Positions 1-64,000 of a stretch of DNA of 64,000 bases are shown in pieces. Source of the DNA: Minisyncoccota bacterium (GTDB lineage Bacteria; Patescibacteriota; Minisyncoccia; Phycocordibacterales; GWA1-40-21); the NCBI GenBank assembly GCA_041674925.1, contig JBAYUW010000002.1, positions 13,622 through 77,621 on the forward strand. The letters run 5' to 3'. A program made the translations under genes and the position numbers. Position 1 is the first letter of the stretch, and every line of letters begins with the position of its first letter. The notes beneath the pieces were generated by a model. That model saw only the letters and a list, made by a program, of their open reading frames with translations, had not been told where the DNA came from and ran no database searches.

Positions 1-60
1 CTTAATCTCTACTTCATTGAGACCTATTTGACCGAGCAAGTTTTTAATTTCAATTTTCAT
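1..60 (-). CDS. First 20 codons of a gene running off the left edge; product unknown (N-terminus faintly TrmB/HTH-like)
   Basis: Reverse complement of 1-60 reads ATG... = MKIEIKNLLGQIGLNEVEIK with no stop. Too short for the ORF track. Confidence 0.3.
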   Translation of the reverse strand, partial: MKIEIKNLLGQIGLNEVEIK

Positions 61-210
61 TGTATTGTAGTAGCTATATTACAAAAATTTAGACTTTTTA
101 CACTAATTTAACCTTTACAGATAAGGCTTTTTACAGAACTCGTACAGAAATGACTTATTCTGTAGTTCTAATTATACATAAACAGACAAATATTGTAAAG
201 TATATGTGCC

Positions 211-1425
211 ATGAAAAAAGAAAAAATAAAAGAGGCAGTTAAAAAAATAAATACCCCATTCTTCATCTATGATGAGGCTATTCTTAATCGAAATATTAAT
301 AGAATAATAGAGGCGTCAAAAAATGCTAATATTGGGGGTCGAATACGTTTATTTGCCTCATATTTTACTAACTCCAACCCAAATTTATTCAAATCAATTC
401 AAAATGAGTCTGTTGGAATATTACTGCAAACCCCAGAAGAATGGCACCAACTTAAACCGTTTGGTTTGAACCGAGAGATGATTACATCCCCAAGTTTTTT
501 GTCGAATGAAGAGATTGATTTCTGGACAAACAAAAATATTACTATAAACCTGGCTTCGTTTGAAGAAATTAGATATTTCGTCCAAAAGTATAAAAAAGCT
601 CCTTTAAGTTTTCGTATCGATGCAACATTTTGGCAAAAACAGAGAACCGGTCTAAAGATTAAACAACTTAAGGAAATATCCGAATTTCTAAAAAATCAAT
701 CGGTTACACCATATTCATTTCATATATATTGTGGTACTGGTAGTTCCCTTAAGAAGATTAAGAAATATCTGATAAGAAGTCTAAAAATCTATCGTAAATA
801 TTTCCCAAATGTAAAAGAGATTAATCTTGGGGGCGGGTTTGCCTACGACTATAAGAGTCTACTAGTAGAAGAGAAGCACTTTGACTGGAGTTCCTACTTT
901 GCATATTTAAAACAGAAGATAAAGGAATTTAATATTTCCCCAGAAGTGAGATTTATACTAGAACCAGGCCGGGATATATTTGCTGATATCGGAGTGCAGG
1001 TATTGAAAGTGAAAAGGGTTGTTAATTATCCAAATTTAAAATCGGTATCGACCGATGGTTCATATGTTTTTATGCCTTCGGCCGCGAAACGAAACAGGAA
1101 ACATAATCTTGATTTCTACGATCAAAATTTTAATCTAATTCCAAAGGAAGAGTGTTTCTCTACTAAGCTCTCTGGTTCAACTACCCTATCGAGTGACTAC
1201 ATTATGCCTAACGTCGTTCAGATTCCAGAGCCAATAAAAGAATCAGATTACATCGTAGTAAAAGATCTAGGTGCTTATGGAGCTACCCAGCATATGGAAT
1301 TTTTAAACAAAAAACCTTGCCCTGAGATTTTAATAGATAACGAAGGAAAGCTGAAATTAATTACCACAGAAGGTGTGGAGGCTGATAAAACAAGATACGC
1401 CCTTTTAACTCCAAAGTTGCTATAA
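211..1425 (+). CDS. Fold-type III PLP-dependent decarboxylase homolog (diaminopimelate/ornithine/carboxyspermidine decarboxylase-like), possibly non-canonical active site
   Basis: 404 aa. Motifs TPFFIYDE, HIYCGTGS, INLGGGF, ILEPGRDIFADIGV and DLGAYGAT align by eye with LysA-type enzymes. The position of the Schiff-base Lys reads SYFTNSN. Confidence 0.7.
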   Translation: MKKEKIKEAVKKINTPFFIYDEAILNRNINRIIEASKNANIGGRIRLFASYFTNSNPNLFKSIQNESVGILLQTPEEWHQLKPFGLNREMITSPSFLSNEEIDFWTNKNITINLASFEEIRYFVQKYKKAPLSFRIDATFWQKQRTGLKIKQLKEISEFLKNQSVTPYSFHIYCGTGSSLKKIKKYLIRSLKIYRKYFPNVKEINLGGGFAYDYKSLLVEEKHFDWSSYFAYLKQKIKEFNISPEVRFILEPGRDIFADIGVQVLKVKRVVNYPNLKSVSTDGSYVFMPSAAKRNRKHNLDFYDQNFNLIPKEECFSTKLSGSTTLSSDYIMPNVVQIPEPIKESDYIVVKDLGAYGATQHMEFLNKKPCPEILIDNEGKLKLITTEGVEADKTRYALLTPKLL

Positions 1426-1446
1426 AGTTATAAAATTCTCCACAAA

Positions 1447-2265
1447 ATGAAAACTAAAGATACAAAACTATACACATCGGCCGAATCATATTTCCAAGGT
1501 CCCGATGGTATGAAAAACGAAGTAGCCATGTGGTTTGTTGCCGGTGGTTTACTCTTACAACATTTGGCTAAGAAGTCAGGTCATCGGCCCTTTGGCGGAC
1601 TTAACAGCTCAGACGGTGAAATCGAAAATTCTAGACTTTCACCAGTTGAAGTATTAGATCTTTGCAGTGGACCAGGGAATTTTGTTAACCATCTACAGTT
1701 TGTCTTTCCCAAACTCAAAGCCTTCTGTGTAGACGCTAACAAAATATTCATTGAAAGCGGTGAAAATATTTTTCCGAATTGGGTTTGGAAACATAGCAAC
1801 GCCGTAACTATTGATTTAAAGAGAAAGTTTGAAGTTATAACCATGAGTTCCGCATACCATCATATTTCTGACGAATACAAATGTGCCTTCCTTAAAAATG
1901 CTAAGAAACATTTGGCCAATGATGGAATAATCATTGTTTGTGAAAATTTTTTACCGGACTATCTAAATGTAAAAGAAAGAGCAGCTTCTGTAGAAAAATA
2001 TTACCTTGAATTAAAAAAATACTATAATCAAGGGAATGCGACACCCGAAGCCCTAAAATCAATCGAGGAGGTCTACCAATTAGAAAAATTTGGAGTAGAA
2101 GAGCACAAAGTATCCTACAGGTTATTCACCTTAATGCTAGAAAAAGTAGGGCTTCTAATTGATCAAGACGTAATAGTCTGGCAACCCGACTCACTTAGAA
2201 CTGAAAATGCTGGATCTCACGTTCTTGTATTAAAGAAAATGCCATATAAAAATACATTTTTATGA
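1447..2265 (+). CDS. Class I SAM-dependent methyltransferase
   Basis: 272 aa. Motif I VLDLCSGPGNF; ends in TGA stop at 2263-2265. Confidence 0.75.
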   Translation: MKTKDTKLYTSAESYFQGPDGMKNEVAMWFVAGGLLLQHLAKKSGHRPFGGLNSSDGEIENSRLSPVEVLDLCSGPGNFVNHLQFVFPKLKAFCVDANKIFIESGENIFPNWVWKHSNAVTIDLKRKFEVITMSSAYHHISDEYKCAFLKNAKKHLANDGIIIVCENFLPDYLNVKERAASVEKYYLELKKYYNQGNATPEALKSIEEVYQLEKFGVEEHKVSYRLFTLMLEKVGLLIDQDVIVWQPDSLRTENAGSHVLVLKKMPYKNTFL

Positions 2266-2287
2266 AGCCTCTCGAGCTAACTCTCAA

Positions 2288-2361
2288 TGGTCGGGGCGCC
2301 GGGATTTGAACCCGAACTGCATGCTCCCAAAGCATGTATGCTACCGTTACACCACGCCCCG
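2288..2361 (-). tRNA. tRNA-Pro (anticodon UGG), CCA encoded
   Basis: Hand-folded cloverleaf: acceptor CGGGGCG/CGCCCCG, anticodon loop TTTGGGA, T-loop TTCAAAT, 3' ACCA. TATAAT lies 9 nt upstream of the mature 5' end. Confidence 0.9.
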
Positions 2362-2413
2362 ATATCTTAAATTATAAACAAACCTATTAAAGTCCGAAAA
2401 TATTAGTCTGTTA

Positions 2414-2470
2414 CTACCGTTACATTTACCCGCCAAAGTTTCTGAACGCCGGCGGGCCACGCCCCGATAT
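2414..2470 (-). repeat. Partial duplicate of the tRNA-Pro 5' portion (acceptor + D-arm) interrupted by a 32-nt hairpin-forming insert
   Basis: ccacgccccgatat (2457-2470) equals 2352-2365. ctaccgttaca (2414-2424) equals 2341-2351. The insert contains CCCGCC...GGCGGG. Confidence 0.7.
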
Positions 2471-2487
2471 GGAGAGATATTAGCACA

Positions 2488-3369
2488 TTATACTTTATTT
2501 GGGAAACATTCCTTAAGAAAATCCCAAAACTGAGGCCAGCTTTTACTTACACAGCCTGGATTAGAAAATTTTACTTTTTTATTTTTCAAAACACCAAGCA
2601 TGGCTATTGACTGTACAACTCGGTGATCATTCGTTTCTATCACTTCCCCGCCTTCAAACTGTCGCAAACATTTTTCCATTTCGTCTAGGCGATTCGATTC
2701 ATGTCCTTGTATTGCCGGAAATCTTTTTGCTCCCTCTTCTTTATTGATTAAATTAAAAGCACGGGCGAAACAATAATCATCGGGATTAGAGGCTCTGAAA
2801 CTAGTTTTATTTTTTTCTAATAATTCCAAGAAAGCTTCTGCTTGACGCCCTAAAATTTGATCGTGTCTAATATCATAAACTAACCCCTCTTTTCTCCGAT
2901 CTTGCCAGTGTTTAAGGGCTTCAGAAGTAAGCTTGAGAAAATATGGTGAATTTTCTATTTTCTCCTCGTTCCCCAACAAAACTGCCGCACTTGCCCACTG
3001 ACTAGTTCCCTTATCAAGCTCAAGCAATTTCGCGAGCGGCCATTTCACTATTTCCGGATTATTACACACGTCCCTTTTGATCAATGTCCCCTCTTTAATT
3101 AATTTTTTATTTAATTTCAATTTCCAGATTGCAAATTGTAGATAACGAAAAAGAGTGCCCGATTCCCCAACGGAAATTTCATTCTTTGTCTCCCAATTTT
3201 TTGCTGCATTAAATAGAGCACTCACATCCCCACCCAAATTTTTTCTGTCTTCTTTTTCTAAAATTTTTACAATATCCTTTTTGCCATTCAAAATATCCAA
3301 AACCCCCATCCGTATCATCCAGTATTTATCTAGTGGTATATAATTATCTAAATTTAATTCTCTAGTCAT
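2488..3369 (-). CDS. Short EPSP-synthase-like (enolpyruvyl transferase fold) protein, about 293 aa versus about 430 aa for AroA
   Basis: By-eye matches to AroA motifs: PLDKYWMIR (LPGSKSxxNR), VGESGTLFRYL (GNAGTAMRPL), GTSQWASAAVLL (SSQFLTALL), GHESNRL (KETDRL), NDHRVVQSIAML (NDHRMAM), SKSWPQFWDFL (AKTFPDYF). The central third of AroA seems absent. Confidence 0.6.
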   Translation of the reverse strand: MTRELNLDNYIPLDKYWMIRMGVLDILNGKKDIVKILEKEDRKNLGGDVSALFNAAKNWETKNEISVGESGTLFRYLQFAIWKLKLNKKLIKEGTLIKRDVCNNPEIVKWPLAKLLELDKGTSQWASAAVLLGNEEKIENSPYFLKLTSEALKHWQDRRKEGLVYDIRHDQILGRQAEAFLELLEKNKTSFRASNPDDYCFARAFNLINKEEGAKRFPAIQGHESNRLDEMEKCLRQFEGGEVIETNDHRVVQSIAMLGVLKNKKVKFSNPGCVSKSWPQFWDFLKECFPNKV

Positions 3370-4281
3370 TTATTTAAGAATACAATCACAGAAATCCCCC
3401 AACATACTTTCCACTGTCGCCTCCGCCCCCGCCCCCAGACCAAAAGCTTTCTTTTCACCATTAATATACAAGATATTATCGACTCCGTCCGGCAACCAAT
3501 CAGCTTTTGTGTCTTCGATGAAGCCACAGCGAATTTTTTCTTTATTCAAATCAATAATACATCTTTTCGAAATTAAATCTTTTTGTGTGGATAAAATAAC
3601 TTCAACATTTTCTCTTGTGATAATCTTATCAAACAAACCGGAATGATTTGCGATAATAATTGTTTTCAAAACCACATCATTCATTTCTGCTTTTATAATC
3701 TCCTCCAAAGTTTTTGCTCCCGGCTCAGCAAAACCTTTTTCTAAAACCTCTTTCACGGTTTCCTCAACCGAGTTCCCGTTTTTTAAGTTACATGAAATAT
3801 AATTCAAAGTACCGTTCACCACCCCCTTTATGTTTACAATATCTTTCGATTTATATCTCGAAATCTCCTTCAGCATTTTTGTCCCCCCTCCAACTGACGC
3901 CGTGTATCTTAAAATATTCTTATATTGTCTCAGTGTATCCCAATGATAAGCTATCGAGGCCTTCTCGCAAGTAATTACACTTTTTCTTTTTTCTAGTAGA
4001 GCCAAACTATACTTGAGAGCCTCCTCCCCTTTTCCAATTGTCGGAATGCAGACAAAAGCAACGTCGATATCATCAATAAAATTTTTCCAATTTTCTTTTT
4101 CCGAAATTTTATTTAAACCAAAATCAAATACGCCATCAGATCTCACAATATACTTTATTTCAATTTTTTCCTTAGAAATATTCCTTCTCAGTGTCGATCC
4201 TATATTTCCTAGACCAAAAATCATTCCCTTTTTCATTATTAGAGTATACCAGAAAGATATCTTAAAATCTCTATCGGACAT
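3370..4281 (-). CDS. Homoserine dehydrogenase-like NAD(P)-binding protein
   Basis: 303 aa. GLGNIGS Rossmann motif; VNGTLNYI...GFAEPG...D..LK matches the Homoserine_dh signature. Its stop directly abuts the start of the EPSPS-like gene. An alternative ATG at 4236 would put the Rossmann motif at the N-terminus. Confidence 0.7.
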   Translation of the reverse strand: MSDRDFKISFWYTLIMKKGMIFGLGNIGSTLRRNISKEKIEIKYIVRSDGVFDFGLNKISEKENWKNFIDDIDVAFVCIPTIGKGEEALKYSLALLEKRKSVITCEKASIAYHWDTLRQYKNILRYTASVGGGTKMLKEISRYKSKDIVNIKGVVNGTLNYISCNLKNGNSVEETVKEVLEKGFAEPGAKTLEEIIKAEMNDVVLKTIIIANHSGLFDKIITRENVEVILSTQKDLISKRCIIDLNKEKIRCGFIEDTKADWLPDGVDNILYINGEKKAFGLGAGAEATVESMLGDFCDCILK

Positions 4282-4291
4282 CCAAAGGACA

Positions 4292-4699
4292 TTACAAAAC
4301 TATGTCTTCCAGATGATTAATCTGAGCCTTTTTGGTCATAAAATCTAAATACACCACCACAATATCAAGCTGCCAATCGGTTTTATATGAAACATTGAGC
4401 AGGTAGGTCTGTATCACCCTAGCTAAGCGCCTTAATTTCCAAGGGTGTATGTTATCTTCCGGTCTATATTGATCCAAATCTCCCGTTTCACGCGAAACGT
4501 ATGGATGAGAAACAGTTTTTACCTCAATAAAGTGAAGTTTTTTGTCTTTTTGAGCAATAATATCAATTTCTCCCCACTTCCTGAGATAATTACGTCCAAT
4601 AATCCGAAAACCATGTTTCACAAGAAACCTACACGTAATATTTTCCCCAACATCACCGACCTTTCTTTTTCTTGTTCGATTATCTTTCACGCCGAGCAT
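4292..4699 (-). CDS. yraN: YraN/UPF0102 family endonuclease-like protein
   Basis: 135 aa. GENITCRFLVKHGFRIIGRNYL..GEIDIIA...HFIEVKT. The ATG at 4699 overlaps a TAGGAT -10-like box; a GTG at 4690 would fit a leaderless start. Confidence 0.75.
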   Translation of the reverse strand: MLGVKDNRTRKRKVGDVGENITCRFLVKHGFRIIGRNYLRKWGEIDIIAQKDKKLHFIEVKTVSHPYVSRETGDLDQYRPEDNIHPWKLRRLARVIQTYLLNVSYKTDWQLDIVVVYLDFMTKKAQINHLEDIVL

Positions 4700-4736
4700 C
4701 CTACACCAGATAGGATCCGTCGTGCAACAAGGGCGC

Positions 4737-4745
4737 TGTGGATAA
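4737..4745 (-). promoter_or_regulatory. Perfect DnaA-box-like TTATCCACA(G) motif upstream of yraN
   Basis: Plus strand reads tgtggataa. Lies 42 nt upstream of a TAGGAT box. Confidence 0.5.
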
Positions 4746-4757
4746 CCTGGCCGAGGT

Positions 4758-5387
4758 CTAGGTCTTTCTTAGGGCTAAAGTGAAAGACGGCCCATATTCG
4801 CTGTCATGAATAGTCTTATATACAACTTCAAAATAATTGCCAAGCATCCCAACTAAATCTTCCGGTTTGTATGAATAATAATATTTAGTATCGCCAAGAT
4901 TTACGATCTCCATCTCCTTATAATCTCCGTATTTGCTAGAAATATACAAAATACCTCCTATTTTTAACCATTTACCAGCTTTCTGGAGTAAAACGGCCAA
5001 ATCCTCATGTTTCATATGTAACACGGTGGCAAAAGAGAAAATAATTCCAAATTGATTATCTGAAAACTCTACTTCTCTCAAGTCTTTAACCTGAAACATT
5101 ACACGTGGAACCTTTTTTTTGGCAAAATCAATTAAACCAGCTGAAGCGTCTAATCCATTGTAATTTTCTATCCCGACTTGTGAAACTATGTATTTGGCTT
5201 CCTTGCCATTACCACAGCCAAGCTCTAATACAGCGAGCGAACCAGATTTATTAAAGTTAAACGCTCGATCTATATCATCTTTCCTAACAGCATAAGTATA
5301 AAATTTTTCAGCATAAAAAGCCGCATTTTTATCATAGGCTTCTATTGTTTTCTTGTTTTTATCTAGTTTCATATGTAACCGTTTCAC
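4758..5387 (-). CDS. Class I SAM-dependent methyltransferase
   Basis: 209 aa. Motif I VLELGCGNGKE. The track start is GTG at 5387; the ATG at 5372 (MKLDKNKK...) is an equally plausible start. Confidence 0.75.
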   Translation of the reverse strand: MKRLHMKLDKNKKTIEAYDKNAAFYAEKFYTYAVRKDDIDRAFNFNKSGSLAVLELGCGNGKEAKYIVSQVGIENYNGLDASAGLIDFAKKKVPRVMFQVKDLREVEFSDNQFGIIFSFATVLHMKHEDLAVLLQKAGKWLKIGGILYISSKYGDYKEMEIVNLGDTKYYYSYKPEDLVGMLGNYFEVVYKTIHDSEYGPSFTLALRKT

Positions 5388-5395
5388 GTGAAACG
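5380..5395. promoter_or_regulatory. 16-bp perfect palindrome CGTTTCACGTGAAACG at the 5' end of the methyltransferase gene
   Basis: The sequence is its own reverse complement. A near copy, cgtttcacgcgaaacg, lies at 4484-4499. Confidence 0.35.
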
Positions 5396-5457
5396 TTTGT
5401 TGATTTTATTGGACAAAATGGGTATAAAAGACGTCTTTTATCAACATATCCCCATAG

Positions 5458-5466
5458 TTATCCACA
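5458..5466 (+). promoter_or_regulatory. Perfect TTATCCACA(G) motif upstream of the tRNA-Gly/tRNA-Arg/cca unit
   Basis: agTTATCCACAGttt; a TAGAAT box follows 37 nt downstream. Confidence 0.5.
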
Positions 5467-5624
5467 GTTTAGACAAAATTCATAATCGAGTCTGTAGAAT
5501 AAGGGTTTTCAAAAAGACGCTATATCCCTAAACATTAAAGGACTAGCGATAGTATTGTAACATATTAAATGTTTCGCATTCAAAATTTGTAAAAAAAACA
5601 AAATTAAGTTATAGTGTTTGGGTT

Positions 5625-5695
5625 GCGGGTATGGTTTAATGGTAGAACAGGTCCTTGCCAAGGATCAGATCCGAGTCCGATTCTCGGTACCCGCA
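5625..5695 (+). tRNA. tRNA-Gly (anticodon GCC), no encoded CCA
   Basis: Acceptor GCGGGTA/TACCCGC, anticodon loop TTGCCAA, T-arm CCGAG-TCCGATT-CTCGG. Upstream TTGTAA-N17-TATAGT. Confidence 0.9.
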
Positions 5696-5723
5696 CACCG
5701 AATCGTTTATAAATTAAGTGATT

Positions 5724-5795
5724 GCTCCCATGGTGAAATGGATATCACAACGGTCTTCGGAACCGTTATTGTGGGTTCGAATCCTACTGGGGGCA
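5724..5795 (+). tRNA. tRNA-Arg (anticodon UCG), no encoded CCA
   Basis: Acceptor GCTCCCA/TGGGGGC, anticodon loop CTTCGGA, T-loop TTCGAAT. Confidence 0.9.
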
Positions 5796-5805
5796 CAAAA
5801 AGAAG

Positions 5806-7296
5806 ATGCTCAAAAAGTCTCAAAAATCGGACAACTTGAATATCCCATCTGAAGTTCTAACTGTCGTAAAAACCTTGAAAAATAAGGGTTTTGAAGCGTA
5901 TTTGATTGGTGGTTGTGTGCGCGATATTTTACTTGGGCGCAAGCCAAAAGATTGGGACGTGACGACTGACGCAGTACCGGAAGAAATAATTTCTTCATTC
6001 GAAGATACTTTTTATGAAAATAATTATGGTACGGTTGGTGTGGTAAATGAGGAGGCAAAAGATGAAACTCTAAAAGTGATTGAAGTGACTCCATATAGAC
6101 TAGAGGCGGAATATTCGGATAATAGGAGACCGGATCATGTGACTTTCAGTAAAAAACTGGAAGATGATTTGCAAAGAAGAGATTTCACAATTAATGCCAT
6201 TGCGTTTGATCCAATCGAGGAGAAATATTTCGATTACTATCAAGGACAGGATGATCTGAAAGATAAAATTCTGAGAACAGTGGGGGAACCACATGATCGT
6301 TTTACCGAGGATGGCTTGAGAATCTTGCGAGCGGTGCGAATTGCCACTGAAATTGGCTTTGAAATTGATAAAAAGACCGAAAAAGCCATAATTAGCAACG
6401 CTAATTTGCTGACCAATATCGCCAAGGAACGAATCCGAGACGAATTCGCCAGAATAGTTATGTCAGATAATCCGATGGACGGCCTTGTTTTAAGCCATAA
6501 ATTAGGCCTAATGCCCTATATTGTGCCAGAATTGGAAAAAGCCGTCAGTATTGAGCAAAGCCGGTCCCATGTTTATGATGTCTTTGAGCATAGTTTAAGG
6601 GCCTTACAGCATGCCTCTAGCAAGAAATATACTCTGGAGATGAGATTGGCCGCTCTGTTTCACGATATTGGCAAGCCAGTTTCACGACGCTGGGATAAAG
6701 GACAAAATATCTGGACCTTTTATGGGCATGAAGTGGTCGGAGCAAAAATGGTAGAAAAAATTTTAACAGATTTGAGATTTTCGAAAAAAGTAATTGAAAA
6801 AGTTGTGAAGCTGGTCCGCTGGCATATGTTTTTTGCTGACACCGAACAAATTTCTTTATCGGCAGTGCGAAGAATAATTTCTAGTGTTGGCCGTGACAAT
6901 ATTTGGGACTTAATGAATTTGCGTGGTTGTGATCGAATGGGTATGGGGCGACCAAAAGAAAGTCCATATCGTTTGCGAAAATATCATTCGATGGTGGAAG
7001 AAGCGATGACCGATCCGATTTCGGTTGGTATGCTAAAGCTGGACGGAAAGGGGATCATGGACACCACCAAAGAAGCGCCGGGTCCCAAAATAGGCTTTAT
7101 TTTACACGCTCTTTTGGAAGAAGTGCTGGATAATCCGACCTTAAATACCGAAGAATATCTCAAAAAAAGAGCCAAAGAATTAGCCAAATTGGACATTGCT
7201 GAATTACAAAAACTTGGTGAGTCTGGTAAGGAAACAAAAGAAAAAGAAGAGGAAAAAAAGATTGAAGAGATTCGTAAAAAACATTGGGTGCAATAA
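5806..7296 (+). CDS. cca: CCA-adding tRNA nucleotidyltransferase with HD domain
   Basis: 496 aa. GGCVRDILLGRKPKDWDVTT (pol-beta NTase head), RRDFTINA, HD motif LFHDIGKP. Starts 10 nt after tRNA-Arg. Confidence 0.9.
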   Translation: MLKKSQKSDNLNIPSEVLTVVKTLKNKGFEAYLIGGCVRDILLGRKPKDWDVTTDAVPEEIISSFEDTFYENNYGTVGVVNEEAKDETLKVIEVTPYRLEAEYSDNRRPDHVTFSKKLEDDLQRRDFTINAIAFDPIEEKYFDYYQGQDDLKDKILRTVGEPHDRFTEDGLRILRAVRIATEIGFEIDKKTEKAIISNANLLTNIAKERIRDEFARIVMSDNPMDGLVLSHKLGLMPYIVPELEKAVSIEQSRSHVYDVFEHSLRALQHASSKKYTLEMRLAALFHDIGKPVSRRWDKGQNIWTFYGHEVVGAKMVEKILTDLRFSKKVIEKVVKLVRWHMFFADTEQISLSAVRRIISSVGRDNIWDLMNLRGCDRMGMGRPKESPYRLRKYHSMVEEAMTDPISVGMLKLDGKGIMDTTKEAPGPKIGFILHALLEEVLDNPTLNTEEYLKKRAKELAKLDIAELQKLGESGKETKEKEEEKKIEEIRKKHWVQ

Positions 7297-7302
7297 AATT
7301 TC

Positions 7303-7492
7303 TCCATAAAAAATCACCCGAATCAGGTGTTTCATAGTCGGATGAAAGACGAGCTTCGAGTGATTGTTGAAGCCGTCCATGTTTCAGGAAGCGAGCTTCG
7401 TTGTTATGATGTGGCCAGACATCATGTGGTGAGAAAGAACATTTTTCTTCAAGGCAGAAGCTGGAGAAAATTCGCTTCGGTTACCTTGGTCT
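7303..7492 (-). ncRNA. Candidate ~190-nt small RNA of unknown class
   Basis: Bounded by a canonical minus-strand promoter (7499-7527) and a minus-strand intrinsic terminator (7307-7329). Hairpins ATGATGT-ctggcc-ACATCAT and TTTCAT-ccgact-ATGAAA. About 47 percent G+C in a hand-counted 60-nt sample. No ORF with a credible start inside the predicted transcript. Confidence 0.4.
7307..7329 (-). terminator. Rho-independent terminator (minus orientation)
   Basis: Minus strand reads CACCTG-att-CGGGTG-a-TTTTTT. The U-G wobble on the minus strand becomes a C-A mismatch on the plus strand. Confidence 0.6.
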
Positions 7493-7498
7493 GTTCTT

Positions 7499-7527
7499 AT
7501 TATATGTCCAATAGAAAATACTGTAAA
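7499..7527 (-). promoter_or_regulatory. Sigma70-type promoter TTTACA-N17-TATAAT for the candidate sRNA
   Basis: -35 at 7522-7527 and -10 at 7499-7504 (minus-strand reading). No protein gene lies downstream before the terminator. Confidence 0.5.
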
Positions 7528-7536
7528 GGACATACC

Positions 7537-7545
7537 TGTGGATAA
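7537..7545 (-). promoter_or_regulatory. Perfect TTATCCACA(G) motif upstream of the sRNA promoter
   Basis: Plus strand reads tgtggataa. The motif starts 41 nt upstream of the TATAAT. Confidence 0.5.
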
Positions 7546-7574
7546 CTTTTTTGGTCTGTCCTTTATAAAAACCC

Positions 7575-8354
7575 TTATTTTGCAAGCTCTAATAGCACCG
7601 GGCAATGATCGCTACCAAAAACATCGTTTAGGATTTCAGCTTTTTTTATTTTTTCCTTCAAATTTGACGACACGAAAAAATAATCGATGCGCCAACCGAC
7701 ATTGCGTTCACGCGCAAAAGTTTTCATATCCCACCAACTATATTTAATTTTTTCTGGATATTGAAAACGAAAAGTATCGATCCAGCCGAGAGAAGTAACT
7801 TTATCGAGCCAGTCTCTTTCGATTCTTAAAAAACCTGTGTGATTAGAATTTTCTTTTGGTCGAGCCAAATCAATTTCATTATGCGCGGTATTCACATCGC
7901 CGCAAAAAATAATTTTCTTGTTTTGCTTTTTTAATTTCTCAATATAATTTAAGAATTCCTTATAAAATTTTAGTTTGTATTCGAGACGGGCAGGATCTTC
8001 ACCGCCATTAGGGAAATAGCAGTTGATCAGTGTAAAACCCTTTAAATGCAAGGCTAAAAAGCGCCCCTCCTGATCTAGCTCTTTTTTGCCAAAACCATAA
8101 TCGACAGATAAAATCTCTTTCTCCAAATCTTTTTTTAAAAATATTGCGACACCACTATAACCCTTTCGGACTTTTGAATGATCAAAAAAAGAAAAATATC
8201 CAGCGGGATTTTTTATTTCTTCTGGCAACTGATCGGGGTGTGCTTTAGTTTCTTGCAAGCAAAAAATATCCGAATCAAGTTCAAAAAGTTGATTCCATTT
8301 ATCTTTTTTCACAATCGCCCGTAGGCCGTTTACATTCCAAGATAATATTTTCAT
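7575..8354 (-). CDS. xth: Exodeoxyribonuclease III (AP endonuclease)
   Basis: MKILSWNVNGLRA..., ...GSDHCPV. The track start at 8372 is TTG. The ATG at 8354 is preceded by TGgTATTAT-N6. Confidence 0.9.
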   Translation of the reverse strand: MKILSWNVNGLRAIVKKDKWNQLFELDSDIFCLQETKAHPDQLPEEIKNPAGYFSFFDHSKVRKGYSGVAIFLKKDLEKEILSVDYGFGKKELDQEGRFLALHLKGFTLINCYFPNGGEDPARLEYKLKFYKEFLNYIEKLKKQNKKIIFCGDVNTAHNEIDLARPKENSNHTGFLRIERDWLDKVTSLGWIDTFRFQYPEKIKYSWWDMKTFARERNVGWRIDYFFVSSNLKEKIKKAEILNDVFGSDHCPVLLELAK

Positions 8355-8374
8355 AAAAGAATAATACCACAAAA

Positions 8375-9274
8375 CTAGCTTTTATTATGAAACTTTTTAT
8401 GAGTTTCACGCAAATGTTTGTCGGTTACGTGAGTGTAAATTTGGGTCGTGATGATACTTGAATGACCAAGCATGGTCTGAACTGAGCGAATATCGGCACC
8501 GTTACTGAGCAAATCGGTGGCAAAAACGTGCCGGATGACGTGGGGGGTGACCTTTTTGGTAATGCCAGCGATCGTTGCATAGCGTTTGACGATCCTCTCA
8601 ACAGAACGACTAGTCAAACCTTTGGCTTTCCCAGATACTTTTTGGCCGAGGCGTGTCTTGTCGATTGTCACAAACAAAGCCTCAGACAAATCCTGACGCA
8701 AAGCTAAATACTCTTTGATAATTTTTTTTGCTTCATCTGAAAGAAAAACCACTCGCACCCGACCACCTTTACCACGAATAGAAAATTCATCGAGATTCAG
8801 ATCCAAGTCAGTATTTAATGAGCAAAGTTCGGACACGCGCAGGCCGGTGGAGAAGAGGAGCTCTAAAATAGCCTTATCTCTGGCTCTTCTTTCTGGATTT
8901 TGTTCTTGGTTTGGTGCATCAAGTAAGCGCCTCAATTCTTTTAAAGAAATCAAATCAATCGATCTTTCACCGACTTTGGCTAGTTCAATATTATCCGCCG
9001 GTAGAGAAACAACTCCACGTCTGGCAAGAAATTTTAAAAACACCCTCAGGGCGATCAAATAATAATTCTGGGTTTTTTTATTTAAATTACGGCGATTCAA
9101 CCACAGACGAAATTCCCGAATTTTTTCGTTAGTGATATCTTTGGGGTTGGTAATCTCGGCTTGTTTGAAGAAAAAAGACAAATAACGATTGTATCGATCA
9201 ACAGTTTTGATGGCGCGGCCTTTTTCAATTTCAAGATATTCTAAAAATTGCGTTTTGAGTTCTTTCAGGTCCAT
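8375..9274 (-). CDS. Tyrosine site-specific recombinase XerC/XerD-like
   Basis: 299 aa. C-terminal HVIRHVFATDLL..GADIRSVQTMLGHSSIITTQIYTHV. Confidence 0.85.
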   Translation of the reverse strand: MDLKELKTQFLEYLEIEKGRAIKTVDRYNRYLSFFFKQAEITNPKDITNEKIREFRLWLNRRNLNKKTQNYYLIALRVFLKFLARRGVVSLPADNIELAKVGERSIDLISLKELRRLLDAPNQEQNPERRARDKAILELLFSTGLRVSELCSLNTDLDLNLDEFSIRGKGGRVRVVFLSDEAKKIIKEYLALRQDLSEALFVTIDKTRLGQKVSGKAKGLTSRSVERIVKRYATIAGITKKVTPHVIRHVFATDLLSNGADIRSVQTMLGHSSIITTQIYTHVTDKHLRETHKKFHNKS

Positions 9275-9332
9275 AAATAACAGTATAGCACGAGCCCTTG
9301 CATTTTTAAAAGAAATGTGCTAGACTTCTCAA
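9275..9332. promoter_or_regulatory. 58-bp divergent promoter region giving leaderless xerC-like and rpsO transcripts
   Basis: Minus: TGcTATACT (9282-9287) then N7 then ATG at 9274. Plus: TTGCAT-N17-TAGACT (9321-9326) then N6 then ATG at 9333. Confidence 0.55.
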
Positions 9333-9593
9333 ATGCTTACAAAAACCAAAAAAGCTAAGGTTATAAAGGAAGTGGCTGTTCACGAAGGCGATACCGGCTC
9401 GACCGATGTGCAAATCGCTGTTTTGTCGAAAAGAATTGATGAATTAGCTTCTCATTTAAAGAAAAACCCAAAGGATAATCACTCACGCCGAGGTTTACTT
9501 GGTATGGTGGCTGATCGCCGAACTCATCTTAAATATTTAGAGAAAAGCAATCCAAAACGTTACGCTTCGGTTGTTAAAAAGTTGGGTCTCTAA
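9333..9593 (+). CDS. rpsO: 30S ribosomal protein S15
   Basis: 86 aa. GDTGSTDVQIAVLSKRI..L..HLK.NPKDNHSRRGLL.MV..RR..L.YL. Confidence 0.95.
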   Translation: MLTKTKKAKVIKEVAVHEGDTGSTDVQIAVLSKRIDELASHLKKNPKDNHSRRGLLGMVADRRTHLKYLEKSNPKRYASVVKKLGL

Positions 9594-9673
9594 TTTTTTA
9601 GCCTTTTAATATGTTACAATGTAAGCACGGTCGAGGCTTATTTACTTTTTAATAATTCTTAATAATTTTTTAT

Positions 9674-10198
9674 ATGTTAATCAAACACAAAGATCAAAGA
9701 GTTGGTATTTTTATTGATACCCAAAATATCTATCACTGCGCCAAAAATTTATACGGAGCGAAAGTCAATTTTGCTCAAGTCGTCAAAGACGCCTTGGCTG
9801 GCCGATCATTGATCCGAGCGATTGCCTATGTTATCACCACTGAAAGTGGCGATGAAAAAGGTTTTTTTGAAGCCCTAACTAAAGCGGGAATTGAGACAAA
9901 AACCAAAAATTTGCAAATCTTCGCTGGCGGCGCTAAAAAAGCCGACTGGGATGTCGGTCTCGCTGTCGATGCCATCAAAATGGCGCCCAAGCTTGATACA
10001 GTTATCATCGTATCTGGCGATGGCGACTTCGTTCCTTTAGTAGAGTACTTAAAGATGAACGAGGGTTGCCAAGTCGAAGCTTTATGCTTTGGCAAGAGTA
10101 CTTCTGCCAAATTAATCGAGGTTGTCGATGGTTTCACCGATCTCGATGAAAATGCTCGTAAATATTTACTCGGTTCAGTTGGAGGAAGGGGAAGATAA
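9674..10198 (+). CDS. NYN/LabA-like (DUF88) domain protein
   Basis: 174 aa. VGIFIDTQNIYH ... IIVSGDGDFVPLVEYLK. Confidence 0.8.
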   Translation: MLIKHKDQRVGIFIDTQNIYHCAKNLYGAKVNFAQVVKDALAGRSLIRAIAYVITTESGDEKGFFEALTKAGIETKTKNLQIFAGGAKKADWDVGLAVDAIKMAPKLDTVIIVSGDGDFVPLVEYLKMNEGCQVEALCFGKSTSAKLIEVVDGFTDLDENARKYLLGSVGGRGR

Positions 10199-10223
10199 TA
10201 CTATCCAAACAAAACCCTCGCAC

Positions 10224-10232
10224 TTATCCACA
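10224..10232 (+). promoter_or_regulatory. Perfect TTATCCACA(G) motif upstream of the ORF6N gene
   Basis: TTATCCACAG-N20-TGaTAGTAT-N9-ATG(10272). Confidence 0.5.
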
Positions 10233-10271
10233 GGTGTGTATTTTTTGTATACGTGATAGTATGTCGGCGTT

Positions 10272-10784
10272 ATGAAAAACACTGCACTTGTTTCACTCGA
10301 CAATATCGAGACGAAAATATATTTTATTAGAGGAAAGAAGGTAATGTTAGATAGTGATCTGGCTTTTTTGTACCAAGCTGAAACAAAACACCTTAAGAGA
10401 GCAGTAAAAAGAAACATGGGGAGGTTTCCGGTGGATTTCATGTTCACATTAAATAAACTGGAAGCTGACAACTTAAGGTACCAAATTGGCACCTTAAGTT
10501 GGGGTAAGCATAAAAAGTATTTGCCATATGTTTTCACTGAACAGGGTGTCGCCATGCTATCTAGCGTCTTAAAAAGTGAGCGGGCGATTCAGGTGAATAT
10601 TCAAATTATGCGGACTTTTACTAAGATCAGAGAGATGCTTGCTAGTAATAAAGAACTCCGAGAGAAAATAGAAAAATTAGAGAAGAAATATGATAAAAAT
10701 TTCGCCATTGTCTTTGATGCTATCAAAAACCTCGTCACGGAAAAAGAAAAACCAAAAACAGAGATGGGGTTTAGGCTAAAATAA
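10272..10784 (+). CDS. ORF6N-domain DNA-binding protein
   Basis: 170 aa. IRGKKVMLDSDLAFLYQAETKHLKRAVKRNMGRFPVDFMF is the typical ORF6N signature. Confidence 0.75.
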   Translation: MKNTALVSLDNIETKIYFIRGKKVMLDSDLAFLYQAETKHLKRAVKRNMGRFPVDFMFTLNKLEADNLRYQIGTLSWGKHKKYLPYVFTEQGVAMLSSVLKSERAIQVNIQIMRTFTKIREMLASNKELREKIEKLEKKYDKNFAIVFDAIKNLVTEKEKPKTEMGFRLK

Positions 10785-10926
10785 ATAATCCGAACGACCT
10801 TTTTTTATAGGTAGTTTTATGCTACTCTAATTTCAGCTATTTATTAACCGATTTGCCGGGGGATATGCAGTTTGGAACCTCGAGTTCTGATCTGAAATCT
10901 TCTGACAAGTCTAATTTTATAAAAAG

Positions 10927-13044
10927 ATGAAAAAACAAGAGTTTTCGGTGGAGCTTAATGGTAAAAAATTAAGCGCCGAGTTTAGCGATTTGGTGGAAAA
11001 TGCCAGCGGATCGGTAATTTTGCGTTATGGCAATACTACTATTCTAGCTACAGCCGTAATTAGTAAGGACAGTATTGATAAAGATTATTTACCTTTAACG
11101 GTTGATTATGAAGAAAAATTCTATGCTTCTGGTCAAATCCTCGGTAGCCGTTTCATGAAGCGTGAAGGTAAACCATCCGACGAAGCTATTTTATCTGGCC
11201 GAGTTGTGGATCGAACCATCCGCCCACTATTTGATCAATGGATCAGAAATGAAATTCAAGTCGTTGTGACCATTCTTTCAATCGAAGAAGATGATCCCGA
11301 TGTACTCGCGGTAATCGCGGCGTCCTTGGCTTTGGGTGTGTCAAAAATTCCTTTCCATGGTCCAGTTTCGGCTATTAGAATTGGCAAACACAAGACTGAT
11401 GGTTTTGAAATCAACCCAACTTACACCGAAAGAGAAAATGAAAACTTTGAAATTGATTTGATTGCTTGTGGTAAAGATGGAAATATCAATATGATTGAGT
11501 TAGGGGGTGATGAAGCTCAAGAAAGCGTGATTATCGAGGCGATGAAAAAAGCTTCGGAGGAAATTGAAAAATTAAATGCTTGGCAAAAAGAAGTAATTGC
11601 TAAGATTGGTGTGCCAAAAATGAAACTAGAAGCGCCGGTCATGCCAGAAGAGATTAAAAACCTTTTTGCGACAGAAATCGAACCGAAATTAGAGAGCTAT
11701 GTCATGAGCGGACTTCCTGGCGGGTCAAAAATCGGCGAGATTATGGATATCTGGATGAAATTAGCGAAAGAAAAATGTTCTGATATTAAATCTTCTTTTG
11801 CTGAACATCTTTTTGAAGAAAAAGTGGACGCTTTGATTCACGAGCAAGTCTTGAAACACGACAAACGTGCCGACGGTCGTGGTATTGATGAAATTCGACC
11901 CTTGTTTGCTCAAGCGGGAGGAATTTCTCCAATTCTACACGGTTCTGGAATCTTTTACCGCGGTGGAACTCACATTTTGACGGCTTTGACTTTGGGTGGA
12001 CCAAGTGATGCTCAAATCATAAATGGTATGGAAGAGAGTAGCGATGGAAAAAAATTCATGCATCATTACAATTTCCCACCATATTCAACTGGTGAAACAG
12101 GGAAGATGGGTGGTACCAATCGCCGAATGATTGGTCACGGTGCTTTGGCGGAAAAAGCTTTACAACCGATGATTCCAAAAACAACCGATTTCCCTTACAC
12201 GATCAGATTGGTTTCCGAAGCCATGTCTTCGAACGGCTCGACTTCAATGGGTTCGGTTTGTGCTTCGACGATTGCCTTGATGGACGGTGGGGTGCCGATT
12301 AAATCACCGGTGGCCGGTATTGCTTCTGGTTTGATGATGGATGATAAAGGAAATTACAAAGTTTTAACTGATATTCAAGGTCCGGAAGATCATTACGGTG
12401 ATATGGATTTTAAAGTCGCTGGTACTAAAAATGGCGTGACGGCAATTCAGATGGATGTGAAAGTTTCTGGCGTACCAATCCCCGCACTAGCTGAAGCTTT
12501 TGAAAAAGCCAAAACTGCTCGCTTGAAAATTCTTGATGTTATTATAAAAGAAATTGCTGAGCCAAGAAAAGATATTTCTGTTAATGCACCAAAAATTGTG
12601 GTCTTGAAAATTAAACCAGATCAAATCGGTGGAGTGATTGGCTCGGGTGGAAAAGTGATTAAAGAAATCAAAGAAAAAACTGGCGCTGATATTGATATTG
12701 AAGATGATGGAACTATTTATTGTACCGGTAAAGATGGTAGCGCCGAAAGAGCGAAGGCGGTGATTGAAGCTATGACTCATGAATATAAACCAGGGGAGAG
12801 ATATGAAGGAACAGTGACCAAAATTGCTGAATTCGGGGCCTTTGTTCGACTCCAGGGCGACACCGAAGGCTTGGTACACATTTCCGAGATCGCGCCTTTC
12901 CGAGTGGAGAAAGTTGAAAGCTTGCTCAAGGCTGGTGACAAAGTGCCGGTCATTGTGAAGGAAGTCGATCCAGAAAGAGGACGCATTGCTCTCTCCATAA
13001 AAATGGCCGACCCAGATTTTGCGAAAAATAAATTGGGAAAATAG
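10927..13044 (+). CDS. pnp: Polyribonucleotide nucleotidyltransferase (PNPase)
   Basis: 705 aa. Two RNase PH-like halves plus KH (GGVIGSGGKVIKEI) and S1 (GTVTKIAEFGAFV) domains. Confidence 0.95.
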   Translation: MKKQEFSVELNGKKLSAEFSDLVENASGSVILRYGNTTILATAVISKDSIDKDYLPLTVDYEEKFYASGQILGSRFMKREGKPSDEAILSGRVVDRTIRPLFDQWIRNEIQVVVTILSIEEDDPDVLAVIAASLALGVSKIPFHGPVSAIRIGKHKTDGFEINPTYTERENENFEIDLIACGKDGNINMIELGGDEAQESVIIEAMKKASEEIEKLNAWQKEVIAKIGVPKMKLEAPVMPEEIKNLFATEIEPKLESYVMSGLPGGSKIGEIMDIWMKLAKEKCSDIKSSFAEHLFEEKVDALIHEQVLKHDKRADGRGIDEIRPLFAQAGGISPILHGSGIFYRGGTHILTALTLGGPSDAQIINGMEESSDGKKFMHHYNFPPYSTGETGKMGGTNRRMIGHGALAEKALQPMIPKTTDFPYTIRLVSEAMSSNGSTSMGSVCASTIALMDGGVPIKSPVAGIASGLMMDDKGNYKVLTDIQGPEDHYGDMDFKVAGTKNGVTAIQMDVKVSGVPIPALAEAFEKAKTARLKILDVIIKEIAEPRKDISVNAPKIVVLKIKPDQIGGVIGSGGKVIKEIKEKTGADIDIEDDGTIYCTGKDGSAERAKAVIEAMTHEYKPGERYEGTVTKIAEFGAFVRLQGDTEGLVHISEIAPFRVEKVESLLKAGDKVPVIVKEVDPERGRIALSIKMADPDFAKNKLGK

Positions 13045-13064
13045 GGTCGGATTTATCCACAGTT
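13030..13064 (+). repeat. Direct-repeat copy 1 (last pnp codons + stop + TTATCCACAG motif)
   Basis: 13030-13046 aaattgggaaaataggg recurs at 13586-13602. 13038-13064 recurs at 14720-14746 with 26/27 identity. Confidence 0.8.
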
Positions 13065-13100
13065 TTCATTTCATTGAAATCCTGATAGGATACTGGCGCT

Positions 13101-13494
13101 ATGCAAATTGATTTTGATAAGTGGAACGAAATTAAAAAAGAAATTGAAACAAAATTCGACCCGCCGCCAACTTTTCCTAAAATTGGCGAGGTGTGGATGA
13201 TTAGCCTTGGTCGCAATATTGGTTTTGAGCAAAACGGAATCGGCCTAAACTTCTCTCGCCCTGTCTTGGTGGTCAAAAAATTTAACAATAAGATGTTTTG
13301 GTGTGTGCCACTATCAACTAAGCAAAAGCAGATTGATTTTTATTTTAACTTTACCGATCCAAACAACCAAAAAAGTTTCAGCAATTTTAGCTCAAATGAA
13401 ACTAGTTAGTATTAAGAGGTTTAGAAGAAATTTGTACGAATTAGATTTATCAAATTTCGGGGAAATAAAGACTAAGCTAAAATCGTTTCTTTAA
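13101..13494 (+). pseudogene. PemK/MazF-family toxin homolog split by a frameshift in an A6 run
   Basis: Frame 0 reads GEVWMISLGRNIGFEQNG...RPVLVV... up to 13409. Frame +1 continues VSAILAQMKLVSIKRF...EIKTKLKSFL to 13494. The frames join at aaaaaa 13369-13374; A5 would give one intact 130-aa ORF. Confidence 0.7.
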
Positions 13495-13503
13495 CTAGTC
13501 GAA

Positions 13504-13527
13504 AGCCGCCATCACTGGCGGCTTTCT
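13504..13527 (+). terminator. Hairpin terminator after the mazF-like gene
   Basis: AGCCGCC-atcact-GGCGGCT followed by ttct (weak U tract). Confidence 0.45.
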
Positions 13528-13585
13528 CGGAGCCTTTCGGCACTTTGTAAATTTAGTATAGCAAAGTGGATATAAAAGTCAACAA

Positions 13586-13602
13586 AAATTGGGAAAATAG
13601 GG
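13586..13602 (+). repeat. Direct-repeat copy 2 (17 nt identical to the pnp 3' end)
   Basis: aaattgggaaaataggg, identical to 13030-13046. Confidence 0.8.
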
Positions 13603-13627
13603 AAATTCGGTTATAATAGAGGCAGAT

Positions 13628-14716
13628 ATGCCTCCCGATGAAAATAAAAATAATTCTAATTTCAGTCCATTAAAAGTGGGGATTGATCCGATTTTTAAAA
13701 ACAGTCAAACCAAGACTGAGCCACCTGTCAGCAATAGTGCTTTTGGGGTGTTAAATAATCAACAATACACACCAACCGCCAATCCTATTCCAAATCAAAT
13801 TCCTAATCAAACGACTTTTCCAAAAAAGTCTTTAATTAGGACCTATAAAGGAGACATCGAATCCACCGTTCAAGCCGACCATGTCTCATCGGTTAATATT
13901 GCCATTGCCGAAAATGAAAAGATGCGGGGAAAATTGGAGTCGGGTGAGGTCGTAAATATTCAGACAGAAAATAAGGCTGAGTATTCCAAAAGCAAAATAA
14001 TCATTTTTGTCAGTTTAATTTTGGTCGTTGTCGCAATCGTTGGAATCGGTGTCACCTTGTTTCTTAAAAATAAAACCAGCAGTACGACGGTTGCAACTCA
14101 AACTATACCGACTTTGATTACCACTGAGTATAAAGATGAACTGAATACCGTTGGTCTAAATAAAAATCAGTTTGTGACGACCTTGTCTGGAAAATTAAAT
14201 GATATCAGAATCCCGGTTAATAATTTTTATAATACTTATGTCACGACTGGCACTAGCACGAGCAAAAGGCTAATTACAGCCCAAGAATTCGTGACCCTGT
14301 CTGGACTAAGAATGCCAGACCAAATAAAGAGAACCCTTTTGCCAGATTTTATGGTTGGGATGTTTTCCTTTGATGAAAATATGCCTTTTGTAATTTTTAA
14401 AACTTCTTATTTCGAAAATACTTTCGCGGGCATGTTGGCCTGGGAAAAAGATCTGGAAAAAGATTTTCAAGTTTTATTCCGTCTCAATGGTCTCACTAGT
14501 GGAGGATTATTAGCTGACCTTTCTCCCACAACCGCCAAAAAATTTGAGGACAGTGTGATCATTAATAAAGACGTACGGCAACTAAAAGATACTGATGGAA
14601 ACGTAATTTTGCTTTACAGTATTCTCGACAAGGATACCCTGGTCATCACCACCGACGAAGAAGCTTTTAAGGCGATTGTAGATAGGATAAACAAGGAAAA
14701 GAGCCTAAAAAGGTAA
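13628..14716 (+). CDS. Hypothetical single-pass membrane protein
   Basis: 362 aa. Q/N/P-rich N-terminus, one hydrophobic helix IIIFVSLILVVVAIVGIGVTLFL, no recognisable motif. Confidence 0.65.
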   Translation: MPPDENKNNSNFSPLKVGIDPIFKNSQTKTEPPVSNSAFGVLNNQQYTPTANPIPNQIPNQTTFPKKSLIRTYKGDIESTVQADHVSSVNIAIAENEKMRGKLESGEVVNIQTENKAEYSKSKIIIFVSLILVVVAIVGIGVTLFLKNKTSSTTVATQTIPTLITTEYKDELNTVGLNKNQFVTTLSGKLNDIRIPVNNFYNTYVTTGTSTSKRLITAQEFVTLSGLRMPDQIKRTLLPDFMVGMFSFDENMPFVIFKTSYFENTFAGMLAWEKDLEKDFQVLFRLNGLTSGGLLADLSPTTAKKFEDSVIINKDVRQLKDTDGNVILLYSILDKDTLVITTDEEAFKAIVDRINKEKSLKR

Positions 14717-14719
14717 GAA

Positions 14720-14746
14720 AAAATAGGGTCCGATTTATCCACAGTT
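14720..14746 (+). repeat. Direct-repeat copy 3 including a perfect TTATCCACAG motif (14735-14744)
   Basis: aaaatagggtccgatttatccacagtt versus 13038-13064 (one mismatch). Followed by N20-TGgGATACT. Confidence 0.8.
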
Positions 14747-14803
14747 GTGTTTATTTTTTAATTCTGGGATACTTATACACATATCAGCAATAATAAAAAC
14801 AAC

Positions 14804-15163
14804 ATGTCACAAGACCTAGAAAAGTACAAGAAGTTGCTCGAGGCAGAGAAAGTAAAATTAGTAAAAGAATTGGAAACGGTCGGACGAATTAATCCGGAAA
14901 ATCCAAAAGATTGGGAAGCGACGGAAACCAGTCTGGATGCCGATTCGGCGGATGAAAATGAGGTGGCCGATGAGCTCGAAGAATTTGAAGGTAATTCAGC
15001 GATTTTGAAACAACTTGAGGTTCAACTGATTTCTGTTGAAAGTGCTTTGCAAAAGATAGAAGATGGAACTTACGGTCAGTGTTCAGTTTGTGAAGGAAAA
15101 ATTCCAGAAGATAGATTAAAAGCTAATCCTTCTGCCACGACTTGTGTAGAACATAGCAAGTAG
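14804..15163 (+). CDS. DksA/TraR-family zinc-finger protein
   Basis: 119 aa. Acidic coiled-coil N-terminus and C-terminal GTYGQCSVCEGKIPEDRLKANPSATTCVEH. Confidence 0.75.
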   Translation: MSQDLEKYKKLLEAEKVKLVKELETVGRINPENPKDWEATETSLDADSADENEVADELEEFEGNSAILKQLEVQLISVESALQKIEDGTYGQCSVCEGKIPEDRLKANPSATTCVEHSK

Positions 15164-15186
15164 GAAAACTCTAAAAAAATAAAAAT

Positions 15187-16719
15187 ATGTCGTTTGCCAA
15201 GACTTACAGTGCGCAACCGAGTGTTTTGGGTGCGAAAATAATTGATGTCGAAGTGGATATCTCTAAAGGATTAAACTCTTTTACTGTGGTCGGTCTAGGA
15301 GACAAAAGTGTCGAAGAATCAAAAGACCGTGTCGCCTCGGCAATTAAAAATTCTGGCTTTAAGTCTCCAAAGCAAAGCAATCAAAAAGTCGTCATCTCAC
15401 TAGCGCCGGCCGACCTCCGAAAAGAAGGGCCGGTTTTTGATTTAGCCATGGCCGTAGCTTATCTGACGGCCACCGAAGAAGTATTTTCTGATACTGATCA
15501 TAAATTATTTTTGGGTGAATTGTCGCTCGACGGACAATTGAGAAAAATTAGCGGAGTTTTACCCGCTGTCGCTGAAGCTAAAAAACAAGGTTTTACGGAG
15601 GTGTATTTGCCGAAAGAGAATGTTCGTGAAGCAGCTTTGATTTCTGATATCACAATTTTCGGAGCAGAAAATCTGGAAGAAATCATCGATCATTTAGCAT
15701 CGGATAATAAAAAAATATCGCCGCAGCCAAAAACCGAGATCGAGCAATTAAATATCGAAAATGAAATTGATTTTATTGACGTCGTCGGACAAGAGGGGGC
15801 AAAAAGGGGATTAGAAATCGCCGCCGCTGGGGGTCACAATATCGCGATGTACGGCCCGCCTGGTACCGGCAAAACTATGCTCGCCAAAGCTTTTTCGGGA
15901 ATTTTACCGTCACTTTCTTTTGAAGAAATTATTGAGATTACCAGTATTCATTCGGTCGCAGGGACTTTGAGGGGGGATTTAATCAGCGCTCCGCCAATTC
16001 GCTCACCACACCATACCGCTTCTTATGTCTCACTCGTCGGCGGAGGAACAATTCCCAAACCTGGTGAAGTCACTTTAGCTCATCGTGGGGTATTATTTCT
16101 CGATGAATTTCCCGAGTTCGACAAAAGAGTTTTGGAAACCTTACGACAACCGCTAGAAGAAAGAGAGATCAGCATTTCTCGCGCTCGTGGTTCCATTACC
16201 TTCCCCGCAAATTTTATTCTAATCGCGGCCATGAATCCTTGCCCGTGTGGCAATTTTGGTTCTAAAACTAAGGAATGTATTTGCCGAGCTCTAGATCTAT
16301 TAAAATATCAGCGGAAAATTTCTGGACCAATCATGGATCGCATTGATATGTGGGTCGAGGTTTCACAGATCAATCATACTGATTTATCTGGTCGAAAGAG
16401 TGATCAAGAAAAAAAGAGTAATCCAAAAATTCGAGAACGTATTGCCATCGCCCGTCAGACACAAAAAGAAAGGTTTGCAAAATTAAAAAAGAATATCAAA
16501 ACCAACAGTGAGATGAATTCCAAGGATATTGCAAACTTGATTGATTTGTCAAAAGAAGTAAAAGAAATTTTAGACAAGTCGGCAACTAAATTAGCCCTCT
16601 CAGCTAGAGCTTATCATCGAGTGATAAAATTAGCCCGCACCATTGCGGACTTGGAACAAAAAGATAATATCGAATTACCGCATATCTTGGAAGCCTTGCA
16701 ATACCGTCCCAAAAACTAG
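15187..16719 (+). CDS. comM: YifB/ComM-family Mg-chelatase-like AAA+ ATPase
   Basis: 510 aa. GQEGAKRGLEIAAAGGHNIAMYGPPGTGKTMLAKAF, GVLFLDEFPEF, AAMNPCPCG. Confidence 0.9.
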   Translation: MSFAKTYSAQPSVLGAKIIDVEVDISKGLNSFTVVGLGDKSVEESKDRVASAIKNSGFKSPKQSNQKVVISLAPADLRKEGPVFDLAMAVAYLTATEEVFSDTDHKLFLGELSLDGQLRKISGVLPAVAEAKKQGFTEVYLPKENVREAALISDITIFGAENLEEIIDHLASDNKKISPQPKTEIEQLNIENEIDFIDVVGQEGAKRGLEIAAAGGHNIAMYGPPGTGKTMLAKAFSGILPSLSFEEIIEITSIHSVAGTLRGDLISAPPIRSPHHTASYVSLVGGGTIPKPGEVTLAHRGVLFLDEFPEFDKRVLETLRQPLEEREISISRARGSITFPANFILIAAMNPCPCGNFGSKTKECICRALDLLKYQRKISGPIMDRIDMWVEVSQINHTDLSGRKSDQEKKSNPKIRERIAIARQTQKERFAKLKKNIKTNSEMNSKDIANLIDLSKEVKEILDKSATKLALSARAYHRVIKLARTIADLEQKDNIELPHILEALQYRPKN

Positions 16720-17462
16720 CTTTTGATCTGGTCGCGCTTGATTTCCAAATCCCTTAATTCTTTTTGTTTGCTGTCTCGATCACGAGCTAGACGAGATATC
16801 TCTTGAGAAATGACCTTCTCGTCTCGTTCTAATTCTTCGATTTGACGACCCCTGAAGGTAATCTCTTGAGTCTCTTTTTGAAGTTCTTTTTTCTTATTTT
16901 GTGTTGCTTGAACCGTACGGGTTTTGGTGTTGACGGTGTGTTTTGAATTCGCTTCCAAGCTACGATAATCCTGATCAAGCTTAGTAACCAACACCTTCTG
17001 ATGTTCGATCTTGGCCTGAACTTCAGCTAATTCCGCTTGAAGAATATGAGCTTGGGTCTCTAGAGCGGGGATTTCTCTTTCCGCCGTGGCTAAATTAATT
17101 TTGGCTTGATTAAGTTCAGCAGATGATGTCGTAACTCGACTCTCTTCGGCCTGAACCTGGTCTTTTAAATAATCAACTCCCCCCTCTTCTTGTTTTAGCT
17201 GCCCCTTTAGGACGAACTGCTGGCGTTTAGCTTGATCAAGCTTTAATTTTAATTCATTTAGTCGAGCCTCTTTATTTTTTACCTCTAAGTTTAACCGGTC
17301 GAGCTCTCTCTTGCGATTATCAATCTGTAACTGAAAACGGCTTCTTTCTTGTTGACGTTGAGCAGCCAACCGCATCTCGGTTATTTTTTTTGCCTCATCC
17401 TGTCTCTTTTTTATTTCCGCATCATAAGCCGCGCCACTATTTTGAGATTTATTGTTTAACAT
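16716..17462 (-). CDS. Coiled-coil protein (EnvC-like N-terminal module?)
   Basis: 248 aa. Continuous heptad-like Q/E/K/L-rich sequence. Lies immediately downstream of the M23 peptidase gene. Confidence 0.6.
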   Translation of the reverse strand: MLNNKSQNSGAAYDAEIKKRQDEAKKITEMRLAAQRQQERSRFQLQIDNRKRELDRLNLEVKNKEARLNELKLKLDQAKRQQFVLKGQLKQEEGGVDYLKDQVQAEESRVTTSSAELNQAKINLATAEREIPALETQAHILQAELAEVQAKIEHQKVLVTKLDQDYRSLEANSKHTVNTKTRTVQATQNKKKELQKETQEITFRGRQIEELERDEKVISQEISRLARDRDSKQKELRDLEIKRDQIKS

Positions 17463-17465
17463 TAA

Positions 17466-18542
17466 TTAAAATGGGTTTTTAGCGCCACGAATTTCAAAGT
17501 GAAGATGGGGACCAGTGGAGTTACCGGTGTTTCCAGAATAACCGATTAGCTGACCTTTGGTAACTGTTTGCCCAACCGAAACGACTGTTTTACTCATGTG
17601 ACCGTAAACAGTTTGGGTATTATTTGGATGTTTGATAACGACATAAACACCATAACCTCCATTCCAACCCGCACTCTTACTGATAATTACCTCACCAGCA
17701 GCGGCAGCATAGAGCTGGGTGCCGACTGGTAAACCATAGTCCACAGCGTTATAACCATGCAAGCCTTGGGTTTTTGTCCCACCAACAAATGGCTTCTGAT
17801 AATAACCACCGTAATCAGGTGCCTTATCAGTACCCTTGATCAGAGGTGTCGCTCCGTGATTAGAGGCGGTTGAAGGTCTAATTGAAGACGAGACCTGGCC
17901 GTCGGGGATCATGACTGTTTGTCCGACCAATAATTTATCCGAAACTTTCAAATCATTAAAGAGAGCAATTTCCTCGACATTACCAGTATATTTTTTGGCA
18001 ATAGTATTTAAGGTATCTCCTTTAACGACAGTATGCAAAACCCCAGACATTGGCAAGATGACGAGACTTTGTCCGGCCTTTAAGGCTGAGCCTTTCGCCA
18101 AGTCGTTTGCCCAAAGAATAGTGTTTACGGAAACATCAAACATTTCGGCAATTTTAGCTAAATTATCACCGCTTCGCACTATATAAATGCTAATTTGATC
18201 GCTGGAAACATTGGCCTTTTCTGGTTCCGTATTTGAAGGGCCAACTTCAGCTAATAAAGCTTCATCATCCACCACAGTAATATCACTCGCGATTCTGGCC
18301 GTTGGATTCGGTGTATTGGCCGCGACCAATAATGGCATTGTTTGAGAATTAGACTCAATAATGGTTTCAGTTTCGGCGGAAACCTCCTGGCCAGAAAACA
18401 TCTCGCCGATAAAAGACAGGACATTGGCGTGAGAGATGAAGGGTGTGATCAAAAAGGTCGCAACGAGTATAAAAACAAAAATAGACTTCCAAAATGAAAG
18501 CCAACGATTCTCCACTATTTGAATATTATTTGTAGAATCCAT
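17466..18542 (-). CDS. LysM-domain M23 family metallopeptidase
   Basis: 358 aa. N-terminal TM, two LysM repeats (YIVRSGDNLAKIA..., HTVVKGDTLNTIA...), M23 motif GNTGNSTGPHLHFEIR. Confidence 0.85.
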   Translation of the reverse strand: MDSTNNIQIVENRWLSFWKSIFVFILVATFLITPFISHANVLSFIGEMFSGQEVSAETETIIESNSQTMPLLVAANTPNPTARIASDITVVDDEALLAEVGPSNTEPEKANVSSDQISIYIVRSGDNLAKIAEMFDVSVNTILWANDLAKGSALKAGQSLVILPMSGVLHTVVKGDTLNTIAKKYTGNVEEIALFNDLKVSDKLLVGQTVMIPDGQVSSSIRPSTASNHGATPLIKGTDKAPDYGGYYQKPFVGGTKTQGLHGYNAVDYGLPVGTQLYAAAAGEVIISKSAGWNGGYGVYVVIKHPNNTQTVYGHMSKTVVSVGQTVTKGQLIGYSGNTGNSTGPHLHFEIRGAKNPF

Positions 18543-18702
18543 AATTGAGGTAGTTGTCGAGACGGGAAATCAGCCGAAACACCAGAAGACGGACCAAAAC
18601 AAGTTAAACTACCTACCGAGACAGAATAGCAAAAAATGACCCAAAAATCAACGATTTTGGTGGTTGCCTGTGGATATCTTTATCTGTGTTATAATCAACC
18701 GA

Positions 18703-20598
18703 ATGGAACATTTAAAAGGCTTAAATGACAAGCAAAAAGAGGCAGTTTTATACCAAAATGGCCCTCTTTTGATCTTGGCGGGGGCAGGAGCGGGAAAGAC
18801 TAAAACCGTCACAACACGTATAACCCATCTTATCAAGACTGGTGTCGAACCCAAGAGCATTTTGGCGATTACTTTTACTAATAAGGCCGCTAAGGAGATG
18901 CGAGAGCGATTAATGTTGCCTCAAACAGGGGAAAGGCCTTTTGTGAGCACTTTTCATGCCTTAGGAGTCCACATTCTTAAAGAAAATGTCAGAGAAATCG
19001 GTTTGACTAGACACTTTTCTATTTTCGACAAGAGTGATTCCCAAAAAACCGTCCGTGATATCATTCGTGATTTAGGTTTGGATCCAAAACAGCATGAACC
19101 TGGTAAATATTTAAGTATAATCTCCCGCGAAAAGGGCAATCTGAAAACAGTGGAGGATTTTAATACGACGAATCAGAATGAACTGATTGGTCGAGTTTGG
19201 GCGGCTTATGAAAAAAAATTAAAGGAAGGAAAAGCTCTGGATTTTGACGATTTACTACTTAAAACCTATAAACTTCTAAAAAACAAGCCAGAAATTCTGC
19301 AAAGATATCAGCAAATCTGGACTTATATTCACGTCGATGAATATCAAGACACCAATCAGGTTCAGTATATGATTACCAAACTACTAGCCGAAAAAAACCG
19401 AAATATTTGTGTCGTCGGAGATATTGATCAGAATATCTACAGTTGGCGAGGCGCGGATATTAAAAATATTTTGCATTTTGAAAAAGATTATCCCGAGGCC
19501 AAGATCATTTTACTTGAAGAAAACTATCGCTCAACACAAAATATTCTCGCCGTCGCTAATGCTATTATTAAAAAGAATGTTAATAGGGTAGAGAAAAATC
19601 TTTTCACTAAAAATGCCGAGGGTGAAAAACTGACGCTCTATACCGGCTTTAACGAAAACGAGGAATCACATTTCATTGCTAATAAAAGTAAAGAATTGAT
19701 TGCCTCGGGTGTCGAACCTAGAAATATTGCCGTTTTGTATCGTGCTAATTTTCAATCCAGAGCGATCGAGGAAGCATTTTTGACCAAAAGTGTGCCTTAT
19801 CAAGTCCTGGGAACAAAGTTTTTTGAGAGAAAAGAGGTGAAAGATATAATTTCTTTCCTTCGCGCGGGATTGAATCCTGACAGTTTAACCGATATTAAAA
19901 GAATTATTAATGTGCCGGCTCGAGGTATCGGTAAAGTTACTATTTTAAAAATATTTAGTGGTGAGAGAGAGAGTTTGCCAGCTGGAACAAAAATAAAGAT
20001 AAATCAGTTTTTTAATCTATTAACCGAAATCGGAAAAGTTGCTTTAGAAAAAAAGCCTTCTGAAGTTATTCAATTTATTATCAAAGAAAGTGGTATTGAA
20101 AAAGATCTGAAAGATAGCAATGATGAAGACAAAGAAAGACTGGAAAACATGAGGGAATTAGCCACTTTGGCGATAAAATACGACTATTTACCGATCGGTG
20201 AAGGGATTGAAAAATTAATCGAAGAAGCGGCGCTGGCGACCGATCAAGATAGCCTAGAAAAAAATGATAATGCTGTAAAATTAATGACGGTGCACGCTTC
20301 AAAAGGCTTGGAGTTTGATTATGTTTTTATTACCGGCCTTGAAGAAGGATTGTTTCCCCACGAAAGAATGAATGCTGGGAAGAATAAAGATGATGGGGAA
20401 GAAGAAAGGCGACTATTTTACGTTGCCCTGACCCGTGCCAAGAAAAAAATCTTCTTAACCAATGCCAACAGCCGAACAATTTTTGGTTCGTCTCAGATCT
20501 GCATACCGTCGCAATTTATTTCTGATATTGATGAGGAATTTCTTGAAACAGACGAGACATTTGAATATCGGGAGAAAATAATATATCTTGAACTATAG
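18703..20598 (+). CDS. pcrA: UvrD/PcrA-type ATP-dependent DNA helicase
   Basis: LNDKQKEAV, AGAGAGKTKT, VDEYQDTN, TVHASKGLEF. The track start at 18664 is TTG. The ATG at 18703 is preceded by TGtTATAAT-N7. Confidence 0.9.
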   Translation: MEHLKGLNDKQKEAVLYQNGPLLILAGAGAGKTKTVTTRITHLIKTGVEPKSILAITFTNKAAKEMRERLMLPQTGERPFVSTFHALGVHILKENVREIGLTRHFSIFDKSDSQKTVRDIIRDLGLDPKQHEPGKYLSIISREKGNLKTVEDFNTTNQNELIGRVWAAYEKKLKEGKALDFDDLLLKTYKLLKNKPEILQRYQQIWTYIHVDEYQDTNQVQYMITKLLAEKNRNICVVGDIDQNIYSWRGADIKNILHFEKDYPEAKIILLEENYRSTQNILAVANAIIKKNVNRVEKNLFTKNAEGEKLTLYTGFNENEESHFIANKSKELIASGVEPRNIAVLYRANFQSRAIEEAFLTKSVPYQVLGTKFFERKEVKDIISFLRAGLNPDSLTDIKRIINVPARGIGKVTILKIFSGERESLPAGTKIKINQFFNLLTEIGKVALEKKPSEVIQFIIKESGIEKDLKDSNDEDKERLENMRELATLAIKYDYLPIGEGIEKLIEEAALATDQDSLEKNDNAVKLMTVHASKGLEFDYVFITGLEEGLFPHERMNAGKNKDDGEEERRLFYVALTRAKKKIFLTNANSRTIFGSSQICIPSQFISDIDEEFLETDETFEYREKIIYLEL

Positions 20599-20682
20599 GG
20601 GGAGCTGGTTAATTAAATTTTGAGTGTATGGTTGGGTCCGTACCGAAAAATTTGATTGAACCAGCTTCCCAGAAAATAAAAC

Positions 20683-21459
20683 ATGAGCATACCAGCGAAA
20701 AAATCACTCGGGCAAAACTTTTTGAAATCCAAGGTGGCTTTGGTCAAGATGATTGAGGCGGGGGAGATCGGTCCAGAAGATACCGTCCTCGAAGTCGGGC
20801 CTGGAAAAGGTGTTTTGACTGAAAAACTTTTGGAGAAAGCCGGGAAAGTAATTGCGGTAGAGAAAGATCATCGCCTGATCGAATTATTGCAAGAAAAATT
20901 TGCAGGTGAAATTGCTAATGGTAAATTGGTTTTATTGAATTGGGATATTTTAGATTTGGATTTAAAAGATATTTCCAAGCCATACAAAATCATCGCCAAT
21001 ATTCCTTATTATATTACTGGGCAGTTTTTGCGAAAGTTTTTGGAGACCGATTTTCAGCCCGAGAGAATAATTGTAATGGTGCAGAAAGAGATTGCTCAGG
21101 GAATTATGGCGCATGATAAAAAAGAAAGTTTGCTATCTATTAGTGTAAAAGCGTATGGTCAACCGAAGATGGTTATGAAAGTGGGGAAGGAGAATTTTTC
21201 TCCGGCGCCAAAAGTCGATTCGGCGATTTTAGCGATCACCAATATTTCTAAAAATATATTTACGGAAAATAATATTGATGAGAAAAAGTTTTTTGAAGTT
21301 CTACACGCCGGCTTTGCTCATAAACGTAAAATGCTTTTGGGTAATTTAAAATCCGTGACAGACAAAAACCTAGCGGAGGTTTTCACTACGCTAGGTTTGT
21401 CGGAAAAGATTCGAGCGGAGGATTTAGACTTAGAAAGTTGGACTAAACTCAATTCTTAA
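20683..21459 (+). CDS. rsmA: 16S rRNA (adenine1518/1519-N6)-dimethyltransferase
   Basis: 258 aa. KKSLGQNFL, VLEVGPGKGVLT, ANIPYYIT. Confidence 0.9.
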   Translation: MSIPAKKSLGQNFLKSKVALVKMIEAGEIGPEDTVLEVGPGKGVLTEKLLEKAGKVIAVEKDHRLIELLQEKFAGEIANGKLVLLNWDILDLDLKDISKPYKIIANIPYYITGQFLRKFLETDFQPERIIVMVQKEIAQGIMAHDKKESLLSISVKAYGQPKMVMKVGKENFSPAPKVDSAILAITNISKNIFTENNIDEKKFFEVLHAGFAHKRKMLLGNLKSVTDKNLAEVFTTLGLSEKIRAEDLDLESWTKLNS

Positions 21460-24234
21460 TTAGAAGCGATCAAAAGCATCGCCAATATCAGAACCCCAAT
21501 CTGAAATTGTGTCTCCTGCTGACTCTAGGGAGTTTGCCTGTAACCAGGTCGTGGGGCTAACGTACATCCACCAATCAATACTTGATCCATTTGATGAACC
21601 TCCTTGAACTGAATTAACCAATGACCCAGCACTACCACAATCAGCACCGAGGCCCATTGCCCCAGACATCGTTCCAAAATAACTACCAGTACTGACGGGA
21701 TTACTACACTCTAAACCACCGTCTTCCACCGCAGTACCCATAATAGTCTGTCCCACAGTTGGAATTGCTTGACCATGACCCTCTCTGATCACCACATAAC
21801 CCTCGCTCGCAGATGTCGTCCCTCCTGGAAATTTAGGGTCGGGTGAAGAAATAATGTCCCCCTCTTTACATGGCTTGATTGCAACTTGATATAATTTACC
21901 TGCAAAGCTATTTGTCGGCGTACAGGCATCCACACTAGTCACAAGTCCGGCAACCTGATTTTTTACTTCTGGACCTAATTCCTCCGGAATTTCTTCCTCT
22001 ACAGCTTCACAGTCTCCAGGATTAGCGACTACCTGTCCCAAGGCTACAATCGCGGCCGTATCGATCTTTGAATGTCCCCAAGCATAATACATAAAGCCTT
22101 TGCTATTATCTTCCATGACCTTACAAGCATAAGCTTTTAACTTTTTAGTATTAGCAAAACCAGTAGTGCTACCGTCGGCTAGACCAGTAATTGCTCCTCC
22201 ACAATCAGTGGTTATAATTGCTCCATCTGGACCGTAATCAGTCAGGCTACAAGGGTGATATTCGAAGAACCAATCTTCGTTAATCGGCTCCTCTGGTCGA
22301 GTGCCTTTATTTGAAGAAATCATACCATCCCAACGATCCGCGACCATATCCTCCCATCTCTGAGCTTTATCATCACACTCGTTATTTCTTCCACCGCTCC
22401 ACTCACTCGCTGCTTGCAAGACAATTCGATCAGTACCAATTTCATTGATTAGAAAATCCAAAATACTGCTGAACCAAGCATCACTATATTTTGCTTCACA
22501 AATCGAGACCCCGCCATTATTCCAAGTATTTGATCCCTTATTCCAATTCACAATGTTAATAAGGGTCGTCACATTTTTCGCCCTCATATCCTTCACAAAA
22601 GTTTTTAGTTTAGGATAGATTGACTGTGGATTGTCATAATAACCTTTATTTCCATGTCCCAACATTTCGATATTTGTTGCGGTTAATTTGTTTGTCGACA
22701 ACTGACTAGCCAAAGACACAGAACTGATATTCATCCAGTCATTTACCACACCGTAACCGACAATATTAGCCACATCTTCTGGGCCGTTGATTGTCGAAGG
22801 ATTGGTAGTTGAGGCAGTAGTGGTTCCGAATAGAGAATCGTAGCTGAAAGGGGTAGTGGAAGAGGAAATAATGACATTACAGGTTGTGGAGGCGAGCGCG
22901 GTACCAGAAGTGACCGTCACCTGAGCTGTTTTTGTACCAGTCGTGGCATAAGTCTTTGAAGCAAATGAAGAATTTCCATAAAGACCGTCTGTGCCAGACC
23001 AGGAATAAGCATAGCCACCATTACCACCAGAAATGATCGTCGAAATCCAAGTAATCAAGGTATTGATTGGACCGGTAGATGGACTTGGTAAACAGGAAAC
23101 CTCCAGATTACTACATGATTGAGTGGTACTTGCTGTCACACCACCAGTACAACTTGCAGGAACACTGGTCAATTTATTACGAGTTTGTGTTCCACCCACA
23201 CAGGCCGACCAATCATCATAGGTAAAACTAGTACAAGCCAAGGTGGCTGGGGGAGTGACAGTACAGGTTCTACTGGTCACCGCCGAGACACCTCCAGAAC
23301 AATTACTTGGACTGCTACGTAATTTGCTTCTTGTTTGTGTTCCACCCACACAAGAAGACCAGTCGGAATAGGTATAAGAAGTACAAGAAGAAACTTTTTC
23401 ATTTAAACGAACAGCAACAGAATCAGTGACTGTTCCGTAAGGACCAGTACAAGAAATCACAAACGTACCTGATTCTTCGACATAGAAACTCTCAGAGCCA
23501 GACAAAGGCTTTGTTTTATTTGGGGAAGCACATGAAGTGACGTTTGAAGATGTCCAAGAAACTGTCACATTGCGGGGTGAACTGATGTCCACCGTGCTGT
23601 CCTTGCCGTTCACTTTCACATCAACCCTGGGAGTTTTACCAGTCGAGGTTCCTCCTGCACAACCAAATAAGCCGAGAGCGGTGCTTTCCTGACCTGGCAC
23701 AATAGCGTCAACACTGATCAAAAGCTCGATAAACTGACAGTTTTCGCTCGCTGTGTTTGTATTTGTGGTCGTTGTAGTAGTGGTGGTGATGGTAGAAGCA
23801 CTTGATCCTCGGCTTTCTGGCACACCGACAGAATCACTAGTACTCATAACGCCAATTAGGAGGTTTAGTTTGGTACGAGTCGCCTTGCCGACAATACCAG
23901 TGCCTTTGGTCAAACCATATGGAGTCAAAATAGTATCACGGTGTTTTTCTTGAAATTTAATGACGGCCAGCTTGGTTTTGTCACCAAAATATTTAGTTTC
24001 TTTACCCCGCGAGCCTTCACCCTGTAGGGCAATAGTAGTGTCAACATCGGCATTCAGCACCCTTTGTAATTCGATGACATCGGCATCAGTGTAGCCAGGA
24101 CTTAAATCCATAGTAAAGGAGAAACCGGGAGTAACGACGGATTTAAGACTACCAATATTTTGCGCTAAAGCTTTTGTTGAAAATAAAACCAGCGCCAAAA
24201 CAAAGATAAAAGAGATTATTTTTTTAAAATTCAT
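21460..24234 (-). CDS. Large secreted multidomain protein: signal peptide, peptidoglycan-binding-like domain, poly-Thr linker, Ig/PKD-like modules, two Cys-rich TSP1-like repeats, unassigned C-terminal about 480 aa
   Basis: Signal peptide MNFKKIISFIFVLALVLFSTKALA from the ATG at 24234 (the track start 24252 is also ATG). PG-binding-like DADVIELQRVLN...YFGDKTKLAVIKFQ. Tandem 41-aa CTS[YF]TY.DWS.CVGGTQTR modules. Confidence 0.75.
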   Translation of the reverse strand: MNFKKIISFIFVLALVLFSTKALAQNIGSLKSVVTPGFSFTMDLSPGYTDADVIELQRVLNADVDTTIALQGEGSRGKETKYFGDKTKLAVIKFQEKHRDTILTPYGLTKGTGIVGKATRTKLNLLIGVMSTSDSVGVPESRGSSASTITTTTTTTTNTNTASENCQFIELLISVDAIVPGQESTALGLFGCAGGTSTGKTPRVDVKVNGKDSTVDISSPRNVTVSWTSSNVTSCASPNKTKPLSGSESFYVEESGTFVISCTGPYGTVTDSVAVRLNEKVSSCTSYTYSDWSSCVGGTQTRSKLRSSPSNCSGGVSAVTSRTCTVTPPATLACTSFTYDDWSACVGGTQTRNKLTSVPASCTGGVTASTTQSCSNLEVSCLPSPSTGPINTLITWISTIISGGNGGYAYSWSGTDGLYGNSSFASKTYATTGTKTAQVTVTSGTALASTTCNVIISSSTTPFSYDSLFGTTTASTTNPSTINGPEDVANIVGYGVVNDWMNISSVSLASQLSTNKLTATNIEMLGHGNKGYYDNPQSIYPKLKTFVKDMRAKNVTTLINIVNWNKGSNTWNNGGVSICEAKYSDAWFSSILDFLINEIGTDRIVLQAASEWSGGRNNECDDKAQRWEDMVADRWDGMISSNKGTRPEEPINEDWFFEYHPCSLTDYGPDGAIITTDCGGAITGLADGSTTGFANTKKLKAYACKVMEDNSKGFMYYAWGHSKIDTAAIVALGQVVANPGDCEAVEEEIPEELGPEVKNQVAGLVTSVDACTPTNSFAGKLYQVAIKPCKEGDIISSPDPKFPGGTTSASEGYVVIREGHGQAIPTVGQTIMGTAVEDGGLECSNPVSTGSYFGTMSGAMGLGADCGSAGSLVNSVQGGSSNGSSIDWWMYVSPTTWLQANSLESAGDTISDWGSDIGDAFDRF

Positions 24235-24297
24235 GTTTAATAAAATTACCATTAATAATGTCTGTATTTTATCATAAATGTTTGGTATAATCTACCA

Positions 24298-25290
24298 ATG
24301 GAAAAGTATTTGCCCTCCAAAAAATTCTTATACATAATTGGTTCAATTATTTTGGCCATCTTAATCGTCTGGGGTGTCCCAGTTTTACTAAAAAAACAAG
24401 TCGAAAAACCACTTTCACAACAAACGACAGGTGCCGAACAAAGCGCAAAGATTCAAGAGTTTTTAGCGACTGATACCGATAGTGATGGTTTACGAGATTG
24501 GGAGGAAACCCTCTGGAAAACCGATCCACAAAATACCGACACTGATGGTGACAAAACTAGTGATTTTGAAGAAGTAAAAATTAACCGAGATCCCACCAAA
24601 GCGGCGCCGGGGGATGAAATCGACGAAAAAATTATTGCTAGTCAGCAGCAAAGAGAGGCTGAGTATAATAAATTAACCGAGACTGAAAAATTATCTCGCC
24701 TTCTTTTTTCTCAATATGTTGTCTCCAAACAGGGGGATGAATTAAATCAAACCGATAAACAATTAATCCTAGATTCAGTAATTTTAAACACTAATAGTAG
24801 TGGTATACAAAGTTATACTTTATCGGACATAAAAATAGTCGACGACAACAGCACGTCCACTATCAAAAATTATGTTAATCAGTTGGGTGTTGTCTTAGAT
24901 AATAACAAAAATGAAGAACGTATATATGAATTGAATGTATTAAACGACGCCATTAATAAAAATGACGCCAAGGAATTGTCAAAGCTTGATCCAATTGTTG
25001 GGTCCTATAGAAGCACTGTTGCTGGTTTTCTTTCTGTTACTGTTCCAAGAGAACTGGCGAATTTGCATCTAGATATTGTTAATAACACCTCAAAAATTGG
25101 TTTCAGTATCGAAACTTTCAAGTATTTATATAGCGACACCCTCAAGGCGGTGAATGGCTTGGCTACTTACAAAAAATCTACCACTGATATAATCCAAAAT
25201 ATTACTAATCTAAAAAAATATTTGGAAATAAAGAATGTGGTATTAGTTGAAAGTGATCCTGGATATAAATTAATAAATGTTATAAAATAA
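24298..25290 (+). CDS. Membrane-anchored protein with thrombospondin type-3-like Ca-binding repeats
   Basis: 330 aa. N-terminal TM, then DTDSDGLRDWEE...DPQNTDTDGDKTSDFEE. TGgTATAAT-N6-ATG start context. Confidence 0.7.
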   Translation: MEKYLPSKKFLYIIGSIILAILIVWGVPVLLKKQVEKPLSQQTTGAEQSAKIQEFLATDTDSDGLRDWEETLWKTDPQNTDTDGDKTSDFEEVKINRDPTKAAPGDEIDEKIIASQQQREAEYNKLTETEKLSRLLFSQYVVSKQGDELNQTDKQLILDSVILNTNSSGIQSYTLSDIKIVDDNSTSTIKNYVNQLGVVLDNNKNEERIYELNVLNDAINKNDAKELSKLDPIVGSYRSTVAGFLSVTVPRELANLHLDIVNNTSKIGFSIETFKYLYSDTLKAVNGLATYKKSTTDIIQNITNLKKYLEIKNVVLVESDPGYKLINVIK

Positions 25291-25294
25291 AGTC

Positions 25295-27061
25295 GTGAAA
25301 GCTCGCCTTAAAAATTCAGTCTTAATCCTCTTAATCATTTCCCTCGTTTTTCCATCAGCATTTTTGTCCTTTCCTCAAAAAACAGAAGCTCAATTCGCGG
25401 TTAATGTTGCTTTGGTCACAGATCCAACCTTACTACTGACAATGAGTGTGTTAATTGAGCAATTACTTTTAATTAGCGGAACGCTTACGGGTGTATTACC
25501 TGGAGAGGCTCAAAAAGAATCCTTGTGGGATAAAATTGCCTATGCGGCAGGACGGATTTTGGTCAGGCAATTAACCCAAAGTATAGTGAACTGGATCAAT
25601 ACTGGTTTTGAAGGTAACCCCTCTTTTGTTCAGGACCCCGCGGGTTTTATGTTAGGTGTTGGAGATCGGACTATTGGAGAATTTATTTTCAATAACCCAG
25701 ATCTCGCCTTTTTGTGTGACCCATTTGAGATTAATGTAAAAATTGCCCTTGGCCTGCAGTATTCGCCCTTTAAAGATAAAATAAACTGTACTTTATCAGA
25801 AGTTTTAGCAAATTCAGAAAATGCTTATAATGATTTTGTAAATGGTGACTTTATTAATGGTGGTGGTTGGGATAGTTGGCTAAGTATTACTACCAACCCC
25901 CAGAACAATCAAATTGGAGCAATGCTGATTGCACAAGGAGAACTCGATGCTCAAATTGAAGGAAATAAAGAAAATAAAAAGGATGAGTTGGCTTGGAGTG
26001 GTGGCTTATTATCATGGAAAGATTGTACTACAAGAACAGTAGATGCTAATGGAAATAATGTTGGTTCACCACCGATAACTTCGACAGGTGATCCATATTA
26101 TGGAAAAGTAAATTATACCGCTTCAAGTACCGACGCTCGAGCTGACAGCTATACCCAAATGGGGCCTTCTCAACCATCAGCAAATGGACAACAGACTTAT
26201 ACAAAGACAGACTGTCTGACTCAGACTCCTGGAACAGTAATCGCAGATCAAATGCAGGACATCACGGGTTGGGACGTTGAAAGGCTTGGTATTGCTGATG
26301 AATTCAATGAAATCGTGGGTGCTTTGGCCAATTTTCTTGTGACCAAGGTTCTAGAAAAAGGTTTTGGTGGTGTAAATTCTGAAGAACTATCGCCAGATGA
26401 TCCAGAATGGAGGGCGGGTATTGCAAGTTTACAAGCTCAACAATATAGCGATATCGATTCTTATGAAGGCTCAGGAGATATAAAAGACTTCCGAACTTAT
26501 GAACCAAGCACTGTAGCTTATACCAACCCTGGACGAACCGAGACTTTTGATCAAATGAAAGTTACGATACAGGGGACTATTCAGGCTTTATTGGTACCAG
26601 AACAGACTTACTTTGCTTCTTACAACAATATAAACACCGTAGCTGTTTCAACCGAAAATGATTTCTTGGAAGTAATCAGCTGTTATCAGAATAAAATTTC
26701 CTCAAGCACTCCACCCCTCACCAATTCCGAGTTAAGTGCGGCAAACAATGAAATCAGCGTCGCTTCTACAAGTGCTAGTCAAATGGCTCAGGTGCAAGCT
26801 GGAATCGCGTCTAATCTTTTATCAGGTCAAACAAACGTGACCACCTTGACCAACCTATCAGACCGAACAAACAACGCTTCAACAGTGGGAACTTTGGATA
26901 CTATTCAAGCAGAATTAAATACTCTCACCACTCCACCACTACATACCACCGATCAAGTTGACACCGCCATGAATGTCGCCTCCACCACCGTCACCCAAAT
27001 CATGAATGTCGAGGCTCCAAAGGCAACTAGAATGCTCGAAGAATGTCAGCTGTTTCCGTAA
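25295..27061 (+). CDS. Hypothetical secreted/membrane protein
   Basis: 588 aa. GTG start 4 nt after the previous stop, N-terminal signal/TM. No motif I can name. Confidence 0.65.
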   Translation: MKARLKNSVLILLIISLVFPSAFLSFPQKTEAQFAVNVALVTDPTLLLTMSVLIEQLLLISGTLTGVLPGEAQKESLWDKIAYAAGRILVRQLTQSIVNWINTGFEGNPSFVQDPAGFMLGVGDRTIGEFIFNNPDLAFLCDPFEINVKIALGLQYSPFKDKINCTLSEVLANSENAYNDFVNGDFINGGGWDSWLSITTNPQNNQIGAMLIAQGELDAQIEGNKENKKDELAWSGGLLSWKDCTTRTVDANGNNVGSPPITSTGDPYYGKVNYTASSTDARADSYTQMGPSQPSANGQQTYTKTDCLTQTPGTVIADQMQDITGWDVERLGIADEFNEIVGALANFLVTKVLEKGFGGVNSEELSPDDPEWRAGIASLQAQQYSDIDSYEGSGDIKDFRTYEPSTVAYTNPGRTETFDQMKVTIQGTIQALLVPEQTYFASYNNINTVAVSTENDFLEVISCYQNKISSSTPPLTNSELSAANNEISVASTSASQMAQVQAGIASNLLSGQTNVTTLTNLSDRTNNASTVGTLDTIQAELNTLTTPPLHTTDQVDTAMNVASTTVTQIMNVEAPKATRMLEECQLFP

Positions 27062-27146
27062 ATTAGGGAATAAAAGCGTTATAATTTGACATAGTACCCA
27101 AATTTTGCTAAATTAGGATAGTTAGGTATCCTAATTTAATAAAAAT

Positions 27147-28271
27147 ATGATAGTAAGAATACTAGAAAACCAAATAAAGGAAGCCCTCTTTAAAGGTAAA
27201 ATTATTGTCTTGTACGGAGCCAGACAAGTTGGTAAGACCACTATTCTAAAAAAAATAGCCCAAGAAAACAAGGATCAATCTATGTTTTTAAATTGCGACG
27301 AATTAGATGTTCGCCAAGCCCTGACTGACAAAACGTCCATCGAATTAAAAAGGTACTTGGGAGACAAAAAATTAATATTAATAGATGAGGCTCAAAGAAT
27401 AAGGGATATTGGGCTAACTCTGAAACTCCTAATCGACACTTATCCAGAGATTCAGGTGATCGCCAGTGGCTCATCAAGTTTTGATTTGGCTAATAAAGTA
27501 AATGAACCCTTAACTGGCCGTAAAACAGAATTTTTCTTATTCCCAATTTCCTTGAATGAATTACGTGCTAGTCACAATGAAATTGAGATGGATAGTCTAA
27601 TCAACCATTTATTAATTCGTGGCTCATACCCAAAAGTCATCACTAGTGAAAGTAATACTCTGGCCGAAACGACTATAAATGAAATTACTGGCAGTTATCT
27701 CTATAAGGATATTCTGCAATTTGAAGGTTTAAAGAAACCAGACTTGATTGAGAAGCTTTTGCAAGCGCTGGCGTTTCAACTTGGTCAAGAAGTCTCTTTT
27801 ACTGAATTATCCAGATTATTAAATACTAACAGGAAAACAATAGAAAAGTATGTTTCTCTTCTAGAAAAAGCCTTCGTTATTTTCCGCTTAAATCCCCTAA
27901 GTCGAAACTTGCGAAAGGAAATTGGTAAAAATAAAAAAATATACTTTTACGATCTTGGGGTTAGAAATAGTATAATCCAAAATTTTAATGAGGTGGGGAT
28001 TAGAAATGACCTTGGGGCTTTGTGGGAAAATTTTATGGTTGTCGAGAGGATGAAAAAAAATTACTATGGAAATAATAAGCCAAATATTTTCTTCTGGCGC
28101 ACCTATGATCAGAAAGAGATAGATTATATCGAGGAAAGCGGTGGAAAGATGAGTGGATTTGAATTTAAATGGTCTGATCAAAAATGGAAAAAGCCGTTAG
28201 GCTTTTTGGAGTCATATCAAGATAGTACCGCCACCTTGATTACGAAGAAAAATTACACCGATTTTGTATAG
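27147..28271 (+). CDS. AAA-type ATPase with DUF4143-like C-terminal domain
   Basis: 374 aa. Walker A GARQVGKTT, Walker B LILIDEAQ. Overall AAA_14 + DUF4143 layout judged by eye. Confidence 0.75.
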   Translation: MIVRILENQIKEALFKGKIIVLYGARQVGKTTILKKIAQENKDQSMFLNCDELDVRQALTDKTSIELKRYLGDKKLILIDEAQRIRDIGLTLKLLIDTYPEIQVIASGSSSFDLANKVNEPLTGRKTEFFLFPISLNELRASHNEIEMDSLINHLLIRGSYPKVITSESNTLAETTINEITGSYLYKDILQFEGLKKPDLIEKLLQALAFQLGQEVSFTELSRLLNTNRKTIEKYVSLLEKAFVIFRLNPLSRNLRKEIGKNKKIYFYDLGVRNSIIQNFNEVGIRNDLGALWENFMVVERMKKNYYGNNKPNIFFWRTYDQKEIDYIEESGGKMSGFEFKWSDQKWKKPLGFLESYQDSTATLITKKNYTDFV

Positions 28272-28320
28272 CTCTAAAAAATTAGTCAGCAAAATTTATT
28301 TATGGTAAAATAAAATCAGC

Positions 28321-30462
28321 TTGTCCAAGTTTCATTTAACCATGTTCACATTTTTTTCTAAAACCAAAACCTTCACCCTTTCTTCAAAAATAATCATCTC
28401 TCTTTTGCTGGCTGTGGTGCTGTGGGGTGGGGGTGCGTTAAACAATCTGAGCGGTATTCTTAACACTGATAAAGTTTATGCTGCAGACTTCCCCTCGTCG
28501 GCAGTTACTCCAGAAGGCGAAATTAGATCTGCCCCCGAACGAACCGCGGAAGAAATACAAGCTTCGAAAGAGAAAGCCGATTGGTTTGTGGATGGTCTTG
28601 TCAGTGCTTTTAAAAAACTCGGAAATGGAGTACTGTCTACAGTTTTAAATGTTATTGCGGGGGTTCAAGGATTAGTTGTAGTGCCAGTACTTGGTGTAAT
28701 CATGAGAATCGCTGGTGCCTTATTAAATCTATCTGTGATATATACACTAGACTCAAACAACCTTACCTCAGTTAATACGGCAATACAAACAGTTTGGAAG
28801 ATCGTGAGAGATTTATTTAACATTACATTTATATTTGTGTTACTTTATGCAGCAATTAAAACGATCTTGGGAATTTCAGGATCCAACACAAAAAAAATTA
28901 TTGCCCAGGTTATTGTCGCGGCCTTACTTATAAATTTCAGTCTATTTATCACTCGAGTTTGTATCGATGTGGGAAACCTCTTGGCGGCAAATTTATACAA
29001 CACAGCGACAGCTGACGGAGCAAAATCTATGGGGACAATGATTTTAGATTCCACACAGCTTTCGGGATTATGGGATGTATCAAATTGGAAGAGTCTCAGC
29101 CTTGAAAGCCCGTCCTTGTTTTTTGCTATTAATCTTCAAATCGTATTGCTTTATATCGCTATTGGTACTTTTTTTTATATAACAATCATGTTTTTAACAA
29201 GAAACATCCTGCTAATATTTTTAATGGCCCTATCTCCGATTGGTTTTATGGGCAATGTATTACCAAAGATAGAGGAATACTCAAAAATGTGGAGAGAGAA
29301 TCTTTTTGGACAAATTTCAATTGCTCCAATTTTTCTCTTATTGTTTTACTTAATATCCCTAATCACAGGAACAATAAAAAAAGCAATATTGGCCTCACCG
29401 AACCAAAGCTGGTTTCACGACAGTGATCAAAACTACCTGACGTATTTTCAATACTTAATGGTCATACTATTACTGATAATAGCAACAAAAATTACAAAAA
29501 AACTGTCTGGTGAGGTTGGAAAATTTATCGAATCTGGAGTTAAAGCAGCATTAATAGCTGGCGCGGCGGTGATTAGTGGTGGTGCAGCTATCGCTGTTGG
29601 AGCAAGAGCGGGTGGTGGCATCCTGTCAGCAACAAAGAAATTTGTGAAAGGTACACTTGGTGATGAGCCGGGGGCCGTCGGTGTTGGGGCTCGATTTGCG
29701 AGAAGTAGAATCATGAATACGTTCAAGACTGGGACTGGAGGAAGACTTGATCTACAGAAACTAGAAAAGGACTACAAGCAAAGTAAAAAAGAAAATGAGG
29801 ATAGAGTAATGAAAAAACTCGAAGCTATTGGTCCACAGAAAGCATTTGACGAGGAGAAACGTCTTAATGACACTCTATCAAACATCAATCAGCAGATCTC
29901 TAAACAAAATCCAAATCTGATAACTAAATCTACTCAAGACGGTGAAAAAGTCCAAGAATTGGAAGCAAAAATCAAGGAGTCTGATAAAAAAATTGATGAG
30001 GCGATAAAGGAGAAAGCGGCCGCCACAACAATAGAACAAAAAGCTCTTATTGATGCAAAGATTGCGGCAGCTACAAAAGAGAAAACTGATGCTCAGTCTG
30101 GCCTATCAGGAGCAAAGTTTGCAAAATTAATGTCTGAGAAGGCCCTGACCGACGCACAGGATAAGGTTGCAAAATCAATGGGTACAGATATTAAATCCAT
30201 AACTGATGCTCTGGCAAATACAGGACAGAAGATTCTTGAGGGTATGGAAAGAAAAAATGAATACATAAAAGATTTTGCAGGTAGTGGCATGTTAAGCACT
30301 GGAATGGCACGCGATGACCGTGAAAAAGTTGTCGCTAGAATGAGAGCGCAACAGGGTAAATATACTGGTGATGGTGACTTACGAAAGCAACTCGAGAAAT
30401 TGATGAAAGATGCTAAAATAGCACCAGAGGCAGACAAGCCGGCTGAGAAAAAAACAACATAA
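28321..30462 (+). CDS. Polytopic membrane protein, VirB6/TrbL/PrgH-like candidate, with long K/A/E-rich coiled-coil tail
   Basis: 713 aa. Signal/TM plus at least 6 further hydrophobic helices, then about 250 aa of charged coiled coil. First gene of the T4SS-like operon. TTG start at 28321 (TGgTAAAAT-N9 upstream); alternative ATG at 28342. Confidence 0.5.
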   Translation: MSKFHLTMFTFFSKTKTFTLSSKIIISLLLAVVLWGGGALNNLSGILNTDKVYAADFPSSAVTPEGEIRSAPERTAEEIQASKEKADWFVDGLVSAFKKLGNGVLSTVLNVIAGVQGLVVVPVLGVIMRIAGALLNLSVIYTLDSNNLTSVNTAIQTVWKIVRDLFNITFIFVLLYAAIKTILGISGSNTKKIIAQVIVAALLINFSLFITRVCIDVGNLLAANLYNTATADGAKSMGTMILDSTQLSGLWDVSNWKSLSLESPSLFFAINLQIVLLYIAIGTFFYITIMFLTRNILLIFLMALSPIGFMGNVLPKIEEYSKMWRENLFGQISIAPIFLLLFYLISLITGTIKKAILASPNQSWFHDSDQNYLTYFQYLMVILLLIIATKITKKLSGEVGKFIESGVKAALIAGAAVISGGAAIAVGARAGGGILSATKKFVKGTLGDEPGAVGVGARFARSRIMNTFKTGTGGRLDLQKLEKDYKQSKKENEDRVMKKLEAIGPQKAFDEEKRLNDTLSNINQQISKQNPNLITKSTQDGEKVQELEAKIKESDKKIDEAIKEKAAATTIEQKALIDAKIAAATKEKTDAQSGLSGAKFAKLMSEKALTDAQDKVAKSMGTDIKSITDALANTGQKILEGMERKNEYIKDFAGSGMLSTGMARDDREKVVARMRAQQGKYTGDGDLRKQLEKLMKDAKIAPEADKPAEKKTT

Positions 30463-30468
30463 AATAAC

Positions 30469-31149
30469 ATGGATCAAGAAACAGAAAAAATAATAGCCGA
30501 GCAGATGAAGAAATTGCCGAAAGATGTGATTGCGGCGATTATTTCCGTGGATTACAAAACAAAATTACAAGAGATTACCAAGGCGCAAAAATTGTTGATT
30601 GATCAAGCGGGGAAATTGGAAATGGAGACGACCTTGGTGATGATTGGTCTGGAACCACTCGCTGATTATGTGGCTAATCTTCAGAGAGAATTGGGAGTGG
30701 CCAGGGTCAAGGCTCAGGAAGTTGCGACGATGGTGAGTGAAAATATTTTCAAACCGATTCGCGATTCTTTGTATGCAATGAATAATGGGGAAGTAGAAGA
30801 GAAAGTGGAAGAAAAAATAATTCGCGCTACTGATTCAAATGATTCCAATTTAAACCGAGACCAAATTTTGAACGAAATCGAAGACCCATCACTCATCGGT
30901 AAAAGTGGTGTGACCAAATTTACTCCTGCGGTTAAAGAAGAGACGACAACTGCGATCGAGACTTTGGCCGAAGTACCATATCAGCAAGATATTCAAGCAC
31001 CAAAAGCTAGTCTTCTAGAAACCAAGATGGCTGGAATCACCATTACCTCCCAACAGAAAGTCCAAGCTGAACCAGCCTATAAATTACCAGAAACCGAAAA
31101 AAAGAAACCTTTTGGTGGAGTCGATCCTTATCGCGAGGAAATAAAATAA
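30469..31149 (+). CDS. Hypothetical acidic protein in the T4SS-like operon
   Basis: 226 aa, no TM. Starts 7 nt after the previous stop. Confidence 0.6.
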   Translation: MDQETEKIIAEQMKKLPKDVIAAIISVDYKTKLQEITKAQKLLIDQAGKLEMETTLVMIGLEPLADYVANLQRELGVARVKAQEVATMVSENIFKPIRDSLYAMNNGEVEEKVEEKIIRATDSNDSNLNRDQILNEIEDPSLIGKSGVTKFTPAVKEETTTAIETLAEVPYQQDIQAPKASLLETKMAGITITSQQKVQAEPAYKLPETEKKKPFGGVDPYREEIK

Positions 31150-31150
31150 A

Positions 31151-31582
31151 ATGAGATTTCAAGTACCACAATTCATTGAAATTGAAGATAAAATCTTTGG
31201 TCCATTGACCATCAAACAGTTTATTTATATTGCTGGTAGTGCCGGTTTGTCTTTTATTTTATTTCGCTTTTTATATCTGCCGTTTGCAATTGTTTTGATT
31301 GTGGCCGTGACCATTTTTGCTTTGACTATGGCTTTTTATCGGATAAACAACAAACCCTTTATTGATGTCTTGCAAAGTGCTTTCGGTTATTTCTTTTCTA
31401 GTAAATTGTATTTGTGGAAGAAAAAAGACAAAGTTAAACCAACCCTAAAAGCTCCGGTTTTAAATTCGGCAGTTCAAAAACCTATTTATGTTCCGAAATT
31501 ATCAGAAAGCAAGTTGCACGATTTAACTTGGAGCTTGGACATTAAAGAAAGTCTCAATCCCGGAACACACGAAGAAAGATAA
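31151..31582 (+). CDS. PrgI-family (VirB3-like) membrane protein
   Basis: 143 aa. N-terminus MRFQVPQFIEIEDKIFGPLTIKQFIYIAGSAG matches the PrgI signature (QVP.F...EDKI.GPLT..QF) and is followed by two TM helices. Confidence 0.75.
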   Translation: MRFQVPQFIEIEDKIFGPLTIKQFIYIAGSAGLSFILFRFLYLPFAIVLIVAVTIFALTMAFYRINNKPFIDVLQSAFGYFFSSKLYLWKKKDKVKPTLKAPVLNSAVQKPIYVPKLSESKLHDLTWSLDIKESLNPGTHEER

Positions 31583-31623
31583 TAAGTGCAAGTCATTCGG
31601 TTTTGGGTTATAATAATCAGAGT

Positions 31624-32259
31624 ATGGCTGTTACTAAAACCACACAAGAATTTGTTCCCATCAAAGAAGTCCGCGATGGTGTGATAATAATGAAAGACGG
31701 TTCAATGAAAGCCGTCGTTTTGTCTTCGTCTTTAAACTTTGCTTTAAAATCAGTTGAAGAGCAGGAAGCAATCATCTATCAATTCCAGAATTTTCTAAAC
31801 TCCCTCGACTTTTCAGTACAAATCTCTATTCAATCTCGACAGCTAGACATCAGACCATATCTTTCTTCTTTAGAAAAACAATATACCGAACAGTTGAACG
31901 ATTTAATCAAGATTCAGATCAAAGAATACGTGCAATTCATAAAAAGCTTTACGGAAAATTCCAATATTATGGCTAAAACTTTCTTTATGGTTATTCCTTT
32001 CAGTCCATCAGTTTTGGGGCCTAAAAAAGACAGTTCTTTAGGGAAATTTCTACAAAAAGCAGGAACAAAAGAAAAAGCTGGTCAAAAGAATGACAATTTT
32101 GAGGAGAATCGTACACAATTAGAACAAAGAGTAGCGGTGGTTCAGCAAGGTTTGCTGCGTTGTGGAATCAGAAGTGTCAGTTTGGGAACAGAAGAGACAA
32201 TCGAATTGTTTTATAAATTATTTAATCCTGGCGATACCGAAAAGCCAATTACTCTCTAA
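31624..32259 (+). CDS. Hypothetical protein resembling a stand-alone VirB4/TrsE N-terminal domain
   Basis: 211 aa from the ATG at 31624 (track TTG at 31603). TQEFVPIKEVRDGVIIMKDGSMKAVVLSSSLNFALKSVEEQEAII..F.NFLNSL pattern. No Walker motifs. Confidence 0.55.
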   Translation: MAVTKTTQEFVPIKEVRDGVIIMKDGSMKAVVLSSSLNFALKSVEEQEAIIYQFQNFLNSLDFSVQISIQSRQLDIRPYLSSLEKQYTEQLNDLIKIQIKEYVQFIKSFTENSNIMAKTFFMVIPFSPSVLGPKKDSSLGKFLQKAGTKEKAGQKNDNFEENRTQLEQRVAVVQQGLLRCGIRSVSLGTEETIELFYKLFNPGDTEKPITL

Positions 32260-32264
32260 AAATT

Positions 32265-34079
32265 ATGGCCTTATTTGATTTTTTAAAAAAGAAAACTCCC
32301 GAACCAGAACTAGCTTCTTTCTTGCCCCAAGAAATTTATGAAAGTGGGGTTTTGGAATTGCAGGATATCATCGCCCCTTCGGCCCTAAAAATTACTCCTA
32401 ATGAAATAAATCTGGGTGGAAAAATCGCCCGCACTTTCTTTGTCATTTCTTATCCAAGATTTTTAACCGAAAGCTGGTTTGCACCAATTATCAATCTCGA
32501 TAAAATCTTTAATATTTCTATCTTCATTCACCCAATCGAGACCGCCAAAGTCTTGCGTCAATTCCAGAAAAAAGTGGCGGAGGTTCAAAGCCAGATCAAT
32601 GCTCGAGAAAATAGGGGGTTGGTTCGTGATCCAATGCTCGATACCGCTTACCAAGATTTGGAATCTTTGCGTGATAATCTCCAACAGGCCCAAGAGAAAC
32701 TCTTTGACGTTGGCGTTTATATCACCCTTTATGCTGATAATGATGATGATTTAAGTAAATTAGAGACTGAAATTAAATCTATTTTGGAATCAAAATTAGT
32801 TTATCTTAAACCTGCTCTGTTCCAACAAGAACAAGGTTATAAAAGTATTTTGCCGACCGCCAATGATGAACTGATGGTTCACTCAAAACTCAATTCATCA
32901 CCGCTATCGAGTATTTTCCCATTTGTATCTTTCGATTTAACCTCAGACAAAGGTATCCTTTATGGAATCAACCGCCATAATAATAGCTTGGTGCTTTTTG
33001 ATCGTTTCTCTTTGGACAACTACAACTCAGTTACTTTCGCTAAATCTGGTTCCGGAAAATCTTATGCTACCAAATTGGAAATCTTGCGTTCATTAATGTT
33101 TGAAACCGAAGTGATTGTCATTGACCCAGAAAAAGAATATCAGTTTTTATCTGAAGCGATTGGTGGAAAGAATTTTAATATTTCCCTAAACTCTGAAAGC
33201 CATATCAATCCGTTTGATTTGCCAATTTCTCGTGACGATGAATCACCAGCTGACGTCTTGCGTTCAAATATTATAAACCTGGTTGGTTTGTTTAGAATTA
33301 TGTTTGGTGGTTTAACACCAGAAGAAGACGCTATTATCGACCGCGCCATCAGTGAAACTTACGCCCTCAAAGACATCACCCCGGAATCAGATTTTTCCAA
33401 TCTTGAACCACCGCTGTTATCAGATTTTGAATTAGTTTTGTCTGGTATGGAGGGGGCAGAGGGTTTGGTTCAAAAACTGTCCAAATACACCCGTGGCTCT
33501 TGGGCTGGTTTTATCAACCGACCTACCAATGTCGATATTAACGCCAAATTCGTCGTCTTTTCAATTCGTGATATGGAAGACGAACTCAAACCGGTCGCAA
33601 TGTATATTATTACTCACTATATCTGGACCGCCATCAGACGAGAGCTGAAAAAGAGATTGTTGGTTATTGATGAGGCGTGGTGGATGATGAAAAGTGAAGA
33701 CACCGCCTCTTTCTTGTTTAGTTTGGCAAAACGAGGAAGAAAATATTTCCTCGGTTTGGCCACTATTACCCAAGACGTTGATGACTTTTTGCGTTCACCA
33801 TACGGTCTGCCAATCGTGACAAACTCTTCGATTCAGATTCTTTTGAAACAAAGCCCTTCGACGGTTGATAACTTACAAAGAACATTTAATTTGACTGACG
33901 AGGAAAAGTTTCTTTTGTTGGAATCGGATGTAGGGGAGGGGTTGTTCTTTGTGGGACAAAAACACGTGGCCATCAAGGTTATCGCCTCTTATACCGAAGA
34001 TCAAATCATCACTTCCGACCCATCACAACTTTTGGCAATTAAAAAGGCGCGGGAAGAATTAAACTCTAGTGCACAATAA
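32265..34079 (+). CDS. virB4: VirB4/TrsE/PrgJ-type type IV secretion ATPase
   Basis: 604 aa. Walker A AKSGSGKSYATK, Walker B RLLVIDEAWWMM, TQDVDDF, N-terminal YPRFL..SW domain. Confidence 0.85.
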   Translation: MALFDFLKKKTPEPELASFLPQEIYESGVLELQDIIAPSALKITPNEINLGGKIARTFFVISYPRFLTESWFAPIINLDKIFNISIFIHPIETAKVLRQFQKKVAEVQSQINARENRGLVRDPMLDTAYQDLESLRDNLQQAQEKLFDVGVYITLYADNDDDLSKLETEIKSILESKLVYLKPALFQQEQGYKSILPTANDELMVHSKLNSSPLSSIFPFVSFDLTSDKGILYGINRHNNSLVLFDRFSLDNYNSVTFAKSGSGKSYATKLEILRSLMFETEVIVIDPEKEYQFLSEAIGGKNFNISLNSESHINPFDLPISRDDESPADVLRSNIINLVGLFRIMFGGLTPEEDAIIDRAISETYALKDITPESDFSNLEPPLLSDFELVLSGMEGAEGLVQKLSKYTRGSWAGFINRPTNVDINAKFVVFSIRDMEDELKPVAMYIITHYIWTAIRRELKKRLLVIDEAWWMMKSEDTASFLFSLAKRGRKYFLGLATITQDVDDFLRSPYGLPIVTNSSIQILLKQSPSTVDNLQRTFNLTDEEKFLLLESDVGEGLFFVGQKHVAIKVIASYTEDQIITSDPSQLLAIKKAREELNSSAQ

Positions 34080-34104
34080 ACAAATCTGTTATAATTAAAC
34101 AGAG

Positions 34105-35100
34105 ATGAAAATATCTTTAACTACATTAATCAGCGTTGGTCTGTTTTTGATTTTTCCAGTCTTATTTCTCAATGCTCAAAACAATAATATTAATAGCCTG
34201 ACTAGTATTTCTATCAGTCCCCAAGCTCCCGCTCCAGCGACCCAGGCCAAGGTCAGCCTACAAAGTTTTTCCTCGGATTTAAATCGAGCTAAAATTACCT
34301 GGTTTATCGATGGTCAAGAAAAAAGAACAGAAATTGGTTTAAAAGATTTTTATATTCAGGCCGGACGAGCTGGTAGACTGATGACAGTTGGAGCAAAAGT
34401 TGAATTTTTGGACGGCTCAATTGACAATCGAGAGGTTTCTTTTATTCCAGCCGGAGTTGATTTACTATTTGAGGCGATCTCTTACACCCCACCATTTTAC
34501 AAAGGTAAAGCCCTTAATATCAAGCAGGGAACCGTGGTGGTAGTGGCTTTTCCAGAGCTTTTTGATGAAAATGGTAGAAAATACAGTACCAAGGAATTAA
34601 TTTATAACTGGAGAAGTGGCGGTTTGGTGGTGGCTAGTGCTTCAGGTATTGGAAAAAACTATTTTACCTATACCGGCAGTATTCCAGTTCGTGATGCGGA
34701 AATCGAGGTTTCTGTTAGTTCTCTAGACCAGAAAGTCGTGGCTAATAATTCCATCAATATCACCACCACTGATCCGAAAATTGTATTTTATGAAAACAGT
34801 CCAATCTACGGAATCATGATGAATCGCGCGATAAAAAGTTCAGTTAATATGCTTATTGATGAATTCAGTGTTGTGGCGGTGCCATATTTCTTTAGTGCTG
34901 GTTACGCCAATACTCCTGATTTGGATTATACTTGGAGTTTGAATGGACAAAAAGTTGAAACTCAGGATCAAAAGAATATTTTTACCACGAGAATAGAAAA
35001 GGGAGCGGGAACAGCCAATATTGGTTTAAAAATCAGTAATAATGTCCGCTTTTTCCAATATACCGACAATAATTATTTGATTAATTTTGAAAAACAATAA
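34105..35100 (+). CDS. Hypothetical secreted protein in the T4SS-like operon
   Basis: 331 aa. Signal peptide MKISLTTLISVGLFLIFPVLFLNA. TGtTATAAT-N9-ATG upstream. Confidence 0.65.
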   Translation: MKISLTTLISVGLFLIFPVLFLNAQNNNINSLTSISISPQAPAPATQAKVSLQSFSSDLNRAKITWFIDGQEKRTEIGLKDFYIQAGRAGRLMTVGAKVEFLDGSIDNREVSFIPAGVDLLFEAISYTPPFYKGKALNIKQGTVVVVAFPELFDENGRKYSTKELIYNWRSGGLVVASASGIGKNYFTYTGSIPVRDAEIEVSVSSLDQKVVANNSINITTTDPKIVFYENSPIYGIMMNRAIKSSVNMLIDEFSVVAVPYFFSAGYANTPDLDYTWSLNGQKVETQDQKNIFTTRIEKGAGTANIGLKISNNVRFFQYTDNNYLINFEKQ

Positions 35101-35101
35101 A

Positions 35102-35539
35102 ATGTTTAAGTATTTAATTTTACTAGTCACAGTGTTCCCAATTAAACTATTGGCTTTAGACTACCAACCACTGGAGGGGGATGTTTTCGCTGACTTTACA
35201 ACATCTGGAACAAGCAGTGATTTGGCATTGTTTTTGGCTGGCGCCTTCCAGTTTGGATTGGCTCTGGCGGCCGCTTTAGCGGTAGTTATGATCGTTTGGG
35301 GTGGTGTAGAAATTATGCTTTCTGAATCACTTTTTAAAAAAGAAGATGGTAAAAAGAAAGTCTGGGACGCTGTCTGGGGACTTTTACTGGCTTTGGTATC
35401 CTGGTTAATCCTTTATACAATTAATCCAGCAATTCTCGACTGGAGTGCTGTTTCAACACCAGACGCTGAGTATATTCAAAATCTAGACAGCGAACAACAA
35501 AATGCCAATGATTTAGATATGTCAGTGAGTGGTGGATAA
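35102..35539 (+). CDS. T4SS pilin-like (VirB2/TrbC-like) small membrane protein
   Basis: 145 aa from the ATG at 35102 (track TTG at 35087). Signal peptide plus two hydrophobic helices (LALFLAGAFQFGLALAAALAVVMIVWGG; VWGLLLALVSWLILYTI). Confidence 0.6.
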   Translation: MFKYLILLVTVFPIKLLALDYQPLEGDVFADFTTSGTSSDLALFLAGAFQFGLALAAALAVVMIVWGGVEIMLSESLFKKEDGKKKVWDAVWGLLLALVSWLILYTINPAILDWSAVSTPDAEYIQNLDSEQQNANDLDMSVSGG

Positions 35540-35552
35540 ATTTAAAACAAAG

Positions 35553-36788
35553 ATGAAAATGTCAAAAAAGTCAGCGATAATATTGATTCTAACGGTCTTC
35601 TTGGGAGCCCTCGCGGCTTTGATTTGGTTTTATTTTGCTGGTGTGGGTTTACCAACCAAGGCGCCAATAAAACAGATTTCGACTGGTGAAGTTTATGATC
35701 CTTTCGGCACTATTAGTACCAGTAGCTCAGTTGCAAGTTCAACCGAAGAGATTGTCCCGGTTGAAGGTCAAAATAATTTTATTGTCGAAAACCGATTAAG
35801 AAAGATTTCTGATGATCCAATTTCTGGTTATGCTGTGAATGAAAATTTAATTCATTATATTCTGCGAGCTAATGGAAATATTTACGAGACAAGCAAGGAT
35901 TCTTTGGAAATAAAAAGACTATCTATCACGACAATTCCAAAAGTGTATGAATCAGTTTGGTTGCCTGGTGGTGAAAAATTAATTATTCGTTATTTAAAAG
36001 ATAATACTGAAAATATCGAAACTTTCTCGGTTAAAATTAACCCCGCCACCACCACCTTAAACGAATTTGAAGGGGGGATAGATGGTAATTTCCTACCAGA
36101 GGGTATCTCGACTGTGGTTATCAATCCAGCTGGCGATAAAATCTTTTACTTAACAAACAATTTAAATGGGGCTTCGGGTTTTGTCTCCAAACCAGATGGT
36201 TTAAATAAGAGCTTATTATTTGAATCGCCCTTGATTGAATGGGCTGTTTCTTGGCCAAAAGAAGAGACAATTACCATGAGCACCAAACCCACCGCTAAAA
36301 TTCCAGGTTATCTCTATTTCCTAAACACAAAAACCGGAGATTTTTCTAAAATTTTGGGTGGTATCACCGGATTAACTACAAAAATTAATAAAACTGCCAG
36401 TGAAGTTTTGTATTCTGATAGTGTTCGAAATACCCCAAGATTATATTTGTTTAATATTAAGAATAATGAGAGCAAACTTCTACCCTGGAGCACCTTTCCA
36501 GAAAAGTGTTTGTGGAGCAATGTTGATGCCACGACTGTCTACTGTGCTGTGCCAAAAAGTTTTTCGACGGGCGAGTATCCAGACTTATGGTATCAGGGTC
36601 TAACCAGCTTTACTGACGATATTTGGAGAATCAATACCAATACTGGTGCCTCGACCTTGGTTTTTGATATTCAAAAAGAAACCAAAAATAATCTTGATAT
36701 TGTGGATTTAAATCTAGACCAAAATGATGATTATCTATTTTTCACCAACAAAACTGATCTGACTTTATGGAGTTTAAAACTTAAATAG
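35553..36788 (+). CDS. Hypothetical TM-anchored protein, possibly beta-propeller-like
   Basis: N-terminal TM SAIILILTVFLGALAALIWFYF. Repetitive beta-rich remainder. The track start is GTG at 35529; ATGs at 35553 and 35559. Confidence 0.6.
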   Translation: MKMSKKSAIILILTVFLGALAALIWFYFAGVGLPTKAPIKQISTGEVYDPFGTISTSSSVASSTEEIVPVEGQNNFIVENRLRKISDDPISGYAVNENLIHYILRANGNIYETSKDSLEIKRLSITTIPKVYESVWLPGGEKLIIRYLKDNTENIETFSVKINPATTTLNEFEGGIDGNFLPEGISTVVINPAGDKIFYLTNNLNGASGFVSKPDGLNKSLLFESPLIEWAVSWPKEETITMSTKPTAKIPGYLYFLNTKTGDFSKILGGITGLTTKINKTASEVLYSDSVRNTPRLYLFNIKNNESKLLPWSTFPEKCLWSNVDATTVYCAVPKSFSTGEYPDLWYQGLTSFTDDIWRINTNTGASTLVFDIQKETKNNLDIVDLNLDQNDDYLFFTNKTDLTLWSLKLK

Positions 36789-37245
36789 ACAAGTATTTTA
36801 CTTTCACCCTTCTCTCTCGTCCTTCACCAGCCGATTCGGTGCTGATATCGGGTTGCCCAGCCAAAGTGCTGTGAACCACCATTCTTTCATAAGAAGACAT
36901 TGGGTCCATCAAGACATCGGTTTTTAGATCACGGGCTTCTTGTGCGGCATTTAAAGCTTTTGTTTTGATTCTTTCATCAGATTTTGATTGAAGGTCATTT
37001 ATGTCTATCGTGCATTTGAAGAGCTCCTCGCCCGGTTTGGCATTTTTATTGAAGATTCTTTTTAGAAGAAAAACTAAATCGCGACTCAAATCCTCTCTCT
37101 CTCGAGATAGATTTTCAAAGTCCACACTTTTGATTGAAAAAACGTGACCTCTCTTGTCGTCAAGGCGATAGGCGACTGATTCGGTGGCTACCCCCATTAA
37201 TCGGAAGATATCCTCGATTATTATTTTGGCTTTTTCTGCTTCCAT
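36781..37245 (-). CDS. jag: Jag/KhpB-like RNA-binding protein (KH + R3H)
   Basis: 154 aa. C-terminal R3H-like MSSYERMVVHSTLAGQPDISTESAGEGRERRVKV. Lies downstream of yidC. Confidence 0.75.
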   Translation of the reverse strand: MEAEKAKIIIEDIFRLMGVATESVAYRLDDKRGHVFSIKSVDFENLSREREDLSRDLVFLLKRIFNKNAKPGEELFKCTIDINDLQSKSDERIKTKALNAAQEARDLKTDVLMDPMSSYERMVVHSTLAGQPDISTESAGEGRERRVKVKYLSI

Positions 37246-37249
37246 GTTT

Positions 37250-37978
37250 TTATTTGGCTAACTTTTTTCGTAAATAAAGCTCCTGACCGATGGCAAACAC
37301 ACTCGATGTGATCAAGTATAATGAAACGATTGCGGCAAAACTGCGGGCAATAAAGAACATGAAGATTGGCATGACATATTTCATCTGCATATTCATACTT
37401 TTTGCTAGTTCGTTTTGAAATGACGGTGCCGCCTTATCATTTTCAACCTTTTTCATCGCCGGCAGAGTAAATTTAATCTGTAAATACTGCCCCAGAGCCA
37501 CCACAATGGCCAAGATGGTGTTTTTCTGTGTAATATCAAACATTCCCAAGAAGACCTTATTAATCTCGCCTGGGGCTTTTATAAACGAATACAAGGTTTC
37601 TGTGTGAATAACGTCTAGTCCGCCTTTATAAAAAACCATATATAGGGCGATTAGGATGGGAAGTTGGATTAAAGCGAGAAATATTCCAGAAAAAGGATTG
37701 ATACCCCTTTCTTTGTACAAATTCATTGTCTTTAGCGCTTGTTCTTGTTTATTATCTTTGTATTTAGTTTTAATCTCATCAATTTCCGGCTGAATCTTTC
37801 TCATCTCAATCTGACCTCGAACGGATTTTTGAGATAGGGGAAATAGAACCAATTTAATAAAAATAGTAAACAAAATGACGACGATACCAGCATCAATCCA
37901 AGGAAAAGCCTCAATAAAACCAATAAAGATATTGTAGAGGGGGCGATATAAGACGGCATTAAAAACAGTTGAGAACAT
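37250..37978 (-). CDS. yidC: Membrane protein insertase YidC (short form)
   Basis: 242 aa. Multi-TM, KIQPEIDEIKTKYKDNKQEQ...MNLYKERGINP motif. Confidence 0.9.
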   Translation of the reverse strand: MFSTVFNAVLYRPLYNIFIGFIEAFPWIDAGIVVILFTIFIKLVLFPLSQKSVRGQIEMRKIQPEIDEIKTKYKDNKQEQALKTMNLYKERGINPFSGIFLALIQLPILIALYMVFYKGGLDVIHTETLYSFIKAPGEINKVFLGMFDITQKNTILAIVVALGQYLQIKFTLPAMKKVENDKAAPSFQNELAKSMNMQMKYVMPIFMFFIARSFAAIVSLYLITSSVFAIGQELYLRKKLAK

Positions 37979-38001
37979 TTAGTGAGTATAGCCTAAAAAG
38001 C

Positions 38002-38346
38002 TTACTCTTTCAAGATTTTGGCCTTTTTCAGCAACACCACAACCTCTTTAGCTATTTCTGAATAGGGTAGTTGGGAAATATCTTTCTTAACAAAGACTAG
38101 ACCAGAACTGTCTGTTTTAATGTTTAATAGCTCTTTTTCAACCACCGATGATATTCTTCTTTTGATCCAGTGTCGGCCGACCGAGGTTTTTTTGACTTTG
38201 TTGGGGATAATAAAGGAAAAAGTGGGTATTTTTTGCTCTTTTTTAATCAAAAGACGTAAATACAGGTTTTCCCCATGGAAAAACTGGCCGTTTTTCATAA
38301 TTTCGGCGAAAAACTCTTTCTTAACCCTATTTTTAATGGGAAGCAT
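38002..38346 (-). CDS. rnpA: Ribonuclease P protein component
   Basis: 114 aa. Lies between rpmH and yidC; VGRHWIKRRI (RNR-like) motif. Confidence 0.85.
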   Translation of the reverse strand: MLPIKNRVKKEFFAEIMKNGQFFHGENLYLRLLIKKEQKIPTFSFIIPNKVKKTSVGRHWIKRRISSVVEKELLNIKTDSSGLVFVKKDISQLPYSEIAKEVVVLLKKAKILKE

Positions 38347-38484
38347 TTAAACGGTGCTTAGTCGCTTTCGGCCCTTTTGCATTCGTTTCTTTAAAACTCT
38401 CTTACCATAAGAAGTTCGGCTTCTGGATAAGAAACCGTGCTTTTTTGCTCTTTTAGCTTTTTTAGGTTTATATGTAAATGACAT
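38347..38484 (-). CDS. rpmH: 50S ribosomal protein L34
   Basis: Not in the ORF track (45 aa). Translates to MSFTYKPKKAKRAKKHGFLSRSRTSYGKRVLKKRMQKGRKRLSTV. The stop abuts the rnpA start. Confidence 0.9.
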   Translation of the reverse strand: MSFTYKPKKAKRAKKHGFLSRSRTSYGKRVLKKRMQKGRKRLSTV

Positions 38485-38492
38485 AATTGCAG

Positions 38493-38521
38493 AGTATAGT
38501 TGATTTAAACAGTAATGTCAA
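38493..38521 (-). promoter_or_regulatory. Canonical promoter TTGACA-N17-TATACT, 8 nt upstream of the rpmH ATG
   Basis: -35 at 38516-38521 and -10 at 38493-38498 (minus-strand reading). DnaA-box-like 8/9 matches also lie in 38560-38586. Confidence 0.6.
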
Positions 38522-38626
38522 TCAAATATTAAAAAACTTTTCCCCAAGTTATAAACAACTTATCAACATAAATACCTCTTTTCCACAACTTCTCGATTTT
38601 ATAATTCAGTATATAATCAATGAAGC

Positions 38627-39973
38627 ATGAGTGAAGATAATAAAAAACTTTGGGAAAGTGTTTTGGCGGAAATAGAACTGGCAATCTCTAAGCCAAACTT
38701 TAGTATGTGGTTTAAAGACACTTTAATTACCAAACAAGAGGGTGGGGTGGTTTTTGTTGGTGTGCCAAATGTTTTTGTAAAAGATTGGTTGATAAATAAA
38801 TATCACAAGAATATTCTCAAAAGCCTTCGTGGTTTTGGTGAACATATTCGTGGAGTAGAATATTTGGTTGTTAAACACGAAGCAAAAAAAGAAGCCCCCA
38901 AAGAAGCCGTGCCGACAGTGAACCCAAACGAATTACCACTACAAGACTTTTATATAAACAAGGAAGACAACTTAAACCCTAAATACACCTTTGAGACCTT
39001 TGTGGTTGGTCCTTTTAATGAACTGGCTTATGCGGCAACTCAGGCCATCATCAAACGTACAGCGATCTATAATCCTTTGTTTGTTTATGGTGGCACTGGT
39101 CACGGCAAAACCCATTTAATTCAAGCGGTGGGGAACCATATCAAGCAAGCGTCCCCGAATAAAAAAATATATTACCTAACTTCCGAAAAATTTGCCGTGG
39201 ATTTAATGAACTCGATCTCGGTTGGTAGTGCTAATCTATTCAAAGAAAAATACCGAAAGTATGACGTTTTGATTGTTGATGATATTCAATTCTTTGCTGG
39301 TAAACAAAAAACGGAGGAGGAGTTTTTCCACTTATTCAATAGTTTTTATGACAACAACAAACAAATTATCTTCTCTTCCGACAAACACCCAAATTTCATC
39401 CAAGGCTTGGAAGACCGTTTAAAATCAAGGTTAAATTCCGGTATGATAGTAGAAATACCCAGTCCGGACTTGGAATCTCGGATTCAAATATTTCGAATCA
39501 AGTCTAATATGATGAACTTTTCTATCTCCCCCGAGACGACCGAGTACCTCGCTTCTTCTGTGGAGGGAAATATTAGAGAGCTCGAGGGAGTATTAAACTC
39601 TATTATTTGCCAATCAAAACTAAAAGGACGAGACCTAACTATTAATGAAATTAAGGATTTAATAAAAAACAATTTAAAACCAAAGAAAACCTCCTCAATT
39701 AAGGATGTGGTCAAGACCATCGCGGAATTTTATGGTATTACCGAAGCAGAGGTGTATGAAAAAACCAGAAAAAAGTCGGTGGTTAAACCGAGACAGGTGA
39801 TTATGTATCTTTTGCGTGAGGATTTTGACGTTTCTTATCCTACAATTGGTGAAAAGTTGGGTGGAAAAGATCACACGACTGTTATGCACTCTTACGAGAA
39901 GGTAAAAGAAGACCTAAAAACTGATTCGTCTTTAATTAGAGAGATTAGTCAATTACGGTCAATGTTGAATTAG
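38627..39973 (+). CDS. dnaA: Chromosomal replication initiator DnaA
   Basis: 448 aa. GGTGHGKTHL, VDDIQFF, C-terminal DNA-binding EKLGGKDHTTVMHS. TATAAT lies 9 nt upstream of the ATG. Confidence 0.95.
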   Translation: MSEDNKKLWESVLAEIELAISKPNFSMWFKDTLITKQEGGVVFVGVPNVFVKDWLINKYHKNILKSLRGFGEHIRGVEYLVVKHEAKKEAPKEAVPTVNPNELPLQDFYINKEDNLNPKYTFETFVVGPFNELAYAATQAIIKRTAIYNPLFVYGGTGHGKTHLIQAVGNHIKQASPNKKIYYLTSEKFAVDLMNSISVGSANLFKEKYRKYDVLIVDDIQFFAGKQKTEEEFFHLFNSFYDNNKQIIFSSDKHPNFIQGLEDRLKSRLNSGMIVEIPSPDLESRIQIFRIKSNMMNFSISPETTEYLASSVEGNIRELEGVLNSIICQSKLKGRDLTINEIKDLIKNNLKPKKTSSIKDVVKTIAEFYGITEAEVYEKTRKKSVVKPRQVIMYLLREDFDVSYPTIGEKLGGKDHTTVMHSYEKVKEDLKTDSSLIREISQLRSMLN

Positions 39974-40191
39974 GAAAAGCTGTGGAAAAAACAAAATAAA
40001 CTGTGAGAAAATAAAATGAAAAAGTGGATAAAAAAAGAAAATAGAAAAGAAGAAGAAAGTAATAAAATTTTTATCAACAGCTTAAATAAAAATATTAAGA
40101 AATAATGAAGAAGAATAAGAGTATAAAAAGTTATCAACTTATCCACAACACTAATAATAATATCTTTTATAAGTTTAATAAATAAAAAAAC
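39974..40191. other. Candidate oriC (dnaA-dnaN intergenic region with a DnaA-box cluster and AT-rich unwinding stretch)
   Basis: Perfect TTATCCACA at 40139-40147. 8/9 boxes at 39981-39989, 40023-40031 and 40071-40079. 7/9 boxes at 40002-40010 and 40131-40139. Nearly pure A/T run at 40153-40190. Confidence 0.75.
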
Positions 40192-41292
40192 ATGAAAGTC
40201 GAATGTTCTAAAGAAAAATTCTGTTCTGCAGTTTCAAAATCAGAAAAGGTAACTGGAAAGAATATGACCCTACCGATTTTGTCTTGTATTTTAATTGAAG
40301 CCAAGAACAACCTAATGATTTTTAAAGCCACCAATCTAGATTTAGGTATCGAGGTTAGTATTCCCGCGAAAGTCTCAAAAGAGGGCCTGGTGGCCGTCCC
40401 AGGCTCTGTTTTGAATGGTTTTTTAGCTAATCTATCTAGCGACAATAACTTATTAATAGAAGAAAAAGATGGTAATTTACATATTTCTAACGGCAGTAGT
40501 CAGGCAACGATTAAAAGTCACCCAACAGATGATTTTCCAAGTATTCCTAGGGTTAAAGATGGCAAAAGTCATGAAATAAGCTCGTCGGAATTTGTTAAGG
40601 GATTAAAGGCTGTAAATTACAGCGCCTCTTTTTCAAGTATTAAACCAGAATTATCTAGTGTTTATATACACGCCGACAGCGAAGGTTTACTATTTGTCGC
40701 CACCGACTCGTTTCGTTTGGCGGAAAAAAGAATTAAGGGTAAAAAAACCGAAGATTTTGGTCAAATACTGATTCCATTTAAAAACGTCAACGATCTTTTA
40801 AAAATCATCGGCGATGAAAAAGATCTTTTGGAGATTAATTTTACTAAAAATCAAATATCTTTAACTTACAAAGATACCTACATTGTTTCTCGGGTAATCG
40901 ACGGTATTTTCCCAGATTATAAACAAATTATTCCAAAAGAATTCAAAACCGAGGTGGTACTATTAAAACAAGACCTAATCAACACCTTGAAAATCTCCAA
41001 CATATTCTCTGATAGTTTTAATCAAATAAATATCAAGGTTTCACCAAGTGATAAAAAACTAGAATTAAAAACTAAAAACACGAATATTGGAGAAAATGTG
41101 AATAAACTATCAGCAGTTATCACCGGTGAAGCAATCGAGATTAACTTTAATTACAAGTATATTATTGATTGTTTCCAATCCATTGATTCCGACAGTGTTT
41201 CTTTGTCTTTTAATGGCCTAAATAAACCAATGGTAATCCGTGGAGTGTCTGATAAAACCTTCACCTACCTTGTAATGCCAATGAATAGATAG
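40192..41292 (+). CDS. dnaN: DNA polymerase III beta sliding clamp
   Basis: 366 aa, immediately after dnaA/oriC. LLFVATDSFRLA and C-terminal MPM motifs. Confidence 0.9.
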   Translation: MKVECSKEKFCSAVSKSEKVTGKNMTLPILSCILIEAKNNLMIFKATNLDLGIEVSIPAKVSKEGLVAVPGSVLNGFLANLSSDNNLLIEEKDGNLHISNGSSQATIKSHPTDDFPSIPRVKDGKSHEISSSEFVKGLKAVNYSASFSSIKPELSSVYIHADSEGLLFVATDSFRLAEKRIKGKKTEDFGQILIPFKNVNDLLKIIGDEKDLLEINFTKNQISLTYKDTYIVSRVIDGIFPDYKQIIPKEFKTEVVLLKQDLINTLKISNIFSDSFNQINIKVSPSDKKLELKTKNTNIGENVNKLSAVITGEAIEINFNYKYIIDCFQSIDSDSVSLSFNGLNKPMVIRGVSDKTFTYLVMPMNR

Positions 41293-41294
41293 TT

Positions 41295-41552
41295 ATGTTT
41301 AATATTTCTTCTTATTTAGAAAAGTTTAAAAACATTGGGCAGAGTGAAAGATTACTAAAAGAGACTATCCTGTCTATAATTAAAGAGGTAACTGGTATTG
41401 TCTTGGGCGTTGGAAATATTAAAGTGAAAAACAACAGCGAAGTACTTTTAAGTGTTTCACCAGCTGTTAAAAATACTATTTATATCAAAAAAGAGTTAAT
41501 TTTAAATAAAATTAAAGAAAAAAGCGGACAAAATATTATCTCGTTACGGTAA
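41295..41552 (+). CDS. Small protein, possibly DUF721/DciA-like
   Basis: 85 aa. NIKVKNNSEVLLSVSPAVKNTIYIKKELILNKIKEKSGQNIISLR parallels the DUF721 pattern (...L.V.V.S......L......L...L......I..I.F). Sits next to dnaN. Confidence 0.4.
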   Translation: MFNISSYLEKFKNIGQSERLLKETILSIIKEVTGIVLGVGNIKVKNNSEVLLSVSPAVKNTIYIKKELILNKIKEKSGQNIISLR

Positions 41553-44037
41553 ACTCAATTTCTTCCTCGCTACGATTATAGGCTGAATCGGTTGCGACTA
41601 TTTTTAGGGTATTTTTTCCACGAGAAACAGCACTTATTTCGTTTGGCATAAAGGAAAAAAGAAATGGTGCTAAACTTGATGAACCAAGATAGTTTTCGTT
41701 TATATAAAAATCCATTTTTGATACCGGGTAGCTACTTTGAAGTGAGGTCTGAATTGTAATTTTTTGATCCGGGGCGTATCGCTCGTCCGTGTTTGGGGAA
41801 ATGATTTTTATTTTTGGTTTTTTGGAGTTGGTGTGAACATCGTCTCTATCTGTTGGTTTTACAGGGCTGGGCAAATACTGAGTTTTAAGCCACTGCTCTA
41901 CTGGATATTCCCAATATTTAAATTGCGGGTCATTGGCTGGGTTTTGGGGTATTTCTCCGTGCGGGTCGCTTTTATTAACCCAGTAAAGTATTTCATGGAC
42001 ATTTGTCTCATAAACTTCTTTTTGAGTTTCTGGGGGTGTTAGGTCTGTTGCTAGTTTTCCAGATACCGTGTCGATGGTGAAATAATTATAACCCTGCCAA
42101 ATTCCACGAAAAACCGGCTTGATTTCTTTAGGGGTTGGCTCTGGCTCGGTGAAATATTCTTTAGGTAGTGTTTTTAAGGCCTCGTTCATAAAAGCGTGCC
42201 ATAAGGGCGCCACCACCATTCCCGAAGTTTTTTTATCAACCGGACGGTTGTCGTTGTTTCCCGCCCATGCCCCAACCACTAAGTTTGGGGTATAACCCAC
42301 TACCCAAGAGTCACGGAAATCGTTTGAGGTACCAGTTTTTACCGCCACAGGCCGATCGGCAAAATATAATGAAGAGTTCGCTCCAAACATCGGTGTTCTA
42401 GCCACATTGTCAGATAAAATACTGGATATTTTATTAGTTATCTCTTCAGCTATTACTTGTTCCGATCGAAGAGAAAACTCCTCAAGAATCTTTCCGCTCG
42501 CATCCTCAATTTTTAAAATCGGGGTGTGAGAGTTTTTAATCCCCTGGGTCGCAAAAACACCATAAGCACTAGTCATCTCTAGTGGTGAAACTTCACCACC
42601 TCCCAAAACCAAAGTTAAACCATACTGATTTTTATCACCTAAGCTGGTGATCCCCATTTTCTCGGCTGTCTTGATTGAATCGGTAATACCGGCAAGATAC
42701 AAAACTTTAATTGCGGGGATGTTTCTAGATTGTGCCAGAGCGTTCCTGAAGGTAATTGGACCAACAAATTTACCGTCGTAATTATTTGGCATATAGCATT
42801 CGTCAGAACTTCCTCCACCGATCGCCACCCCTTGATAATTACAGGTGGTTTGAAATTGTGTTGGTAAATCAAAGACAACCGTGTCTGGTGTATAGCCTTT
42901 TTCAAAAGCGGTTGCATAAACAAAAGGCTTGAAGGCCGAACCAGGTTGTCGGTGGGCGACAGCTACATTAAAATTTCCATCAATTTCTTTATCAAAGTAA
43001 TCCCTCGAGCCAACCATTACCAAGATTTGCCCCGTTTTTGGATCAATTGCCACCACCGCAGCATTCTCGGCGTCGAAAGTCTTTTTGTTTTCTAAGGCAT
43101 ATTTTTTAGCAATTTCTTCAGCTTTACTTTGCAAACTGTAATCCAAAGTCGTGATAATTTTTAAACCACCCTCACGCACCATCTTTTCTCCATATTTATC
43201 TTCCAGATATTGCCTAACAAAATCGACAAAATGAGGGGCTTTGATGCTATTTCCTTCACGGGTTTTAAATACCACCACTTCATTTTTAGATGAACCGTAT
43301 TCTTTCTCTGTGATAAAGTGATGCTCTAACATTTTTTCCAATACCAAATTCTTTCGATTGTCTAAGCGGTCTTTGTTGTTTCCGTAAGGTGAATAGAAGG
43401 TCGGGGCATTGGGAATCGCGGCTAAATAAGCCGCCTCGGCCAGGGTCACATCGGCAGACTTTTTCCCAAAAAATGTCTGAGACGCCTCTTCAACCCCATA
43501 AATGCTTCCACCATAAGGACTTTCATTTAAATAAATTTCCAGAATTTCTTCTTTTGTCATCACCTTTTCAAGTTTAATTGCTAGTACCCACTCTTTAATC
43601 TTTCTCGAGATAATTTTTTCGGATGTTAACAAAGAGTTTTTGATTACTTGCTGGGTAATTGTCGAACCACCTTGGGTTGACCCACCAGTTAAGTTAGATA
43701 AAACCGCTCGAACGATCGCGGTGACTTTAATTCCACCATGTTCATAAAAATCAGCATCCTCAATCGCCACCGTCGCTTTTTTGACATAATTAGAGATCTC
43801 CTCATAAGGGACAACTTTTCTCTTAATGTCTTGATTTACATCGAAGAGTAAGATTTCACCTGTCCGGTCGTATATTTTTGTGCTTTGGAGAACAATTCGA
43901 TCATCAAAAGATTTCAAATCCGGCACCCTAAAAGTCGCAAACCAGAAAGTAATTAAACCCAAACAAATAAAAACGAAACTGATAACGGAAATAACGATCG
44001 TTTTCAGGTGTTTTTTAACAAACTTTAATTTTTTCAT
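41536..44037 (-). CDS. Class A penicillin-binding protein (transglycosylase + transpeptidase) with C-terminal extension
   Basis: 833 aa. EDADFYEHGG, GGSTITQQ, RKIKEW (GT51); SAFKPF, SRN, KTGT (TPase). Confidence 0.9.
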   Translation of the reverse strand: MKKLKFVKKHLKTIVISVISFVFICLGLITFWFATFRVPDLKSFDDRIVLQSTKIYDRTGEILLFDVNQDIKRKVVPYEEISNYVKKATVAIEDADFYEHGGIKVTAIVRAVLSNLTGGSTQGGSTITQQVIKNSLLTSEKIISRKIKEWVLAIKLEKVMTKEEILEIYLNESPYGGSIYGVEEASQTFFGKKSADVTLAEAAYLAAIPNAPTFYSPYGNNKDRLDNRKNLVLEKMLEHHFITEKEYGSSKNEVVVFKTREGNSIKAPHFVDFVRQYLEDKYGEKMVREGGLKIITTLDYSLQSKAEEIAKKYALENKKTFDAENAAVVAIDPKTGQILVMVGSRDYFDKEIDGNFNVAVAHRQPGSAFKPFVYATAFEKGYTPDTVVFDLPTQFQTTCNYQGVAIGGGSSDECYMPNNYDGKFVGPITFRNALAQSRNIPAIKVLYLAGITDSIKTAEKMGITSLGDKNQYGLTLVLGGGEVSPLEMTSAYGVFATQGIKNSHTPILKIEDASGKILEEFSLRSEQVIAEEITNKISSILSDNVARTPMFGANSSLYFADRPVAVKTGTSNDFRDSWVVGYTPNLVVGAWAGNNDNRPVDKKTSGMVVAPLWHAFMNEALKTLPKEYFTEPEPTPKEIKPVFRGIWQGYNYFTIDTVSGKLATDLTPPETQKEVYETNVHEILYWVNKSDPHGEIPQNPANDPQFKYWEYPVEQWLKTQYLPSPVKPTDRDDVHTNSKKPKIKIISPNTDERYAPDQKITIQTSLQSSYPVSKMDFYINENYLGSSSLAPFLFSFMPNEISAVSRGKNTLKIVATDSAYNRSEEEIEFTVTR

Positions 44038-44077
44038 ATTTTGGTCATTATAACATAAATATGCTATATTTTAAGGT

Positions 44078-45292
44078 ATGAAAATAGATACCGATCCCAA
44101 AAAAATCGAGGAGATTTTATCACGAAGTGTGGTAAATATTTACCCAACCAGCGACTTTCTTAAAAAACAGCTTTTAAGTGGTAAAAAATTAAGAATTTAT
44201 TCTGGGGCTGATGCCACTGGACCAAAGCTTCACCTTGGGCACTCAACTAATTTTATGATTTTAGAGAAGTTGAGACAATTGGGTCACGAGGTAATAATTT
44301 TATTTGGTGATTTTACCGCGAGAATCGGTGATCCAACCGGCAAAGATATGGCCAGAAAATCATTAACCAAAACGGAGGTAGAAAAAAATATAAAAACCTG
44401 GAAAAAACAACTCAGTAGAATTATAAAAATAAGCAAGTTTGGTGATGGTGCAAAAATTGTAAAAAATAGTCATTGGTTATCGAAGTTGGATTTTGAAGAT
44501 GTGGTCAAACTTGCCTCGAATTTCACCCTTCAACAAATGGTGGAAAGAGATATGTTCCAAAAGAGAATGGTAGAAAAAAAGCCGATCTATCTTCACGAAT
44601 TTTTATATCCTTTAATGCAGGGCCAGGACTCAGTCGCCTTAGATGTCGATATGGAGATTGGTGGTAATGATCAAACCTTTAACATGCTTACCGGTCGTAC
44701 GCTACAAAAAATCGCTAGAAATAAGGAAAAAATAGTGATGACGACTACTTTATTGATTAACTCTAAAACGGGGGGGAAATTAATGAATAAAAGTGAGGGT
44801 AATGTAATTGGCTTGGATGATGAAGTGTCTGACATGTTTGGTAAGGTTATGTCTCTACCAGATGAGGCAATAATTCCAATTTTTACAGACTGTACTCATG
44901 TTTCTCTAGAAGAAATTAGTAAAATTAAACAAGATTTAGAAACCGGCGTTAACCCAAGAGATTTAAAAGTTCGATTAGCGAAAGAGATTGTGACTATTTA
45001 TCACAGCAAAGAAAAAGCTGATCAAGCCGAGAAAAATTTTATTGAAACATTTAAAAACGGGGGACTACCCGAAAAAATCGACGAGATCGGCGCTGCGAAT
45101 GGAGACTTACTTTCCGAGCTTACGGTTAAATCTGGACTTGTTAAATCCAAAGGCGAATTCCGACGTTTAGTTGAAGAGGGCGCTGTCAGCAATCAAGAAA
45201 CCAATAAAAAAATCACTGACCCTAATTTTAAGGTAATCAGCACCTCTATTTTTAAGATTGGAAAGAGAAGATTTCTAAAAATTAAAATCTAG
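44078..45292 (+). CDS. tyrS: Tyrosyl-tRNA synthetase
   Basis: 404 aa. HLGH, KMSKS-like KLMNKS, C-terminal S4-like KSKGEFRRLVEEGAV. TGcTATATT-N7-ATG. Confidence 0.85.
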   Translation: MKIDTDPKKIEEILSRSVVNIYPTSDFLKKQLLSGKKLRIYSGADATGPKLHLGHSTNFMILEKLRQLGHEVIILFGDFTARIGDPTGKDMARKSLTKTEVEKNIKTWKKQLSRIIKISKFGDGAKIVKNSHWLSKLDFEDVVKLASNFTLQQMVERDMFQKRMVEKKPIYLHEFLYPLMQGQDSVALDVDMEIGGNDQTFNMLTGRTLQKIARNKEKIVMTTTLLINSKTGGKLMNKSEGNVIGLDDEVSDMFGKVMSLPDEAIIPIFTDCTHVSLEEISKIKQDLETGVNPRDLKVRLAKEIVTIYHSKEKADQAEKNFIETFKNGGLPEKIDEIGAANGDLLSELTVKSGLVKSKGEFRRLVEEGAVSNQETNKKITDPNFKVISTSIFKIGKRRFLKIKI

Positions 45293-45465
45293 AAGTTATC
45301 AACGTCGTTGTATTCGCTGAATTCTTCGATAAAAGTATCTTCGATAATTGCCGGGTCGATCATTGCATCCTCACTACCCAGCGCTTCATCTTCTAAAGAA
45401 TCACCCCCTTTCTTTTTTGGGGCCACTTCCTCGTCTTTAATTTTGCTATTTTTTTTCTTCGCCAT
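45289..45465 (-). CDS. Possible 58-aa acidic protein (not in ORF track)
   Basis: ATG at 45465. MAKKKNSKIKDEEVAPKKKGGDSLEDEALGSEDAMIDPAIIEDTFIEEFSEYNDVDNF. Last gene after yebC-ruvC on the same strand. Antisense to the low-complexity TTG ORF 45308-45493. Confidence 0.3.
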   Translation of the reverse strand: MAKKKNSKIKDEEVAPKKKGGDSLEDEALGSEDAMIDPAIIEDTFIEEFSEYNDVDNF

Positions 45466-45516
45466 AATTTTTATATTAATAGCACGGCTGTAAAAGTTTG
45501 CAAGGGGTCAAAAGGC

Positions 45517-46005
45517 TTAGGCCTGTGGAAAACTTTTAATCGTGGCGAAATAAGTCAGCCCCACCGCGATCGCATCGTATTCGTCGTCGTGTTTTATTTC
45601 TTTTTTTATTTCAATCAAACGGTCGACCATATCAATAATCTGTCTTTTATCACTCTTTCCATAGCCGGTCACCGCAACTTTTATTTCCAATGGGGTAAAC
45701 TCCCTCACTGTTAAACCGTTTTTAGCCGCTTCATATAAAATCACTCCTCTTGCCTCACTAACCTTCATGGCCGTCTTAGCGTTTGTTTCAAAAAAAAGTG
45801 TTTCTATCGCCAGCGCCCCGGGTTTATATTTTTTAATTATCTTAGAAACCTCAGCGCCAATCAAATTTAATCTTTTTTCATGTTTCTCTATTGCTAAGGT
45901 TTTAAAGCATTCAGAAAAAAGCAAAGTCTCTCTACTTCCAGAAACTTTTTCTAATATCGCGACCCCCAATCTTTCATAACCAGGATCAATGGCAACAATT
46001 TTCAT
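45517..46005 (-). CDS. ruvC: Holliday junction resolvase RuvC
   Basis: 162 aa. MKIVAIDPGYERLGVAIL ... DAIAVG. Confidence 0.9.
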   Translation of the reverse strand: MKIVAIDPGYERLGVAILEKVSGSRETLLFSECFKTLAIEKHEKRLNLIGAEVSKIIKKYKPGALAIETLFFETNAKTAMKVSEARGVILYEAAKNGLTVREFTPLEIKVAVTGYGKSDKRQIIDMVDRLIEIKKEIKHDDEYDAIAVGLTYFATIKSFPQA

Positions 46006-46007
46006 CT

Positions 46008-46541
46008 TTATTCAGCGTTAGTATAAACTTCCTGCACCTCATCATTGTCCTCCAGGTTTTCGATTAAAGCTTCAAGTTTGGTTCCATCTTCTTCAGAAAT
46101 CGGCGTCATCATCTTTGGCACAAAACCCTCCTCCACACTTTTTTCAAAAGCCCAAGAAGCACTACCGGGTGCGGCCAAAGCCGAACCATTTTCAGTTAGA
46201 ATATGTTTCACCTCGGCCGCCGCTTTGTTTCGATTGTCGGTCAAAACCTCAATCATCACCGCCACACCACCTGGGCCATAAGCTTCGTATAAGATAGATT
46301 CCATCGCCGCAGTATTTTTGTCGGCACCTTTTTTCAATGCTCTTTCAATATTATCATTCGGTACATTGTATTCACGTGCCTTTTTGACCGCGGCCTGTAC
46401 TCCTGGCGAGTTTACGTTTCCACCCGCTTTTTTCACTTCAATTGCAATAACCTTGGCCATCTTGGTATAAATTTTACCCTTTTTGGCATCCGTCACCGCT
46501 TTCTTATTCTTCACCTTTGACCATTTATTATGTCCGCTCAT
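46008..46541 (-). CDS. yebC: YebC/PmpR-family protein, shortened (about 177 aa)
   Basis: From the ATG at 46541: MSGHNKWSKVKNKK..., YEAYGPGGVAVMIEVLTDNRNKAAAEV, DNDEVQEVYTN. About 60 aa of the usual middle region appear absent. The upstream part of the track ORF is implausible. Confidence 0.8.
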   Translation of the reverse strand: MSGHNKWSKVKNKKAVTDAKKGKIYTKMAKVIAIEVKKAGGNVNSPGVQAAVKKAREYNVPNDNIERALKKGADKNTAAMESILYEAYGPGGVAVMIEVLTDNRNKAAAEVKHILTENGSALAAPGSASWAFEKSVEEGFVPKMMTPISEEDGTKLEALIENLEDNDEVQEVYTNAE

Positions 46542-46582
46542 ATTGGGTTTAATATAGCCTAAAATAAAGGGAAAAAATAGGC

Positions 46583-46611
46583 TTGACAAAAAAGGTGGTT
46601 GGGTGTATAAT
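46583..46611 (+). promoter_or_regulatory. Canonical promoter TTGACA-N17-TATAAT of cassette A
   Basis: -35 at 46583-46588 and -10 at 46606-46611. 32-nt module 46581-46612 is 29/32 identical to 50696-50727. Confidence 0.65.
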
Positions 46612-46645
46612 TCATGGGAAACTGTACACACAAAGGAGGTTTAAG

Positions 46646-46825
46646 ATGAGTGGGAAGACGTACGCGGTTATTGTTCTGTTTGTCTTGGTTGGGGCGATCG
46701 TCGCTTTTACCCCAAGTCTACGTACAGCGAACGAGGCAGAGCGCCTTATGCTCAAGTTCGGAAGACAGATACCGAGCGCCCCGATGGGGCCAACCATCGC
46801 CTGGCATCTGCGCCGTGGAGACTGA
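46646..46825 (+). CDS. 59-aa small membrane/secreted protein (cassette A)
   Basis: AAGGAGG 6 nt upstream of the ATG. MSGKTYAVIVLFVLVGAIVAFTPSLRTANEAERLMLKFGRQIPSAPMGPTIAWHLRRGD. 102/180 = 57 percent G+C by hand count. Confidence 0.55.
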   Translation: MSGKTYAVIVLFVLVGAIVAFTPSLRTANEAERLMLKFGRQIPSAPMGPTIAWHLRRGD

Positions 46826-46836
46826 GCAATCATCAT

Positions 46837-46878
46837 CCGCCCAGAAGACCGCCCGGAGGTCAACTGGGCGGTTTTTTT
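46837..46878 (+). terminator. Rho-independent terminator of cassette A
   Basis: CCGCCCAG...CTGGGCGG followed by TTTTTTT. An alternative 5' arm ACCGCCC lies at 46848-46854. Confidence 0.7.
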
Positions 46879-46949
46879 ATGGGGGGATGGGGACCTCGGC
46901 TCGGTTATACACAGCTAATTATGGGGTTAAAAAACAATAAAGTGCTAGA

Positions 46950-47600
46950 ATGCCAGACGTGCAAAATAAAAAGAGAAAAGCAATTTATGTTTTTATTGAC
47001 GCTTCCAATCTGTTTTATGAAGGAGAAAAAAGTTTAGGTTGGAAGATTGATTATAAAAAACTGTATGTTTATCTCCACAAAAAATATCAGGCCAGTAAGA
47101 TTTTTTATTTTGGCGGGGTGGAGATTCATAATTATCAGTATGATTATTTAGCCAATGATACAGTACCTATTTTTAAATTAAAACTTTATCTAGAAGGTCT
47201 TTTAAAAAATAAGACTAAAAGCTTAAGTCGAGACAATCTTGATTTAATTAATAAACACTTACAACGAATTAGTTTTTATGCAAAGCTCTCCACTTTTGGT
47301 TATGAACTTTTTCTAAAACCAGTAAAACTTTACAATCTTGGGGACGGGTTAATGAAGCGTAAGGCTAATTGTGATGTTGATATGAGTTTTCAAATAATGA
47401 AAGTAGTCGATAATTTTGATATGGTCATTTTTCTTTCGGGTGATGGAGATTTTTTACCAATATTGAAGTATCTAAGAAAAATCGGGAAAGAGGTAATCGT
47501 TTTAAGTCGTGGCCCCAGAACAGCCAAGGAAATAAAGCAACTAGCCGGAGGAAATTTTAGGGATTTTGAATATATCCGTAAATATATTGAGTATAAATAA
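46950..47600 (+). CDS. NYN/LabA-like domain protein (second paralog)
   Basis: 216 aa. IYVFIDASNLFY ... IFLSGDGDFLPILKYLRK. Confidence 0.8.
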   Translation: MPDVQNKKRKAIYVFIDASNLFYEGEKSLGWKIDYKKLYVYLHKKYQASKIFYFGGVEIHNYQYDYLANDTVPIFKLKLYLEGLLKNKTKSLSRDNLDLINKHLQRISFYAKLSTFGYELFLKPVKLYNLGDGLMKRKANCDVDMSFQIMKVVDNFDMVIFLSGDGDFLPILKYLRKIGKEVIVLSRGPRTAKEIKQLAGGNFRDFEYIRKYIEYK

Positions 47601-47601
47601 C

Positions 47602-47628
47602 GAACGGCACCCGCGAAGGATGCCGTTC
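47602..47628. terminator. 8-bp hairpin between convergent NYN and ruvB genes
   Basis: GAACGGCA-cccgcgaagga-TGCCGTTC. No clear U tract on either strand. Confidence 0.35.
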
Positions 47629-47672
47629 ATGTTTAGTGCCTAGATTATAGCATGGGTGTTTTTGAATGCAAG

Positions 47673-48713
47673 TTAAAGTAATTTATTCCTACTCTTCAAA
47701 TTCAAATGCTTCTTCGCCCTTTCGGTGACCACTCGTCCACGCGAAGTCCTTTCAATGAAACCAAGTTGTAGGAGGTATGGCTCGTAAACATCTTCGATGG
47801 TGGCTTGTTCTTCCGACAGGGCGGCGGCCAGGGTATTGAGTCCGACTGGTCCACCATTAAACTTTTCTTCAATTACTGTCAGTAAAGCACGGTCGGTTGG
47901 GTTTAAACCAACTTCGTCAATGCCAAGTAAATCAATTGCTTCCATCACAATTTCTTTTGACAAATCACTTTCACGAATTTGCGCCAAGTCGCGGCTTCTT
48001 TTTAAGAGATAATTGGCAGTGCGGGGGGTAAAGCGACTTCTTTTGGCAATTTCCTTTTTTGCTTCGTCAGCGATTTCTATTCCCAAGATTTTTGCCGAGC
48101 GTTTGATTATCTCTTCTATTTCTTTGTCCGAGTAAAATTCCAGTTTAAAAACTCCACCAGAGAATCTGGAGCGTAGGGGAGCGGACAGCATCGCAATGCG
48201 GGTTGTGGCGGCAATTAAAGTGAATTTAGGTAGGTCAAGCTGAATGGTGCGGGCCGACGGACCTTTACCAATAATAATATCCAGTGACCCACTTTCCATT
48301 GCGGGGTACAAAACCTCTTCAATCGTTTTATTTAGACGGTGAATTTCATCAATAAATAAAATATCGCCGGGAGAAAGATTGGTTAAGATGGACGCGAGGT
48401 CGCCAACTTTTTCAATTGCTGGGCCAGAGGTGGATTTCAGTTGAGCGCGCGTTTCGTGAGCAATTAAATGAGCGAGAGTAGTCTTACCAAGCCCTGGAGG
48501 ACCGTAAAAAAGTAAATGTTCGGGCGGATGCTGTCTTTGAGCGGCGGCCGTCAGTAAAATATGCAAATTGTCTTTAATGTTTTTCTGACCGATATAGTCG
48601 GCCCAAACGGTAGGGCGTAGGGTTTGATCTAAAAAATTAACGTCGCCCTTTTCGGGGCTAGTTTGCTGGTTTTTTAGGGAATTAGCTTGGGAATCTTGTT
48701 TTTTGCTTGACAT
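47673..48713 (-). CDS. ruvB: Holliday junction branch-migration helicase RuvB
   Basis: 346 aa. [20 protein letters not shown], winged-helix C-terminus. Confidence 0.95.
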
Positions 48714-48779
48714 ATTTTTTGTTTTATGCTAAGCTTACTAGTAGAAGCCTTTCACAATTTCTGGGGCTTTTTTTGTAAG

Positions 48780-48951
48780 TCCAGAATATAAATCTCTAAG
48801 CAATTGGATCGTTTGCGCGGTTTACGAATTTTTCCTAGAGGACGGCCTGGTTCACACCTTCGGGTGATTTGCGAGACCTATCCTTGAAGAACTATTTAAC
48901 TTTTGGTATCTAATATTAAAAGTATTGCTTAGAGATTTATCTTCTGGATCC
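48780..48951 (-). ncRNA. Candidate structured RNA (independent sRNA or ruvB 5' leader) closed by a 25-bp stem
   Basis: TCCAGAAtATAAATCTCTAAGCAAT (48780-48804) is the reverse complement of ATTGCTTAGAGATTTATcTTCTGGA (48924-48948) with one mismatch. The 119-nt GC-richer core has a CACC-TTCG-GGTG hairpin. A promoter lies immediately upstream on the minus strand. Confidence 0.4.
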
Positions 48952-48957
48952 TTTTTA

Positions 48958-48986
48958 ATCCTATCCCTCCACCGTTTCAATGTCAA
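48958..48986 (-). promoter_or_regulatory. Promoter TTGACA-N17-TAGGAT firing into the 25-bp-stem element
   Basis: -35 at 48981-48986 and -10 at 48958-48963 (minus-strand reading), inside the last codons of the pilB-like gene. The stem arm begins 9 nt after the -10. Confidence 0.5.
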
Positions 48987-50649
48987 TGACGCGACCAAGT
49001 TCAGGAAGAGAACTGACACCTGTCAAGACGCGGATAACACCATCTTGTTTCATATCTAATAAATTTTGTGAGGCGGCGGCCAGACGAATATCTCGATCGG
49101 AAGGATTATTTATTATTGCTTCCTCAATTTCTTTTTTCATTAAAATAACTTCCGTGATAGCAATTCGTCCGCGATAGCCAGTTTTGTGACACTTTTCACA
49201 ACCAACCGCCTCCCACACTTTTTCGGTCTGAAGGCCGGCCAAATAAGTCTTATCAGTAATTGATTCTAATGTTCTGTCTAAGAAGATACGCTCTTTAACG
49301 GTGGGAACTTTTTCGGTCTTACAATCAGGACATAATTTTCGAATCAATCTTTGGGCCATCGCCACATTAATCGCTGAGGAAATAATTTTTGGATTAACTC
49401 CAAGGTCAATCAGGCGGGGGAAGGCACCAGCTGCTGTGTTGGTGTGCAATGTAGAAAAGACCAAGTGTCCAGTTAAGGCAGAATTAATAGCGATATTCGC
49501 AGTTTCGCCGTCTCGGATCTCACCAACCATGATTACATCTGGATCTTGACGCAAGGCGGAACGCAAACCAGACAAGAAAGTATATTCTTTTTCTTCTTCC
49601 ACTTGCGTCTGTACAATTCCTGGTAGATGATACTCAATCGGATCTTCAATCGTAATAATTTTAATATCAGGGGAGTGAATCTTTTTCATGAAAGCATAAA
49701 GGGTGGTTGTTTTTCCTGAACCAGTCGGACCGGTAATTAAAAGCATACCGTTTGGTCTTTTGATCTGTTCCATCAGTGTCTCTAAAGTCCTTTTTTCAAT
49801 ACCCAAATCTTCAATCGGCACAGAAATAGATTTTGGGTTCAGTAACCTCATCACAATTGATTCATTGTATGCGCCTGGGAGAATAGAAGAACGAATTTCA
49901 ATATCATTATTTAATATTTTCACGCTAAAACGCCCGTCTTGTGAGGTGTTCTTGATATTTAATTTCATTCCCGACAGTAACTTTATTCGAGATAAAAGTA
50001 ATTCATAAGTTTCTGTGTCGAAAGTGCTGACATTGATCAACACACCATCCAAACGAAATCGAATATTCACGTCGTTCTCTTCTGGCTCGATATGAATGTC
50101 TGACGCCGATAAAGCCAAGGCCCCGGCGATCATCGCCTCCATCATTCTAGAGATTTTATAAGCTTTCTTTAGTGTGAGTATTTCTTTAATAATAACAGTG
50201 ATATCATCGATTTTTTTAATTTTATTAACAAATTCAGCAACTTGTTCAGAGGAAATATCGAAAGTTCCAGCCGTTGAGGTGGTGGCATAAGAAAGATCTT
50301 TATAGCGATCCCAAGCTTTTTCCAAACTCATGGTGGTCGCCATATTTATCTGAATTTTATAACCCTCAGCCTCCAAATTTTTCAAAATAATAACTGCTTT
50401 TTCGTTTTTAGGAGAGAAAAGAGCGACTTGAATTTTTTTGCCGACACGGGCAAAAGCGGCGATCTTGGCTTCGCGGGCCAAATCTTCAGGAATCAATCTC
50501 AAAGCTTCGGTATTGATAGGAATCGGTTTTAAATCAATGAAATTTAAACCATATTTGGTGGATAAGACCCGAATCAGTTCCTCCTCTTCTTTTTTGTAGA
50601 GGTCTTCAAGCCGTCTCTCTTGTTTTTCTTCATTGTCAAAAGTCGTCAT
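48961..50649 (-). CDS. pilB: GspE/PilB-family secretion/type IV pilus assembly ATPase
   Basis: 562 aa. Walker A GPTGSGKTTT, Asp box, Walker B VIMVGEIRD, His box TGHLVFSTLHTN, tetracysteine CPDC...CEKC. Confidence 0.9.
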   Translation of the reverse strand: MTTFDNEEKQERRLEDLYKKEEEELIRVLSTKYGLNFIDLKPIPINTEALRLIPEDLAREAKIAAFARVGKKIQVALFSPKNEKAVIILKNLEAEGYKIQINMATTMSLEKAWDRYKDLSYATTSTAGTFDISSEQVAEFVNKIKKIDDITVIIKEILTLKKAYKISRMMEAMIAGALALSASDIHIEPEENDVNIRFRLDGVLINVSTFDTETYELLLSRIKLLSGMKLNIKNTSQDGRFSVKILNNDIEIRSSILPGAYNESIVMRLLNPKSISVPIEDLGIEKRTLETLMEQIKRPNGMLLITGPTGSGKTTTLYAFMKKIHSPDIKIITIEDPIEYHLPGIVQTQVEEEKEYTFLSGLRSALRQDPDVIMVGEIRDGETANIAINSALTGHLVFSTLHTNTAAGAFPRLIDLGVNPKIISSAINVAMAQRLIRKLCPDCKTEKVPTVKERIFLDRTLESITDKTYLAGLQTEKVWEAVGCEKCHKTGYRGRIAITEVILMKKEIEEAIINNPSDRDIRLAAASQNLLDMKQDGVIRVLTGVSSLPELGRVIDIETVEG

Positions 50650-50697
50650 ATGAAAACATTATAACATAAACCATAAAAACTGAGTGGAATTTTATGC

Positions 50698-50726
50698 TTG
50701 ACAAGAAAGATGTTTGGGTGTATAAT
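50698..50726 (+). promoter_or_regulatory. Canonical promoter TTGACA-N17-TATAAT of cassette B
   Basis: -35 at 50698-50703 and -10 at 50721-50726. The ATG lies 7 nt after the -10 (leaderless). Confidence 0.65.
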
Positions 50727-50733
50727 TGTGGTT

Positions 50734-50880
50734 ATGAAGATCTTTCTGCTGGTGCTCGTTTTGGTTCTAAACATCGGCTGTGTAACGACAGGAAAAAAGG
50801 AAGAAAAAAGCGGTGAGCTGAACCTTGGAACCTTTCGGATCTGGGGTGAGGCGGAGATTGGATTGGAAACGTCCAATTGA
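50734..50880 (+). CDS. 48-aa small lipoprotein-like peptide (cassette B)
   Basis: MKIFLLVLVLVLNIGCVTTGKKEEKSGELNLGTFRIWGEAEIGLETSN. Hydrophobic signal ending in the lipobox-like LNIGC. About 46 percent G+C by hand count. Confidence 0.5.
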   Translation: MKIFLLVLVLVLNIGCVTTGKKEEKSGELNLGTFRIWGEAEIGLETSN

Positions 50881-50889
50881 GAAGGTGGT

Positions 50890-50932
50890 GGCGCGCGACG
50901 TGGACAGGTGTTCACAAAGCGCGCCTTTTTTT
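50890..50932 (+). terminator. Rho-independent terminator of cassette B
   Basis: GGCGCGC...GCGCGCC with an inner GTGGAC/GTTCAC extension, then TTTTTTT. Confidence 0.7.
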
Positions 50933-50953
50933 ATTTATGCTAATATATAAAGT

Positions 50954-51391
50954 ATGAAATTTTTAAGTAAGAATGTAGAGGAAACCAATAAGATTGCGCA
51001 AGATTTCTTGCAGAATTTAAAAGCTAATAAAAACAAGGCTACCTTAGTTGGTTTGTTTGGTGATCTGGGCTCTGGTAAAACTACTTTCACCCAAGCCGTC
51101 GGTCGGGAATTAGGAATCACTGATTTTATCACCAGTCCAACTTTTGTGATCGAGAAAATTTATCAACTCGACGGGAAATTTAATTTTAAAAATCTAATCC
51201 ATATCGATGCTTATCGTCTCGACTCCGGAAGAGAATTACAGGTTTTGGGATTTGAAGAAATTTTGAAAGATTCTCAGAATTTGATTTTATTAGAGTGGCC
51301 AGAGCGAGTAATCGATATCCTCCCAACCGACCTAGTTAAACTTAATTTTAAATTTATTTCAGAAAACGAACGGGAGATAGAAGTGTTATAA
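50954..51391 (+). CDS. tsaE: tRNA t6A biosynthesis ATPase TsaE
   Basis: 145 aa. GDLGSGKTTFTQ, HIDAYRL, EW. TGcTAATAT-N7-ATG. Confidence 0.85.
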   Translation: MKFLSKNVEETNKIAQDFLQNLKANKNKATLVGLFGDLGSGKTTFTQAVGRELGITDFITSPTFVIEKIYQLDGKFNFKNLIHIDAYRLDSGRELQVLGFEEILKDSQNLILLEWPERVIDILPTDLVKLNFKFISENEREIEVL

Positions 51392-51398
51392 TATCAGT

Positions 51399-53744
51399 AT
51401 GCCTGTCAAAGCCAGCAACAAAATAGTTTTACTCGATGTGCACGCGATTATTCATCGGGCCTATCATGCTCTGCCAGACTTTGCGACGAGTAAGGGCGAG
51501 CCAACCGGGGCTTTGTATGGACTTTCGACCATGCTTTTGAAAATCATTGATGACTTAAAACCGGGCTATATTTTTGCTTGTTACGATTTACCAAAACCCA
51601 CCTATCGCCACGAAGCTTATAAAGATTATAAAGCTGGGCGATCTAAAACCGACGATGAATTAGTCGCACAATTAAAAAAATCCCGCGAAATTTTTGAGGC
51701 TTTAAATATTCCAATTTACGCCAAAGAGGGTTTTGAGGCGGATGATATGATTGGCACTTTAACAGACCTATTAATTAAAGATAAGAACAATGAGGTAGTG
51801 ATTGCCTCTGGCGATATGGATACTCTGCAGTTGGTCGTCGGTGATCAAGTCAGAGTTTATACTTTAAAGAAGGGTATTAAAGACACTATTATCTATAACG
51901 AAAAAGCTGTTCTTGAGCGATTTGGCTTTGGCCCTAAACTTCTGCCAGATTACAAAGGTCTTCGTGGCGACCCATCCGATAACATTATCGGCATCAAAGG
52001 TATTGGCGAAAAAACGGCCGGAATCTTGATTCAAAATTTTGGCTCGATCGAAGAGATTTACAAAAAACTAAAAACAAAAAGTGCGCCGGAAGTCTTTAAG
52101 AAAACTGGAATCACCGAAAGAATCTTCAATCTCTTAAAAGAAGGAGAAGAAGAGGCTTTATTTTCTAAAATGCTCGGCACGATTCGTCGTGATGCGCCGA
52201 TTGATTTTGTTTTACCAAAGAAAAATTGGAAAGAAGAATTAGATTTTGAAAAGATTTCTCAGGTGTGGATGAATTTGGAGTTTAGAACGTTGAGTGCGAG
52301 GCTTAAAGAGATAATAAATGAAAAAGAGGTAGAAATAAAGGAGGAAATTGTAGACCCAATTTTATTAAAAGAATCGGCGGTGGCTTTGTGGCTTATTAAT
52401 TCTACTTTAACTAATCCAGAGATCGGAGATATTTTGGGTTTTGTTGGTAAAAAAACCTTGAAGGAGGCGCATGAATCTTTATTGTTGGAGATAAAAGAAA
52501 AAAAATTAGATAGAGTTTTTGATTTAATTGAAAAACCACTCATTCCAATCGTCGAGAAAATGGAAAAAAGAGGAATCGTGGTGGATAAAGAGTTACTAAA
52601 TAGACTTTCTGTTATTCACCACAAAGAATTGGCTAGTTTAGAGAAACAGATTTGGACTTTGGCGGGTGAAGAATTTAATATTAATTCACCAAAACAAATG
52701 GGGGAGATTTTGTTTGTTAAAATGGGTTTGAAAGTTAAAAATCAGAAAAAAACCGCGGGAGGAAAAGTCTCAACCAAAGAAAGCGAACTGGAGAAAATGA
52801 AAGATTTAAGTCCAATTATTCCGCTAATTTTGGAGTATCGAGAATTGCAGAAAATGCTCTCAACTTATATTGATAATATTCCAAACATGGTCACAGAAGA
52901 CGGTCGCTTGCATGCGAAATTCTTGCAAGCGGGAACGACTACCGGACGTATGTCTTCCGCTGATCCCAACCTTCAAAATATTCCAAACAGAACAGATTTG
53001 GGACGGGAAATTAGGCAAGCTTTTCAAGCTAGCCCTGGGTATAAATTAGTCGCTTTTGATTATTCACAGATCGAACTGAGGATCGCGGCTTTTTTATCGG
53101 GCGATAAAAAATTGATAGAGATTTTTAGAAACGGCGAAGACGTACACACCGCTGTGGCCTCGGAAGTCTTTGGTGTGCCGTTTGAAAAAGTTGATAAAGA
53201 GATGAGGAGAAGAGCCAAGATTATAAATTTCGGCATTATGTATGGTATGGGTGTCTCAGCCTTAAAACAAAATCTGGGCACCGATCGAGCGGAAGCACAA
53301 AAATTTTATGATGATTACTTTGAAAAATTCAACGGTCTAGCGAAATATCTAGATTCCGTGAAGGCAGACGCCTTGCGTACTGGTTATACCGAAACCTTCT
53401 TTGGCAGACGAAGATATTTTGAAGGTCTCAAATCTAAACTACCATTTATGCGGGCGATGGCTGAGAGAATGGCAATCAATGCGCCGGTGCAAGGAACTGG
53501 TGCAGATTTAGTGAAATTATCAATGGTCAAGGTGGATGAATTATTGGGCACAACCGACATTCATTTACTTTTGCAGGTTCATGACGAATTGGTTTATGAA
53601 ATAAAAGAAAACTTAGTCAAAGATTTAATTCCAAAAATTAAAAAAATAATGGAGAGTGTTATTGATCCAAAAGAAACCAGTGGTGTCATTTGTGTCGCCG
53701 AAGCAGCAGTTGGCGACAATTGGGGGGAGATGAAGAGGGTATAA
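51399..53744 (+). CDS. polA: DNA polymerase I (5' nuclease + polymerase; 3'-5' exonuclease region reduced)
   Basis: 781 aa. 5' nuclease LLDVHAIIHRAYHA, GIKGIGEKTA. Pol motifs DYSQIELR, RRRAKIINFGIMYG, QVHDEL. TGtTATAAT-N6-ATG. Confidence 0.95.
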   Translation: MPVKASNKIVLLDVHAIIHRAYHALPDFATSKGEPTGALYGLSTMLLKIIDDLKPGYIFACYDLPKPTYRHEAYKDYKAGRSKTDDELVAQLKKSREIFEALNIPIYAKEGFEADDMIGTLTDLLIKDKNNEVVIASGDMDTLQLVVGDQVRVYTLKKGIKDTIIYNEKAVLERFGFGPKLLPDYKGLRGDPSDNIIGIKGIGEKTAGILIQNFGSIEEIYKKLKTKSAPEVFKKTGITERIFNLLKEGEEEALFSKMLGTIRRDAPIDFVLPKKNWKEELDFEKISQVWMNLEFRTLSARLKEIINEKEVEIKEEIVDPILLKESAVALWLINSTLTNPEIGDILGFVGKKTLKEAHESLLLEIKEKKLDRVFDLIEKPLIPIVEKMEKRGIVVDKELLNRLSVIHHKELASLEKQIWTLAGEEFNINSPKQMGEILFVKMGLKVKNQKKTAGGKVSTKESELEKMKDLSPIIPLILEYRELQKMLSTYIDNIPNMVTEDGRLHAKFLQAGTTTGRMSSADPNLQNIPNRTDLGREIRQAFQASPGYKLVAFDYSQIELRIAAFLSGDKKLIEIFRNGEDVHTAVASEVFGVPFEKVDKEMRRRAKIINFGIMYGMGVSALKQNLGTDRAEAQKFYDDYFEKFNGLAKYLDSVKADALRTGYTETFFGRRRYFEGLKSKLPFMRAMAERMAINAPVQGTGADLVKLSMVKVDELLGTTDIHLLLQVHDELVYEIKENLVKDLIPKIKKIMESVIDPKETSGVICVAEAAVGDNWGEMKRV

Positions 53745-53771
53745 AAAACCCCACGCGCTGATGCACGTGGG
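53743..53771 (-). terminator. Rho-independent terminator of cassette C (minus orientation)
   Basis: Minus strand reads CCCCACG-tgcatcagcg-CGTGGGG-TTTTTT. On the plus strand the A-run precedes the stem. Confidence 0.7.
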
Positions 53772-53786
53772 GGGGGCTGGCTAGAA

Positions 53787-53915
53787 CTATTTATACCAGC
53801 CCTTCTCACCCGTCCGAGACAGTTGCAACTCCCACCTTCTGGCTCTGTGGGCCAGGGCGTCCTCACGCCTCTTGAACCACCTTTTCAGCCTAGACATCAA
53901 AGTTGTCGTAGCCAT
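53787..53915 (-). CDS. 42-aa basic Arg/Trp-rich peptide (cassette C, second gene)
   Basis: AAGGAGG 4 nt upstream. MATTTLMSRLKRWFKRREDALAHRARRWELQLSRTGEKGWYK. 70/129 = 54 percent G+C by hand count. Confidence 0.45.
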   Translation of the reverse strand: MATTTLMSRLKRWFKRREDALAHRARRWELQLSRTGEKGWYK

Positions 53916-53930
53916 AGAACCTCCTTGTTT

Positions 53931-54041
53931 TCACCAACTCTCGGGAATCCATTCGGTTATGTATTTCAACATCCCAATTACGAGTGCTACGATCACGAGC
54001 ACCACAACCAGAATGGTAACAATCACTGCGAATGTTTGCAT
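53931..54041 (-). CDS. 36-aa hydrophobic single-TM peptide (cassette C, first gene)
   Basis: GGAGAG upstream. MQTFAVIVTILVVVLVIVALVIGMLKYITEWIPESW. Resembles type I toxin-like/small membrane peptides in composition only. Confidence 0.45.
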   Translation of the reverse strand: MQTFAVIVTILVVVLVIVALVIGMLKYITEWIPESW

Positions 54042-54084
54042 GAGACTCTCCATGCCCTTGTTGACCAATACCTATCCAGATAGT

Positions 54085-54112
54085 ATATTACAGATTAGTT
54101 TTAATTAGTCAA
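54085..54112 (-). promoter_or_regulatory. Promoter TTGACT-N16-TAATAT of cassette C
   Basis: -35 at 54107-54112 and -10 at 54085-54090 (minus-strand reading). Palindrome CTATC-tg-GATAG at the predicted start site. Confidence 0.5.
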
Positions 54113-54121
54113 ATAATAACA

Positions 54122-54805
54122 ATGATTTTTTTATTTCACGGAGACGATACAGCGAAGGCCCGAAAGGTTGCTCAAAAAAACATTGAAGCAGCCAAGAAGA
54201 AGCATCTCAAGGCTGAATTTTTTAAACTGAACAACGAAAACTTTTCGGAGAATCGACTCGACGAACTGATCGCCAGTCAGGGATTGTTTTATTCCGGTTC
54301 TATAATCTTTGCCGACAATCTTTTGGAAGAAGATGAGGTTTCTGAGATTGTAATCAAGAAGATGAAAGAAATTTCTACTTCCCCCAACCTCTTTATTTTC
54401 TTAGAAAAGAAATTAAACAAAAAAGAATTAGAAACTTTCAAAAAATATTCTCAAAAAATCGAAGAACTTAAAAAATTAGAAAAGAAACTAAACAAAAAAG
54501 AAGCCCTCGCTCTAAAAGGCGAAAAAATAGACTTTTTCGAATTTGCTAATGCTTTGGGTGATCGAAACAAAAAATTACTTTGGACTTTATATCAAGACGC
54601 CCTCGCGGAAAAGGTTCCCTCCGAAGAAGTGCATGGTATTTTTTTCTGGAAAGTAAAAAGCTTGCTTTCTTCTGGTTATACCAATCGTTATGATAAAAAG
54701 ACTCTGAAAGAAATGTCCACCAAACTTTTCAATATGTATCATCTAGCCCACCGTGGCGAAATCGATTTCCCGACAGCTTTAGAGAGATTTATTTTGGAAA
54801 TCTGA
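54122..54805 (+). CDS. Hypothetical protein, possibly a short DNA polymerase III delta (HolA)-like subunit
   Basis: 227 aa. N-terminus MIFLFHGDDTAKA recalls the holA start (..L.YGED.). Contains an internal in-frame 27-nt duplication. Confidence 0.35.
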   Translation: MIFLFHGDDTAKARKVAQKNIEAAKKKHLKAEFFKLNNENFSENRLDELIASQGLFYSGSIIFADNLLEEDEVSEIVIKKMKEISTSPNLFIFLEKKLNKKELETFKKYSQKIEELKKLEKKLNKKEALALKGEKIDFFEFANALGDRNKKLLWTLYQDALAEKVPSEEVHGIFFWKVKSLLSSGYTNRYDKKTLKEMSTKLFNMYHLAHRGEIDFPTALERFILEI

Positions 54806-54819
54806 TATAATCAAAAGGT

Positions 54820-55242
54820 ATGACTTACATTAAAAAATACAGTTTATATTTGATTTTTACTATCGCACTTGTTGGAACCCTGGTGAGCATTTATTTTAGC
54901 GACATTTTAGGCTGGGCGCCGTGCGTCTTGTGCTGGTACCAAAGGATATTTTTGTATCCAATTGTGATCATAAGCCTCGTTGGTATTTTACGTAAAGATC
55001 CACAGGTTCATGCTTATATTGTTCCCATGGCTATTATTGGAGCCTTAATTTCACTTTTCCATAATTTTCTTTATTGGGGGATAGTGCCAGAGAGTGCCGC
55101 ACCTTGTCAGGCTGGAGTTTCTTGCACCGCTGAATATTTGAAACTTTATGGCTTTGTGACCATCCCTCTTTTGTGTTTAGTAGCATTTGTACTGATTATT
55201 ATTCTTGCCTTTTTAAATAAAAAAAATTATGAAAATCAATAG
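54820..55242 (+). CDS. Disulfide bond formation protein DsbB/BdbC family
   Basis: 140 aa. 4 TM, CVLCWYQRIFLYP and a second Cys pair CQAGVSC. TGaTATAAT-N8-ATG. Confidence 0.8.
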   Translation: MTYIKKYSLYLIFTIALVGTLVSIYFSDILGWAPCVLCWYQRIFLYPIVIISLVGILRKDPQVHAYIVPMAIIGALISLFHNFLYWGIVPESAAPCQAGVSCTAEYLKLYGFVTIPLLCLVAFVLIIILAFLNKKNYENQ

Positions 55243-55870
55243 TGAACTAAAAATGATTATCGGAATTGTGATGGTCTGTGCTGTCTTACTCGGCGCGTTT
55301 ATCTGGTTTGCACCGAAAGGTGGAAACGGTGTGACGGCTGACTTGAATTTATTGGTTCGAGAAAATAGTGAGATGACTGGAAAATTTGGCGCGAAGGTAA
55401 CTCTGGTTGAGTTTGCTGATTTTGAATGTCCAGCTTGCGCCACGGTTTCTCCGTATGTAAAAAAAGTAGCTGATCTTTACAAAGATAATCCAGATTTTAA
55501 TTTTGTTTATCGTCACTTTCCACTTTCTCAGCATGCTAACGCTGTAATTTCTGCGGAAGCGTCTGAGGCCGCCGGTGCTCAAGGAAAATTCTGGGAAATG
55601 GCCGAAATGCTCTACAAAAATCAGGCCGAATGGTCTGCTGTCTCAAATCCAACAGAAATTTTTGTTGGCTATGCCAAGATCCTGAATCTTGATACGACAA
55701 AGTTTAAATCTGATCTTGATCAGCATCTATTTCTCTCCAAAGTTCAAGCCGATCTGAAAGATGCTGTATCTTTAAATCTGAGACAAACCCCATCGCTATT
55801 TTTGAATGGCGTCGAGGTGACAGATATAGGTTCACTTCAATCACAAATTGATATTGAATTAGTCAAGTAG
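55229..55870 (+). CDS. DsbA-like thioredoxin-fold thiol:disulfide oxidoreductase
   Basis: 213 aa. N-terminal TM, active site FECPAC. Overlaps the dsbB-like gene by 14 nt. Confidence 0.8.
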   Translation: MKINSELKMIIGIVMVCAVLLGAFIWFAPKGGNGVTADLNLLVRENSEMTGKFGAKVTLVEFADFECPACATVSPYVKKVADLYKDNPDFNFVYRHFPLSQHANAVISAEASEAAGAQGKFWEMAEMLYKNQAEWSAVSNPTEIFVGYAKILNLDTTKFKSDLDQHLFLSKVQADLKDAVSLNLRQTPSLFLNGVEVTDIGSLQSQIDIELVK

Positions 55871-55916
55871 TTTCATTGGACATTTTGGTTTTTTCTTGTT
55901 ATATTCTTTGGCATAT

Positions 55917-55989
55917 CCGCCCGTAGCTCAGTCGGTAGAGCAGCTCCCTTTTAAGGAGACGGTCGTAGGTTCGATTCCTACCGGGCGGA
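55917..55989 (+). tRNA. tRNA-Lys (anticodon UUU), no encoded CCA
   Basis: Acceptor CCGCCCG/CGGGCGG, D-arm GCTCAGTCGGTAGAGC, anticodon loop CTTTTAA, T-arm GTAGG-TTCGATT-CCTAC. Confidence 0.9.
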
Positions 55990-56020
55990 CATTAAGTAAA
56001 TTATTCGTGACGACAATCGC

Positions 56021-56048
56021 TAGACAACCGGAGAATAAAGCATATAAT
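56021..56048 (+). promoter_or_regulatory. Promoter TAGACA-N16-TATAAT of cassette D
   Basis: -35 at 56021-56026 and -10 at 56043-56048, about 30 nt after the tRNA-Lys 3' end. Confidence 0.45.
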
Positions 56049-56116
56049 CTACCCTGGAGTAATTTGTTCCTTATCGTTACGAAACCGTCAGAACTAGAAC
56101 AGAAGAGGAGAAGAGC

Positions 56117-56548
56117 ATGAAGGTGATTGCACCTGCGGCAACATCCAAGATAGTCTTTGGACATATCACGCTTTCGCCGCCGGTAATCTCGGAAGCGGAA
56201 TATGGGGGGCTGATCAAAGACACCCGTATGCACTCGCGTGAAATTGAGAAGGAGTCCGGTCGTCGTTTGGTGTGTGATGTCGCCATGGGCTTGGAAAACC
56301 TGTTTCAAGCGATGCGTGATACGCCGCCAGAGATTAGCAAGATCGGAGTGGTATTCGTCTCGCGTCGGCTGGAAGATCAAGCCGTTGCGACTGTCAAATA
56401 CCTCGAAGACCTGCACCGGGAGGGATTGGTTTTTTTGTGTGATTTTGAACACAACAAGGAAGCCCTTGTGAGGGGAGGGAAAGGATTTTACCTCGCCCAT
56501 CACAGACATTTGCGACGTGGTGCCATTGTGAGCATGTTGGTGAGTTGA
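56117..56548 (+). CDS. 143-aa hypothetical protein in a GC-enriched segment next to tRNA-Lys (cassette D)
   Basis: GAGGAG 6 nt upstream of the ATG. MKVIAPAATSKIVFGHITLSPPVISEAEYGG... No motif recognised. Followed by a strong terminator. Confidence 0.5.
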   Translation: MKVIAPAATSKIVFGHITLSPPVISEAEYGGLIKDTRMHSREIEKESGRRLVCDVAMGLENLFQAMRDTPPEISKIGVVFVSRRLEDQAVATVKYLEDLHREGLVFLCDFEHNKEALVRGGKGFYLAHHRHLRRGAIVSMLVS

Positions 56549-56574
56549 GACGAGGGGGTGACGAACGGTAGACG

Positions 56575-56605
56575 GACTGCTGGCGGGTGCTGGCAGTCTT
56601 TTTTT
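56575..56605 (+). terminator. Rho-independent terminator of cassette D
   Basis: GACTGCTGGC-gggt-GCTGGCAGTC (10 bp including two G-U pairs) then TTTTTTT. Confidence 0.7.
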
Positions 56606-56623
56606 ATTTAAATTTTAAAATTA

Positions 56624-57040
56624 TTAAAGTAGTGGAATATCAACCGCAAACAAACCTGCGCCAGTGAGTAATAGTGAAAGACAAATTGTAGTCAACAAAA
56701 GATAAAAAACAAAATCTCTCTTCAAGATTGATTCTTCTTTGTATTCGATAAAAAGCTCGCATAAAGCAATTATGGCCAAGACCAGAGCGGTGATTTGAGT
56801 ATAGGCTCCAACGATAAGCAGGAGACCTCCAACTATTTCAATAATTCCTAACAGGCTGGCGAAAAAACTCGCTGGATGAATATTTAAAATATTGAGGGCG
56901 CTGATCCAGCCTGGGCGTTCTTTGCTTAATTTTAATAAACCGAGGTTTAGAAAGATGAAACCTAAAACTACCCTTAAAATGAAAGGGGAAATCAGGCTAA
57001 AGGCAAATAATTCCGGGAAAAGATTAAAGGTCTCTGGCAT
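56624..57040 (-). CDS. DoxX-like small membrane protein
   Basis: 138 aa from the ATG at 57040 (MPETFNLFPELFAF...). 4 hydrophobic helices. The longer track ORF would overlap the trmH-like gene and its promoter. Confidence 0.55.
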   Translation of the reverse strand: MPETFNLFPELFAFSLISPFILRVVLGFIFLNLGLLKLSKERPGWISALNILNIHPASFFASLLGIIEIVGGLLLIVGAYTQITALVLAIIALCELFIEYKEESILKRDFVFYLLLTTICLSLLLTGAGLFAVDIPLL

Positions 57041-57113
57041 GAAAATATTATAACATAAAATTTGCCCTAGAACTCCCTTGCCAATATTTTTACAAGGTTT
57101 AGAATGTAACCCC

Positions 57114-57599
57114 ATGTTTAAAAAGAAAGAAACAATTGTCGTCCTAGATAATATCCGAAGCACCTTTAATGTCGGCTCGATTTTCCGCACGGCTGATTGT
57201 TTGGATGTTAGTAAAATAATTTTATGTGGCGTGACACCAACACCCCGCGATCGGTTTGGAAGACTTCGAGACGACATCAGCAAAGTCGCTTTAGGCGCCG
57301 AAAAAAATCTTGATTGGGAATATTTTCCTAAAATTTTTTGGACAATTAAACAATTAAAAAAAGAAGGTTATAAAATTATTGCGATTGAACAATCGGAGAA
57401 ATCAGTCGATTATAAAAAAATAAATTTAAAAAAAGAAAAGAAAGTTGTCTTTATTATCGGCAATGAAGTGAATGGCATCTCCAAACCAGTTTTGAAGCTA
57501 GCCGACAAAATCGCCGAAATCCCTATGCTTGGTAACAAAGAATCATTGAATGTTTCAGTCGCTTTTGGTGTGGCGATGTTTCGGCTGCTGGAGGTTTAA
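57114..57599 (+). CDS. SpoU/TrmH-family RNA 2'-O-methyltransferase
   Basis: LDNIRSTFNVGSIFRTAD, IGNEVNGIS, IPMLGNKESLNVSVAFGVAMF. ATG at 57114 preceded by TAGAAT-N8 (track start TTG at 57078). Confidence 0.85.
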   Translation: MFKKKETIVVLDNIRSTFNVGSIFRTADCLDVSKIILCGVTPTPRDRFGRLRDDISKVALGAEKNLDWEYFPKIFWTIKQLKKEGYKIIAIEQSEKSVDYKKINLKKEKKVVFIIGNEVNGISKPVLKLADKIAEIPMLGNKESLNVSVAFGVAMFRLLEV

Positions 57600-58460
57600 T
57601 TATTTCTGACACTTAGGACAAAAGTGCGTGCCTCGGCCGGCGTGTTTTATTTTCTCAATTTGTGTTTTGCAGTTTTTACACACCTGATTAGCTCGTCCAT
57701 AAACATTCAAATGTTTCACGAAGTTTCCTTTTTCACCTGTACTTCGGCGATAATTTCGAGAGGAAGTACCTTTATGTTTGATTGATAAGTTTAAAACATC
57801 GATAATCTTTTGATGTAGTTTTTTACTTTCCGAATTAGTAATCTTTCCAGCTTTTCTATTTGGCAAAATTCCAGCCAGGAAACAAGCTTCATCGGCATAA
57901 ATATTACCAATCCCGGCAATCAAAGTCTGATCTAAAAGAATTTGTTTCACCGTACGCTTGGGATATTTAGAGAAAAGATTTTCTAGATAATTTTGCGTGA
58001 AATCTTTTTCTAAAGGCTCTGGACCGTAATGCTCAATACTCGAAATTAATTCATCTTTGTTTAGTAATCTCGCCCAGCCGAATTTTCTTAAATCATTGAA
58101 ATACAAAACATCGCCGTTTTGAAAATGAAAAATTAAGCGGGTGTGTCGCCCCGGTGTCTGAACATCGTTGGTTGGATGACCACCAGAAATTAGATTTCCT
58201 ATTTTAGGTACAAAAATTAGTTGCCCGGTCATTTTTAAATGAAAAGCCACATGCTGATCTTCACCCAATTCCAAAATCAACATTTTAGCTCGTCGAGACA
58301 GACCAGAAATTTTCTGATTCGCCAATCTCTCTTGAAAGGTAAGAGGGGATAACGGCTTAATCGTTTTTGGCCACAAGACTTGGACTTTCGCGATCCTTTG
58401 ACCGGACAGCGATTTTTGTAGCTCTCTTTTAAGGGTTTCTACCTCTGGTAATTCAGGCAT
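57600..58460 (-). CDS. mutM: Formamidopyrimidine-DNA glycosylase
   Basis: 286 aa. MPELPEVE, H2TH region, C-terminal zinc finger CKNC...CPKC. Confidence 0.9.
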   Translation of the reverse strand: MPELPEVETLKRELQKSLSGQRIAKVQVLWPKTIKPLSPLTFQERLANQKISGLSRRAKMLILELGEDQHVAFHLKMTGQLIFVPKIGNLISGGHPTNDVQTPGRHTRLIFHFQNGDVLYFNDLRKFGWARLLNKDELISSIEHYGPEPLEKDFTQNYLENLFSKYPKRTVKQILLDQTLIAGIGNIYADEACFLAGILPNRKAGKITNSESKKLHQKIIDVLNLSIKHKGTSSRNYRRSTGEKGNFVKHLNVYGRANQVCKNCKTQIEKIKHAGRGTHFCPKCQK

Positions 58461-59734
58461 TATTTTATCTTAGCAATCTCTTCCTCGGCCACTCGGGCAT
58501 CACTCCAAGGCTCTTTTTGGCCATTGGCGCGCATGATATATGGATCAGTGCCTTTTCCCGTGATCAAAACGACCACGTTTTGATCAGCCTGAGCGAGCTT
58601 GGCGAGTCGAATGGCTTCCGAGATAGCCACCCGGCGATCAATAATCAGTTTTGGTTTTTTGTTTTTTATCTCCCCCGCCATTTGCTCGGCAATTTCCAGT
58701 GGATCATCATCATAAGGATCTTCGTCAGTGACAATAATTTCATCGCAATAATTATCGGCAATGGCAGACATTTCTTTTCTTTTCCATTTATCGCGTCCAC
58801 CTCCACAGTTTCCCAGAACACAAATTTTCTTTTTGTTGGGGAAAGTTTCATAAATAGCTTTCAAAGAATCTGGGGTGTGAGCATAATCAACAATTACCTC
58901 AATCCCTAAATTATTAGGAATTTTTTGCGCCCGGCCTTTTATTTCCGTCACTTTTTCTAAACCCGCCTTAATCGTTTCCAAGCTAATGCCAAGGGCTCGA
59001 GCATAAGATGTTGCCGCCAGCATATTATAAACATTAAATTTTCCCAGCAGTTTTGATTCTATTTCCATTTCTTCGCAGACAAATTTTACTCCATCATCAT
59101 GACAGACAATTGGCTCACCATCTTTGAGGGAGTAGGGGGCTTTTTTCTCGACATTAATATTCAAAAATTTATGTCCCTCTTTATCATCAATATTAGCCAC
59201 AATAATTTTCCCCTTCTTGGGCGAACTTTCCAAAGCCTTGGCAATTTTTAATTTAGCCTCGAGATACTTTTCGAAAGAACCGTGTGATTCGATATGCTCC
59301 GGGGCTATGTTTGTAAAAATTAAGGCATCCAGATCAATAAATTTGTGGCGATATTGTTTGGCCGCTTCCGAAGAAATCTCAACCACCGCATAATCGCAAT
59401 GAGCATCCACGGCCTGTCGTAGAAATTTCTGTGTGAAAAATCGTCCTGGCATGGTCATTTTCAACATATTTGGCTTGGAAATGTCACGAATTTTGAAACG
59501 CAAGGTGCTCGCTAATGCGGTAATGAAACCGGCTTCTTCCAAAATTGCATTCACAAATTCCACGGTCGAAGTTTTGCCTTTAGTGCCAGTCACCGCCACC
59601 ACTTTTATTTTTCGAGAAGGGAAGCGGTAAATAATTGCCCCAAGCAAAGCTAATAGGTAATGATAAACCGGCTGAAAAAAAGTAAAAACTTTCTTGGGTA
59701 TAAACTTTTTAATTGGTCTTAATATTTTGTCCAT
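58460..59734 (-). CDS. Mur ligase family protein (MurE-like, lacking the usual N-terminal domain)
   Basis: 424 aa. VTGTKGKTST P-loop, DYAHTPDSL. Hydrophobic N-terminal segment. Confidence 0.75.
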   Translation of the reverse strand: MDKILRPIKKFIPKKVFTFFQPVYHYLLALLGAIIYRFPSRKIKVVAVTGTKGKTSTVEFVNAILEEAGFITALASTLRFKIRDISKPNMLKMTMPGRFFTQKFLRQAVDAHCDYAVVEISSEAAKQYRHKFIDLDALIFTNIAPEHIESHGSFEKYLEAKLKIAKALESSPKKGKIIVANIDDKEGHKFLNINVEKKAPYSLKDGEPIVCHDDGVKFVCEEMEIESKLLGKFNVYNMLAATSYARALGISLETIKAGLEKVTEIKGRAQKIPNNLGIEVIVDYAHTPDSLKAIYETFPNKKKICVLGNCGGGRDKWKRKEMSAIADNYCDEIIVTDEDPYDDDPLEIAEQMAGEIKNKKPKLIIDRRVAISEAIRLAKLAQADQNVVVLITGKGTDPYIMRANGQKEPWSDARVAEEEIAKIK

Positions 59735-59737
59735 TTT

Positions 59738-60304
59738 TTATTTACCTAAATGTTTTAAAGCCGCTTTCACTTTTGCCCCAGTCTCTTTTATATTGGAATC
59801 AATATCTTTGAGTGCCTCACGAGCTTCTTTGTGGGAATAACCAAGCGATTTCAAAGCTTCCAGCGCATCAACTTCTTCTTTAATACTGTGTGCGGTTTCT
59901 TCTTCTGATGATAACTTGCCTTTTAATTCCAAAACTAATTTATCAGCCATTTTTTTACCGAGACCAGAAACTTTGGTCAGATGCGCTGTCTCGCCGGTGG
60001 AAATGGCTTTTTTCAGAGAGCTAATCGTCGCGACATTCAGTATCCCCATCGCGGTTTTGGGTCCGATACCCGAAACGGTGATGAGTAGTTCAAATAAATT
60101 CAATTCTTCGGCGGTTTTGAAGCCATAAAGATCGAGGGCATTTTCTCGGACGGCTAAATATGTCCACACACTTATTTCTTCTTTTTCTTTGACTGAGGAA
60201 ATTAGCTCGGTGGTCGCAAAAACCTTGTAGCCCAAACCGCTAGCCTCAATAATTAGAAACTTGTCTCGGCAACTCATGACCGACCCTTTTATATGTGAAA
60301 TCAT
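59738..60304 (-). CDS. ruvA: Holliday junction DNA-binding protein RuvA
   Basis: 188 aa. MISHIKGSV, two HhH motifs (VSGIGPKTA, VSGLGKKMA). Confidence 0.9.
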   Translation of the reverse strand: MISHIKGSVMSCRDKFLIIEASGLGYKVFATTELISSVKEKEEISVWTYLAVRENALDLYGFKTAEELNLFELLITVSGIGPKTAMGILNVATISSLKKAISTGETAHLTKVSGLGKKMADKLVLELKGKLSSEEETAHSIKEEVDALEALKSLGYSHKEAREALKDIDSNIKETGAKVKAALKHLGK

Positions 60305-60382
60305 CGTTTAATTATACATAAATTTGCATTTTATAAAAGTTTGTGGTAAGTTAGGCAGACAAGTTAAGTATTAAACAAATCA

Positions 60383-60649
60383 ATGCCAATCACTTCATCA
60401 GCCAAAAAAGCACTCCGCGCCTCAAAAAATAAGGCTCTTTATAATGCGCGCCGAAAGGACGCGGTTTCTAGTGTTGTCAAAAAGATCAAAAAGCTTGTTT
60501 CTGACAAGAAAGTAAAAGAAGCTGAGGCCTTACTCGCTACTGCTTATCAAGCAATCGACAAAGCTTATAAAACCAAACTAATTCACAAAAACACCGCCGC
60601 CCGCAAGAAATCTCGTTTAGCTAAGCTATTAGCAAAAGCCGCCAAATAG
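60383..60649 (+). CDS. rpsT: 30S ribosomal protein S20
   Basis: 88 aa. MPITSSAKKALRAS.K....N....; basic helical protein. Confidence 0.9.
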   Translation: MPITSSAKKALRASKNKALYNARRKDAVSSVVKKIKKLVSDKKVKEAEALLATAYQAIDKAYKTKLIHKNTAARKKSRLAKLLAKAAK

Positions 60650-60659
60650 GCGGTTTTTT
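60639..60659 (+). terminator. Rho-independent terminator of rpsT (overlaps its stop)
   Basis: CCGCC-aaata-GGCGG then TTTTTT. Confidence 0.6.
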
Positions 60660-60664
60660 GTTTG

Positions 60665-60736
60665 TGCCCCCACCAGGAATCGAACCTGGATTTCTTCCTT
60701 CGCAGGGAAGTGTCCTATCCATTGAACGACGAGAGC
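60665..60736 (-). tRNA. tRNA-Arg (anticodon GCG), no encoded CCA
   Basis: Acceptor GCTCTCG/TGGGGGC (three G-U pairs), anticodon loop CTGCGAA, T-arm CCAGG-TTCGATT-CCTGG. Confidence 0.8.
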
Positions 60737-60774
60737 AGTGACGAGCGCGTCAAGAAGACTTTAGCATAAGTCGC

Positions 60775-61236
60775 CTAAAATCCCAAGTACTCCATGATTT
60801 TATGAGCGGCGGGTTCTTGGAGTTCTTTTTCTTCGAGAAACTCTGCCAAGACATTAGCCACCTCATCGACGCTTTCTTCGTGAATCGGAATGATGATATA
60901 AGGCAGTAAATTTTTCTTAGACTTTAAAATTATTTTTGGTTCACCTTGGCGAGTTTCAATCCAAAAAGATTCGATGGTCAAATAAGGGTGCAAATCTTTA
61001 CCGACGATAACTCCACGTTGATTGATTTCATAATCCACCATTGATGGCTCGCGGAAAGTGTAGAAAACCAAAATTCCAGCCGATAGTAAAATCAAAATTC
61101 CAAACAAAGCATTGTTGTAGATAAAAGCTAAAACCGCAATACAAACGGTGATAATCCCAACTGCCCAAAACCAATCAGTACTTCTTTCATAATGATTGTA
61201 TTCCGGCGCTTGCCAAGTGAGCGACATTTTTTCCAT
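60775..61236 (-). CDS. Hypothetical two-TM membrane protein
   Basis: 153 aa from the ATG at 61236 (MEKMSLTWQAPEY...), preceded by TGcTATAAT-N9. The track start at 61257 is TTG. Confidence 0.65.
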   Translation of the reverse strand: MEKMSLTWQAPEYNHYERSTDWFWAVGIITVCIAVLAFIYNNALFGILILLSAGILVFYTFREPSMVDYEINQRGVIVGKDLHPYLTIESFWIETRQGEPKIILKSKKNLLPYIIIPIHEESVDEVANVLAEFLEEKELQEPAAHKIMEYLGF

Positions 61237-61302
61237 ACTGAGATTATTATAGCACAAATTTTGGTAGCAAGAAGTGTCTTAATAAGGTAAAATTACTTTT
61301 AT

Positions 61303-62697
61303 ATGAATTCGGAAAAAAATTTAACCTTTGTAATTATGGGGGCGACAGGAGATTTAGCTAAACTCAAGCTTATTCCAGCTCTGTACAAACTATTAAAACT
61401 CAATGTTGTATCCAGGGTTTCACTTATCGGTGTCGCTCGTTCGGTAGTGACGATTCAATCTATTTTAGACGAAGCAAAAAATAATATAAAAGATTTGGAT
61501 TTGGCGGTTTGGGATAATCTATGTCAGTCGGCTTACTATCAAAAACTAGATTTTGATAATATTGCTGATTTTGAAAATTTACACGTCAAGATAAAAGAAG
61601 TTGAACAAAAGCACGGTCTGTCTGGTAACCGATTATTTTACCTCGCCACCTTGCCCGAACATTTTGCTCGGGCGAGTGAAAATTTAGCCAAAGTCGGCTT
61701 GGTCAATAGTAAAGACAACAAGTGGGAAAGGGTTTTATATGAGAAACCTTTTGGCGACAATCATTCTTCTGCCAGACAAATAAATAAAAGTATTGATAAA
61801 GTCTTTGAAGAAAAGAATGTCTTTCGTGTCGATCATTATTTAGGTAAAGAACTGGTGGGGAATATCGCTTTACTTCGTTTCACTAATCGGATTCTAGAGC
61901 CATTGTGGAATAATAAGCACTTAGACTCGGTTCAAATTATTTGTGATGAGAATTTTGGAATAAAAAATCGTGGTAATTATTTTGATAAATATGGCGCCGT
62001 CAAAGATATGTTGCAAAATCATCTTTTGCAAATCTTGTCGCTGATTGCCATGGAATCACCAAAATTTTTGGCGGGAGAATATCTGCGTGATCAAAAAGTG
62101 AAGGTTTTGAAAAAAACTAAAGTGAAAGATATTATTCTTGGTCAGTATGATGGCTATACTCAAGAAAAAGGGGTGAGCGCTGATTCGACGACGGAAACCT
62201 TTTTCGCCGCGCGTTTGGAAATCAATAATAAAAGATGGCGGGGCGTACCGTTTTTTATTCGTTCTGGTAAAAACTTAAATAAAAAAGAAACTGTAATCCA
62301 TCTTCGTTTCAAAGCGGTGGATTGTCTCTTGTCAAAATCTTGCCCATCTGACAGTAATTATTTAACCATCAGAATCGAACCAAATGAAGGTTATTCCTTT
62401 GAATTAAATTCTAAATCTTTACGTCAGGGTTTTGAAATTGAAACTGTTGATATGGATTATTGTCATCACTGTCAGCATGGTGTTAATACTCCCGAAGCTT
62501 ATGAAATTTTACTTGAACAAGCGATCGCTGGAGAACAATCTGTCTTTGTGCGTAATGATGAAGTGGAATTAGCTTGGAAAATCGTCGATCGAATCCAAAT
62601 GAAAGATCAAGTCGTTTATAAATACCCAGTTGGCAGTTCTGGTCCAAAAGAATTAGCCGATTGGAATAAAAAAAATAATATTATATGGAAAAGCTAA
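61303..62697 (+). CDS. zwf: Glucose-6-phosphate 1-dehydrogenase
   Basis: 464 aa. GATGDLAKLKLIPALY, RVDHYLGKE, MLQNHLLQIL. Confidence 0.9.
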   Translation: MNSEKNLTFVIMGATGDLAKLKLIPALYKLLKLNVVSRVSLIGVARSVVTIQSILDEAKNNIKDLDLAVWDNLCQSAYYQKLDFDNIADFENLHVKIKEVEQKHGLSGNRLFYLATLPEHFARASENLAKVGLVNSKDNKWERVLYEKPFGDNHSSARQINKSIDKVFEEKNVFRVDHYLGKELVGNIALLRFTNRILEPLWNNKHLDSVQIICDENFGIKNRGNYFDKYGAVKDMLQNHLLQILSLIAMESPKFLAGEYLRDQKVKVLKKTKVKDIILGQYDGYTQEKGVSADSTTETFFAARLEINNKRWRGVPFFIRSGKNLNKKETVIHLRFKAVDCLLSKSCPSDSNYLTIRIEPNEGYSFELNSKSLRQGFEIETVDMDYCHHCQHGVNTPEAYEILLEQAIAGEQSVFVRNDEVELAWKIVDRIQMKDQVVYKYPVGSSGPKELADWNKKNNIIWKS

Positions 62698-63593
62698 AAA
62701 TCGGTTTTGTCGGCTTGGGTCGCATGGGCTCAAATATGGTTTTAAACCTTCTCGATCATGATTATGAGGTGGTGGTCTATAATCGTACCAAAGAAAAGAT
62801 GACCGAGACAGTAAATTATGGCGCCACTCCCGCCTCAACACTTTCCGAATTGGTGAGACTGTTACCGGACAGAAAAGTAATTTGGCTGATGGTGAATGCT
62901 GGTGAAGCTTTGGATCAGGTCTTGGCTGAACTCACTCCTTTATTAAATGCAGGTGATATTGTGATTGATGGTGGAAATTCTTATTATCAAGATTCACAAG
63001 CGCGTTACAGAAAATTAAAAGAAAAGGGTATAAGTTTTATGGATTGTGGCACTTCAGGCGGAATGGGTGGGGCGCGACACGGTGCTTGCTTGATGATTGG
63101 CGGTGATAAAGAGAGTTTTGACTATATAAGAAATATTTTCCGAGATTTAGCGATCACTGACGGCTTTGCTTATTTAGGAAATTCTGGCGCCGGTCATTAT
63201 GTAAAAATGGTGCACAACGGTATTGAGTACGGCATGATGTCGGCTTTAGGAGAGGGTTTTGAGGTAATAAAAAAATCTAATTTAAATATTGATTTAAAAG
63301 AAGTAGCCAAAGTCTATTCACACGGCAGTATTGTCGAAAGTAAATTGATGGGCTGGCTGGCGGAAAGTTTTAATGAAGAGGGCTATCTCGACAGTATTTC
63401 TGGGAATGTTCCAAAAGGAGAAACCGAAGAAGAAATGAAAAAATTATTAGTCGAAGCGGGTGGTGTAATGCCGACTTTGGATGTGGCGATAAAAGTCCGC
63501 GAGCAATCTCGTGTTTCATCTTCATACACTGGCAAACTGATTTCAGCGATGCGTAATAAATTTGGTGGACATAAGGTGAATAAGGCTGAGTAA
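62685..63593 (+). CDS. gnd: 6-phosphogluconate dehydrogenase (short, decarboxylating type)
   Basis: 302 aa. IGFVGLGRMGSNMVLNL, GNSGAGHYVKMVHNGIEYG. Overlaps zwf by 13 nt. Confidence 0.85.
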   Translation: MEKLKIGFVGLGRMGSNMVLNLLDHDYEVVVYNRTKEKMTETVNYGATPASTLSELVRLLPDRKVIWLMVNAGEALDQVLAELTPLLNAGDIVIDGGNSYYQDSQARYRKLKEKGISFMDCGTSGGMGGARHGACLMIGGDKESFDYIRNIFRDLAITDGFAYLGNSGAGHYVKMVHNGIEYGMMSALGEGFEVIKKSNLNIDLKEVAKVYSHGSIVESKLMGWLAESFNEEGYLDSISGNVPKGETEEEMKKLLVEAGGVMPTLDVAIKVREQSRVSSSYTGKLISAMRNKFGGHKVNKAE

Positions 63594-63603
63594 TATTTTA
63601 AAT

Positions 63604-63628
63604 AAAAAACCCACGTTGGTTGCGTGGG
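63604..63628 (-). terminator. Rho-independent terminator of cassette E (minus orientation)
   Basis: Minus strand reads CCCACG-caaccaa-CGTGGG-TTTTTT. Confidence 0.65.
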
Positions 63629-63635
63629 GAAGCGT

Positions 63636-63833
63636 CTAGGAATGAAAACTCAACTCTACTCGGTCAAATGACCCAGGCGCAGAACGATTCTCCACCGCAT
63701 GGCTCATCCCACGGGCTTGAGATTCGCAAACCATCGACTCCAGTTCTTCTTGGTCGCTTTTAGTCTGGGCGACAAGGATTATTCGAGCAAGGTTACGAAA
63801 ACTGCCTTCTGTGAATTCGTGTGTCACGATCAT
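63636..63833 (-). CDS. 65-aa hypothetical soluble protein (cassette E)
   Basis: GGGAG 5 nt upstream of the ATG at 63833. MIVTHEFTEGSFRNLARIILVAQTKSDQEELESMVCESQARGMSHAVENRSAPGSFDRVELSFHS. The track ORF begins at an upstream GTG (63863). Confidence 0.45.
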   Translation of the reverse strand: MIVTHEFTEGSFRNLARIILVAQTKSDQEELESMVCESQARGMSHAVENRSAPGSFDRVELSFHS

Positions 63834-63867
63834 ATATACTCCCATCACTTTACTTTTACCCACTTTC

Positions 63868-63896
63868 AGACTAACTCAGACGATTGACTCTGTCAA
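63868..63896 (-). promoter_or_regulatory. Promoter TTGACA-N17-TAGTCT of cassette E
   Basis: -35 at 63891-63896 lies inside the palindrome TTGAC-tct-GTCAA. -10 at 63868-63873 (minus-strand reading). Confidence 0.45.
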
Positions 63897-63900
63897 TCAA

Positions 63901-64000
63901 TTACTTGTAATACTTTTTATAGACAGATCTTAATTCCTTGGTTAATCCGTCTGGAATTCGCACTTTCAGTTTTGAGTTTGTGGCTAAACAATAAGCATGA
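63901..64000 (-). CDS. 3' end (last 32 codons + stop) of a gene entering from the right edge; product unknown
   Basis: Reverse complement reads ...HAYCLATNSKLKVRIPDGLTKELRSVYKKYYK-stop in an open frame to the window edge. Confidence 0.35.
   Translation of the reverse strand, partial: HAYCLATNSKLKVRIPDGLTKELRSVYKKYYK

Follow-up and report, generated by a model that had tools for sequence, protein, structure and literature searches.

Promoter-associated DnaA boxes in a Paceibacteria genome: conserved positions, recent additions and a possible role in gene regulation

Boxes and genes in the window

The window, i. e. the whole stretch of 64,000 nucleotides that was analysed, comes from the MAG of a tiny, uncultured member of the Paceibacteria (CPR), and the comparison set comprised 1.28 Mb from this MAG and 80 relatives. 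The features considered here lie at yraN and a tRNA-Gly gene, at an NYN gene and the ORF6N gene behind it, at an inserted toxin cassette, a DksA-like gene, the divergent uvrD and LysM-M23 peptidase genes, and at dnaA (Table 1). The 9-mer TTATCCACA occurs eight times in the window. The computed expectation is 0.61, and none of 100 shuffles reached eight. Six of the copies extend to the 10-mer TTATCCACAG, for which 0.14 matches are expected; as the first-pass annotation had noticed, all six are intergenic, and promoter-like sequences follow each of them. The other two perfect 9-mers are located within a gene (3586, minus strand) and in the dnaA-dnaN spacer (40139, plus strand), and an imperfect seventh member of the set, overlooked in the first-pass annotation, lies between uvrD and the peptidase gene. 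Sites are named below by the lowest coordinate of their 9-mer. A mutated box is exemplified by the change from TTATCCACAG to TTATGGACAG.

Table 1. Boxes, promoters and neighbouring elements in the window
Feature	Position	Strand	Context
Young DnaA box upstream of yraN (UPF0102)	4736..4745	-	predicted TAGGAT 4703-4698; probable GTG start 4690
parS-like palindrome CGTTTCACGTGAAACG (ParB centromere site)	5380..5395	none	~60 nt from class A box
M2 palindrome TAAAAGAC/GTCTTTTA	5425..5440	none	directly adjoins class A boxes
Third class A box TTATCAACA	5438-5446		overlaps double box
Class A double DnaA box	5446..5467	+	ATATCCCCA-TAG-TTATCCACAG (10-mer at 5458-5467), beside parS and yraN/tRNA-Gly
Candidate ~185-nt non-coding RNA, unannotated	7308..7492	-	predicted class B promoter at 5' end
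Class B predicted promoter	7499..7532	-	-35 TTTACA (7527-7522), 17-nt spacer, TATAAT (7504-7499)
Class B DnaA box	7536..7545	-	about -53..-44 of the region's strongest predicted sigma-70-like promoter
DnaA box after NYN gene stop	10224..10233	+	N20, TGaTAGTAT (10254-10262), ORF6N ATG 10272
DnaA box at start of inserted cassette	13053..13062	+	TGaTAGGAT 13083-13091; ATG 13101
DnaA box upstream of DksA-like gene (14804-15163)	14735..14744	+	N20, then TGgGATACT (14765-14773)
Class C DnaA box ATATCCACAG, one mismatch	18668..18677	-	divergent uvrD / LysM-M23 peptidase region
Canonical DnaA-box clusters flanking dnaA	38549..40147	+	

The same word stands out in the clade as a whole. Among the 9- and 10-mers of the 1.28 Mb, none is more enriched in intergenic DNA than the extended box AG-TTATCCACA-G: TTATCCACAG is present there 41 times vs. 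once in genes, and where 63 boxes were counted in intergenic DNA, permuted 9-mers of matched composition averaged 1.8 copies and never exceeded 10. These 63 boxes share an extended consensus with A at position -2 (46 boxes), G at -1 (37) and G at +10 (37). The second most intergenic-enriched word of the clade, (A)TGTCCTTTAYA, here called M2, is situated no more than 80 nt from a DnaA box in 79 of its 120 intergenic copies. As had been proposed, the motif is a genuine DnaA box that is under selection and associated with promoters, and boxes have been kept at orthologous promoters throughout the clade.

A DnaA protein is encoded in the window (38627-39973). It contains all Pfam DnaA domains and matches solved DnaA structures. 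Its segments KPRQ, SYPTIG and GGKDHTTVMH align to domain IV of the E. coli protein, and the equivalents of R399, P423, D433, H434, T435 and H439, the residues of E. coli DnaA that contact bases, are conserved in the alignment. These residues, as well as flanks that match those of E. coli sites bound in vivo, suggest that DnaA is the most likely binder of the boxes, in line with the earlier proposal. TTATAAACA-ac-TTATCAACA and TTTTCCACA are present in the dnaA promoter, and TTATCCACAA of the dnaA region is conserved in the closest relative.

Box positions shared across Paceibacteria

To judge from their distribution, three box positions (classes A, B and C) are ancient and conserved across Paceibacteria, and the four remaining sites (4737, 10224, 13053 and 14735) are young. 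In class A, the box-3 bp-box-G layout is found in at least 15 relatives; a 45-nt block that includes the double box is 100% identical in the closest relative, with diverged flanks. The neighbouring palindrome shares 14 bp with the 16-bp palindrome tGTTTCACGTGAAACa, including the entire core GTTTCACGTGAAAC, which is the published parS core, and is regarded as a parS site. Relatives carry one to about ten parS copies, in part as arrays, and these always adjoin class A/B; no further DnaA boxes were found when the parS array of L054 was read by eye, and no parB gene was found within the window. The first-pass annotation had placed the motifs far from oriC. This is doubtful, since parS sites, often present in several copies, mark origin-proximal DNA, and some 60 nt separate parS from the 5458 box. 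Literature searches yielded no conserved arrangement in which parS and a third motif share about 90 bp with a double DnaA box, and to our knowledge no such coupling is known. The -10-like box announced for 5458 is there (TAGAAT at 37 nt, the offset being counted here and below from the first base of the motif as 0), but no conserved promoter follows this box: its conserved partners, parS and yraN, are on the other side, and the predicted tRNA-Gly promoter lies about 120 nt beyond.

The class B box is located 9 nt upstream of the predicted TTTACA-N17-TATAAT promoter, with TATAAT at the expected offset (41 nt). This promoter has 11 of 12 consensus matches and the top promoter score within 4.5-19 kb. 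Its -35 region is supplied by the M2 repeat TGTCCTTTACA: a tandem TGTCCTTTAYA starts 4 nt downstream of the box, and an inverted M2 copy is found nearby (7558-7565). The composite of a box with 0-1 mismatch, 4-6 nt and then GTCCTTTA (3-5 nt before the full TGTCCTTTA) is present at 29 sites from 28 sources with the consensus AgTTATCCACA..taTGTCCTTTACAtgtctTtta, and M2 keeps fixed offsets of +13 and +24 from the box start. The predicted transcript, a candidate non-coding RNA, ends in an intrinsic terminator (stem 7329-7315 and T-run), has a fold z-score of -3.75, and its helices are conserved in an alignment of the window with L003 and L004. It matches no Rfam family, and no sequence homology is detectable beyond close relatives.

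In class C, the box faces two predicted promoters. On the peptidase side, it lies 17 nt upstream of the minus-strand TTGATT(18651-18646)-N17-TATTCT(18628-18623); on the other side, it covers the -35 region (about -34..-25) of the predicted uvrD promoter TGtTATAAT (18687-18695; ATG 18703). Of 41 orthologous spacers, 32 contain a box with at most one mismatch vs. a baseline of 22% for spacers of 150-300 nt. The distances from box to -35 are phased, with clusters at 16-18 nt (12 spacers), 6-8 nt (5) and, for inverted boxes, 4-5 nt (8), and on the peptidase side the box occupies -61..-53 or -51..-43. M2 is absent from class C and from the four young sites. The regulon proposed at first stands for the unannotated RNA and the yraN/parS region as conserved targets, the conserved uvrD/peptidase pair was missing from it, and the rest is mostly lineage-specific.

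Young boxes and their promoters

The arrangement TTATCCACAG-N20-TGn-hexamer that had been described for 10224 (TAGTAT), 13053 (TAGGAT) and 14735 (GATACT) is exact. At these three young sites, the class II activator geometry (centre near -41.5, next to the -35) would hold if the predicted -10 boxes are right. Elsewhere neither this geometry nor a fixed distance applies, as the box centres lie at about -49, -57, -47 and -30. The -10-like TAGGAT of 4737 was confirmed at 42 nt.

Conservation of the young sites is restricted: 10224 and 14735 are shared only with the closest relative (L083), and 4737 and 13053 are found nowhere else. The 4737 box is part of a 52-nt insertion absent from L083, which keeps the TAG..TCGGCG element of yraN without a box. 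At 10224, a terminator-like hairpin has the box as its loop. The box is kept in L083 (at 9183), where the hairpin has a strong stem (CCCCCGCAC/GTGCGGGGG) with a T-run and RelB/YafQ genes follow; it is absent from L005 and L010, which both have ORF6N. The cassette at 13047-13602 is a 556-bp insertion with a frameshifted PemK-like toxin gene, bordered by direct repeats AAAATTGGGAAAATAGGG (family D14) within 13025-13046 and 13581-13602, and it is absent from all relatives. The DksA-like promoter module, box included, is about 95% identical in L083 (at 13935). In L001, L004, L005 and L007 a box-less intergenic region takes its place, with a predicted TGcTATTAT promoter at this position in L004 and L007. 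Altogether, none of L001-L007 has the box of ORF6N, of the toxin or of the DksA-like gene.

Possible roles of the boxes and known systems

We consider it fairly probable, and the best reading of the data, that the boxes are sites through which DnaA acts as a transcription factor. Promoter regions would contain high-affinity boxes (TTATCCACAG), to which the DnaA of the same cell would bind via its C-terminal helix-turn-helix domain, altering the use of the adjacent promoter by RNA polymerase, and the expression of a small gene set would track the amount of active DnaA, i. e. the replication status. The old core of this set would consist of the ~185-nt RNA, the yraN/parS/tRNA region, the divergent uvrD and LysM-M23 pair, whose box coincides with the -35 region of uvrD and precedes that of the peptidase gene by one or two helical turns, and dnaA itself. 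Recent additions would be four boxes, each in front of a promoter with an extended -10 and a very short leader; they would target yraN, where the 52-nt insertion added a box upstream of a pre-existing promoter element, the accessory-gene slot after the NYN gene, the inserted toxin cassette and the DksA-like gene. DnaA binding, transcriptional regulation and the direction of this regulation are all what we infer. It is tempting to guess that DnaA represses promoters whose -35 is overlapped by the box (uvrD), and that it activates weak promoters without a -35 where the box abuts this region (10224, 13053 and 14735), the sites at which the N20 spacing is kept despite otherwise unrelated spacers. 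Because some of the box sites are ancient and conserved, DnaA is probably also a gene regulator in this organism. Several observations count against this reading: an inspection of the flanks finds a single box at five of the six window sites, and isolated perfect boxes are mostly unbound in E. coli in vivo, where pairs are preferred (PMC11317965); at four of the six sites no box is kept beyond the closest relative; the targets of the four young boxes have no common function; the 10224 box sits in a hairpin loop; the distance from box to promoter varies from class to class, so that no single mechanism applies; and M2 accompanies the boxes in classes A and B.

Since the boxes share an origin-proximal domain with parS, a role in titration or one linked to the origin is a live rival, though we regard it as unlikely. 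Here, origin-proximal boxes would titrate or remodel DnaA in the manner of E. coli datA/DARS or of the B. subtilis DnaA-box clusters, or the class A/B locus would be part of the origin, and promoters would be hit only since intergenic DNA is the sole free space in a compact genome; titration could explain the selection of boxes without any transcriptional effect. All six perfect boxes are located within -0.7 to +9.4 kb of parS, whereas the other 49 kb have no perfect box except in the dnaA region; the class A double box is about 60 nt from parS, parS arrays adjoin class A/B, and the box-3 bp-box layout is that of datA, DARS and oriC sites. The B. subtilis clusters, which are intergenic or in promoters as well, restrain initiation (PMC3245932). 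Moreover, the cumulative G-C skew of the window has its minimum at 5.5 kb, at the class A spacer (four boxes, one of them perfect, 30% GC), and gene orientation diverges around this position in 15 loci. However, the skew is confounded by gene orientation, and a regression of third-codon-position skew had no power to place the origin. As an origin, the dnaA-dnaN spacer (39974-40191) is more conventional, with five boxes, 19% GC and the gene order jag-yidC-rnpA / dnaA-dnaN, although the skew does not turn there. Titration predicts neither fixed registers of box and -35 with 10-bp phasing nor conserved modules of box plus promoter, and the parS array of L054 has no additional boxes. Control of replication and of transcription are, moreover, mutually compatible. 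A bolder form of the idea, which we hold to be distinctly improbable, would have replication initiation in Paceibacteria controlled from the class A and B locus, which is tens of kb away from dnaA and would perhaps be the true origin: a protein would read the TGTCCTTTAYA repeats, the boxed RNA would act in the control of initiation or segregation, and the young boxes would have been recruited into a ParB/DnaA origin domain.

It is very unlikely that the young boxes are functionless by-products of duplication, copied with a promoter/terminator module along with accessory cassettes. A 47-nt repeat family does join 10209-10255, 13038-13084 and 14720-14766, AAAATAGGGTCSGATTTATCCACAGTT is common to 13053 and 14735, and TAGKATNNNGGCG to 4737, 10224 and 13053; direct repeats flank the toxin cassette, the slots between the NYN gene and pnp and between pnp and the next gene carry different cassettes in the closest relative, and the 4737 box arrived with its insertion. 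But the box is the sole fully invariant part of the 47-nt family, and the spacers from box to -10 have the same length and unrelated sequences (about 45% identity between 10224 and 13053), which argues for selection on geometry. A scan of JGI metagenomes for the module gave only a chance hit, and the occurrence of classes A, B and C in 80 genomes is beyond what duplication can explain. Least of all do we expect that another factor reads the extended motif AGTTATCCACAGnT, alone or with an M2-binding protein, and that the likeness to DnaA boxes reflects coincidence or competition: conservation beyond the 9-mer, the placement of M2 in classes A and B, which suggests a composite site, and the weakness of single boxes as in vivo targets of E. 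coli DnaA would fit, but the same flanks are present at proven E. coli DnaA sites (PMC11317965), the 9-mer core is the exact DnaA consensus and fills the dnaA promoter and the dnaA-dnaN spacer, the specificity residues of DnaA are conserved, M2 is missing from class C and all four young sites, and no alternative candidate protein was identified.

DnaA regulation of genes in Paceibacteria would parallel the role of the protein in model bacteria. The DnaA regulon of B. subtilis includes dnaA, sda, ywlC and yydA. As in this organism, the boxes are found outside oriC, in intergenic and promoter DNA and mostly near the origin, and a dual role in the transcription of neighbouring genes and in restraining initiation would be shared (Okumura et al. 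2012, PMC3245932). The targets, putative ones in the CPR system, likewise include functions in DNA metabolism and in cell division or the cell wall. The target genes are different, however, and B. subtilis has many boxes clustered at each site, whereas most sites described here have one perfect box in a defined register with a predicted promoter.

In Caulobacter crescentus, DnaA is a cell-cycle transcription factor that acts on gcrA, ftsZ and podJ. Boxes upstream of promoters would similarly couple replication initiation to cell division, with the LysM-M23 peptidase as the analogue in our case, but the box consensus and the targets differ, and Caulobacter has a dedicated cell-cycle regulator network that is not known from CPR genomes. 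The parS element beside class A has the canonical core of ParB-parS systems, and it forms arrays in the relatives. E. coli has double DnaA boxes at oriC, datA, DARS1/2, nrdA, polA, purH, mioC and dnaA (PMC11317965). The boxes described here have the same core and the same flanks (..ACA-gag-TTATCCACA-g): in vivo sites such as those of oriC and datA (..ACAgagTTATCCACAg) match the clade consensus in their flanks, and class A has exactly the box-3 bp-box layout (PMC11317965). In both cases, promoters of replication and repair genes have boxes that precede or overlap them; in Paceibacteria, however, what is conserved in classes B and C is the single box, and the class B box is partnered by the unrelated M2 instead of a second box.

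DnaA boxes in the intergenic DNA of the clade

The first-pass annotation had proposed that DnaA, or a factor of the same specificity, acts as a transcription factor for a regulon. Our work supports the idea that the DnaA-box promoters are real, but both the membership of this regulon and the single "class II" geometry assigned to it need to be corrected. The sequence TTATCCACA occurs eight times in the 64-kb window as compared to 0.61 matches expected from dinucleotide-preserving shuffles, and the 10-mer TTATCCACAG six times as compared to 0.14; if one mismatch is permitted, there are 15 matches as compared to 3.75. All six 10-mers are intergenic, and the layout motif-N20-TGn-hexamer is exact at 10224, 13053 and 14735: Thus, the excess, the placement and the layout that had been noticed before are confirmed.

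With PNPase (10927-13044) as the query, we collected 80 related loci (1.22 Mb), all of them from Patescibacteria and mostly from Paceibacteria, Campbellbacteria and their relatives. In the clade set of window and loci (1.28 Mb, about 84% coding), 68 copies of TTATCCACA are intergenic and 13 are genic, and for TTATCCACAG these numbers are 41 and one. An unbiased k-mer ranking has (A)GTTATCCACAG(T) as the top intergenic-enriched word. Moreover, the box has 63 intergenic copies as compared to a mean of 1.8 (maximum 10) for composition-matched permuted 9-mers, and these 63 boxes share an extended consensus with A at -2 (46/63), G at -1 (37/63), G at +10 (37/63) and T at +12 (40/63). The shuffles and the permuted-motif controls rule out chance as the source of the boxes, and the motif is selected across the clade.

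Of the relatives, the closest is represented by a JGI contig of 115 kb (L082 and L083), whose DnaA and PNPase are 95% and 93% identical, respectively. Conservation in the relatives holds for three ancient sites, classes A, B and C, but not beyond the closest relative for the four young sites. Of the proposed regulon, the unannotated RNA (class B) and the yraN region (class A) are conserved candidate targets. The young boxes are absent from the orthologous spacers of seven related loci (L001-L007).

Coordinates of boxes and associated features (in the window unless a locus is named)
Feature	Position	Strand	Remarks
10-mer, yraN site	4736-4745	-	young
parS-like palindrome	5380-5395		core GTTTCACGTGAAAC; about 60 nt from class A
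M2 copies	5425-5440, 5536-5543, 7524-7531, 7558-7565		first copy: palindrome preceding the class A double box
Class A double box	5446-5467		ATATCCCCA-TAG-TTATCCACA-G
10-mer, class A	5458-5467	+
Recurrent word (AT)GGCTnAAAATAAGG / AATAAGGGTTTT	5497-5510, 5880-5892, 7568-7586		also uvrD spacers of L003, L004, L006; class A spacers of L012, L018, L020, L040
10-mer, class B box	7536-7545	-	followed after 4 nt by two tandem M2 copies
XerC-like recombinase gene	8375-9274
NYN-to-pnp slot	10199-10926; L083 9159-10000		ORF6N; RelB/YafQ in L083
10-mer, NYN-downstream site	10224-10233	+	young
Extended -10 promoters	10254-10274, 13083-13103, 13611-13630, 18687-18705
pnp-to-next-gene slot	13045-13627; L083 12131-12828		PemK-like gene; DUF6580 gene in L083
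Post-pnp cassette	13047-13602		556 bp; box at its head; frameshifted PemK-like gene
10-mer, post-pnp site	13053-13062	+	young
10-mer, DksA-like site	14735-14744	+	young
Class C box	18668-18677	-	ATATCCACAG
Gene block	24298-36788	+ (all)	12.5 kb; type IV secretion-like components
TTTTCCACAG at ruvC 3' end	45523-45532; L082 16871-16880	-
parS arrays	L054 1697-2700; L065 26-931		relatives

Three ancient sites and a second motif

The class B box is part of a composite promoter. Two tandem copies of M2, a second conserved non-coding motif ((A)TGTCCTTTAYA; duplex TGTCCTTTACATGTCCTTTATA), provide the -35 region and the spacer of TTTACA-N17-TATAAT (7527 to 7499), the top predicted sigma-70-like match within 4.5-19 kb. 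This composite was found at 29 sites in 28 sources, with the consensus AgTTATCCACA..taTGTCCTTTACAtgtctTtta. The promoter probably drives a candidate transcript of about 185 nt (7492 to 7308) with an intrinsic terminator at its end. The candidate RNA folds better than shuffles (z = -3.75), and it has helices conserved among the three closest genomes; the sequence diverges rapidly, and an nhmmer search recovered no copies beyond the three closest. Its conserved core consists of GTTCTTT, a hairpin and GAAGCTCGG...CCGGCTTC. Rfam searches of the window and seven loci, with gathering as well as permissive thresholds, found no family for it. A 6S RNA was rejected since the fold is not rod-shaped, and a DnaA-trio unwinding element after the box was rejected upon inspection, as in-phase trios are absent. 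M2 itself occurs as a palindrome, as an inverted pair or as 11-bp tandem repeats; 79 of its 120 intergenic copies in the clade are located at most 80 nt from a DnaA box, and in the intergenic DNA of the window it is confined to classes A and B. Readings of it as a CtsR, Spo0A, Noc or LexA-type site were rejected, as it is not known to match any of these.

Class A always adjoins the 5' end of a divergent gene of about 130 codons in the relatives, and tblastn, run on 15 class A loci, identified this gene as yraN in 12 of them; in the window and the closest relative, a methyltransferase gene is inserted between the two. The 45-nt block of M2 and boxes has 100% identity with its counterpart in the closest relative, with substitutions and indels in the flanks. 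No known RNA was found in the class A spacer. Two start codons in this region deserve revision: GTG 5387 of the methyltransferase gene falls within parS, ATG 5372 being more likely, and ATG 4699 of yraN falls within the TAGGAT hexamer, GTG 4690 being more likely.

Class C, which had been overlooked in the first-pass annotation, is located between the divergent uvrD/pcrA and LysM-M23 peptidase genes. This spacer contains a box with zero or one mismatch in 32 of 41 genomes, against a baseline of 22% of 150-300-nt spacers. In the window, the box is found 17 nt upstream of the predicted promoter TTGATT-N17-TATTCT on the peptidase side and at about -34 to -25 of the predicted uvrD promoter TGtTATAAT. 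Its distance to the peptidase -35 region is 16-18 nt in 12 spacers, 6-8 nt in five, and 4-5 nt with an inverted box in eight; such clustering follows the phase of the helix, as is typical of sites for transcription factors. The uvrD open reading frame probably starts at 18703 rather than at 18664.

A recurrent non-coding word is found near DnaA boxes in several classes (Table). At the 3' end of ruvC, TTTTCCACAG is located about 10 nt upstream of the predicted promoter TTGACC-N17-TATTAA of a 58-aa acidic open reading frame (45289-45465, minus strand); the site is likewise conserved in the closest relative, and it may also belong to the set. The lineage-specific genes linked to boxes in the relatives (Lcl_C-domain proteins, a NUDIX protein, a homoserine-dehydrogenase-like protein, XerC and unknowns) have no common function that we could find. 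Finally, a block encoding PrgI, a TraG/VirB4-like ATPase and a T4SS pilin separates the pnp region from jag-yidC-rnpA-dnaA and is present in the closest relative as well.

Young sites and accessory-gene slots

The young sites suggest a stepwise gain of regulatory sites in one lineage: (i) Two also occur in the closest relative. One of these is the DksA-like site (L083 13935), where the module box-N20-TGGGATACT has about 95% identity in the two genomes. The other is the NYN-downstream site (L083 9183), where the box makes up the exact 10-nt loop of a terminator hairpin (10219-10238), so that box and terminator overlap; in the closest relative this hairpin is strong, with CCCCCGCAC/GTGCGGGGG and a T-run (L083 about 9174-9201), whereas it has decayed in the window. 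The cassette downstream of this box encodes ORF6N in the window and RelB/YafQ in the relative. (ii) Two are unique to this genome: The yraN box was brought in by an insertion of 52 nt upstream of a TAG..TCGGCG element that was already there, and the post-pnp box came with an inserted gene cassette that has a direct repeat of 18-22 nt, AAAATTGGGAAAATAGGG, on both sides. The PemK/MazF-like gene of this cassette appears to be frameshifted (13101-13409, continuing in 13303-13494), with its own terminator at about 13500-13530 and no obvious antitoxin.

Three young sites (10224, 13053 and 14735) belong to a 47-nt repeat family; their N20 spacers are equal in length and unrelated in sequence. A different trio (4737, 10224 and 13053) shares TAGKATNNNGGCG directly before the start codon. 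The young module TAGGGTCNGATTTATCCACAG had a single match in a JGI metagenome search, which was unrelated and due to chance. The slots on either side of pnp look like hot spots of cassette exchange, and a XerC-like recombinase gene is found near both. An integron attC or dif-like recombination site was rejected by inspection, as the consensus sequences are not matched.

DnaA, the origin and transcription

The boxes had been regarded as far from oriC. However, parS adjoins class A in the window, and in the relatives parS copies always adjoin class A or B boxes, either upstream of yraN or in arrays in which up to about 10 copies follow one another at intervals of about 90-100 nt. The six boxes therefore seem to lie in a centromere-like, origin-proximal domain. 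The palindrome, whose core is the parS core known from the literature, precedes the start codon of the methyltransferase gene by about 10 nt; no parB gene was found in the window. The dnaA-dnaN spacer is the conventional origin candidate. In the raw cumulative G-C curve of the window, the minimum falls at 5.5 kb, where the genes diverge, and it tracks gene orientation. Comparing GC3 and AT3 across 15 loci led to mixed results, and a break-point regression of the window had coefficients of about 1-1.5 standard errors everywhere; replication and transcription effects are inseparable in such third-position analyses. The origin-proximal placement beside parS makes a role in titration, or one linked to the origin, similar to that of the DnaA-box clusters in B. 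subtilis (PMC3245932), a serious alternative, which does not exclude a role in transcription.

Three lines of evidence make DnaA the parsimonious binder. First, DnaA is complete in the window, and the motifs of its domain IV align to the base-contacting residues of the E. coli protein. Second, the same core motif fills the dnaA-dnaN spacer (19% GC), and the dnaA promoter carries a double box with a 2-bp spacer and a third box. Finally, flanks and pair geometry are the same as those of the E. coli sites in vivo: ChIP-seq identified '..ACAgagTTATCCACAg' at oriC and datA, and the bound sites are mostly box pairs 2-3 bp apart (PMC11317965). With these shared features, binding by another factor is unlikely.

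Bound DnaA would modulate RNA polymerase. For the box over the -35 region of uvrD, repression would naturally be expected. The three predicted extended -10 promoters of young sites (10224, 13053 and 14735) have no -35 region; their box abuts the -35 position, and activation is plausible. Here, the "class II" geometry would fit if the predicted -10 boxes are right. It does not fit classes B and C. The class B box occupies a position at which the C-terminal domain of the alpha subunit or an upstream element would act, and its predicted promoter is already near-consensus and has M2 sites as well. Extended -10 promoters (TGnTAnnnT) are numerous in the window and in the relatives; their start codons are only 7-12 nt past the hexamer and the mRNAs have no Shine-Dalgarno sequence, suggesting that they are leaderless or nearly so.

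The clade-conserved box set is a concrete candidate regulon comprising the unannotated RNA, uvrD, the LysM-M23 cell-wall hydrolase, the yraN region and dnaA, and provides a plausible tie of replication status to repair and division; it also yields M2 as a second motif and a candidate new RNA. CPR/Patescibacteria have very small genomes with few recognisable transcription factors, and to our knowledge almost nothing is known about their gene regulation; our literature searches found no report on DnaA boxes in these bacteria. In E. coli, B. subtilis and Caulobacter, both DnaA boxes outside the origin and a role of DnaA in transcription are well known. Thus, as far as we could find, the phylum would be new for a known role of DnaA. 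Less ordinary are the conserved composite of a single box with M2, the unannotated RNA, the tight coupling of parS and double box, and the stepwise gain of boxes.

Follow-up and report, generated by a model that had tools for sequence, protein, structure and literature searches.

In the 64-kb stretch of DNA analysed here (henceforth the window), the genes cca and xth are separated by an intergenic gap of 278 bp. An earlier reading of the sequence, the first-pass annotation, had placed in this gap an orphan promoter-to-terminator unit for a non-coding RNA (ncRNA) of ~190 nt on the minus strand, and every feature that it listed falls within the gap. The unit is convergent with cca and lies directly downstream of xth on the same strand. 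As had also been remarked, it is richer in G+C than its surroundings (0.42-0.45 vs 0.30-0.37 in the flanks). The elements of the locus, in the order of their coordinates, are as follows:

5806-7296, plus strand: cca, with PolyA_pol head, RNA-binding and HD domains
7307-7492, minus strand: predicted primary transcript of ~185 nt, its start placed from the -10 hexamer and a conserved CAGA and its end in the U-tract
7308-7364, minus strand: terminator, a long hairpin closed by AUCACUCGAA/UUCGGGUGAU, with a conserved apical loop CCGACU and a tract of six U residues (7313-7308)
7369-7399, minus strand: H3, a hairpin of 31 nt, GAAGC...GGCUUC, its helix supported in alignment A9 and in the clade C alignment A3
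7406-7425, minus strand: H2, a predicted 7-bp hairpin after boxA, AUGAUGU-CUGGCC-ACAUCAU, with 3 of 6 modelled pairs changed on both sides in A9
7434-7441, minus strand: boxA-like motif UGUUCUUU, the most conserved element within the transcript
7450-7488, minus strand: H1, a predicted 5' hairpin at the position of the rrn boxB, with UCUCC in its apical loop
7499-7509, minus strand: -10 hexamer TATAAT (7504-7499), abutted in the spacer by the half-site remnant GGACA (7509-7505)
7522-7532, minus strand: -35 hexamer TTTACA (7527-7522), overlapped by the operator-like half-site TGTCCTTTA (7532-7524), invariant in the homologue alignments
7536-7545, minus strand: TTATCCACAG, a perfect match to the DnaA-box consensus upstream of the -35, invariant in alignment A1
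7557-7565, minus strand: upstream operator-like half-site TAAAGGACA, an inverted copy of the TGTCCTTTA that overlaps the -35
7575-8372, minus strand: xth, with an Exo_endo_phos domain

From the DNA of this locus and its homologues, we predict that positions 7307-7492 of the minus strand constitute a stand-alone gene for a structured ncRNA of ~185 nt. The orphan unit originally proposed is backed by comparative evidence, namely its conservation, its occurrence in both orientations and the covariation of its helices, with the transcript itself being predicted. To that proposal the present analysis adds an rrn-type boxA motif, the operator-like TGTCCTTTA repeats and a long-range helix in the terminator. 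The transcription start is deduced from the -10 hexamer and the conserved CAGA, near which the transcripts of the homologues also appear to begin; start, end and abundance are all to be read as predictions.

The minus-strand promoter TTTACA-N17-TATAAT (7527-7499), with which the first-pass annotation opened the unit, is present as described and is the top sigma-70-like match (11/12) between positions 5000 and 10000 of the window; the motif noted ahead of it is likewise found, as TTATCCACAG at 7545-7536. At the other end of the unit, the annotation had proposed a local 6-bp stem as the terminator. The sequence in question, CACCTG-ATT-CGGGTG followed by ATTTTTT (7329-7315, minus strand), does exist, and the strand specificity ascribed to it holds, with a U-G pair that becomes a C-A mismatch on the plus strand. 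However, it is one of several terminator-like sites on this strand and is not the conserved helix. That helix is a long-range one of 10 bp, which pairs 7364-7355 with 7322-7313 and is kept in the homologues; in the local stem, which lacks conservation, the same 3' arm pairs instead with a partner closer by. In the homologues, the arms of the terminator take the form AACCGCY.../...RGCGGUU or a similar one, followed by U5-8, and compensatory changes are seen in three of seven closing pairs. The element thus has the organization of an intrinsic terminator, with a G+C-rich hairpin leading directly into a U-tract on the transcribed strand, and it stands beside the stop codon of the convergent cca.

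Conservation of the unit extends to more than 50 other loci. A promoter core of 24 nt, GTTATCCACAG(G/A)TATGTCCTTTAC, of which TTATCCACAG forms part, occurs in exactly one copy in each of at least 46 metagenome contigs, and the core or a close variant of it is also present in at least eight genome loci of Paceibacteria-type CPR bacteria; the metagenome scan with the 24-mer and the genome loci amount to at least 43 distinct sequences. The relatives of xth mark the organism as a CPR bacterium of the Paceibacteria/Parcubacteria type, and similarity searches found the RNA region in several of their loci. In the alignment, an invariant block, AGTTATCCACAG(G/A)TA-TGTCCTTTAC, is followed by the -10, which in the homologues reads TATAAT, TACAAT, TAAAAT or TAGAAT at an unchanged distance. 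The transcribed part is far less conserved, with the 3' hairpin and the U-tract being kept. This stronger conservation of the promoter than of the RNA is also compatible with a role of transcription as such or of protein binding to the DNA. The promoter core was not found ahead of any rRNA.

In genomic placement, the unit almost always adjoins the 3' end of cca, as a rule with xth on its other side, and it does so in either orientation: most loci have it pointing at cca and at least nine have it pointing at xth, with its own promoter and terminator each time. In some loci, other genes separate it from xth, and the cca proteins of the homologous loci are 54-81% identical to that of the window. 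A 3' UTR or an antisense element tied to a neighbouring gene would not behave in this way, that is, persist in both orientations with a promoter and terminator of its own and beside such distant versions of cca. The unit is in this sense autonomous.

Across the homologues, all transcripts share a single plan, comprising a 5' hairpin, GUUCUUU, a short hairpin, a long variable hairpin and a long terminator hairpin with its U-tract; their length ranges from 185 to ~425 nt, the window copy being the shortest. The 5' hairpin, H1, varies in size from 20 to 90 nt and often displays UCUCC in its loop or 3' arm. The loop of H2 contains the self-complementary GGCC, and palindromic loops are significantly enriched at the H2 position by a loop-centred test; a test for the longest palindrome after boxA was not significant. 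H3 is closed by arms resembling GAAAG/CUUUC, which enclose 8 nt in the window and up to ~200 nt in relatives, and it retains a conserved segment with a G-G mismatch. Both hairpins previously picked out in the predicted transcript, ATGATGT/ACATCAT (7425-7406) and TTTCAT/ATGAAA, are there, as are the words of the GAAGC(T/G)CG kind, with CGAAGCTCG occurring twice in exact form (7400-7392 and 7358-7350).

The first-pass annotation had named minimum-free-energy folding and covariation among homologous regions as checks, and both speak for a structured RNA on the minus strand. The fold of the predicted transcript (7492 to ~7307) has an energy of -51 kcal/mol and is more stable than those of its shuffles (z -3.5), with the opposite, plus strand reaching z = -1.9, and many G-U pairs fit the minus strand only. 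The stability extends beyond the terminator: after its removal, z remains below -2 in 20 of ~25 evaluable homologues, and in 27 homologues the segments of H1 and of H2 are each more stable than shuffles (Wilcoxon p 2e-7 and 6e-5, respectively).

Small alignments, each at the level of a clade, underlie the covariation counts. In clade C (alignment A3, five members, MAFFT only), 11 of the 40 predicted pairs of H3 and the terminator have changed on both sides, and most of these 11 changes fall in the 28-pair helix of H3. A covariance model (R1), built from only two homologues (L005 and L049), matches the window at 7306-7447 with 50.5 bits and an E-value of 9e-9. In the ensuing three-sequence alignment, which is itself fitted to the model, 98.6% of the cells pair and 9 of 23 pairs are compensatory, vs 0-2 in slid controls. 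A single covariance model for the whole family failed because H1 and H3 vary too much in length, and the full-length model of L005 and L049 mis-aligned two further homologues (L009 and L045). Since neither the cross-clade MAFFT alignments nor the full-length model proved reliable, we give covariation at the clade level only.

The only strongly conserved sequence inside the RNA is the heptamer GUUCUUU (7440-7434 in the window), which begins ~9 nt past H1 and is the core of the rrn boxA, the site for NusB/S10. A heptamer of this type lies at most 140 nt from the start in 28 of 31 distinct homologues, where we estimate from base composition that ~0.4 would be expected by chance. It is often followed by (G/A/C)A, and the version in the window, UGUUCUUUC (7441-7433), has CU for the consensus AA. 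Both UGUUCUUUC and the heptamers of the homologues present the single-stranded, GYUCUUUAA-like boxA of rrn leaders, and H1, ending 9 nt ahead of it in the window, is placed like the promoter-proximal boxB hairpin. The DNA pattern GTTCTTTVA has one match in the window vs 4.2 expected, and the RNA's own boxA, GTTCTTTCT, lies outside that pattern; for comparison, the search pattern in published work is GYTCTTTAANA (PMC5725501). The motif is degenerate in one homologue (GTTCATT in L001), and in three others (L058, L053 and L054) it is either undetected or remote from the start. Several clades have an adjacent AAGAA with which GUUCUU can pair, so that boxA might be conserved for structure.

These features recall the leaders of rRNA operons, which consist of boxB, boxA and boxC together with a long leader-trailer helix with variable flanks; in the pre-16S leader, small leader helices precede the long leader-trailer helix, and the flanks evolve fast (PMC10250234). 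Taking rrn leaders by their published description, we find a shared succession of a strong promoter, a proximal hairpin and a single-stranded GUUCUUU core ~50-120 nt from the start, followed by small leader hairpins and then a long helix whose strands are parted by a variable insert; in both, the flanks evolve rapidly and boxA alone is nearly constant. Unlike an rrn leader, the RNA has no rRNA or tRNA inside or downstream of it and ends at an intrinsic terminator of its own after 185-425 nt, and we identified no equivalent of boxC in it. The possibility that it is the leader of a real rRNA operon was rejected, as there is no rRNA in the window or in the 19 homologous loci that were scanned whole.

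Taken together with its genomic behaviour, we consider it reasonably probable that the locus is an autonomous ncRNA gene of an undescribed family of Paceibacteria-type CPR bacteria, with a boxA that loads Nus factors and an RNA that acts in trans. Under this proposal, the near-consensus sigma-70-type promoter would drive a transcript of ~185 nt that ends at the long intrinsic terminator. As the transcript emerges, its boxA would bind NusB-S10 and assemble a Nus-factor antitermination or chaperone complex on the RNA polymerase; the NusB:NusE:BoxA complex is the key assembly step in the published system (PMC2800207). The complex would then shield the untranslated, structured transcript from Rho and from pausing and aid the formation of its helices, until the strong terminator would release the finished RNA. 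H3 would serve as a leader-trailer-like helix, with a variable insert where the rRNA would otherwise sit. Once released, the RNA would act in trans, probably as a protein-binding RNA tied to the synthesis of stable RNA or of ribosomes. No nusB, nusG, other nus, rho or rnc gene lies within the 64-kb window, and the presence of the Nus and Rho machinery in these bacteria is assumed from general knowledge. Further considerations count against the Nus mechanism: a highly structured RNA of 185 nt seems hardly to need protection from Rho, boxA is degenerate, missing or displaced in the four homologues named above, and in some clades it can pair with the neighbouring AAGAA.

The layout of the RNA, with H1, boxA, H2 and a leader-trailer-like H3 that has nothing inside, lends itself to a different reading of the same parts. 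It is possible, if unlikely, that the RNA functions as an 'empty pre-rRNA', which these minimal cells would have retained because of the factors that it recruits and which would serve as a decoy or sensor that sets stable-RNA synthesis, perhaps as a homodimer formed through the self-complementary H2 loop. In its specific form, in which such a leader titrates or reports NusB-S10, other antitermination or assembly factors, or RNase III, this strikes us as rather unlikely. The useful activity would then be the binding of factors, with stable-RNA synthesis coupled to their availability, and not the protection of a transcript. A role of this kind would account for a promoter that has been conserved better than the body of the RNA, and it sits well with the freely varying lengths of the inserts and with the two protein-site motifs that the promoter has in common with that of the tRNA-cca operon; moreover, it is common for Nus factors to be autoregulated through boxA (PMC5725501). 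Against it, an RNA with a single boxA would have to be very abundant to titrate factors, and the conserved H2 loop, the CCGACU loop and the G-G mismatch segment of H3 suggest more than a carrier of boxA.

Other accounts would deny the locus an RNA gene of the kind we propose. It could be no independent gene at all, but the 3' UTR or shared terminator of xth and/or cca, or an antisense or interference element acting in cis, with a promoter that has no function. The position directly downstream of xth on the same strand, a terminator that abuts the stop codon of cca and has an A-tract on the other side of its hairpin, such that it could serve both directions, and the near-constant adjacency to the 3' end of cca are all in keeping with this. 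Yet no part of the locus is better conserved than the promoter, whose -35 and -10 elements match the consensus at a fixed spacing, and the inversions relative to both neighbours and the genes interposed before xth, together with a boxA and three covarying helices, are not what a 3' UTR would show; we hold this account to be very improbable. An equally improbable one is that the locus is the decaying remnant of an rRNA or tRNA operon, in which leader and trailer were left without present function after the loss of the genes between them. The rrn-leader-like layout, the empty H3 and a body highly variable in both length and sequence could be so understood, but the unit is single-copy and in the same place, has an invariant 24-nt promoter core and an intact terminator even where cca is only 54-60% identical, and maintains its helices by compensatory changes, and streamlined CPR genomes do not keep 280 bp of junk. 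That the locus encodes a small protein, in one of the ORFs of 58-73 codons or in a shorter one, has in our estimate a probability close to negligible. ORFs of 72 aa (7327-7545, plus strand), 73 aa (7384-7605, minus strand) and 58 aa (7204-7380, minus strand) do overlap the region, and what had been said of the ORFs agrees with the open reading frame list. However, when all stretches free of stop codons and at least 15 codons long, from the six frames of 31 homologues, were compared with one another, no peptide emerged as conserved across clades, and the first two of these ORFs, whose conservation as protein would have spoken for coding, are not conserved in this set. Similar peptides appear only between near-identical pairs of DNA, in several frames of both strands, and the length of the region changes by non-multiples of three and by large insertions and deletions. 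There remains 6S RNA, an RNA polymerase-binding mimic of the open promoter that folds as a rod with a closing stem of its 5' and 3' ends and a large central bubble, and which had been suggested from length alone. The window copy has a fitting length of ~185 nt, it is a strongly promoted stand-alone gene of the housekeeping type, and 6S sequences, like this one, are in general poorly conserved. Nevertheless, the 6S models (Rfam RF00013 and related) have no match in the region of the window at the gathering score or at E<=10, and none in 16 loci at E<=5. By minimum free energy, the window RNA and 30 homologues fold into series of four to five separate hairpins in which the two ends do not pair with each other, with neither the rod nor its closing stem or bubble. 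At the 3' end stands a terminator hairpin complete in itself, every covarying helix is local, and lengths vary up to ~425 nt. The suggestion is thus not borne out, and it is extremely unlikely that this is the 6S RNA of these bacteria.

The preferred reading, an autonomous gene for a boxA-bearing RNA, also has to be set against the known families of RNA. At the gathering score, Rfam 15 returns only tRNAs in the window and in 19 homologous loci, and permissive E-values bring up scattered chance matches to unrelated families in the region and in 16 loci, none of them recurrent. This agrees with the original failure to recognize SRP, RNase P, tmRNA or a riboswitch. A fragment of rRNA, 5S, SRP, RNase P or tmRNA was considered as well and rejected, with no local match to the models and no tmRNA detected by ARAGORN. 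Neither Rfam 15 nor the literature that we searched (on CPR RNA motifs, 6S RNA and boxA sRNAs) contains a description of the RNA or its motifs. The family is new, although its general kind, the stand-alone bacterial ncRNA, is known; it stands out by carrying an rrn-type boxB/boxA leader on a transcript that is short and terminated.

Among the orphan structured RNAs discovered by comparative genomics are the raiA motif RNA, ROOL, GOLLD and OLE. The RNA described here is like these in having its own promoter and terminator, a multi-helix architecture and a conserved neighbourhood, with self-complementary loops that hint at self-association. It differs from them in lacking a match to any Rfam model, in carrying a boxA and in being restricted to CPR bacteria as far as these have been sampled, and it is much smaller than ROOL, GOLLD and OLE. 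A closer parallel in sequence is the lambda nut site, in which boxA is likewise followed within 5-20 nt by a short hairpin, corresponding to H2. In contrast to nut, there is no phage context or N-like gene here, the H2 loops are self-complementary 4-6-mers and not GNRA-like pentaloops, and there is an additional hairpin upstream of boxA, as in rrn leaders. The boxA elements outside rrn operons, such as those of suhB, rpsJ and the CRISPR arrays, also lie near the start of the transcript, which in the CRISPR case is untranslated (PMC5725501, PMC7862264), and there boxA is thought to block Rho (PMC7862264). Those elements belong to mRNAs or long arrays, whereas here the entire product is a short, highly folded RNA. 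The published survey of boxA explicitly left non-coding RNAs aside (PMC5725501).

If Nus factors bind as predicted, a boxA in a short terminated RNA would extend the known targets of the Nus machinery to small RNAs. To our knowledge, the other places in which boxA is known to occur are rRNA operons, a few mRNAs, phage nut sites and CRISPR arrays, and very few ncRNAs are known from the CPR/Patescibacteria. Little that is dispensable remains in small genomes, and an RNA that a broad clade retains as a single copy in one position therefore probably matters to the biology of these bacteria; few protein genes have a promoter as well conserved. Even were it an ordinary regulatory sRNA, it would still provide a new family for RNA databases and for genome annotation.

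The locus also exposes two candidate regulatory DNA motifs, the promoter-proximal DnaA-box sequence and the TGTCCTTTA operator, in uncultivated bacteria whose control of transcription is, as far as we know, essentially unstudied. The DnaA-box sequence is placed between the upstream and the -35 copies of TGTCCTTTA. It is inverted in one homologue (L001), which points to a separate, predicted protein-binding site outside the core promoter. An origin of replication, oriC, comprises several DnaA boxes and an AT-rich unwinding element, usually beside dnaA. We rejected an oriC at this locus, since there is one DnaA box here and the clusters of such boxes flank dnaA (38627-39973) and dnaN (40192-41292). 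Regarding the second motif, most homologues have TAAAGGACA or a full 18-bp palindrome, TGTCCTTTATAAAGGACA, at the position of the upstream half-site, and a third copy of TGTCCTTTA often fills the spacer of the promoter, such that two to four half-sites embed the promoter, two of them over the -35 and the spacer. This pattern suggests a putative repressor-type operator together with a second factor. The neighbouring xth brought to mind a LexA/SOS operator, for which the literature search gave no usable result. Most of the other matches to TGTCCTTTA fall at one conserved spot within the coding sequence of cca and are for that reason not regulatory. A second real cluster of TGTCCTTTA sites lies at the tRNA-cca promoter.

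The perfect DnaA-box 9-mer TTATCCACA occurs eight times in the 64-kb window, against approximately 0.8 copies estimated from base composition, and its excess extends to variants with one mismatch (38 matches vs 17.6 expected). The perfect copies are:

3586-3594 (-), perfect TTATCCACA
4737-4745 (-), perfect TTATCCACA
7537-7545 (-), perfect TTATCCACA
5458-5466 (+), perfect TTATCCACA
10224-10232 (+), perfect TTATCCACA
13053-13061 (+), perfect TTATCCACA
14735-14743 (+), perfect TTATCCACA
40139-40147 (+), perfect TTATCCACA

Six of these eight lie upstream of genes, typically with a -10-like TAnnAT 23-32 nt further on, and a G directly follows the 9-mer on its 3' side in 6/8 copies. In this lineage, TTATCCACA appears to serve generally as a promoter-proximal element, and DnaA may be a global transcription factor that works through such sites. 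The tRNA-Gly/tRNA-Arg/cca operon has a promoter with the same motif pair as that of the predicted non-coding RNA between cca and xth; a TGTCYTTTA-like half-site begins 26 nt ahead of TTATCCACAG, a spacing that is identical in the window and in three relatives:

Window 5432-5467 (+), motif pair at the tRNA-cca promoter
L001:6308-6342, equivalent pair in a relative
L012:6202-6236, equivalent pair in a relative
L013:5998-6042, equivalent pair in a relative

This sharing of the motif pair between the two promoters suggests that stable-RNA genes are co-regulated. In one clade, a second DnaA-box sequence is found inside the transcribed region, where TTATCCACA lies within the AT-rich apical loop of H3, the hairpin following H2 (L003:4932-4940; also L023 and L047).

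Imperfect DnaA boxes cluster on the flanks of dnaA (38627-39973) and between dnaA and dnaN (40192-41292):

38202-38587, cluster of imperfect DnaA boxes
39981-40147, cluster of imperfect DnaA boxes

These clusters probably mark the replication origin. Immediately upstream of this region are yidC and an R3H/Jag-like gene, and approximately 2 kb upstream of it sits a same-strand gene run (~28300-36800, +), which combines PrgI-family, TraG/VirB4-like P-loop and type IV secretion pilin domains with several ORFs lacking a Pfam match, and forms a type IV secretion or conjugation-like cluster.

Within the RNA itself, the loop of H2, the short hairpin after boxA (window 7413-7418 and its equivalents in homologues), is usually a self-complementary 4-6-mer, whose sequence differs by clade (UGAUCA, GGCC/UGGCCA, CUGCAG, AACGUU, UAGCUA) while the palindromy is kept. 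An automated test found a centred palindromic tetramer in 10/24 H2 loops vs 12/117 other hairpin loops (Fisher p 6e-4), a count inflated by sequence relatedness. Such a loop could mediate kissing-loop dimerisation or constitute a symmetric DNA site. The 9-mer CGAAGCTCG also occurs twice in the RNA (7392-7400 and 7350-7358, -), forming the 5' arms of two helices, one in H3 and one in the terminator hairpin; as alignment with homologues reveals that the repeat is not kept in relatives, it may reflect local duplication or chance.

In some relatives, a 210-aa ORF is inserted adjoining the RNA gene:

L003:3914-4546, 210-aa ORF
L040:2652-3263, 210-aa ORF
L054:3531-4157, 210-aa ORF
L067:1648-2259, 210-aa ORF

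Judged from its sequence alone, it looks like a putative TrmB-type transcription regulator without the N-terminus; it has more distant paralogues in L002, L010, L036, L037 and L057. The ORF is absent from the window, where the RNA promoter has the operator-like motif TGTCCTTTA. Finally, the boxA-type pattern GTTCTTTVA has a single match in the window, GTTCTTTCA (9259-9267, +), which overlaps the start of a divergent xerC-like gene and precedes rpsO (S15) by approximately 70 nt; with 4.2 matches expected, it is possibly due to chance.

Follow-up and report, generated by a model that had tools for sequence, protein, structure and literature searches.

Short putative small-protein genes with apparently own expression signals, interspersed among the housekeeping genes of an uncultured member of the Paceibacteria

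Composition and expression signals of the five units

The analysed window, i.e., the whole 64-kb stretch of DNA, belongs to a MAG annotated as Candidatus Paceibacterota, an uncultured Paceibacteria genome. A first-pass annotation had reported five short units (A to E) within this window, and all of them were present at the positions given. They sit between housekeeping genes, exactly where collinearity with the nearest relative breaks; units A and D as well as the whole region were reproduced by independent assemblies. The units are short and monocistronic, except for C, which is bicistronic (C1 and C2), and no unit matches any known protein family.

The background GC content of the window was determined as 38.7% (sd 5.2, 200-nt windows), not about 32% as earlier taken from a neighbouring gene. 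The earlier hand-counted values for A (0.567), B (0.463), C1 (0.44) and C2 (0.543) were correct, and the ORFs of D and E have a GC content of 0.516 and 0.49. In a sliding-window analysis of the 64 kb, the top three GC maxima coincided with A (0.60), C (0.575) and D (0.555), but the peaks of B and E (about 0.505) did not rise above those within housekeeping genes. The cleaner discriminator is GC3 rather than GC, as it ranged from 0.47 to 0.67 in the cassettes and from 0.26 to 0.43 in 58 host ORFs (Mann-Whitney p = 3e-5). This rise is mainly due to G-ending codons (G3 0.35 vs 0.18), a shift that departs from the pattern classically left by translational selection.

TTGACA-17-TATAAT promoters matching at 12 of 12 positions occur in the 64 kb only in front of A and B, followed by D with 11/12 and C with a weak 9/12. 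In E the -10 box matches at only 3 of 6 positions and the promoter fails the scan. The notion that each unit has its own sigma70-type promoter holds for A, B and D, weakly for C, and still more weakly for E. Explicit Shine-Dalgarno (SD) sites, proposed to be typical of the cassettes and rare in host genes, were indeed found as SD 5-mers in front of five of the six cassette ORFs and of one of the 58 host ORFs (Fisher p = 5e-6), the exception being the leaderless B. In 22 of the 58 host genes a -10 box is located 4-12 nt upstream of the start codon, and these genes are therefore read as leaderless. Both GC and SD usage are thus distinct from the rest of the window, as computed against the 58 host genes. 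Terminator hairpins are real in all five units, with -28, -23.7, -20.8 and -19 kcal/mol for A, B, C and D and a weak -9.4 kcal/mol for E. The terminators of C, D and E each face a convergent neighbour gene (polA, DoxX and 6PGD, respectively) and may therefore serve both strands. Taken together, the results support the description of the units as autonomous promoter/RBS/small-ORF/terminator genes that differ in composition and architecture from the host genes, which are AT-rich, for the most part leaderless and nearly without SD sites. They do not form one recurring class, however, as only A and B share sequence, confined to the promoter and 5'UTR.

Individual units and their counterparts in related genomes

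The closest relatives, genomes L084 and L164, encode housekeeping proteins that are 85-98% identical to those of the window. By blastn against L084, the backbone of the window aligned at 75-83%, and the alignment broke exactly at the payloads of the cassettes. Units B, C and D are found in the same slots in both genomes, with conserved promoters and terminators and strongly diverged payloads.

Unit B comprises a promoter at 50698-50726 on the forward strand, which is conserved clade-wide, a leaderless ORF at 50734-50880 encoding 48 aa with a lipoprotein-type signal (…LNIGC), and an intrinsic terminator at 50890-50932 that is conserved in L164 and L084. Compared to L164, promoter and terminator are 97% and 88% identical, but the product of this slot has 103-108 aa in L084 and L164. 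A lipoprotein of 92-159 aa preceded by a B-type promoter occurs in nine relatives, and window B is a truncated allele of this clade-restricted family located between pilB and tsaE. The family yielded 7 matches among 5.8 billion proteins, and its genes have a GC content of 0.42-0.58 at loci of 0.36-0.41 in the nine relatives; GC-enriched lipoprotein genes occupy the tsaE-pilB slot in more distant, family-level relatives too. Most of the nine have an SD-like site, L097 and L101 being those with a weak one or none. Of the 10 members, 9 retain the G-C lipobox core; the mature part is of low complexity and rich in G/Y/N/S, and a C-terminal [IV]P(x)AP..G(L/I)xP motif is found in five of the nine relatives. 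Missing from window B are the family SD together with its 5'UTR, a 12-nt part of the signal peptide, and the C-terminal half, which bears the motif. Its start codon is intact and located 7 nt after the -10 box, which is the native leaderless geometry. Window B may be a decaying remnant and not a working gene.

The promoter of A (46583-46611, forward strand) is a paralogue of the B-type promoter and 94% identical over 32 nt to those of L084 and L164; a 52-nt direct repeat links the A promoter region to 50676-50727. The 5'UTR (46612-46645), with the SD AAGGAGG at 46633-46639, aligns with B-family 5'UTRs. The ORF (46646-46825; GC3 0.62) would encode 59 aa with a predicted N-terminal membrane-spanning or signal-anchor segment, followed by the intrinsic terminator (46837-46880; inverted repeat I2), whose hairpin is accompanied by a U-tract. 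The protein forms a singleton cluster, is absent from all relatives compared, and did not score significantly with a family HMM built without A. Downstream, an NYN-domain gene (46950-47600, forward strand, GC 0.31), with a bidirectional terminator at 47600-47630, shares with A an insertion located between yebC and ruvB. In L084, L006, L007 and L009, yebC directly adjoins ruvB, and A and the NYN gene are a lineage-specific insertion splitting ruvB-yebC.

Unit C is encoded on the reverse strand. C1 (53931-54053) is a predicted single membrane-spanning peptide of 36-40 aa, for which the SD GGAGAG serves the ATG at 54041, and C2 (53787-53915; GC3 0.67) encodes 42 aa with a net charge of +8 behind the SD AAGGAGG. 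The terminator (53745-53775) lies directly next to the stop codon of polA, and L084 has conserved it at 83-86% identity. Upstream, a divergent promoter region (54057-54121) holds the C promoter (54112-54085, reverse strand) and that of gene g227 (54061-54089, forward strand); its 65 bp are 100% identical to L084. In L084, the slot is instead taken by the gene for a 116-aa multi-span protein to which neither C1 nor C2 has detectable similarity. With synonymous sites saturated between the window and L084, the C payload may have either diverged rapidly or been replaced.

The promoter (TAGACA-16-TATAAT) and 5'UTR of D (56021-56116, forward strand) are followed by an ORF at 56117-56548 for a soluble protein of 143 aa (GC3 0.56) and a terminator at 56574-56606, which faces the convergent DoxX gene and is likewise conserved in L084. 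The 5'UTR, with the SD GAGGAG, is partly conserved. The L084 homologue is 46% identical at the amino-acid level (tblastn E = 5e-37), and no further homologues were found in protein database searches. Identity at the three codon positions was 0.61/0.75/0.40, with pN of 0.31 and pS of 0.76, and dN reached 0.40, compared to 0.01-0.15 in 14 of 15 neighbouring genes and 0.30 in TyrRS. D is therefore clearly a real, fast-evolving coding gene under purifying selection. GC3 was near 0.56 in both orthologues although synonymous sites are saturated. The previously noted adjacency to tRNA-Lys exists but is incidental, as L084 has two other genes between the tRNA and the D homologue.

In unit E, on the reverse strand, the putative promoter (63868-63898; TTGACA-17-TAGTCT) is overlapped by the palindrome GATTGAC-TCT-GTCAATC. 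The putative gene (63636-63833; GC3 0.47) would encode a soluble, acidic ORFan protein of 65 aa (69 aa from 63845), and its terminator (63604-63628) is located 11 nt beyond the stop codon of 6PGD, a gene on the opposite strand. Beside E are an HNH endonuclease gene and another gene whose homologue occurs on a viral contig. E has a weak promoter and terminator and may simply be the final gene in an accessory operon that is AT-rich.

Origin and possible role of the units

Horizontally acquired modules had been named earlier as one of several possible readings of the units. The atypical GC, GC3, SD use and promoter type of the cassettes, all of which are ORFans or nearly so, would fit recent acquisition from a GC-richer, SD-using donor such as a host bacterium, with the composition not yet drifted. 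For B, C and D this is largely refuted, as they are syntenic in L084 and L164 and their native promoters and terminators have been conserved there. At least these three appear to be vertically inherited resident loci of the clade, and the units as a whole are mostly no recent imports. A and the NYN gene are missing in L084, but the promoter and 5'UTR of A are a copy of the native B-type; D is located within a variable islet beside tRNA-Lys, but shares its GC3 with its orthologue across saturated synonymous divergence; and the lipoprotein slot is GC-enriched even across family-level relatives. The neighbours of E would also fit an import. Still, searches for mobility genes and flanking repeats found none, and no donor homologue was detected in searches of 5.8 billion and 1.84 billion proteins. 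Genes that GeneMarkS-2 classes as atypical mostly have a higher AT content than the genome around them and are regarded as recently transferred (PMC6028130); the cassettes resemble these in deviating from bulk composition, having few or no homologues and lying at synteny breaks, but are GC-richer, keep their composition in orthologues and use conserved native promoters. Recent import is thus unlikely as a general explanation.

In AT-rich genomes, islands of high GC content are the classic mark of RNA genes, and strong promoters and terminators without homologues in protein databases would also suit structured non-coding RNAs with incidental ORFs. However, Rfam gave no match for the cassettes at gathering score or E <= 10 and none in the GC islands of relatives, fold z-scores (-1.9 to +0.9) were like those of host controls, SD-ATG spacing is optimal, and the substitution pattern of D refutes this reading for D; overall it is extremely improbable. 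No orthologue could be aligned for A, C1, C2 or E, so that their presumed coding status is drawn from SD-ATG geometry, hydrophobicity and GC3. In size, single span and intergenic position, with their own promoter and terminator, A and C1 (36-59 aa) resemble type I toxins (Hok, Ldr, TisB, Fst), and the rapid turnover of their sequences would also suit membrane-active toxins of type I or bacteriocin-like modules, with the very basic C2 coupled to C1, or an antisense RNA, acting as antidote or regulator. This is disfavoured and very unlikely, as no antisense promoter of at least 9/12 lies inside A or C, 5'UTRs and bodies have no excess structure able to mask the SD, and Pfam, PADLOC and PHROGs gave no toxin family match. 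Furthermore, the apparently constitutive, maximal promoter and SD are the opposite of tight type I repression, and the C slot of L084 encodes a multi-span protein. It is likewise rather improbable that some units, notably B and E, are non-functional remnants, either genes in decay or ORFs that arose by chance in GC-rich spacer DNA, with signals not yet eroded. The losses in window B, the low GC3, weak -10 box and weak terminator of the ORFan E, and chance long ORFs on both strands of GC-rich DNA point this way, but B retains a perfect promoter, intact start, G-C signal peptide and terminator, and purifying selection on D indicates that the whole group is not junk.

We consider it probable that the five units represent ordinary genes, though of unusual construction, for high-level expression of small proteins, with B, C and D resident and the payloads fast-evolving. 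Judged from sequence, their most likely role would be high-level expression of rapidly diversifying, mostly envelope-targeted small proteins. A strong promoter, SD, GC-rich message and 3' hairpin would provide high and stable expression, and most products would reach the envelope as lipoprotein or membrane peptide. Predictions support the earlier suggestion of membrane or secreted products for several units, as hydropathy peaks at 3.1-3.7 in A, B and C1, with A and C1 predicted to be membrane-spanning and B to carry a lipoprotein signal. Purifying selection would preserve the expression signals of B, C and D, while payloads would diverge several times faster than neighbour genes by substitution and indels, or would be replaced. 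Constraint on the product sequences would be weak or diversifying, as might be expected if an episymbiont exposed them at its cell surface or at the interface with a partner. A may be a newer unit, in which B-type promoter and 5'UTR were reused before an unrelated small membrane peptide, and would have arrived together with the NYN gene.

The archetype of a short, monocistronic and strongly expressed lipoprotein unit is E. coli lpp (Braun's lipoprotein). The B family (48-159 aa) is similar in its signal peptide ending in G-C, stand-alone position, consensus promoter and hairpin terminator, and in the strong RBS of the relatives. It differs in lacking sequence similarity, in its very fast evolution, low-complexity mature part and C-terminal motif, and in belonging to a Paceibacterium, presumably with a single membrane.

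In GeneMarkS-2 'group C' genomes, leaderless transcription dominates, and some 10 nt separate the Pribnow box and the start codon (PMC6028130). The host genes of the window, by their -10 box positions and near-absence of SD sites, resemble this group, whereas the cassettes are exceptions, being leadered and SD-dependent with a -35 box, apart from B, which is itself leaderless.

Small GC-rich units and their expression signals

Five small GC-rich units, A to E, lie between the housekeeping genes at the positions where the first-pass annotation had placed them, in a MAG annotated as Candidatus Paceibacterota (locus tags WC027_…). Assemblies made independently (ENA, Logan) contain the identical region, and chimeric assembly of the units is therefore ruled out. 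Unit A (ORF 46646-46825, + strand, GC 0.57) encodes 59 aa with an N-terminal membrane span, and B (50734-50880, + strand, GC 0.46) a lipoprotein-like product of 48 aa, MKIFLLVLVLVLNIGC…. Unit C holds two ORFs on the - strand: C1 (54041/54053-53931, GC 0.44), a membrane-spanning peptide of 36-40 aa, and C2 (53915-53787, GC 0.54), with 42 aa and a net charge of +8. D (56117-56548, + strand, GC 0.52) and E (63833-63636, - strand, GC 0.49) encode soluble proteins of 143 aa and 65 aa, the latter acidic. As already noted in the first-pass annotation, the products show no recognisable motif; no match was obtained in Pfam, PHROGs, PADLOC or NCBIfam, and a profile search against PDB sequences returned nothing (best E = 0.33).

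Over the whole window, mean GC is 38.7% (sd 5.2%, windows of 200 nt), not the roughly 32% counted earlier in a neighbouring gene sample. A, C and D form its three highest GC peaks, whereas B and E do not rise above peaks within housekeeping genes. At third codon positions, GC ranged from 0.47 to 0.67 in the six cassette ORFs versus 0.26-0.43 in the 58 other (host) ORFs (Mann-Whitney p = 3e-5), a general shift chiefly towards G-ending codons (G3 0.35 versus 0.18). A Shine-Dalgarno (SD) 5-mer precedes five of the six cassette ORFs and one of the 58 host ORFs (Fisher p = 5e-6). The units would have lost their special status had GC and SD usage resembled the remainder; both are distinct. The host genes are leaderless in pattern: in 22 of 58, the start codon comes 4-12 nt after the end of a -10 box (often TGnTATAAT), as is seen upstream of 44037, 50649, 51399, 54820 and 60304. 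The ribosomal protein S15 gene has this layout as well, and the S20 gene likewise lacks an SD. The pattern resembles that of the 'group C' genomes of GeneMarkS-2, a leaderless-pattern class which the host genes of the window match (PMC6028130). A literature search on SD and leaderless usage and on highly expressed small proteins in Patescibacteria yielded nothing specific.

Sigma-70 promoters were sought as TTGACA and TATAAT hexamers with 16-18 nt spacing and matches above chance. The only two perfect (12/12) TTGACA-17-TATAAT promoters in the 64 kb are those of A and B; D has one of the five that match at 11/12. All three are also conserved among relatives. The C promoter matches at 9/12 and the -10 box of E (TAGTCT) fails the scan. 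Terminator hairpins of -28, -23.7, -20.8 and -19 kcal/mol, each followed by 6-7 U, were found for A to D, while that of E is weak (-9.4 kcal/mol). Taken together, a consensus promoter, an SD, a GC-rich message and a 3' hairpin would be expected to give high and stable expression, a recipe set in a genome whose default appears to be leaderless initiation.

The units might instead have been conserved structured RNAs. Searched against Rfam, both with the gathering threshold and with E <= 10, the window and eight related loci yielded tRNAs only, and after removal of the terminators neither strand was more stable than its dinucleotide shuffles (z -1.9 to +0.9), which is the range of the host-gene controls. 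With respect to covariation, the payloads, i.e., the coding bodies between 5'UTR and terminator, do not align. The structured RNA reading is rejected on the Rfam results and fold z-scores.

Elsewhere in the window, a unit of about 185 nt at 7305-7492 (- strand), between an 11/12 promoter (7527-7499) and a terminator (7329-7315), is without a convincing ORF and folds far beyond shuffled sequence (z = -3.68, equalled by 0 of 200 shuffles). It has no Rfam family match at E <= 1 and is a candidate for an unannotated structured small RNA.

Conserved flanks and diverging payloads in related genomes

Two sets of relatives were used. Scanning GTDB species representatives with RuvB identified related Paceibacteria which have in common the backbone PBP-TyrRS-RuvC-YebC-RuvB-PilB-TsaE-PolA-g227-SpoU/DoxX-Fpg-Mur-RuvA-S20, g227 being a conserved 227-aa gene after polA; in these, none of the six cassette peptides could be detected. 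A metagenome scan anchored on g227 yielded much closer relatives. The best of these, L084 (Ga0172380_10000239, 38.6% GC), has housekeeping proteins 79-98% identical to those of the window, with the exception of TyrRS (64%), and synonymous divergence approaches saturation (dS from 0.3 to more than 2). A further locus, L164, is nearer still (PilB 94% identical). In blastn comparisons with L084, the backbone aligned at 75-83% identity and the alignment broke exactly at the cassette payloads. B, C and D occupy the same slots in L084, as does B in L164. The cassettes are autonomous small-gene units in which the expression signals are conserved and the payloads change far more quickly than the genes around them, and three of the five are vertically inherited.

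The promoter of B is common to L084 and L164 at 97% identity, with the same terminator, and the slot in these two loci contains an AAGGAGG leader and a predicted lipoprotein of 108 aa and 103 aa, respectively. The window allele has lost 18-20 nt including the SD, which brings the ATG to 7 nt after the -10 box; its C-terminal half is gone as well, and its signal peptide is shorter by 12 nt. What remains recognisable is the signal peptide and G-C, with 50% identity over 22 aa. An origin of the window allele by frameshift was rejected, as the match in another frame comprised just 7 residues and was not significant (E = 1.2).

A predicted lipoprotein of 92-159 aa is also encoded in the pilB-tsaE slot of each of L090, L092, L094, L097, L100, L105 and L101/L103. 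Each gene of this family has a TTGACA-N17-TATAAT promoter, usually with GGGTG right before the -10 box, and an SD-like site is found in most of them (in L097 and L101 it is weak or missing); gene GC is 0.42-0.58 versus 0.36-0.41 for the loci. All nine relatives and window B (hydropathy peak 3.08) start with MK(K) and 12-17 hydrophobic residues, that is, with the basic n-region and hydrophobic h-region of a signal peptide. G-C stands at the end of the signal peptide in nine of ten aligned sequences; compared with the lipobox consensus [LVI][ASTVI][GAS]-C, the sequences often deviate at position -3 (N-I-G-C in the window; S-G-C, T-G-C and F-G-C in relatives). In five of the nine relatives, the C-terminal part carries the motif [IV]P(x)AP…L(I/V)P. 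Among 5.8 billion proteins, a profile search returned just seven members, all unannotated. GC-enriched genes for putative lipoproteins fill the tsaE-pilB slot in the more distant L009, L011, L013, L014, L018 and L023 as well. This persistence of slot and GC enrichment across relatives indicates that B is an old resident gene whose GC-richness is intrinsic. B is a member of a definable clade-specific family of putative lipoproteins, truncated in the window genome; as the profile libraries and PDB sequences gave no match, its assignment to a known family would extend no further than a 'lipoprotein-like signal peptide'. The gene is transcribed divergently from pilB, and this conserved position hints at a possible link with type IV pili.

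In L101 (3171-5400) and L103 (4624-6931), three tandem cassettes each lie behind a B-type promoter. They encode a Y/D-rich secreted protein of 329 aa (GC 0.32), a putative lipoprotein of 159 aa (GC 0.58) and a membrane-anchored, apparently coiled-coil protein of 176 aa (GC 0.54). The B-type promoter module is reused for different predicted envelope proteins.

The C slot is filled only in the window and L084; more distant relatives have g227 directly beside polA. Window and L084 share a divergent promoter region of 65 bp at 100% identity and have terminators that are 83-86% identical; between these flanks lie 276 bp in the window (C1 and C2) versus 531 bp in L084, where a 116-aa multi-span protein and a 54-aa protein are encoded. 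No similarity between these payloads was detectable at the DNA or protein level. The tract 54057-55242 (L084 9936-11119) comprises the identical 65 bp and, next to it, genes with unusually low dS, DsbB (0.31) and g227 (0.97), compared with 1.2-2 in most neighbours, which suggests a tract of more recent recombination between the window and L084 lineages, ending at the C payload. The g227 gene itself (54122-54805, 227 aa) has no Pfam match and a sub-threshold one to holA, the DNA polymerase III delta subunit, in NCBIfam (E = 1.4e-7, 31 bits versus a cut-off of 80).

D has a homologue of 141 aa in L084, directly upstream of DoxX (46% identical, tblastn E = 5e-37), which was reached only via synteny on a metagenome contig. 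Between the two loci, conservation covers the promoter, some of the 5'UTR, the stretch around the start codon and the terminator. Identity at codon positions 1/2/3 was 0.61/0.75/0.40, and pN (0.31) was lower than pS (0.76), demonstrating a translated gene under purifying selection; D is certainly protein-coding. Its dN of 0.40 exceeds the 0.01-0.15 found in 14 of 15 neighbouring genes compared, the remaining one being TyrRS (0.30), and GC3 is near 0.56 in both orthologues. A word-indexed search of 5.8 billion proteins and a full HMMER search over 1.84 billion representatives matched D only to itself; as the L084 copy is missing from both libraries, which illustrates how incompletely genes of this sort are recorded, absence there is weak evidence. 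A single-sequence AlphaFold model was unusable (pLDDT 41.6). The tRNA-Lys gene beside D is a backbone feature of this variable region, and in L084 two other genes lie between it and the D homologue.

Near-identical 21-nt leaderless promoter-plus-start motifs, TTTATGTTATAAT(G/A)TTTTCAT on the coding strand, precede the DoxX gene (57039-57059) and pilB (50650-50670). The former places the DoxX start at 57041 (138 aa) and not at the longest-ORF start, 57283.

The A and E regions

Between yebC and ruvB, an insertion of 1.1 kb (46542-47672) holds A together with an AT-rich NYN gene. Only 10 bp separate the two flanking genes in L084, several other relatives also have them side by side, and further relatives carry unrelated accessory genes in this slot. 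The A promoter is identical to that of window B at 26 of 29 positions, and promoter and 5'UTR, part of a 52-nt repeat, match the B-type modules of L084 and L164 at 94% over 32 nt, which makes them a copy of the B-type module. Homology of the A protein to the B family could not be demonstrated: an HMM built without A scored A no better than shuffled controls. The A ORF has no Cys; an 'IPSAP' motif common to A and the B family is suggestive only, and we do not claim homology from it.

The insertion interrupts the ruvB-yebC-ruvC order, which is contiguous in relatives, brings in a bidirectional terminator (47600-47630) and gives yebC a new leaderless promoter, whose TATATT box lies 7 nt upstream of the yebC ATG. 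Elsewhere, at 9674-10198, the window has a second and stronger NYN/LabA gene.

Upstream of E, at a distance of 55 nt, are an AT-rich gene for 209 aa and a gene for an HNH endonuclease, with which E may be co-transcribed. None of the relatives compared covers this slot, and the word-indexed search of 5.8 billion proteins returned self matches only. The flanking genes, located beyond the window end at 17785-19008 of L002 (equivalent to 63901-65124 in window coordinates), comprise the HNH gene (154 aa) and the 209-aa gene (GC 0.29), which has no Pfam domain. The latter has a single match, 32% identical, on an IMG/VR viral contig (L166). Taken together, both genes look like an accessory or mobile-derived islet.

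Origin and possible role of the cassettes

The first-pass annotation had considered horizontally acquired modules. Recent transfer is plausible only for A with its NYN neighbour, an insertion missing from the same site in close relatives, and for E. The shared slots of B, C and D in L084, and of B also in L164, speak against it. Moreover, neither direct or inverted repeats flanking the cassettes nor mobile-element signatures were found, no homologues outside the clade, and thus no donor, appeared among 5.8 billion proteins and 1.84 billion representatives, and viral contigs searched with D and E gave no matches. A single ancient import followed by drift to host composition is hard to reconcile with the saturated synonymous divergence and the family-wide GC enrichment. 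That A or C1 is the toxin of a type I toxin-antitoxin system is disfavoured, since the promoter scan identified no antisense promoter of at least 9/12 inside A or C, neither unit has a structured leader (fold z-scores around 0), and A and C1 match no toxin family. It is plausible that window B, with its truncated allele, and E, with its weak signals, are decaying genes.

The cassettes are classed here with a kind already known, uncharacterised genes for small, probably envelope-targeted proteins, small stand-alone lpp-type lipoprotein genes and lineage-specific 'atypical' ORFans being the closest analogies. What is unusual is that they form an SD-dependent, GC-rich minority in a leaderless, AT-rich genome and that hypervariable payloads sit between their conserved flanks. 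Most products are probably targeted to the envelope, and the rapid payload turnover would fit surface or partner-interface proteins. Patescibacteria live attached to other cells and, to our knowledge, their small surface proteins have hardly been characterised. A short list for experiments emerges: the clade-specific family of putative lipoproteins beside the pilus ATPase gene pilB, the two membrane/basic peptides and the fast-evolving 143-aa protein, all expected to be strongly expressed, judging by their signals.

High GC and an SD in a gene of an AT-rich leaderless genome need not indicate recent horizontal transfer, and composition-based screens would misclassify the cassette genes. Under classic translational selection, codons ending in C and not in G would be favoured. 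High GC3 may possibly persist in these fast-evolving genes through selection on mRNA stability or through biased gene conversion associated with recombination. A more far-reaching and rather unlikely reading is that the clade keeps dedicated 'expression frames', which open with a conserved consensus promoter, 5'UTR and SD and close with a conserved terminator, and into which GC-rich small surface-protein payloads are swapped or within which they hyper-diversify. Translation would then follow the SD route abandoned by the rest of the largely leaderless genome, and GC-richness would be actively kept by either of these two processes and not stem from a donor. If true, this would amount to a two-tier gene-expression system serving surface variation in an episymbiont.

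As a separate observation, the AT-rich spacer at 39974-40191 (GC 0.19), flanked by dnaA (38627-39973) and dnaN (40192-41292), contains TTATCCACA-type DnaA boxes and is probably the replication origin.
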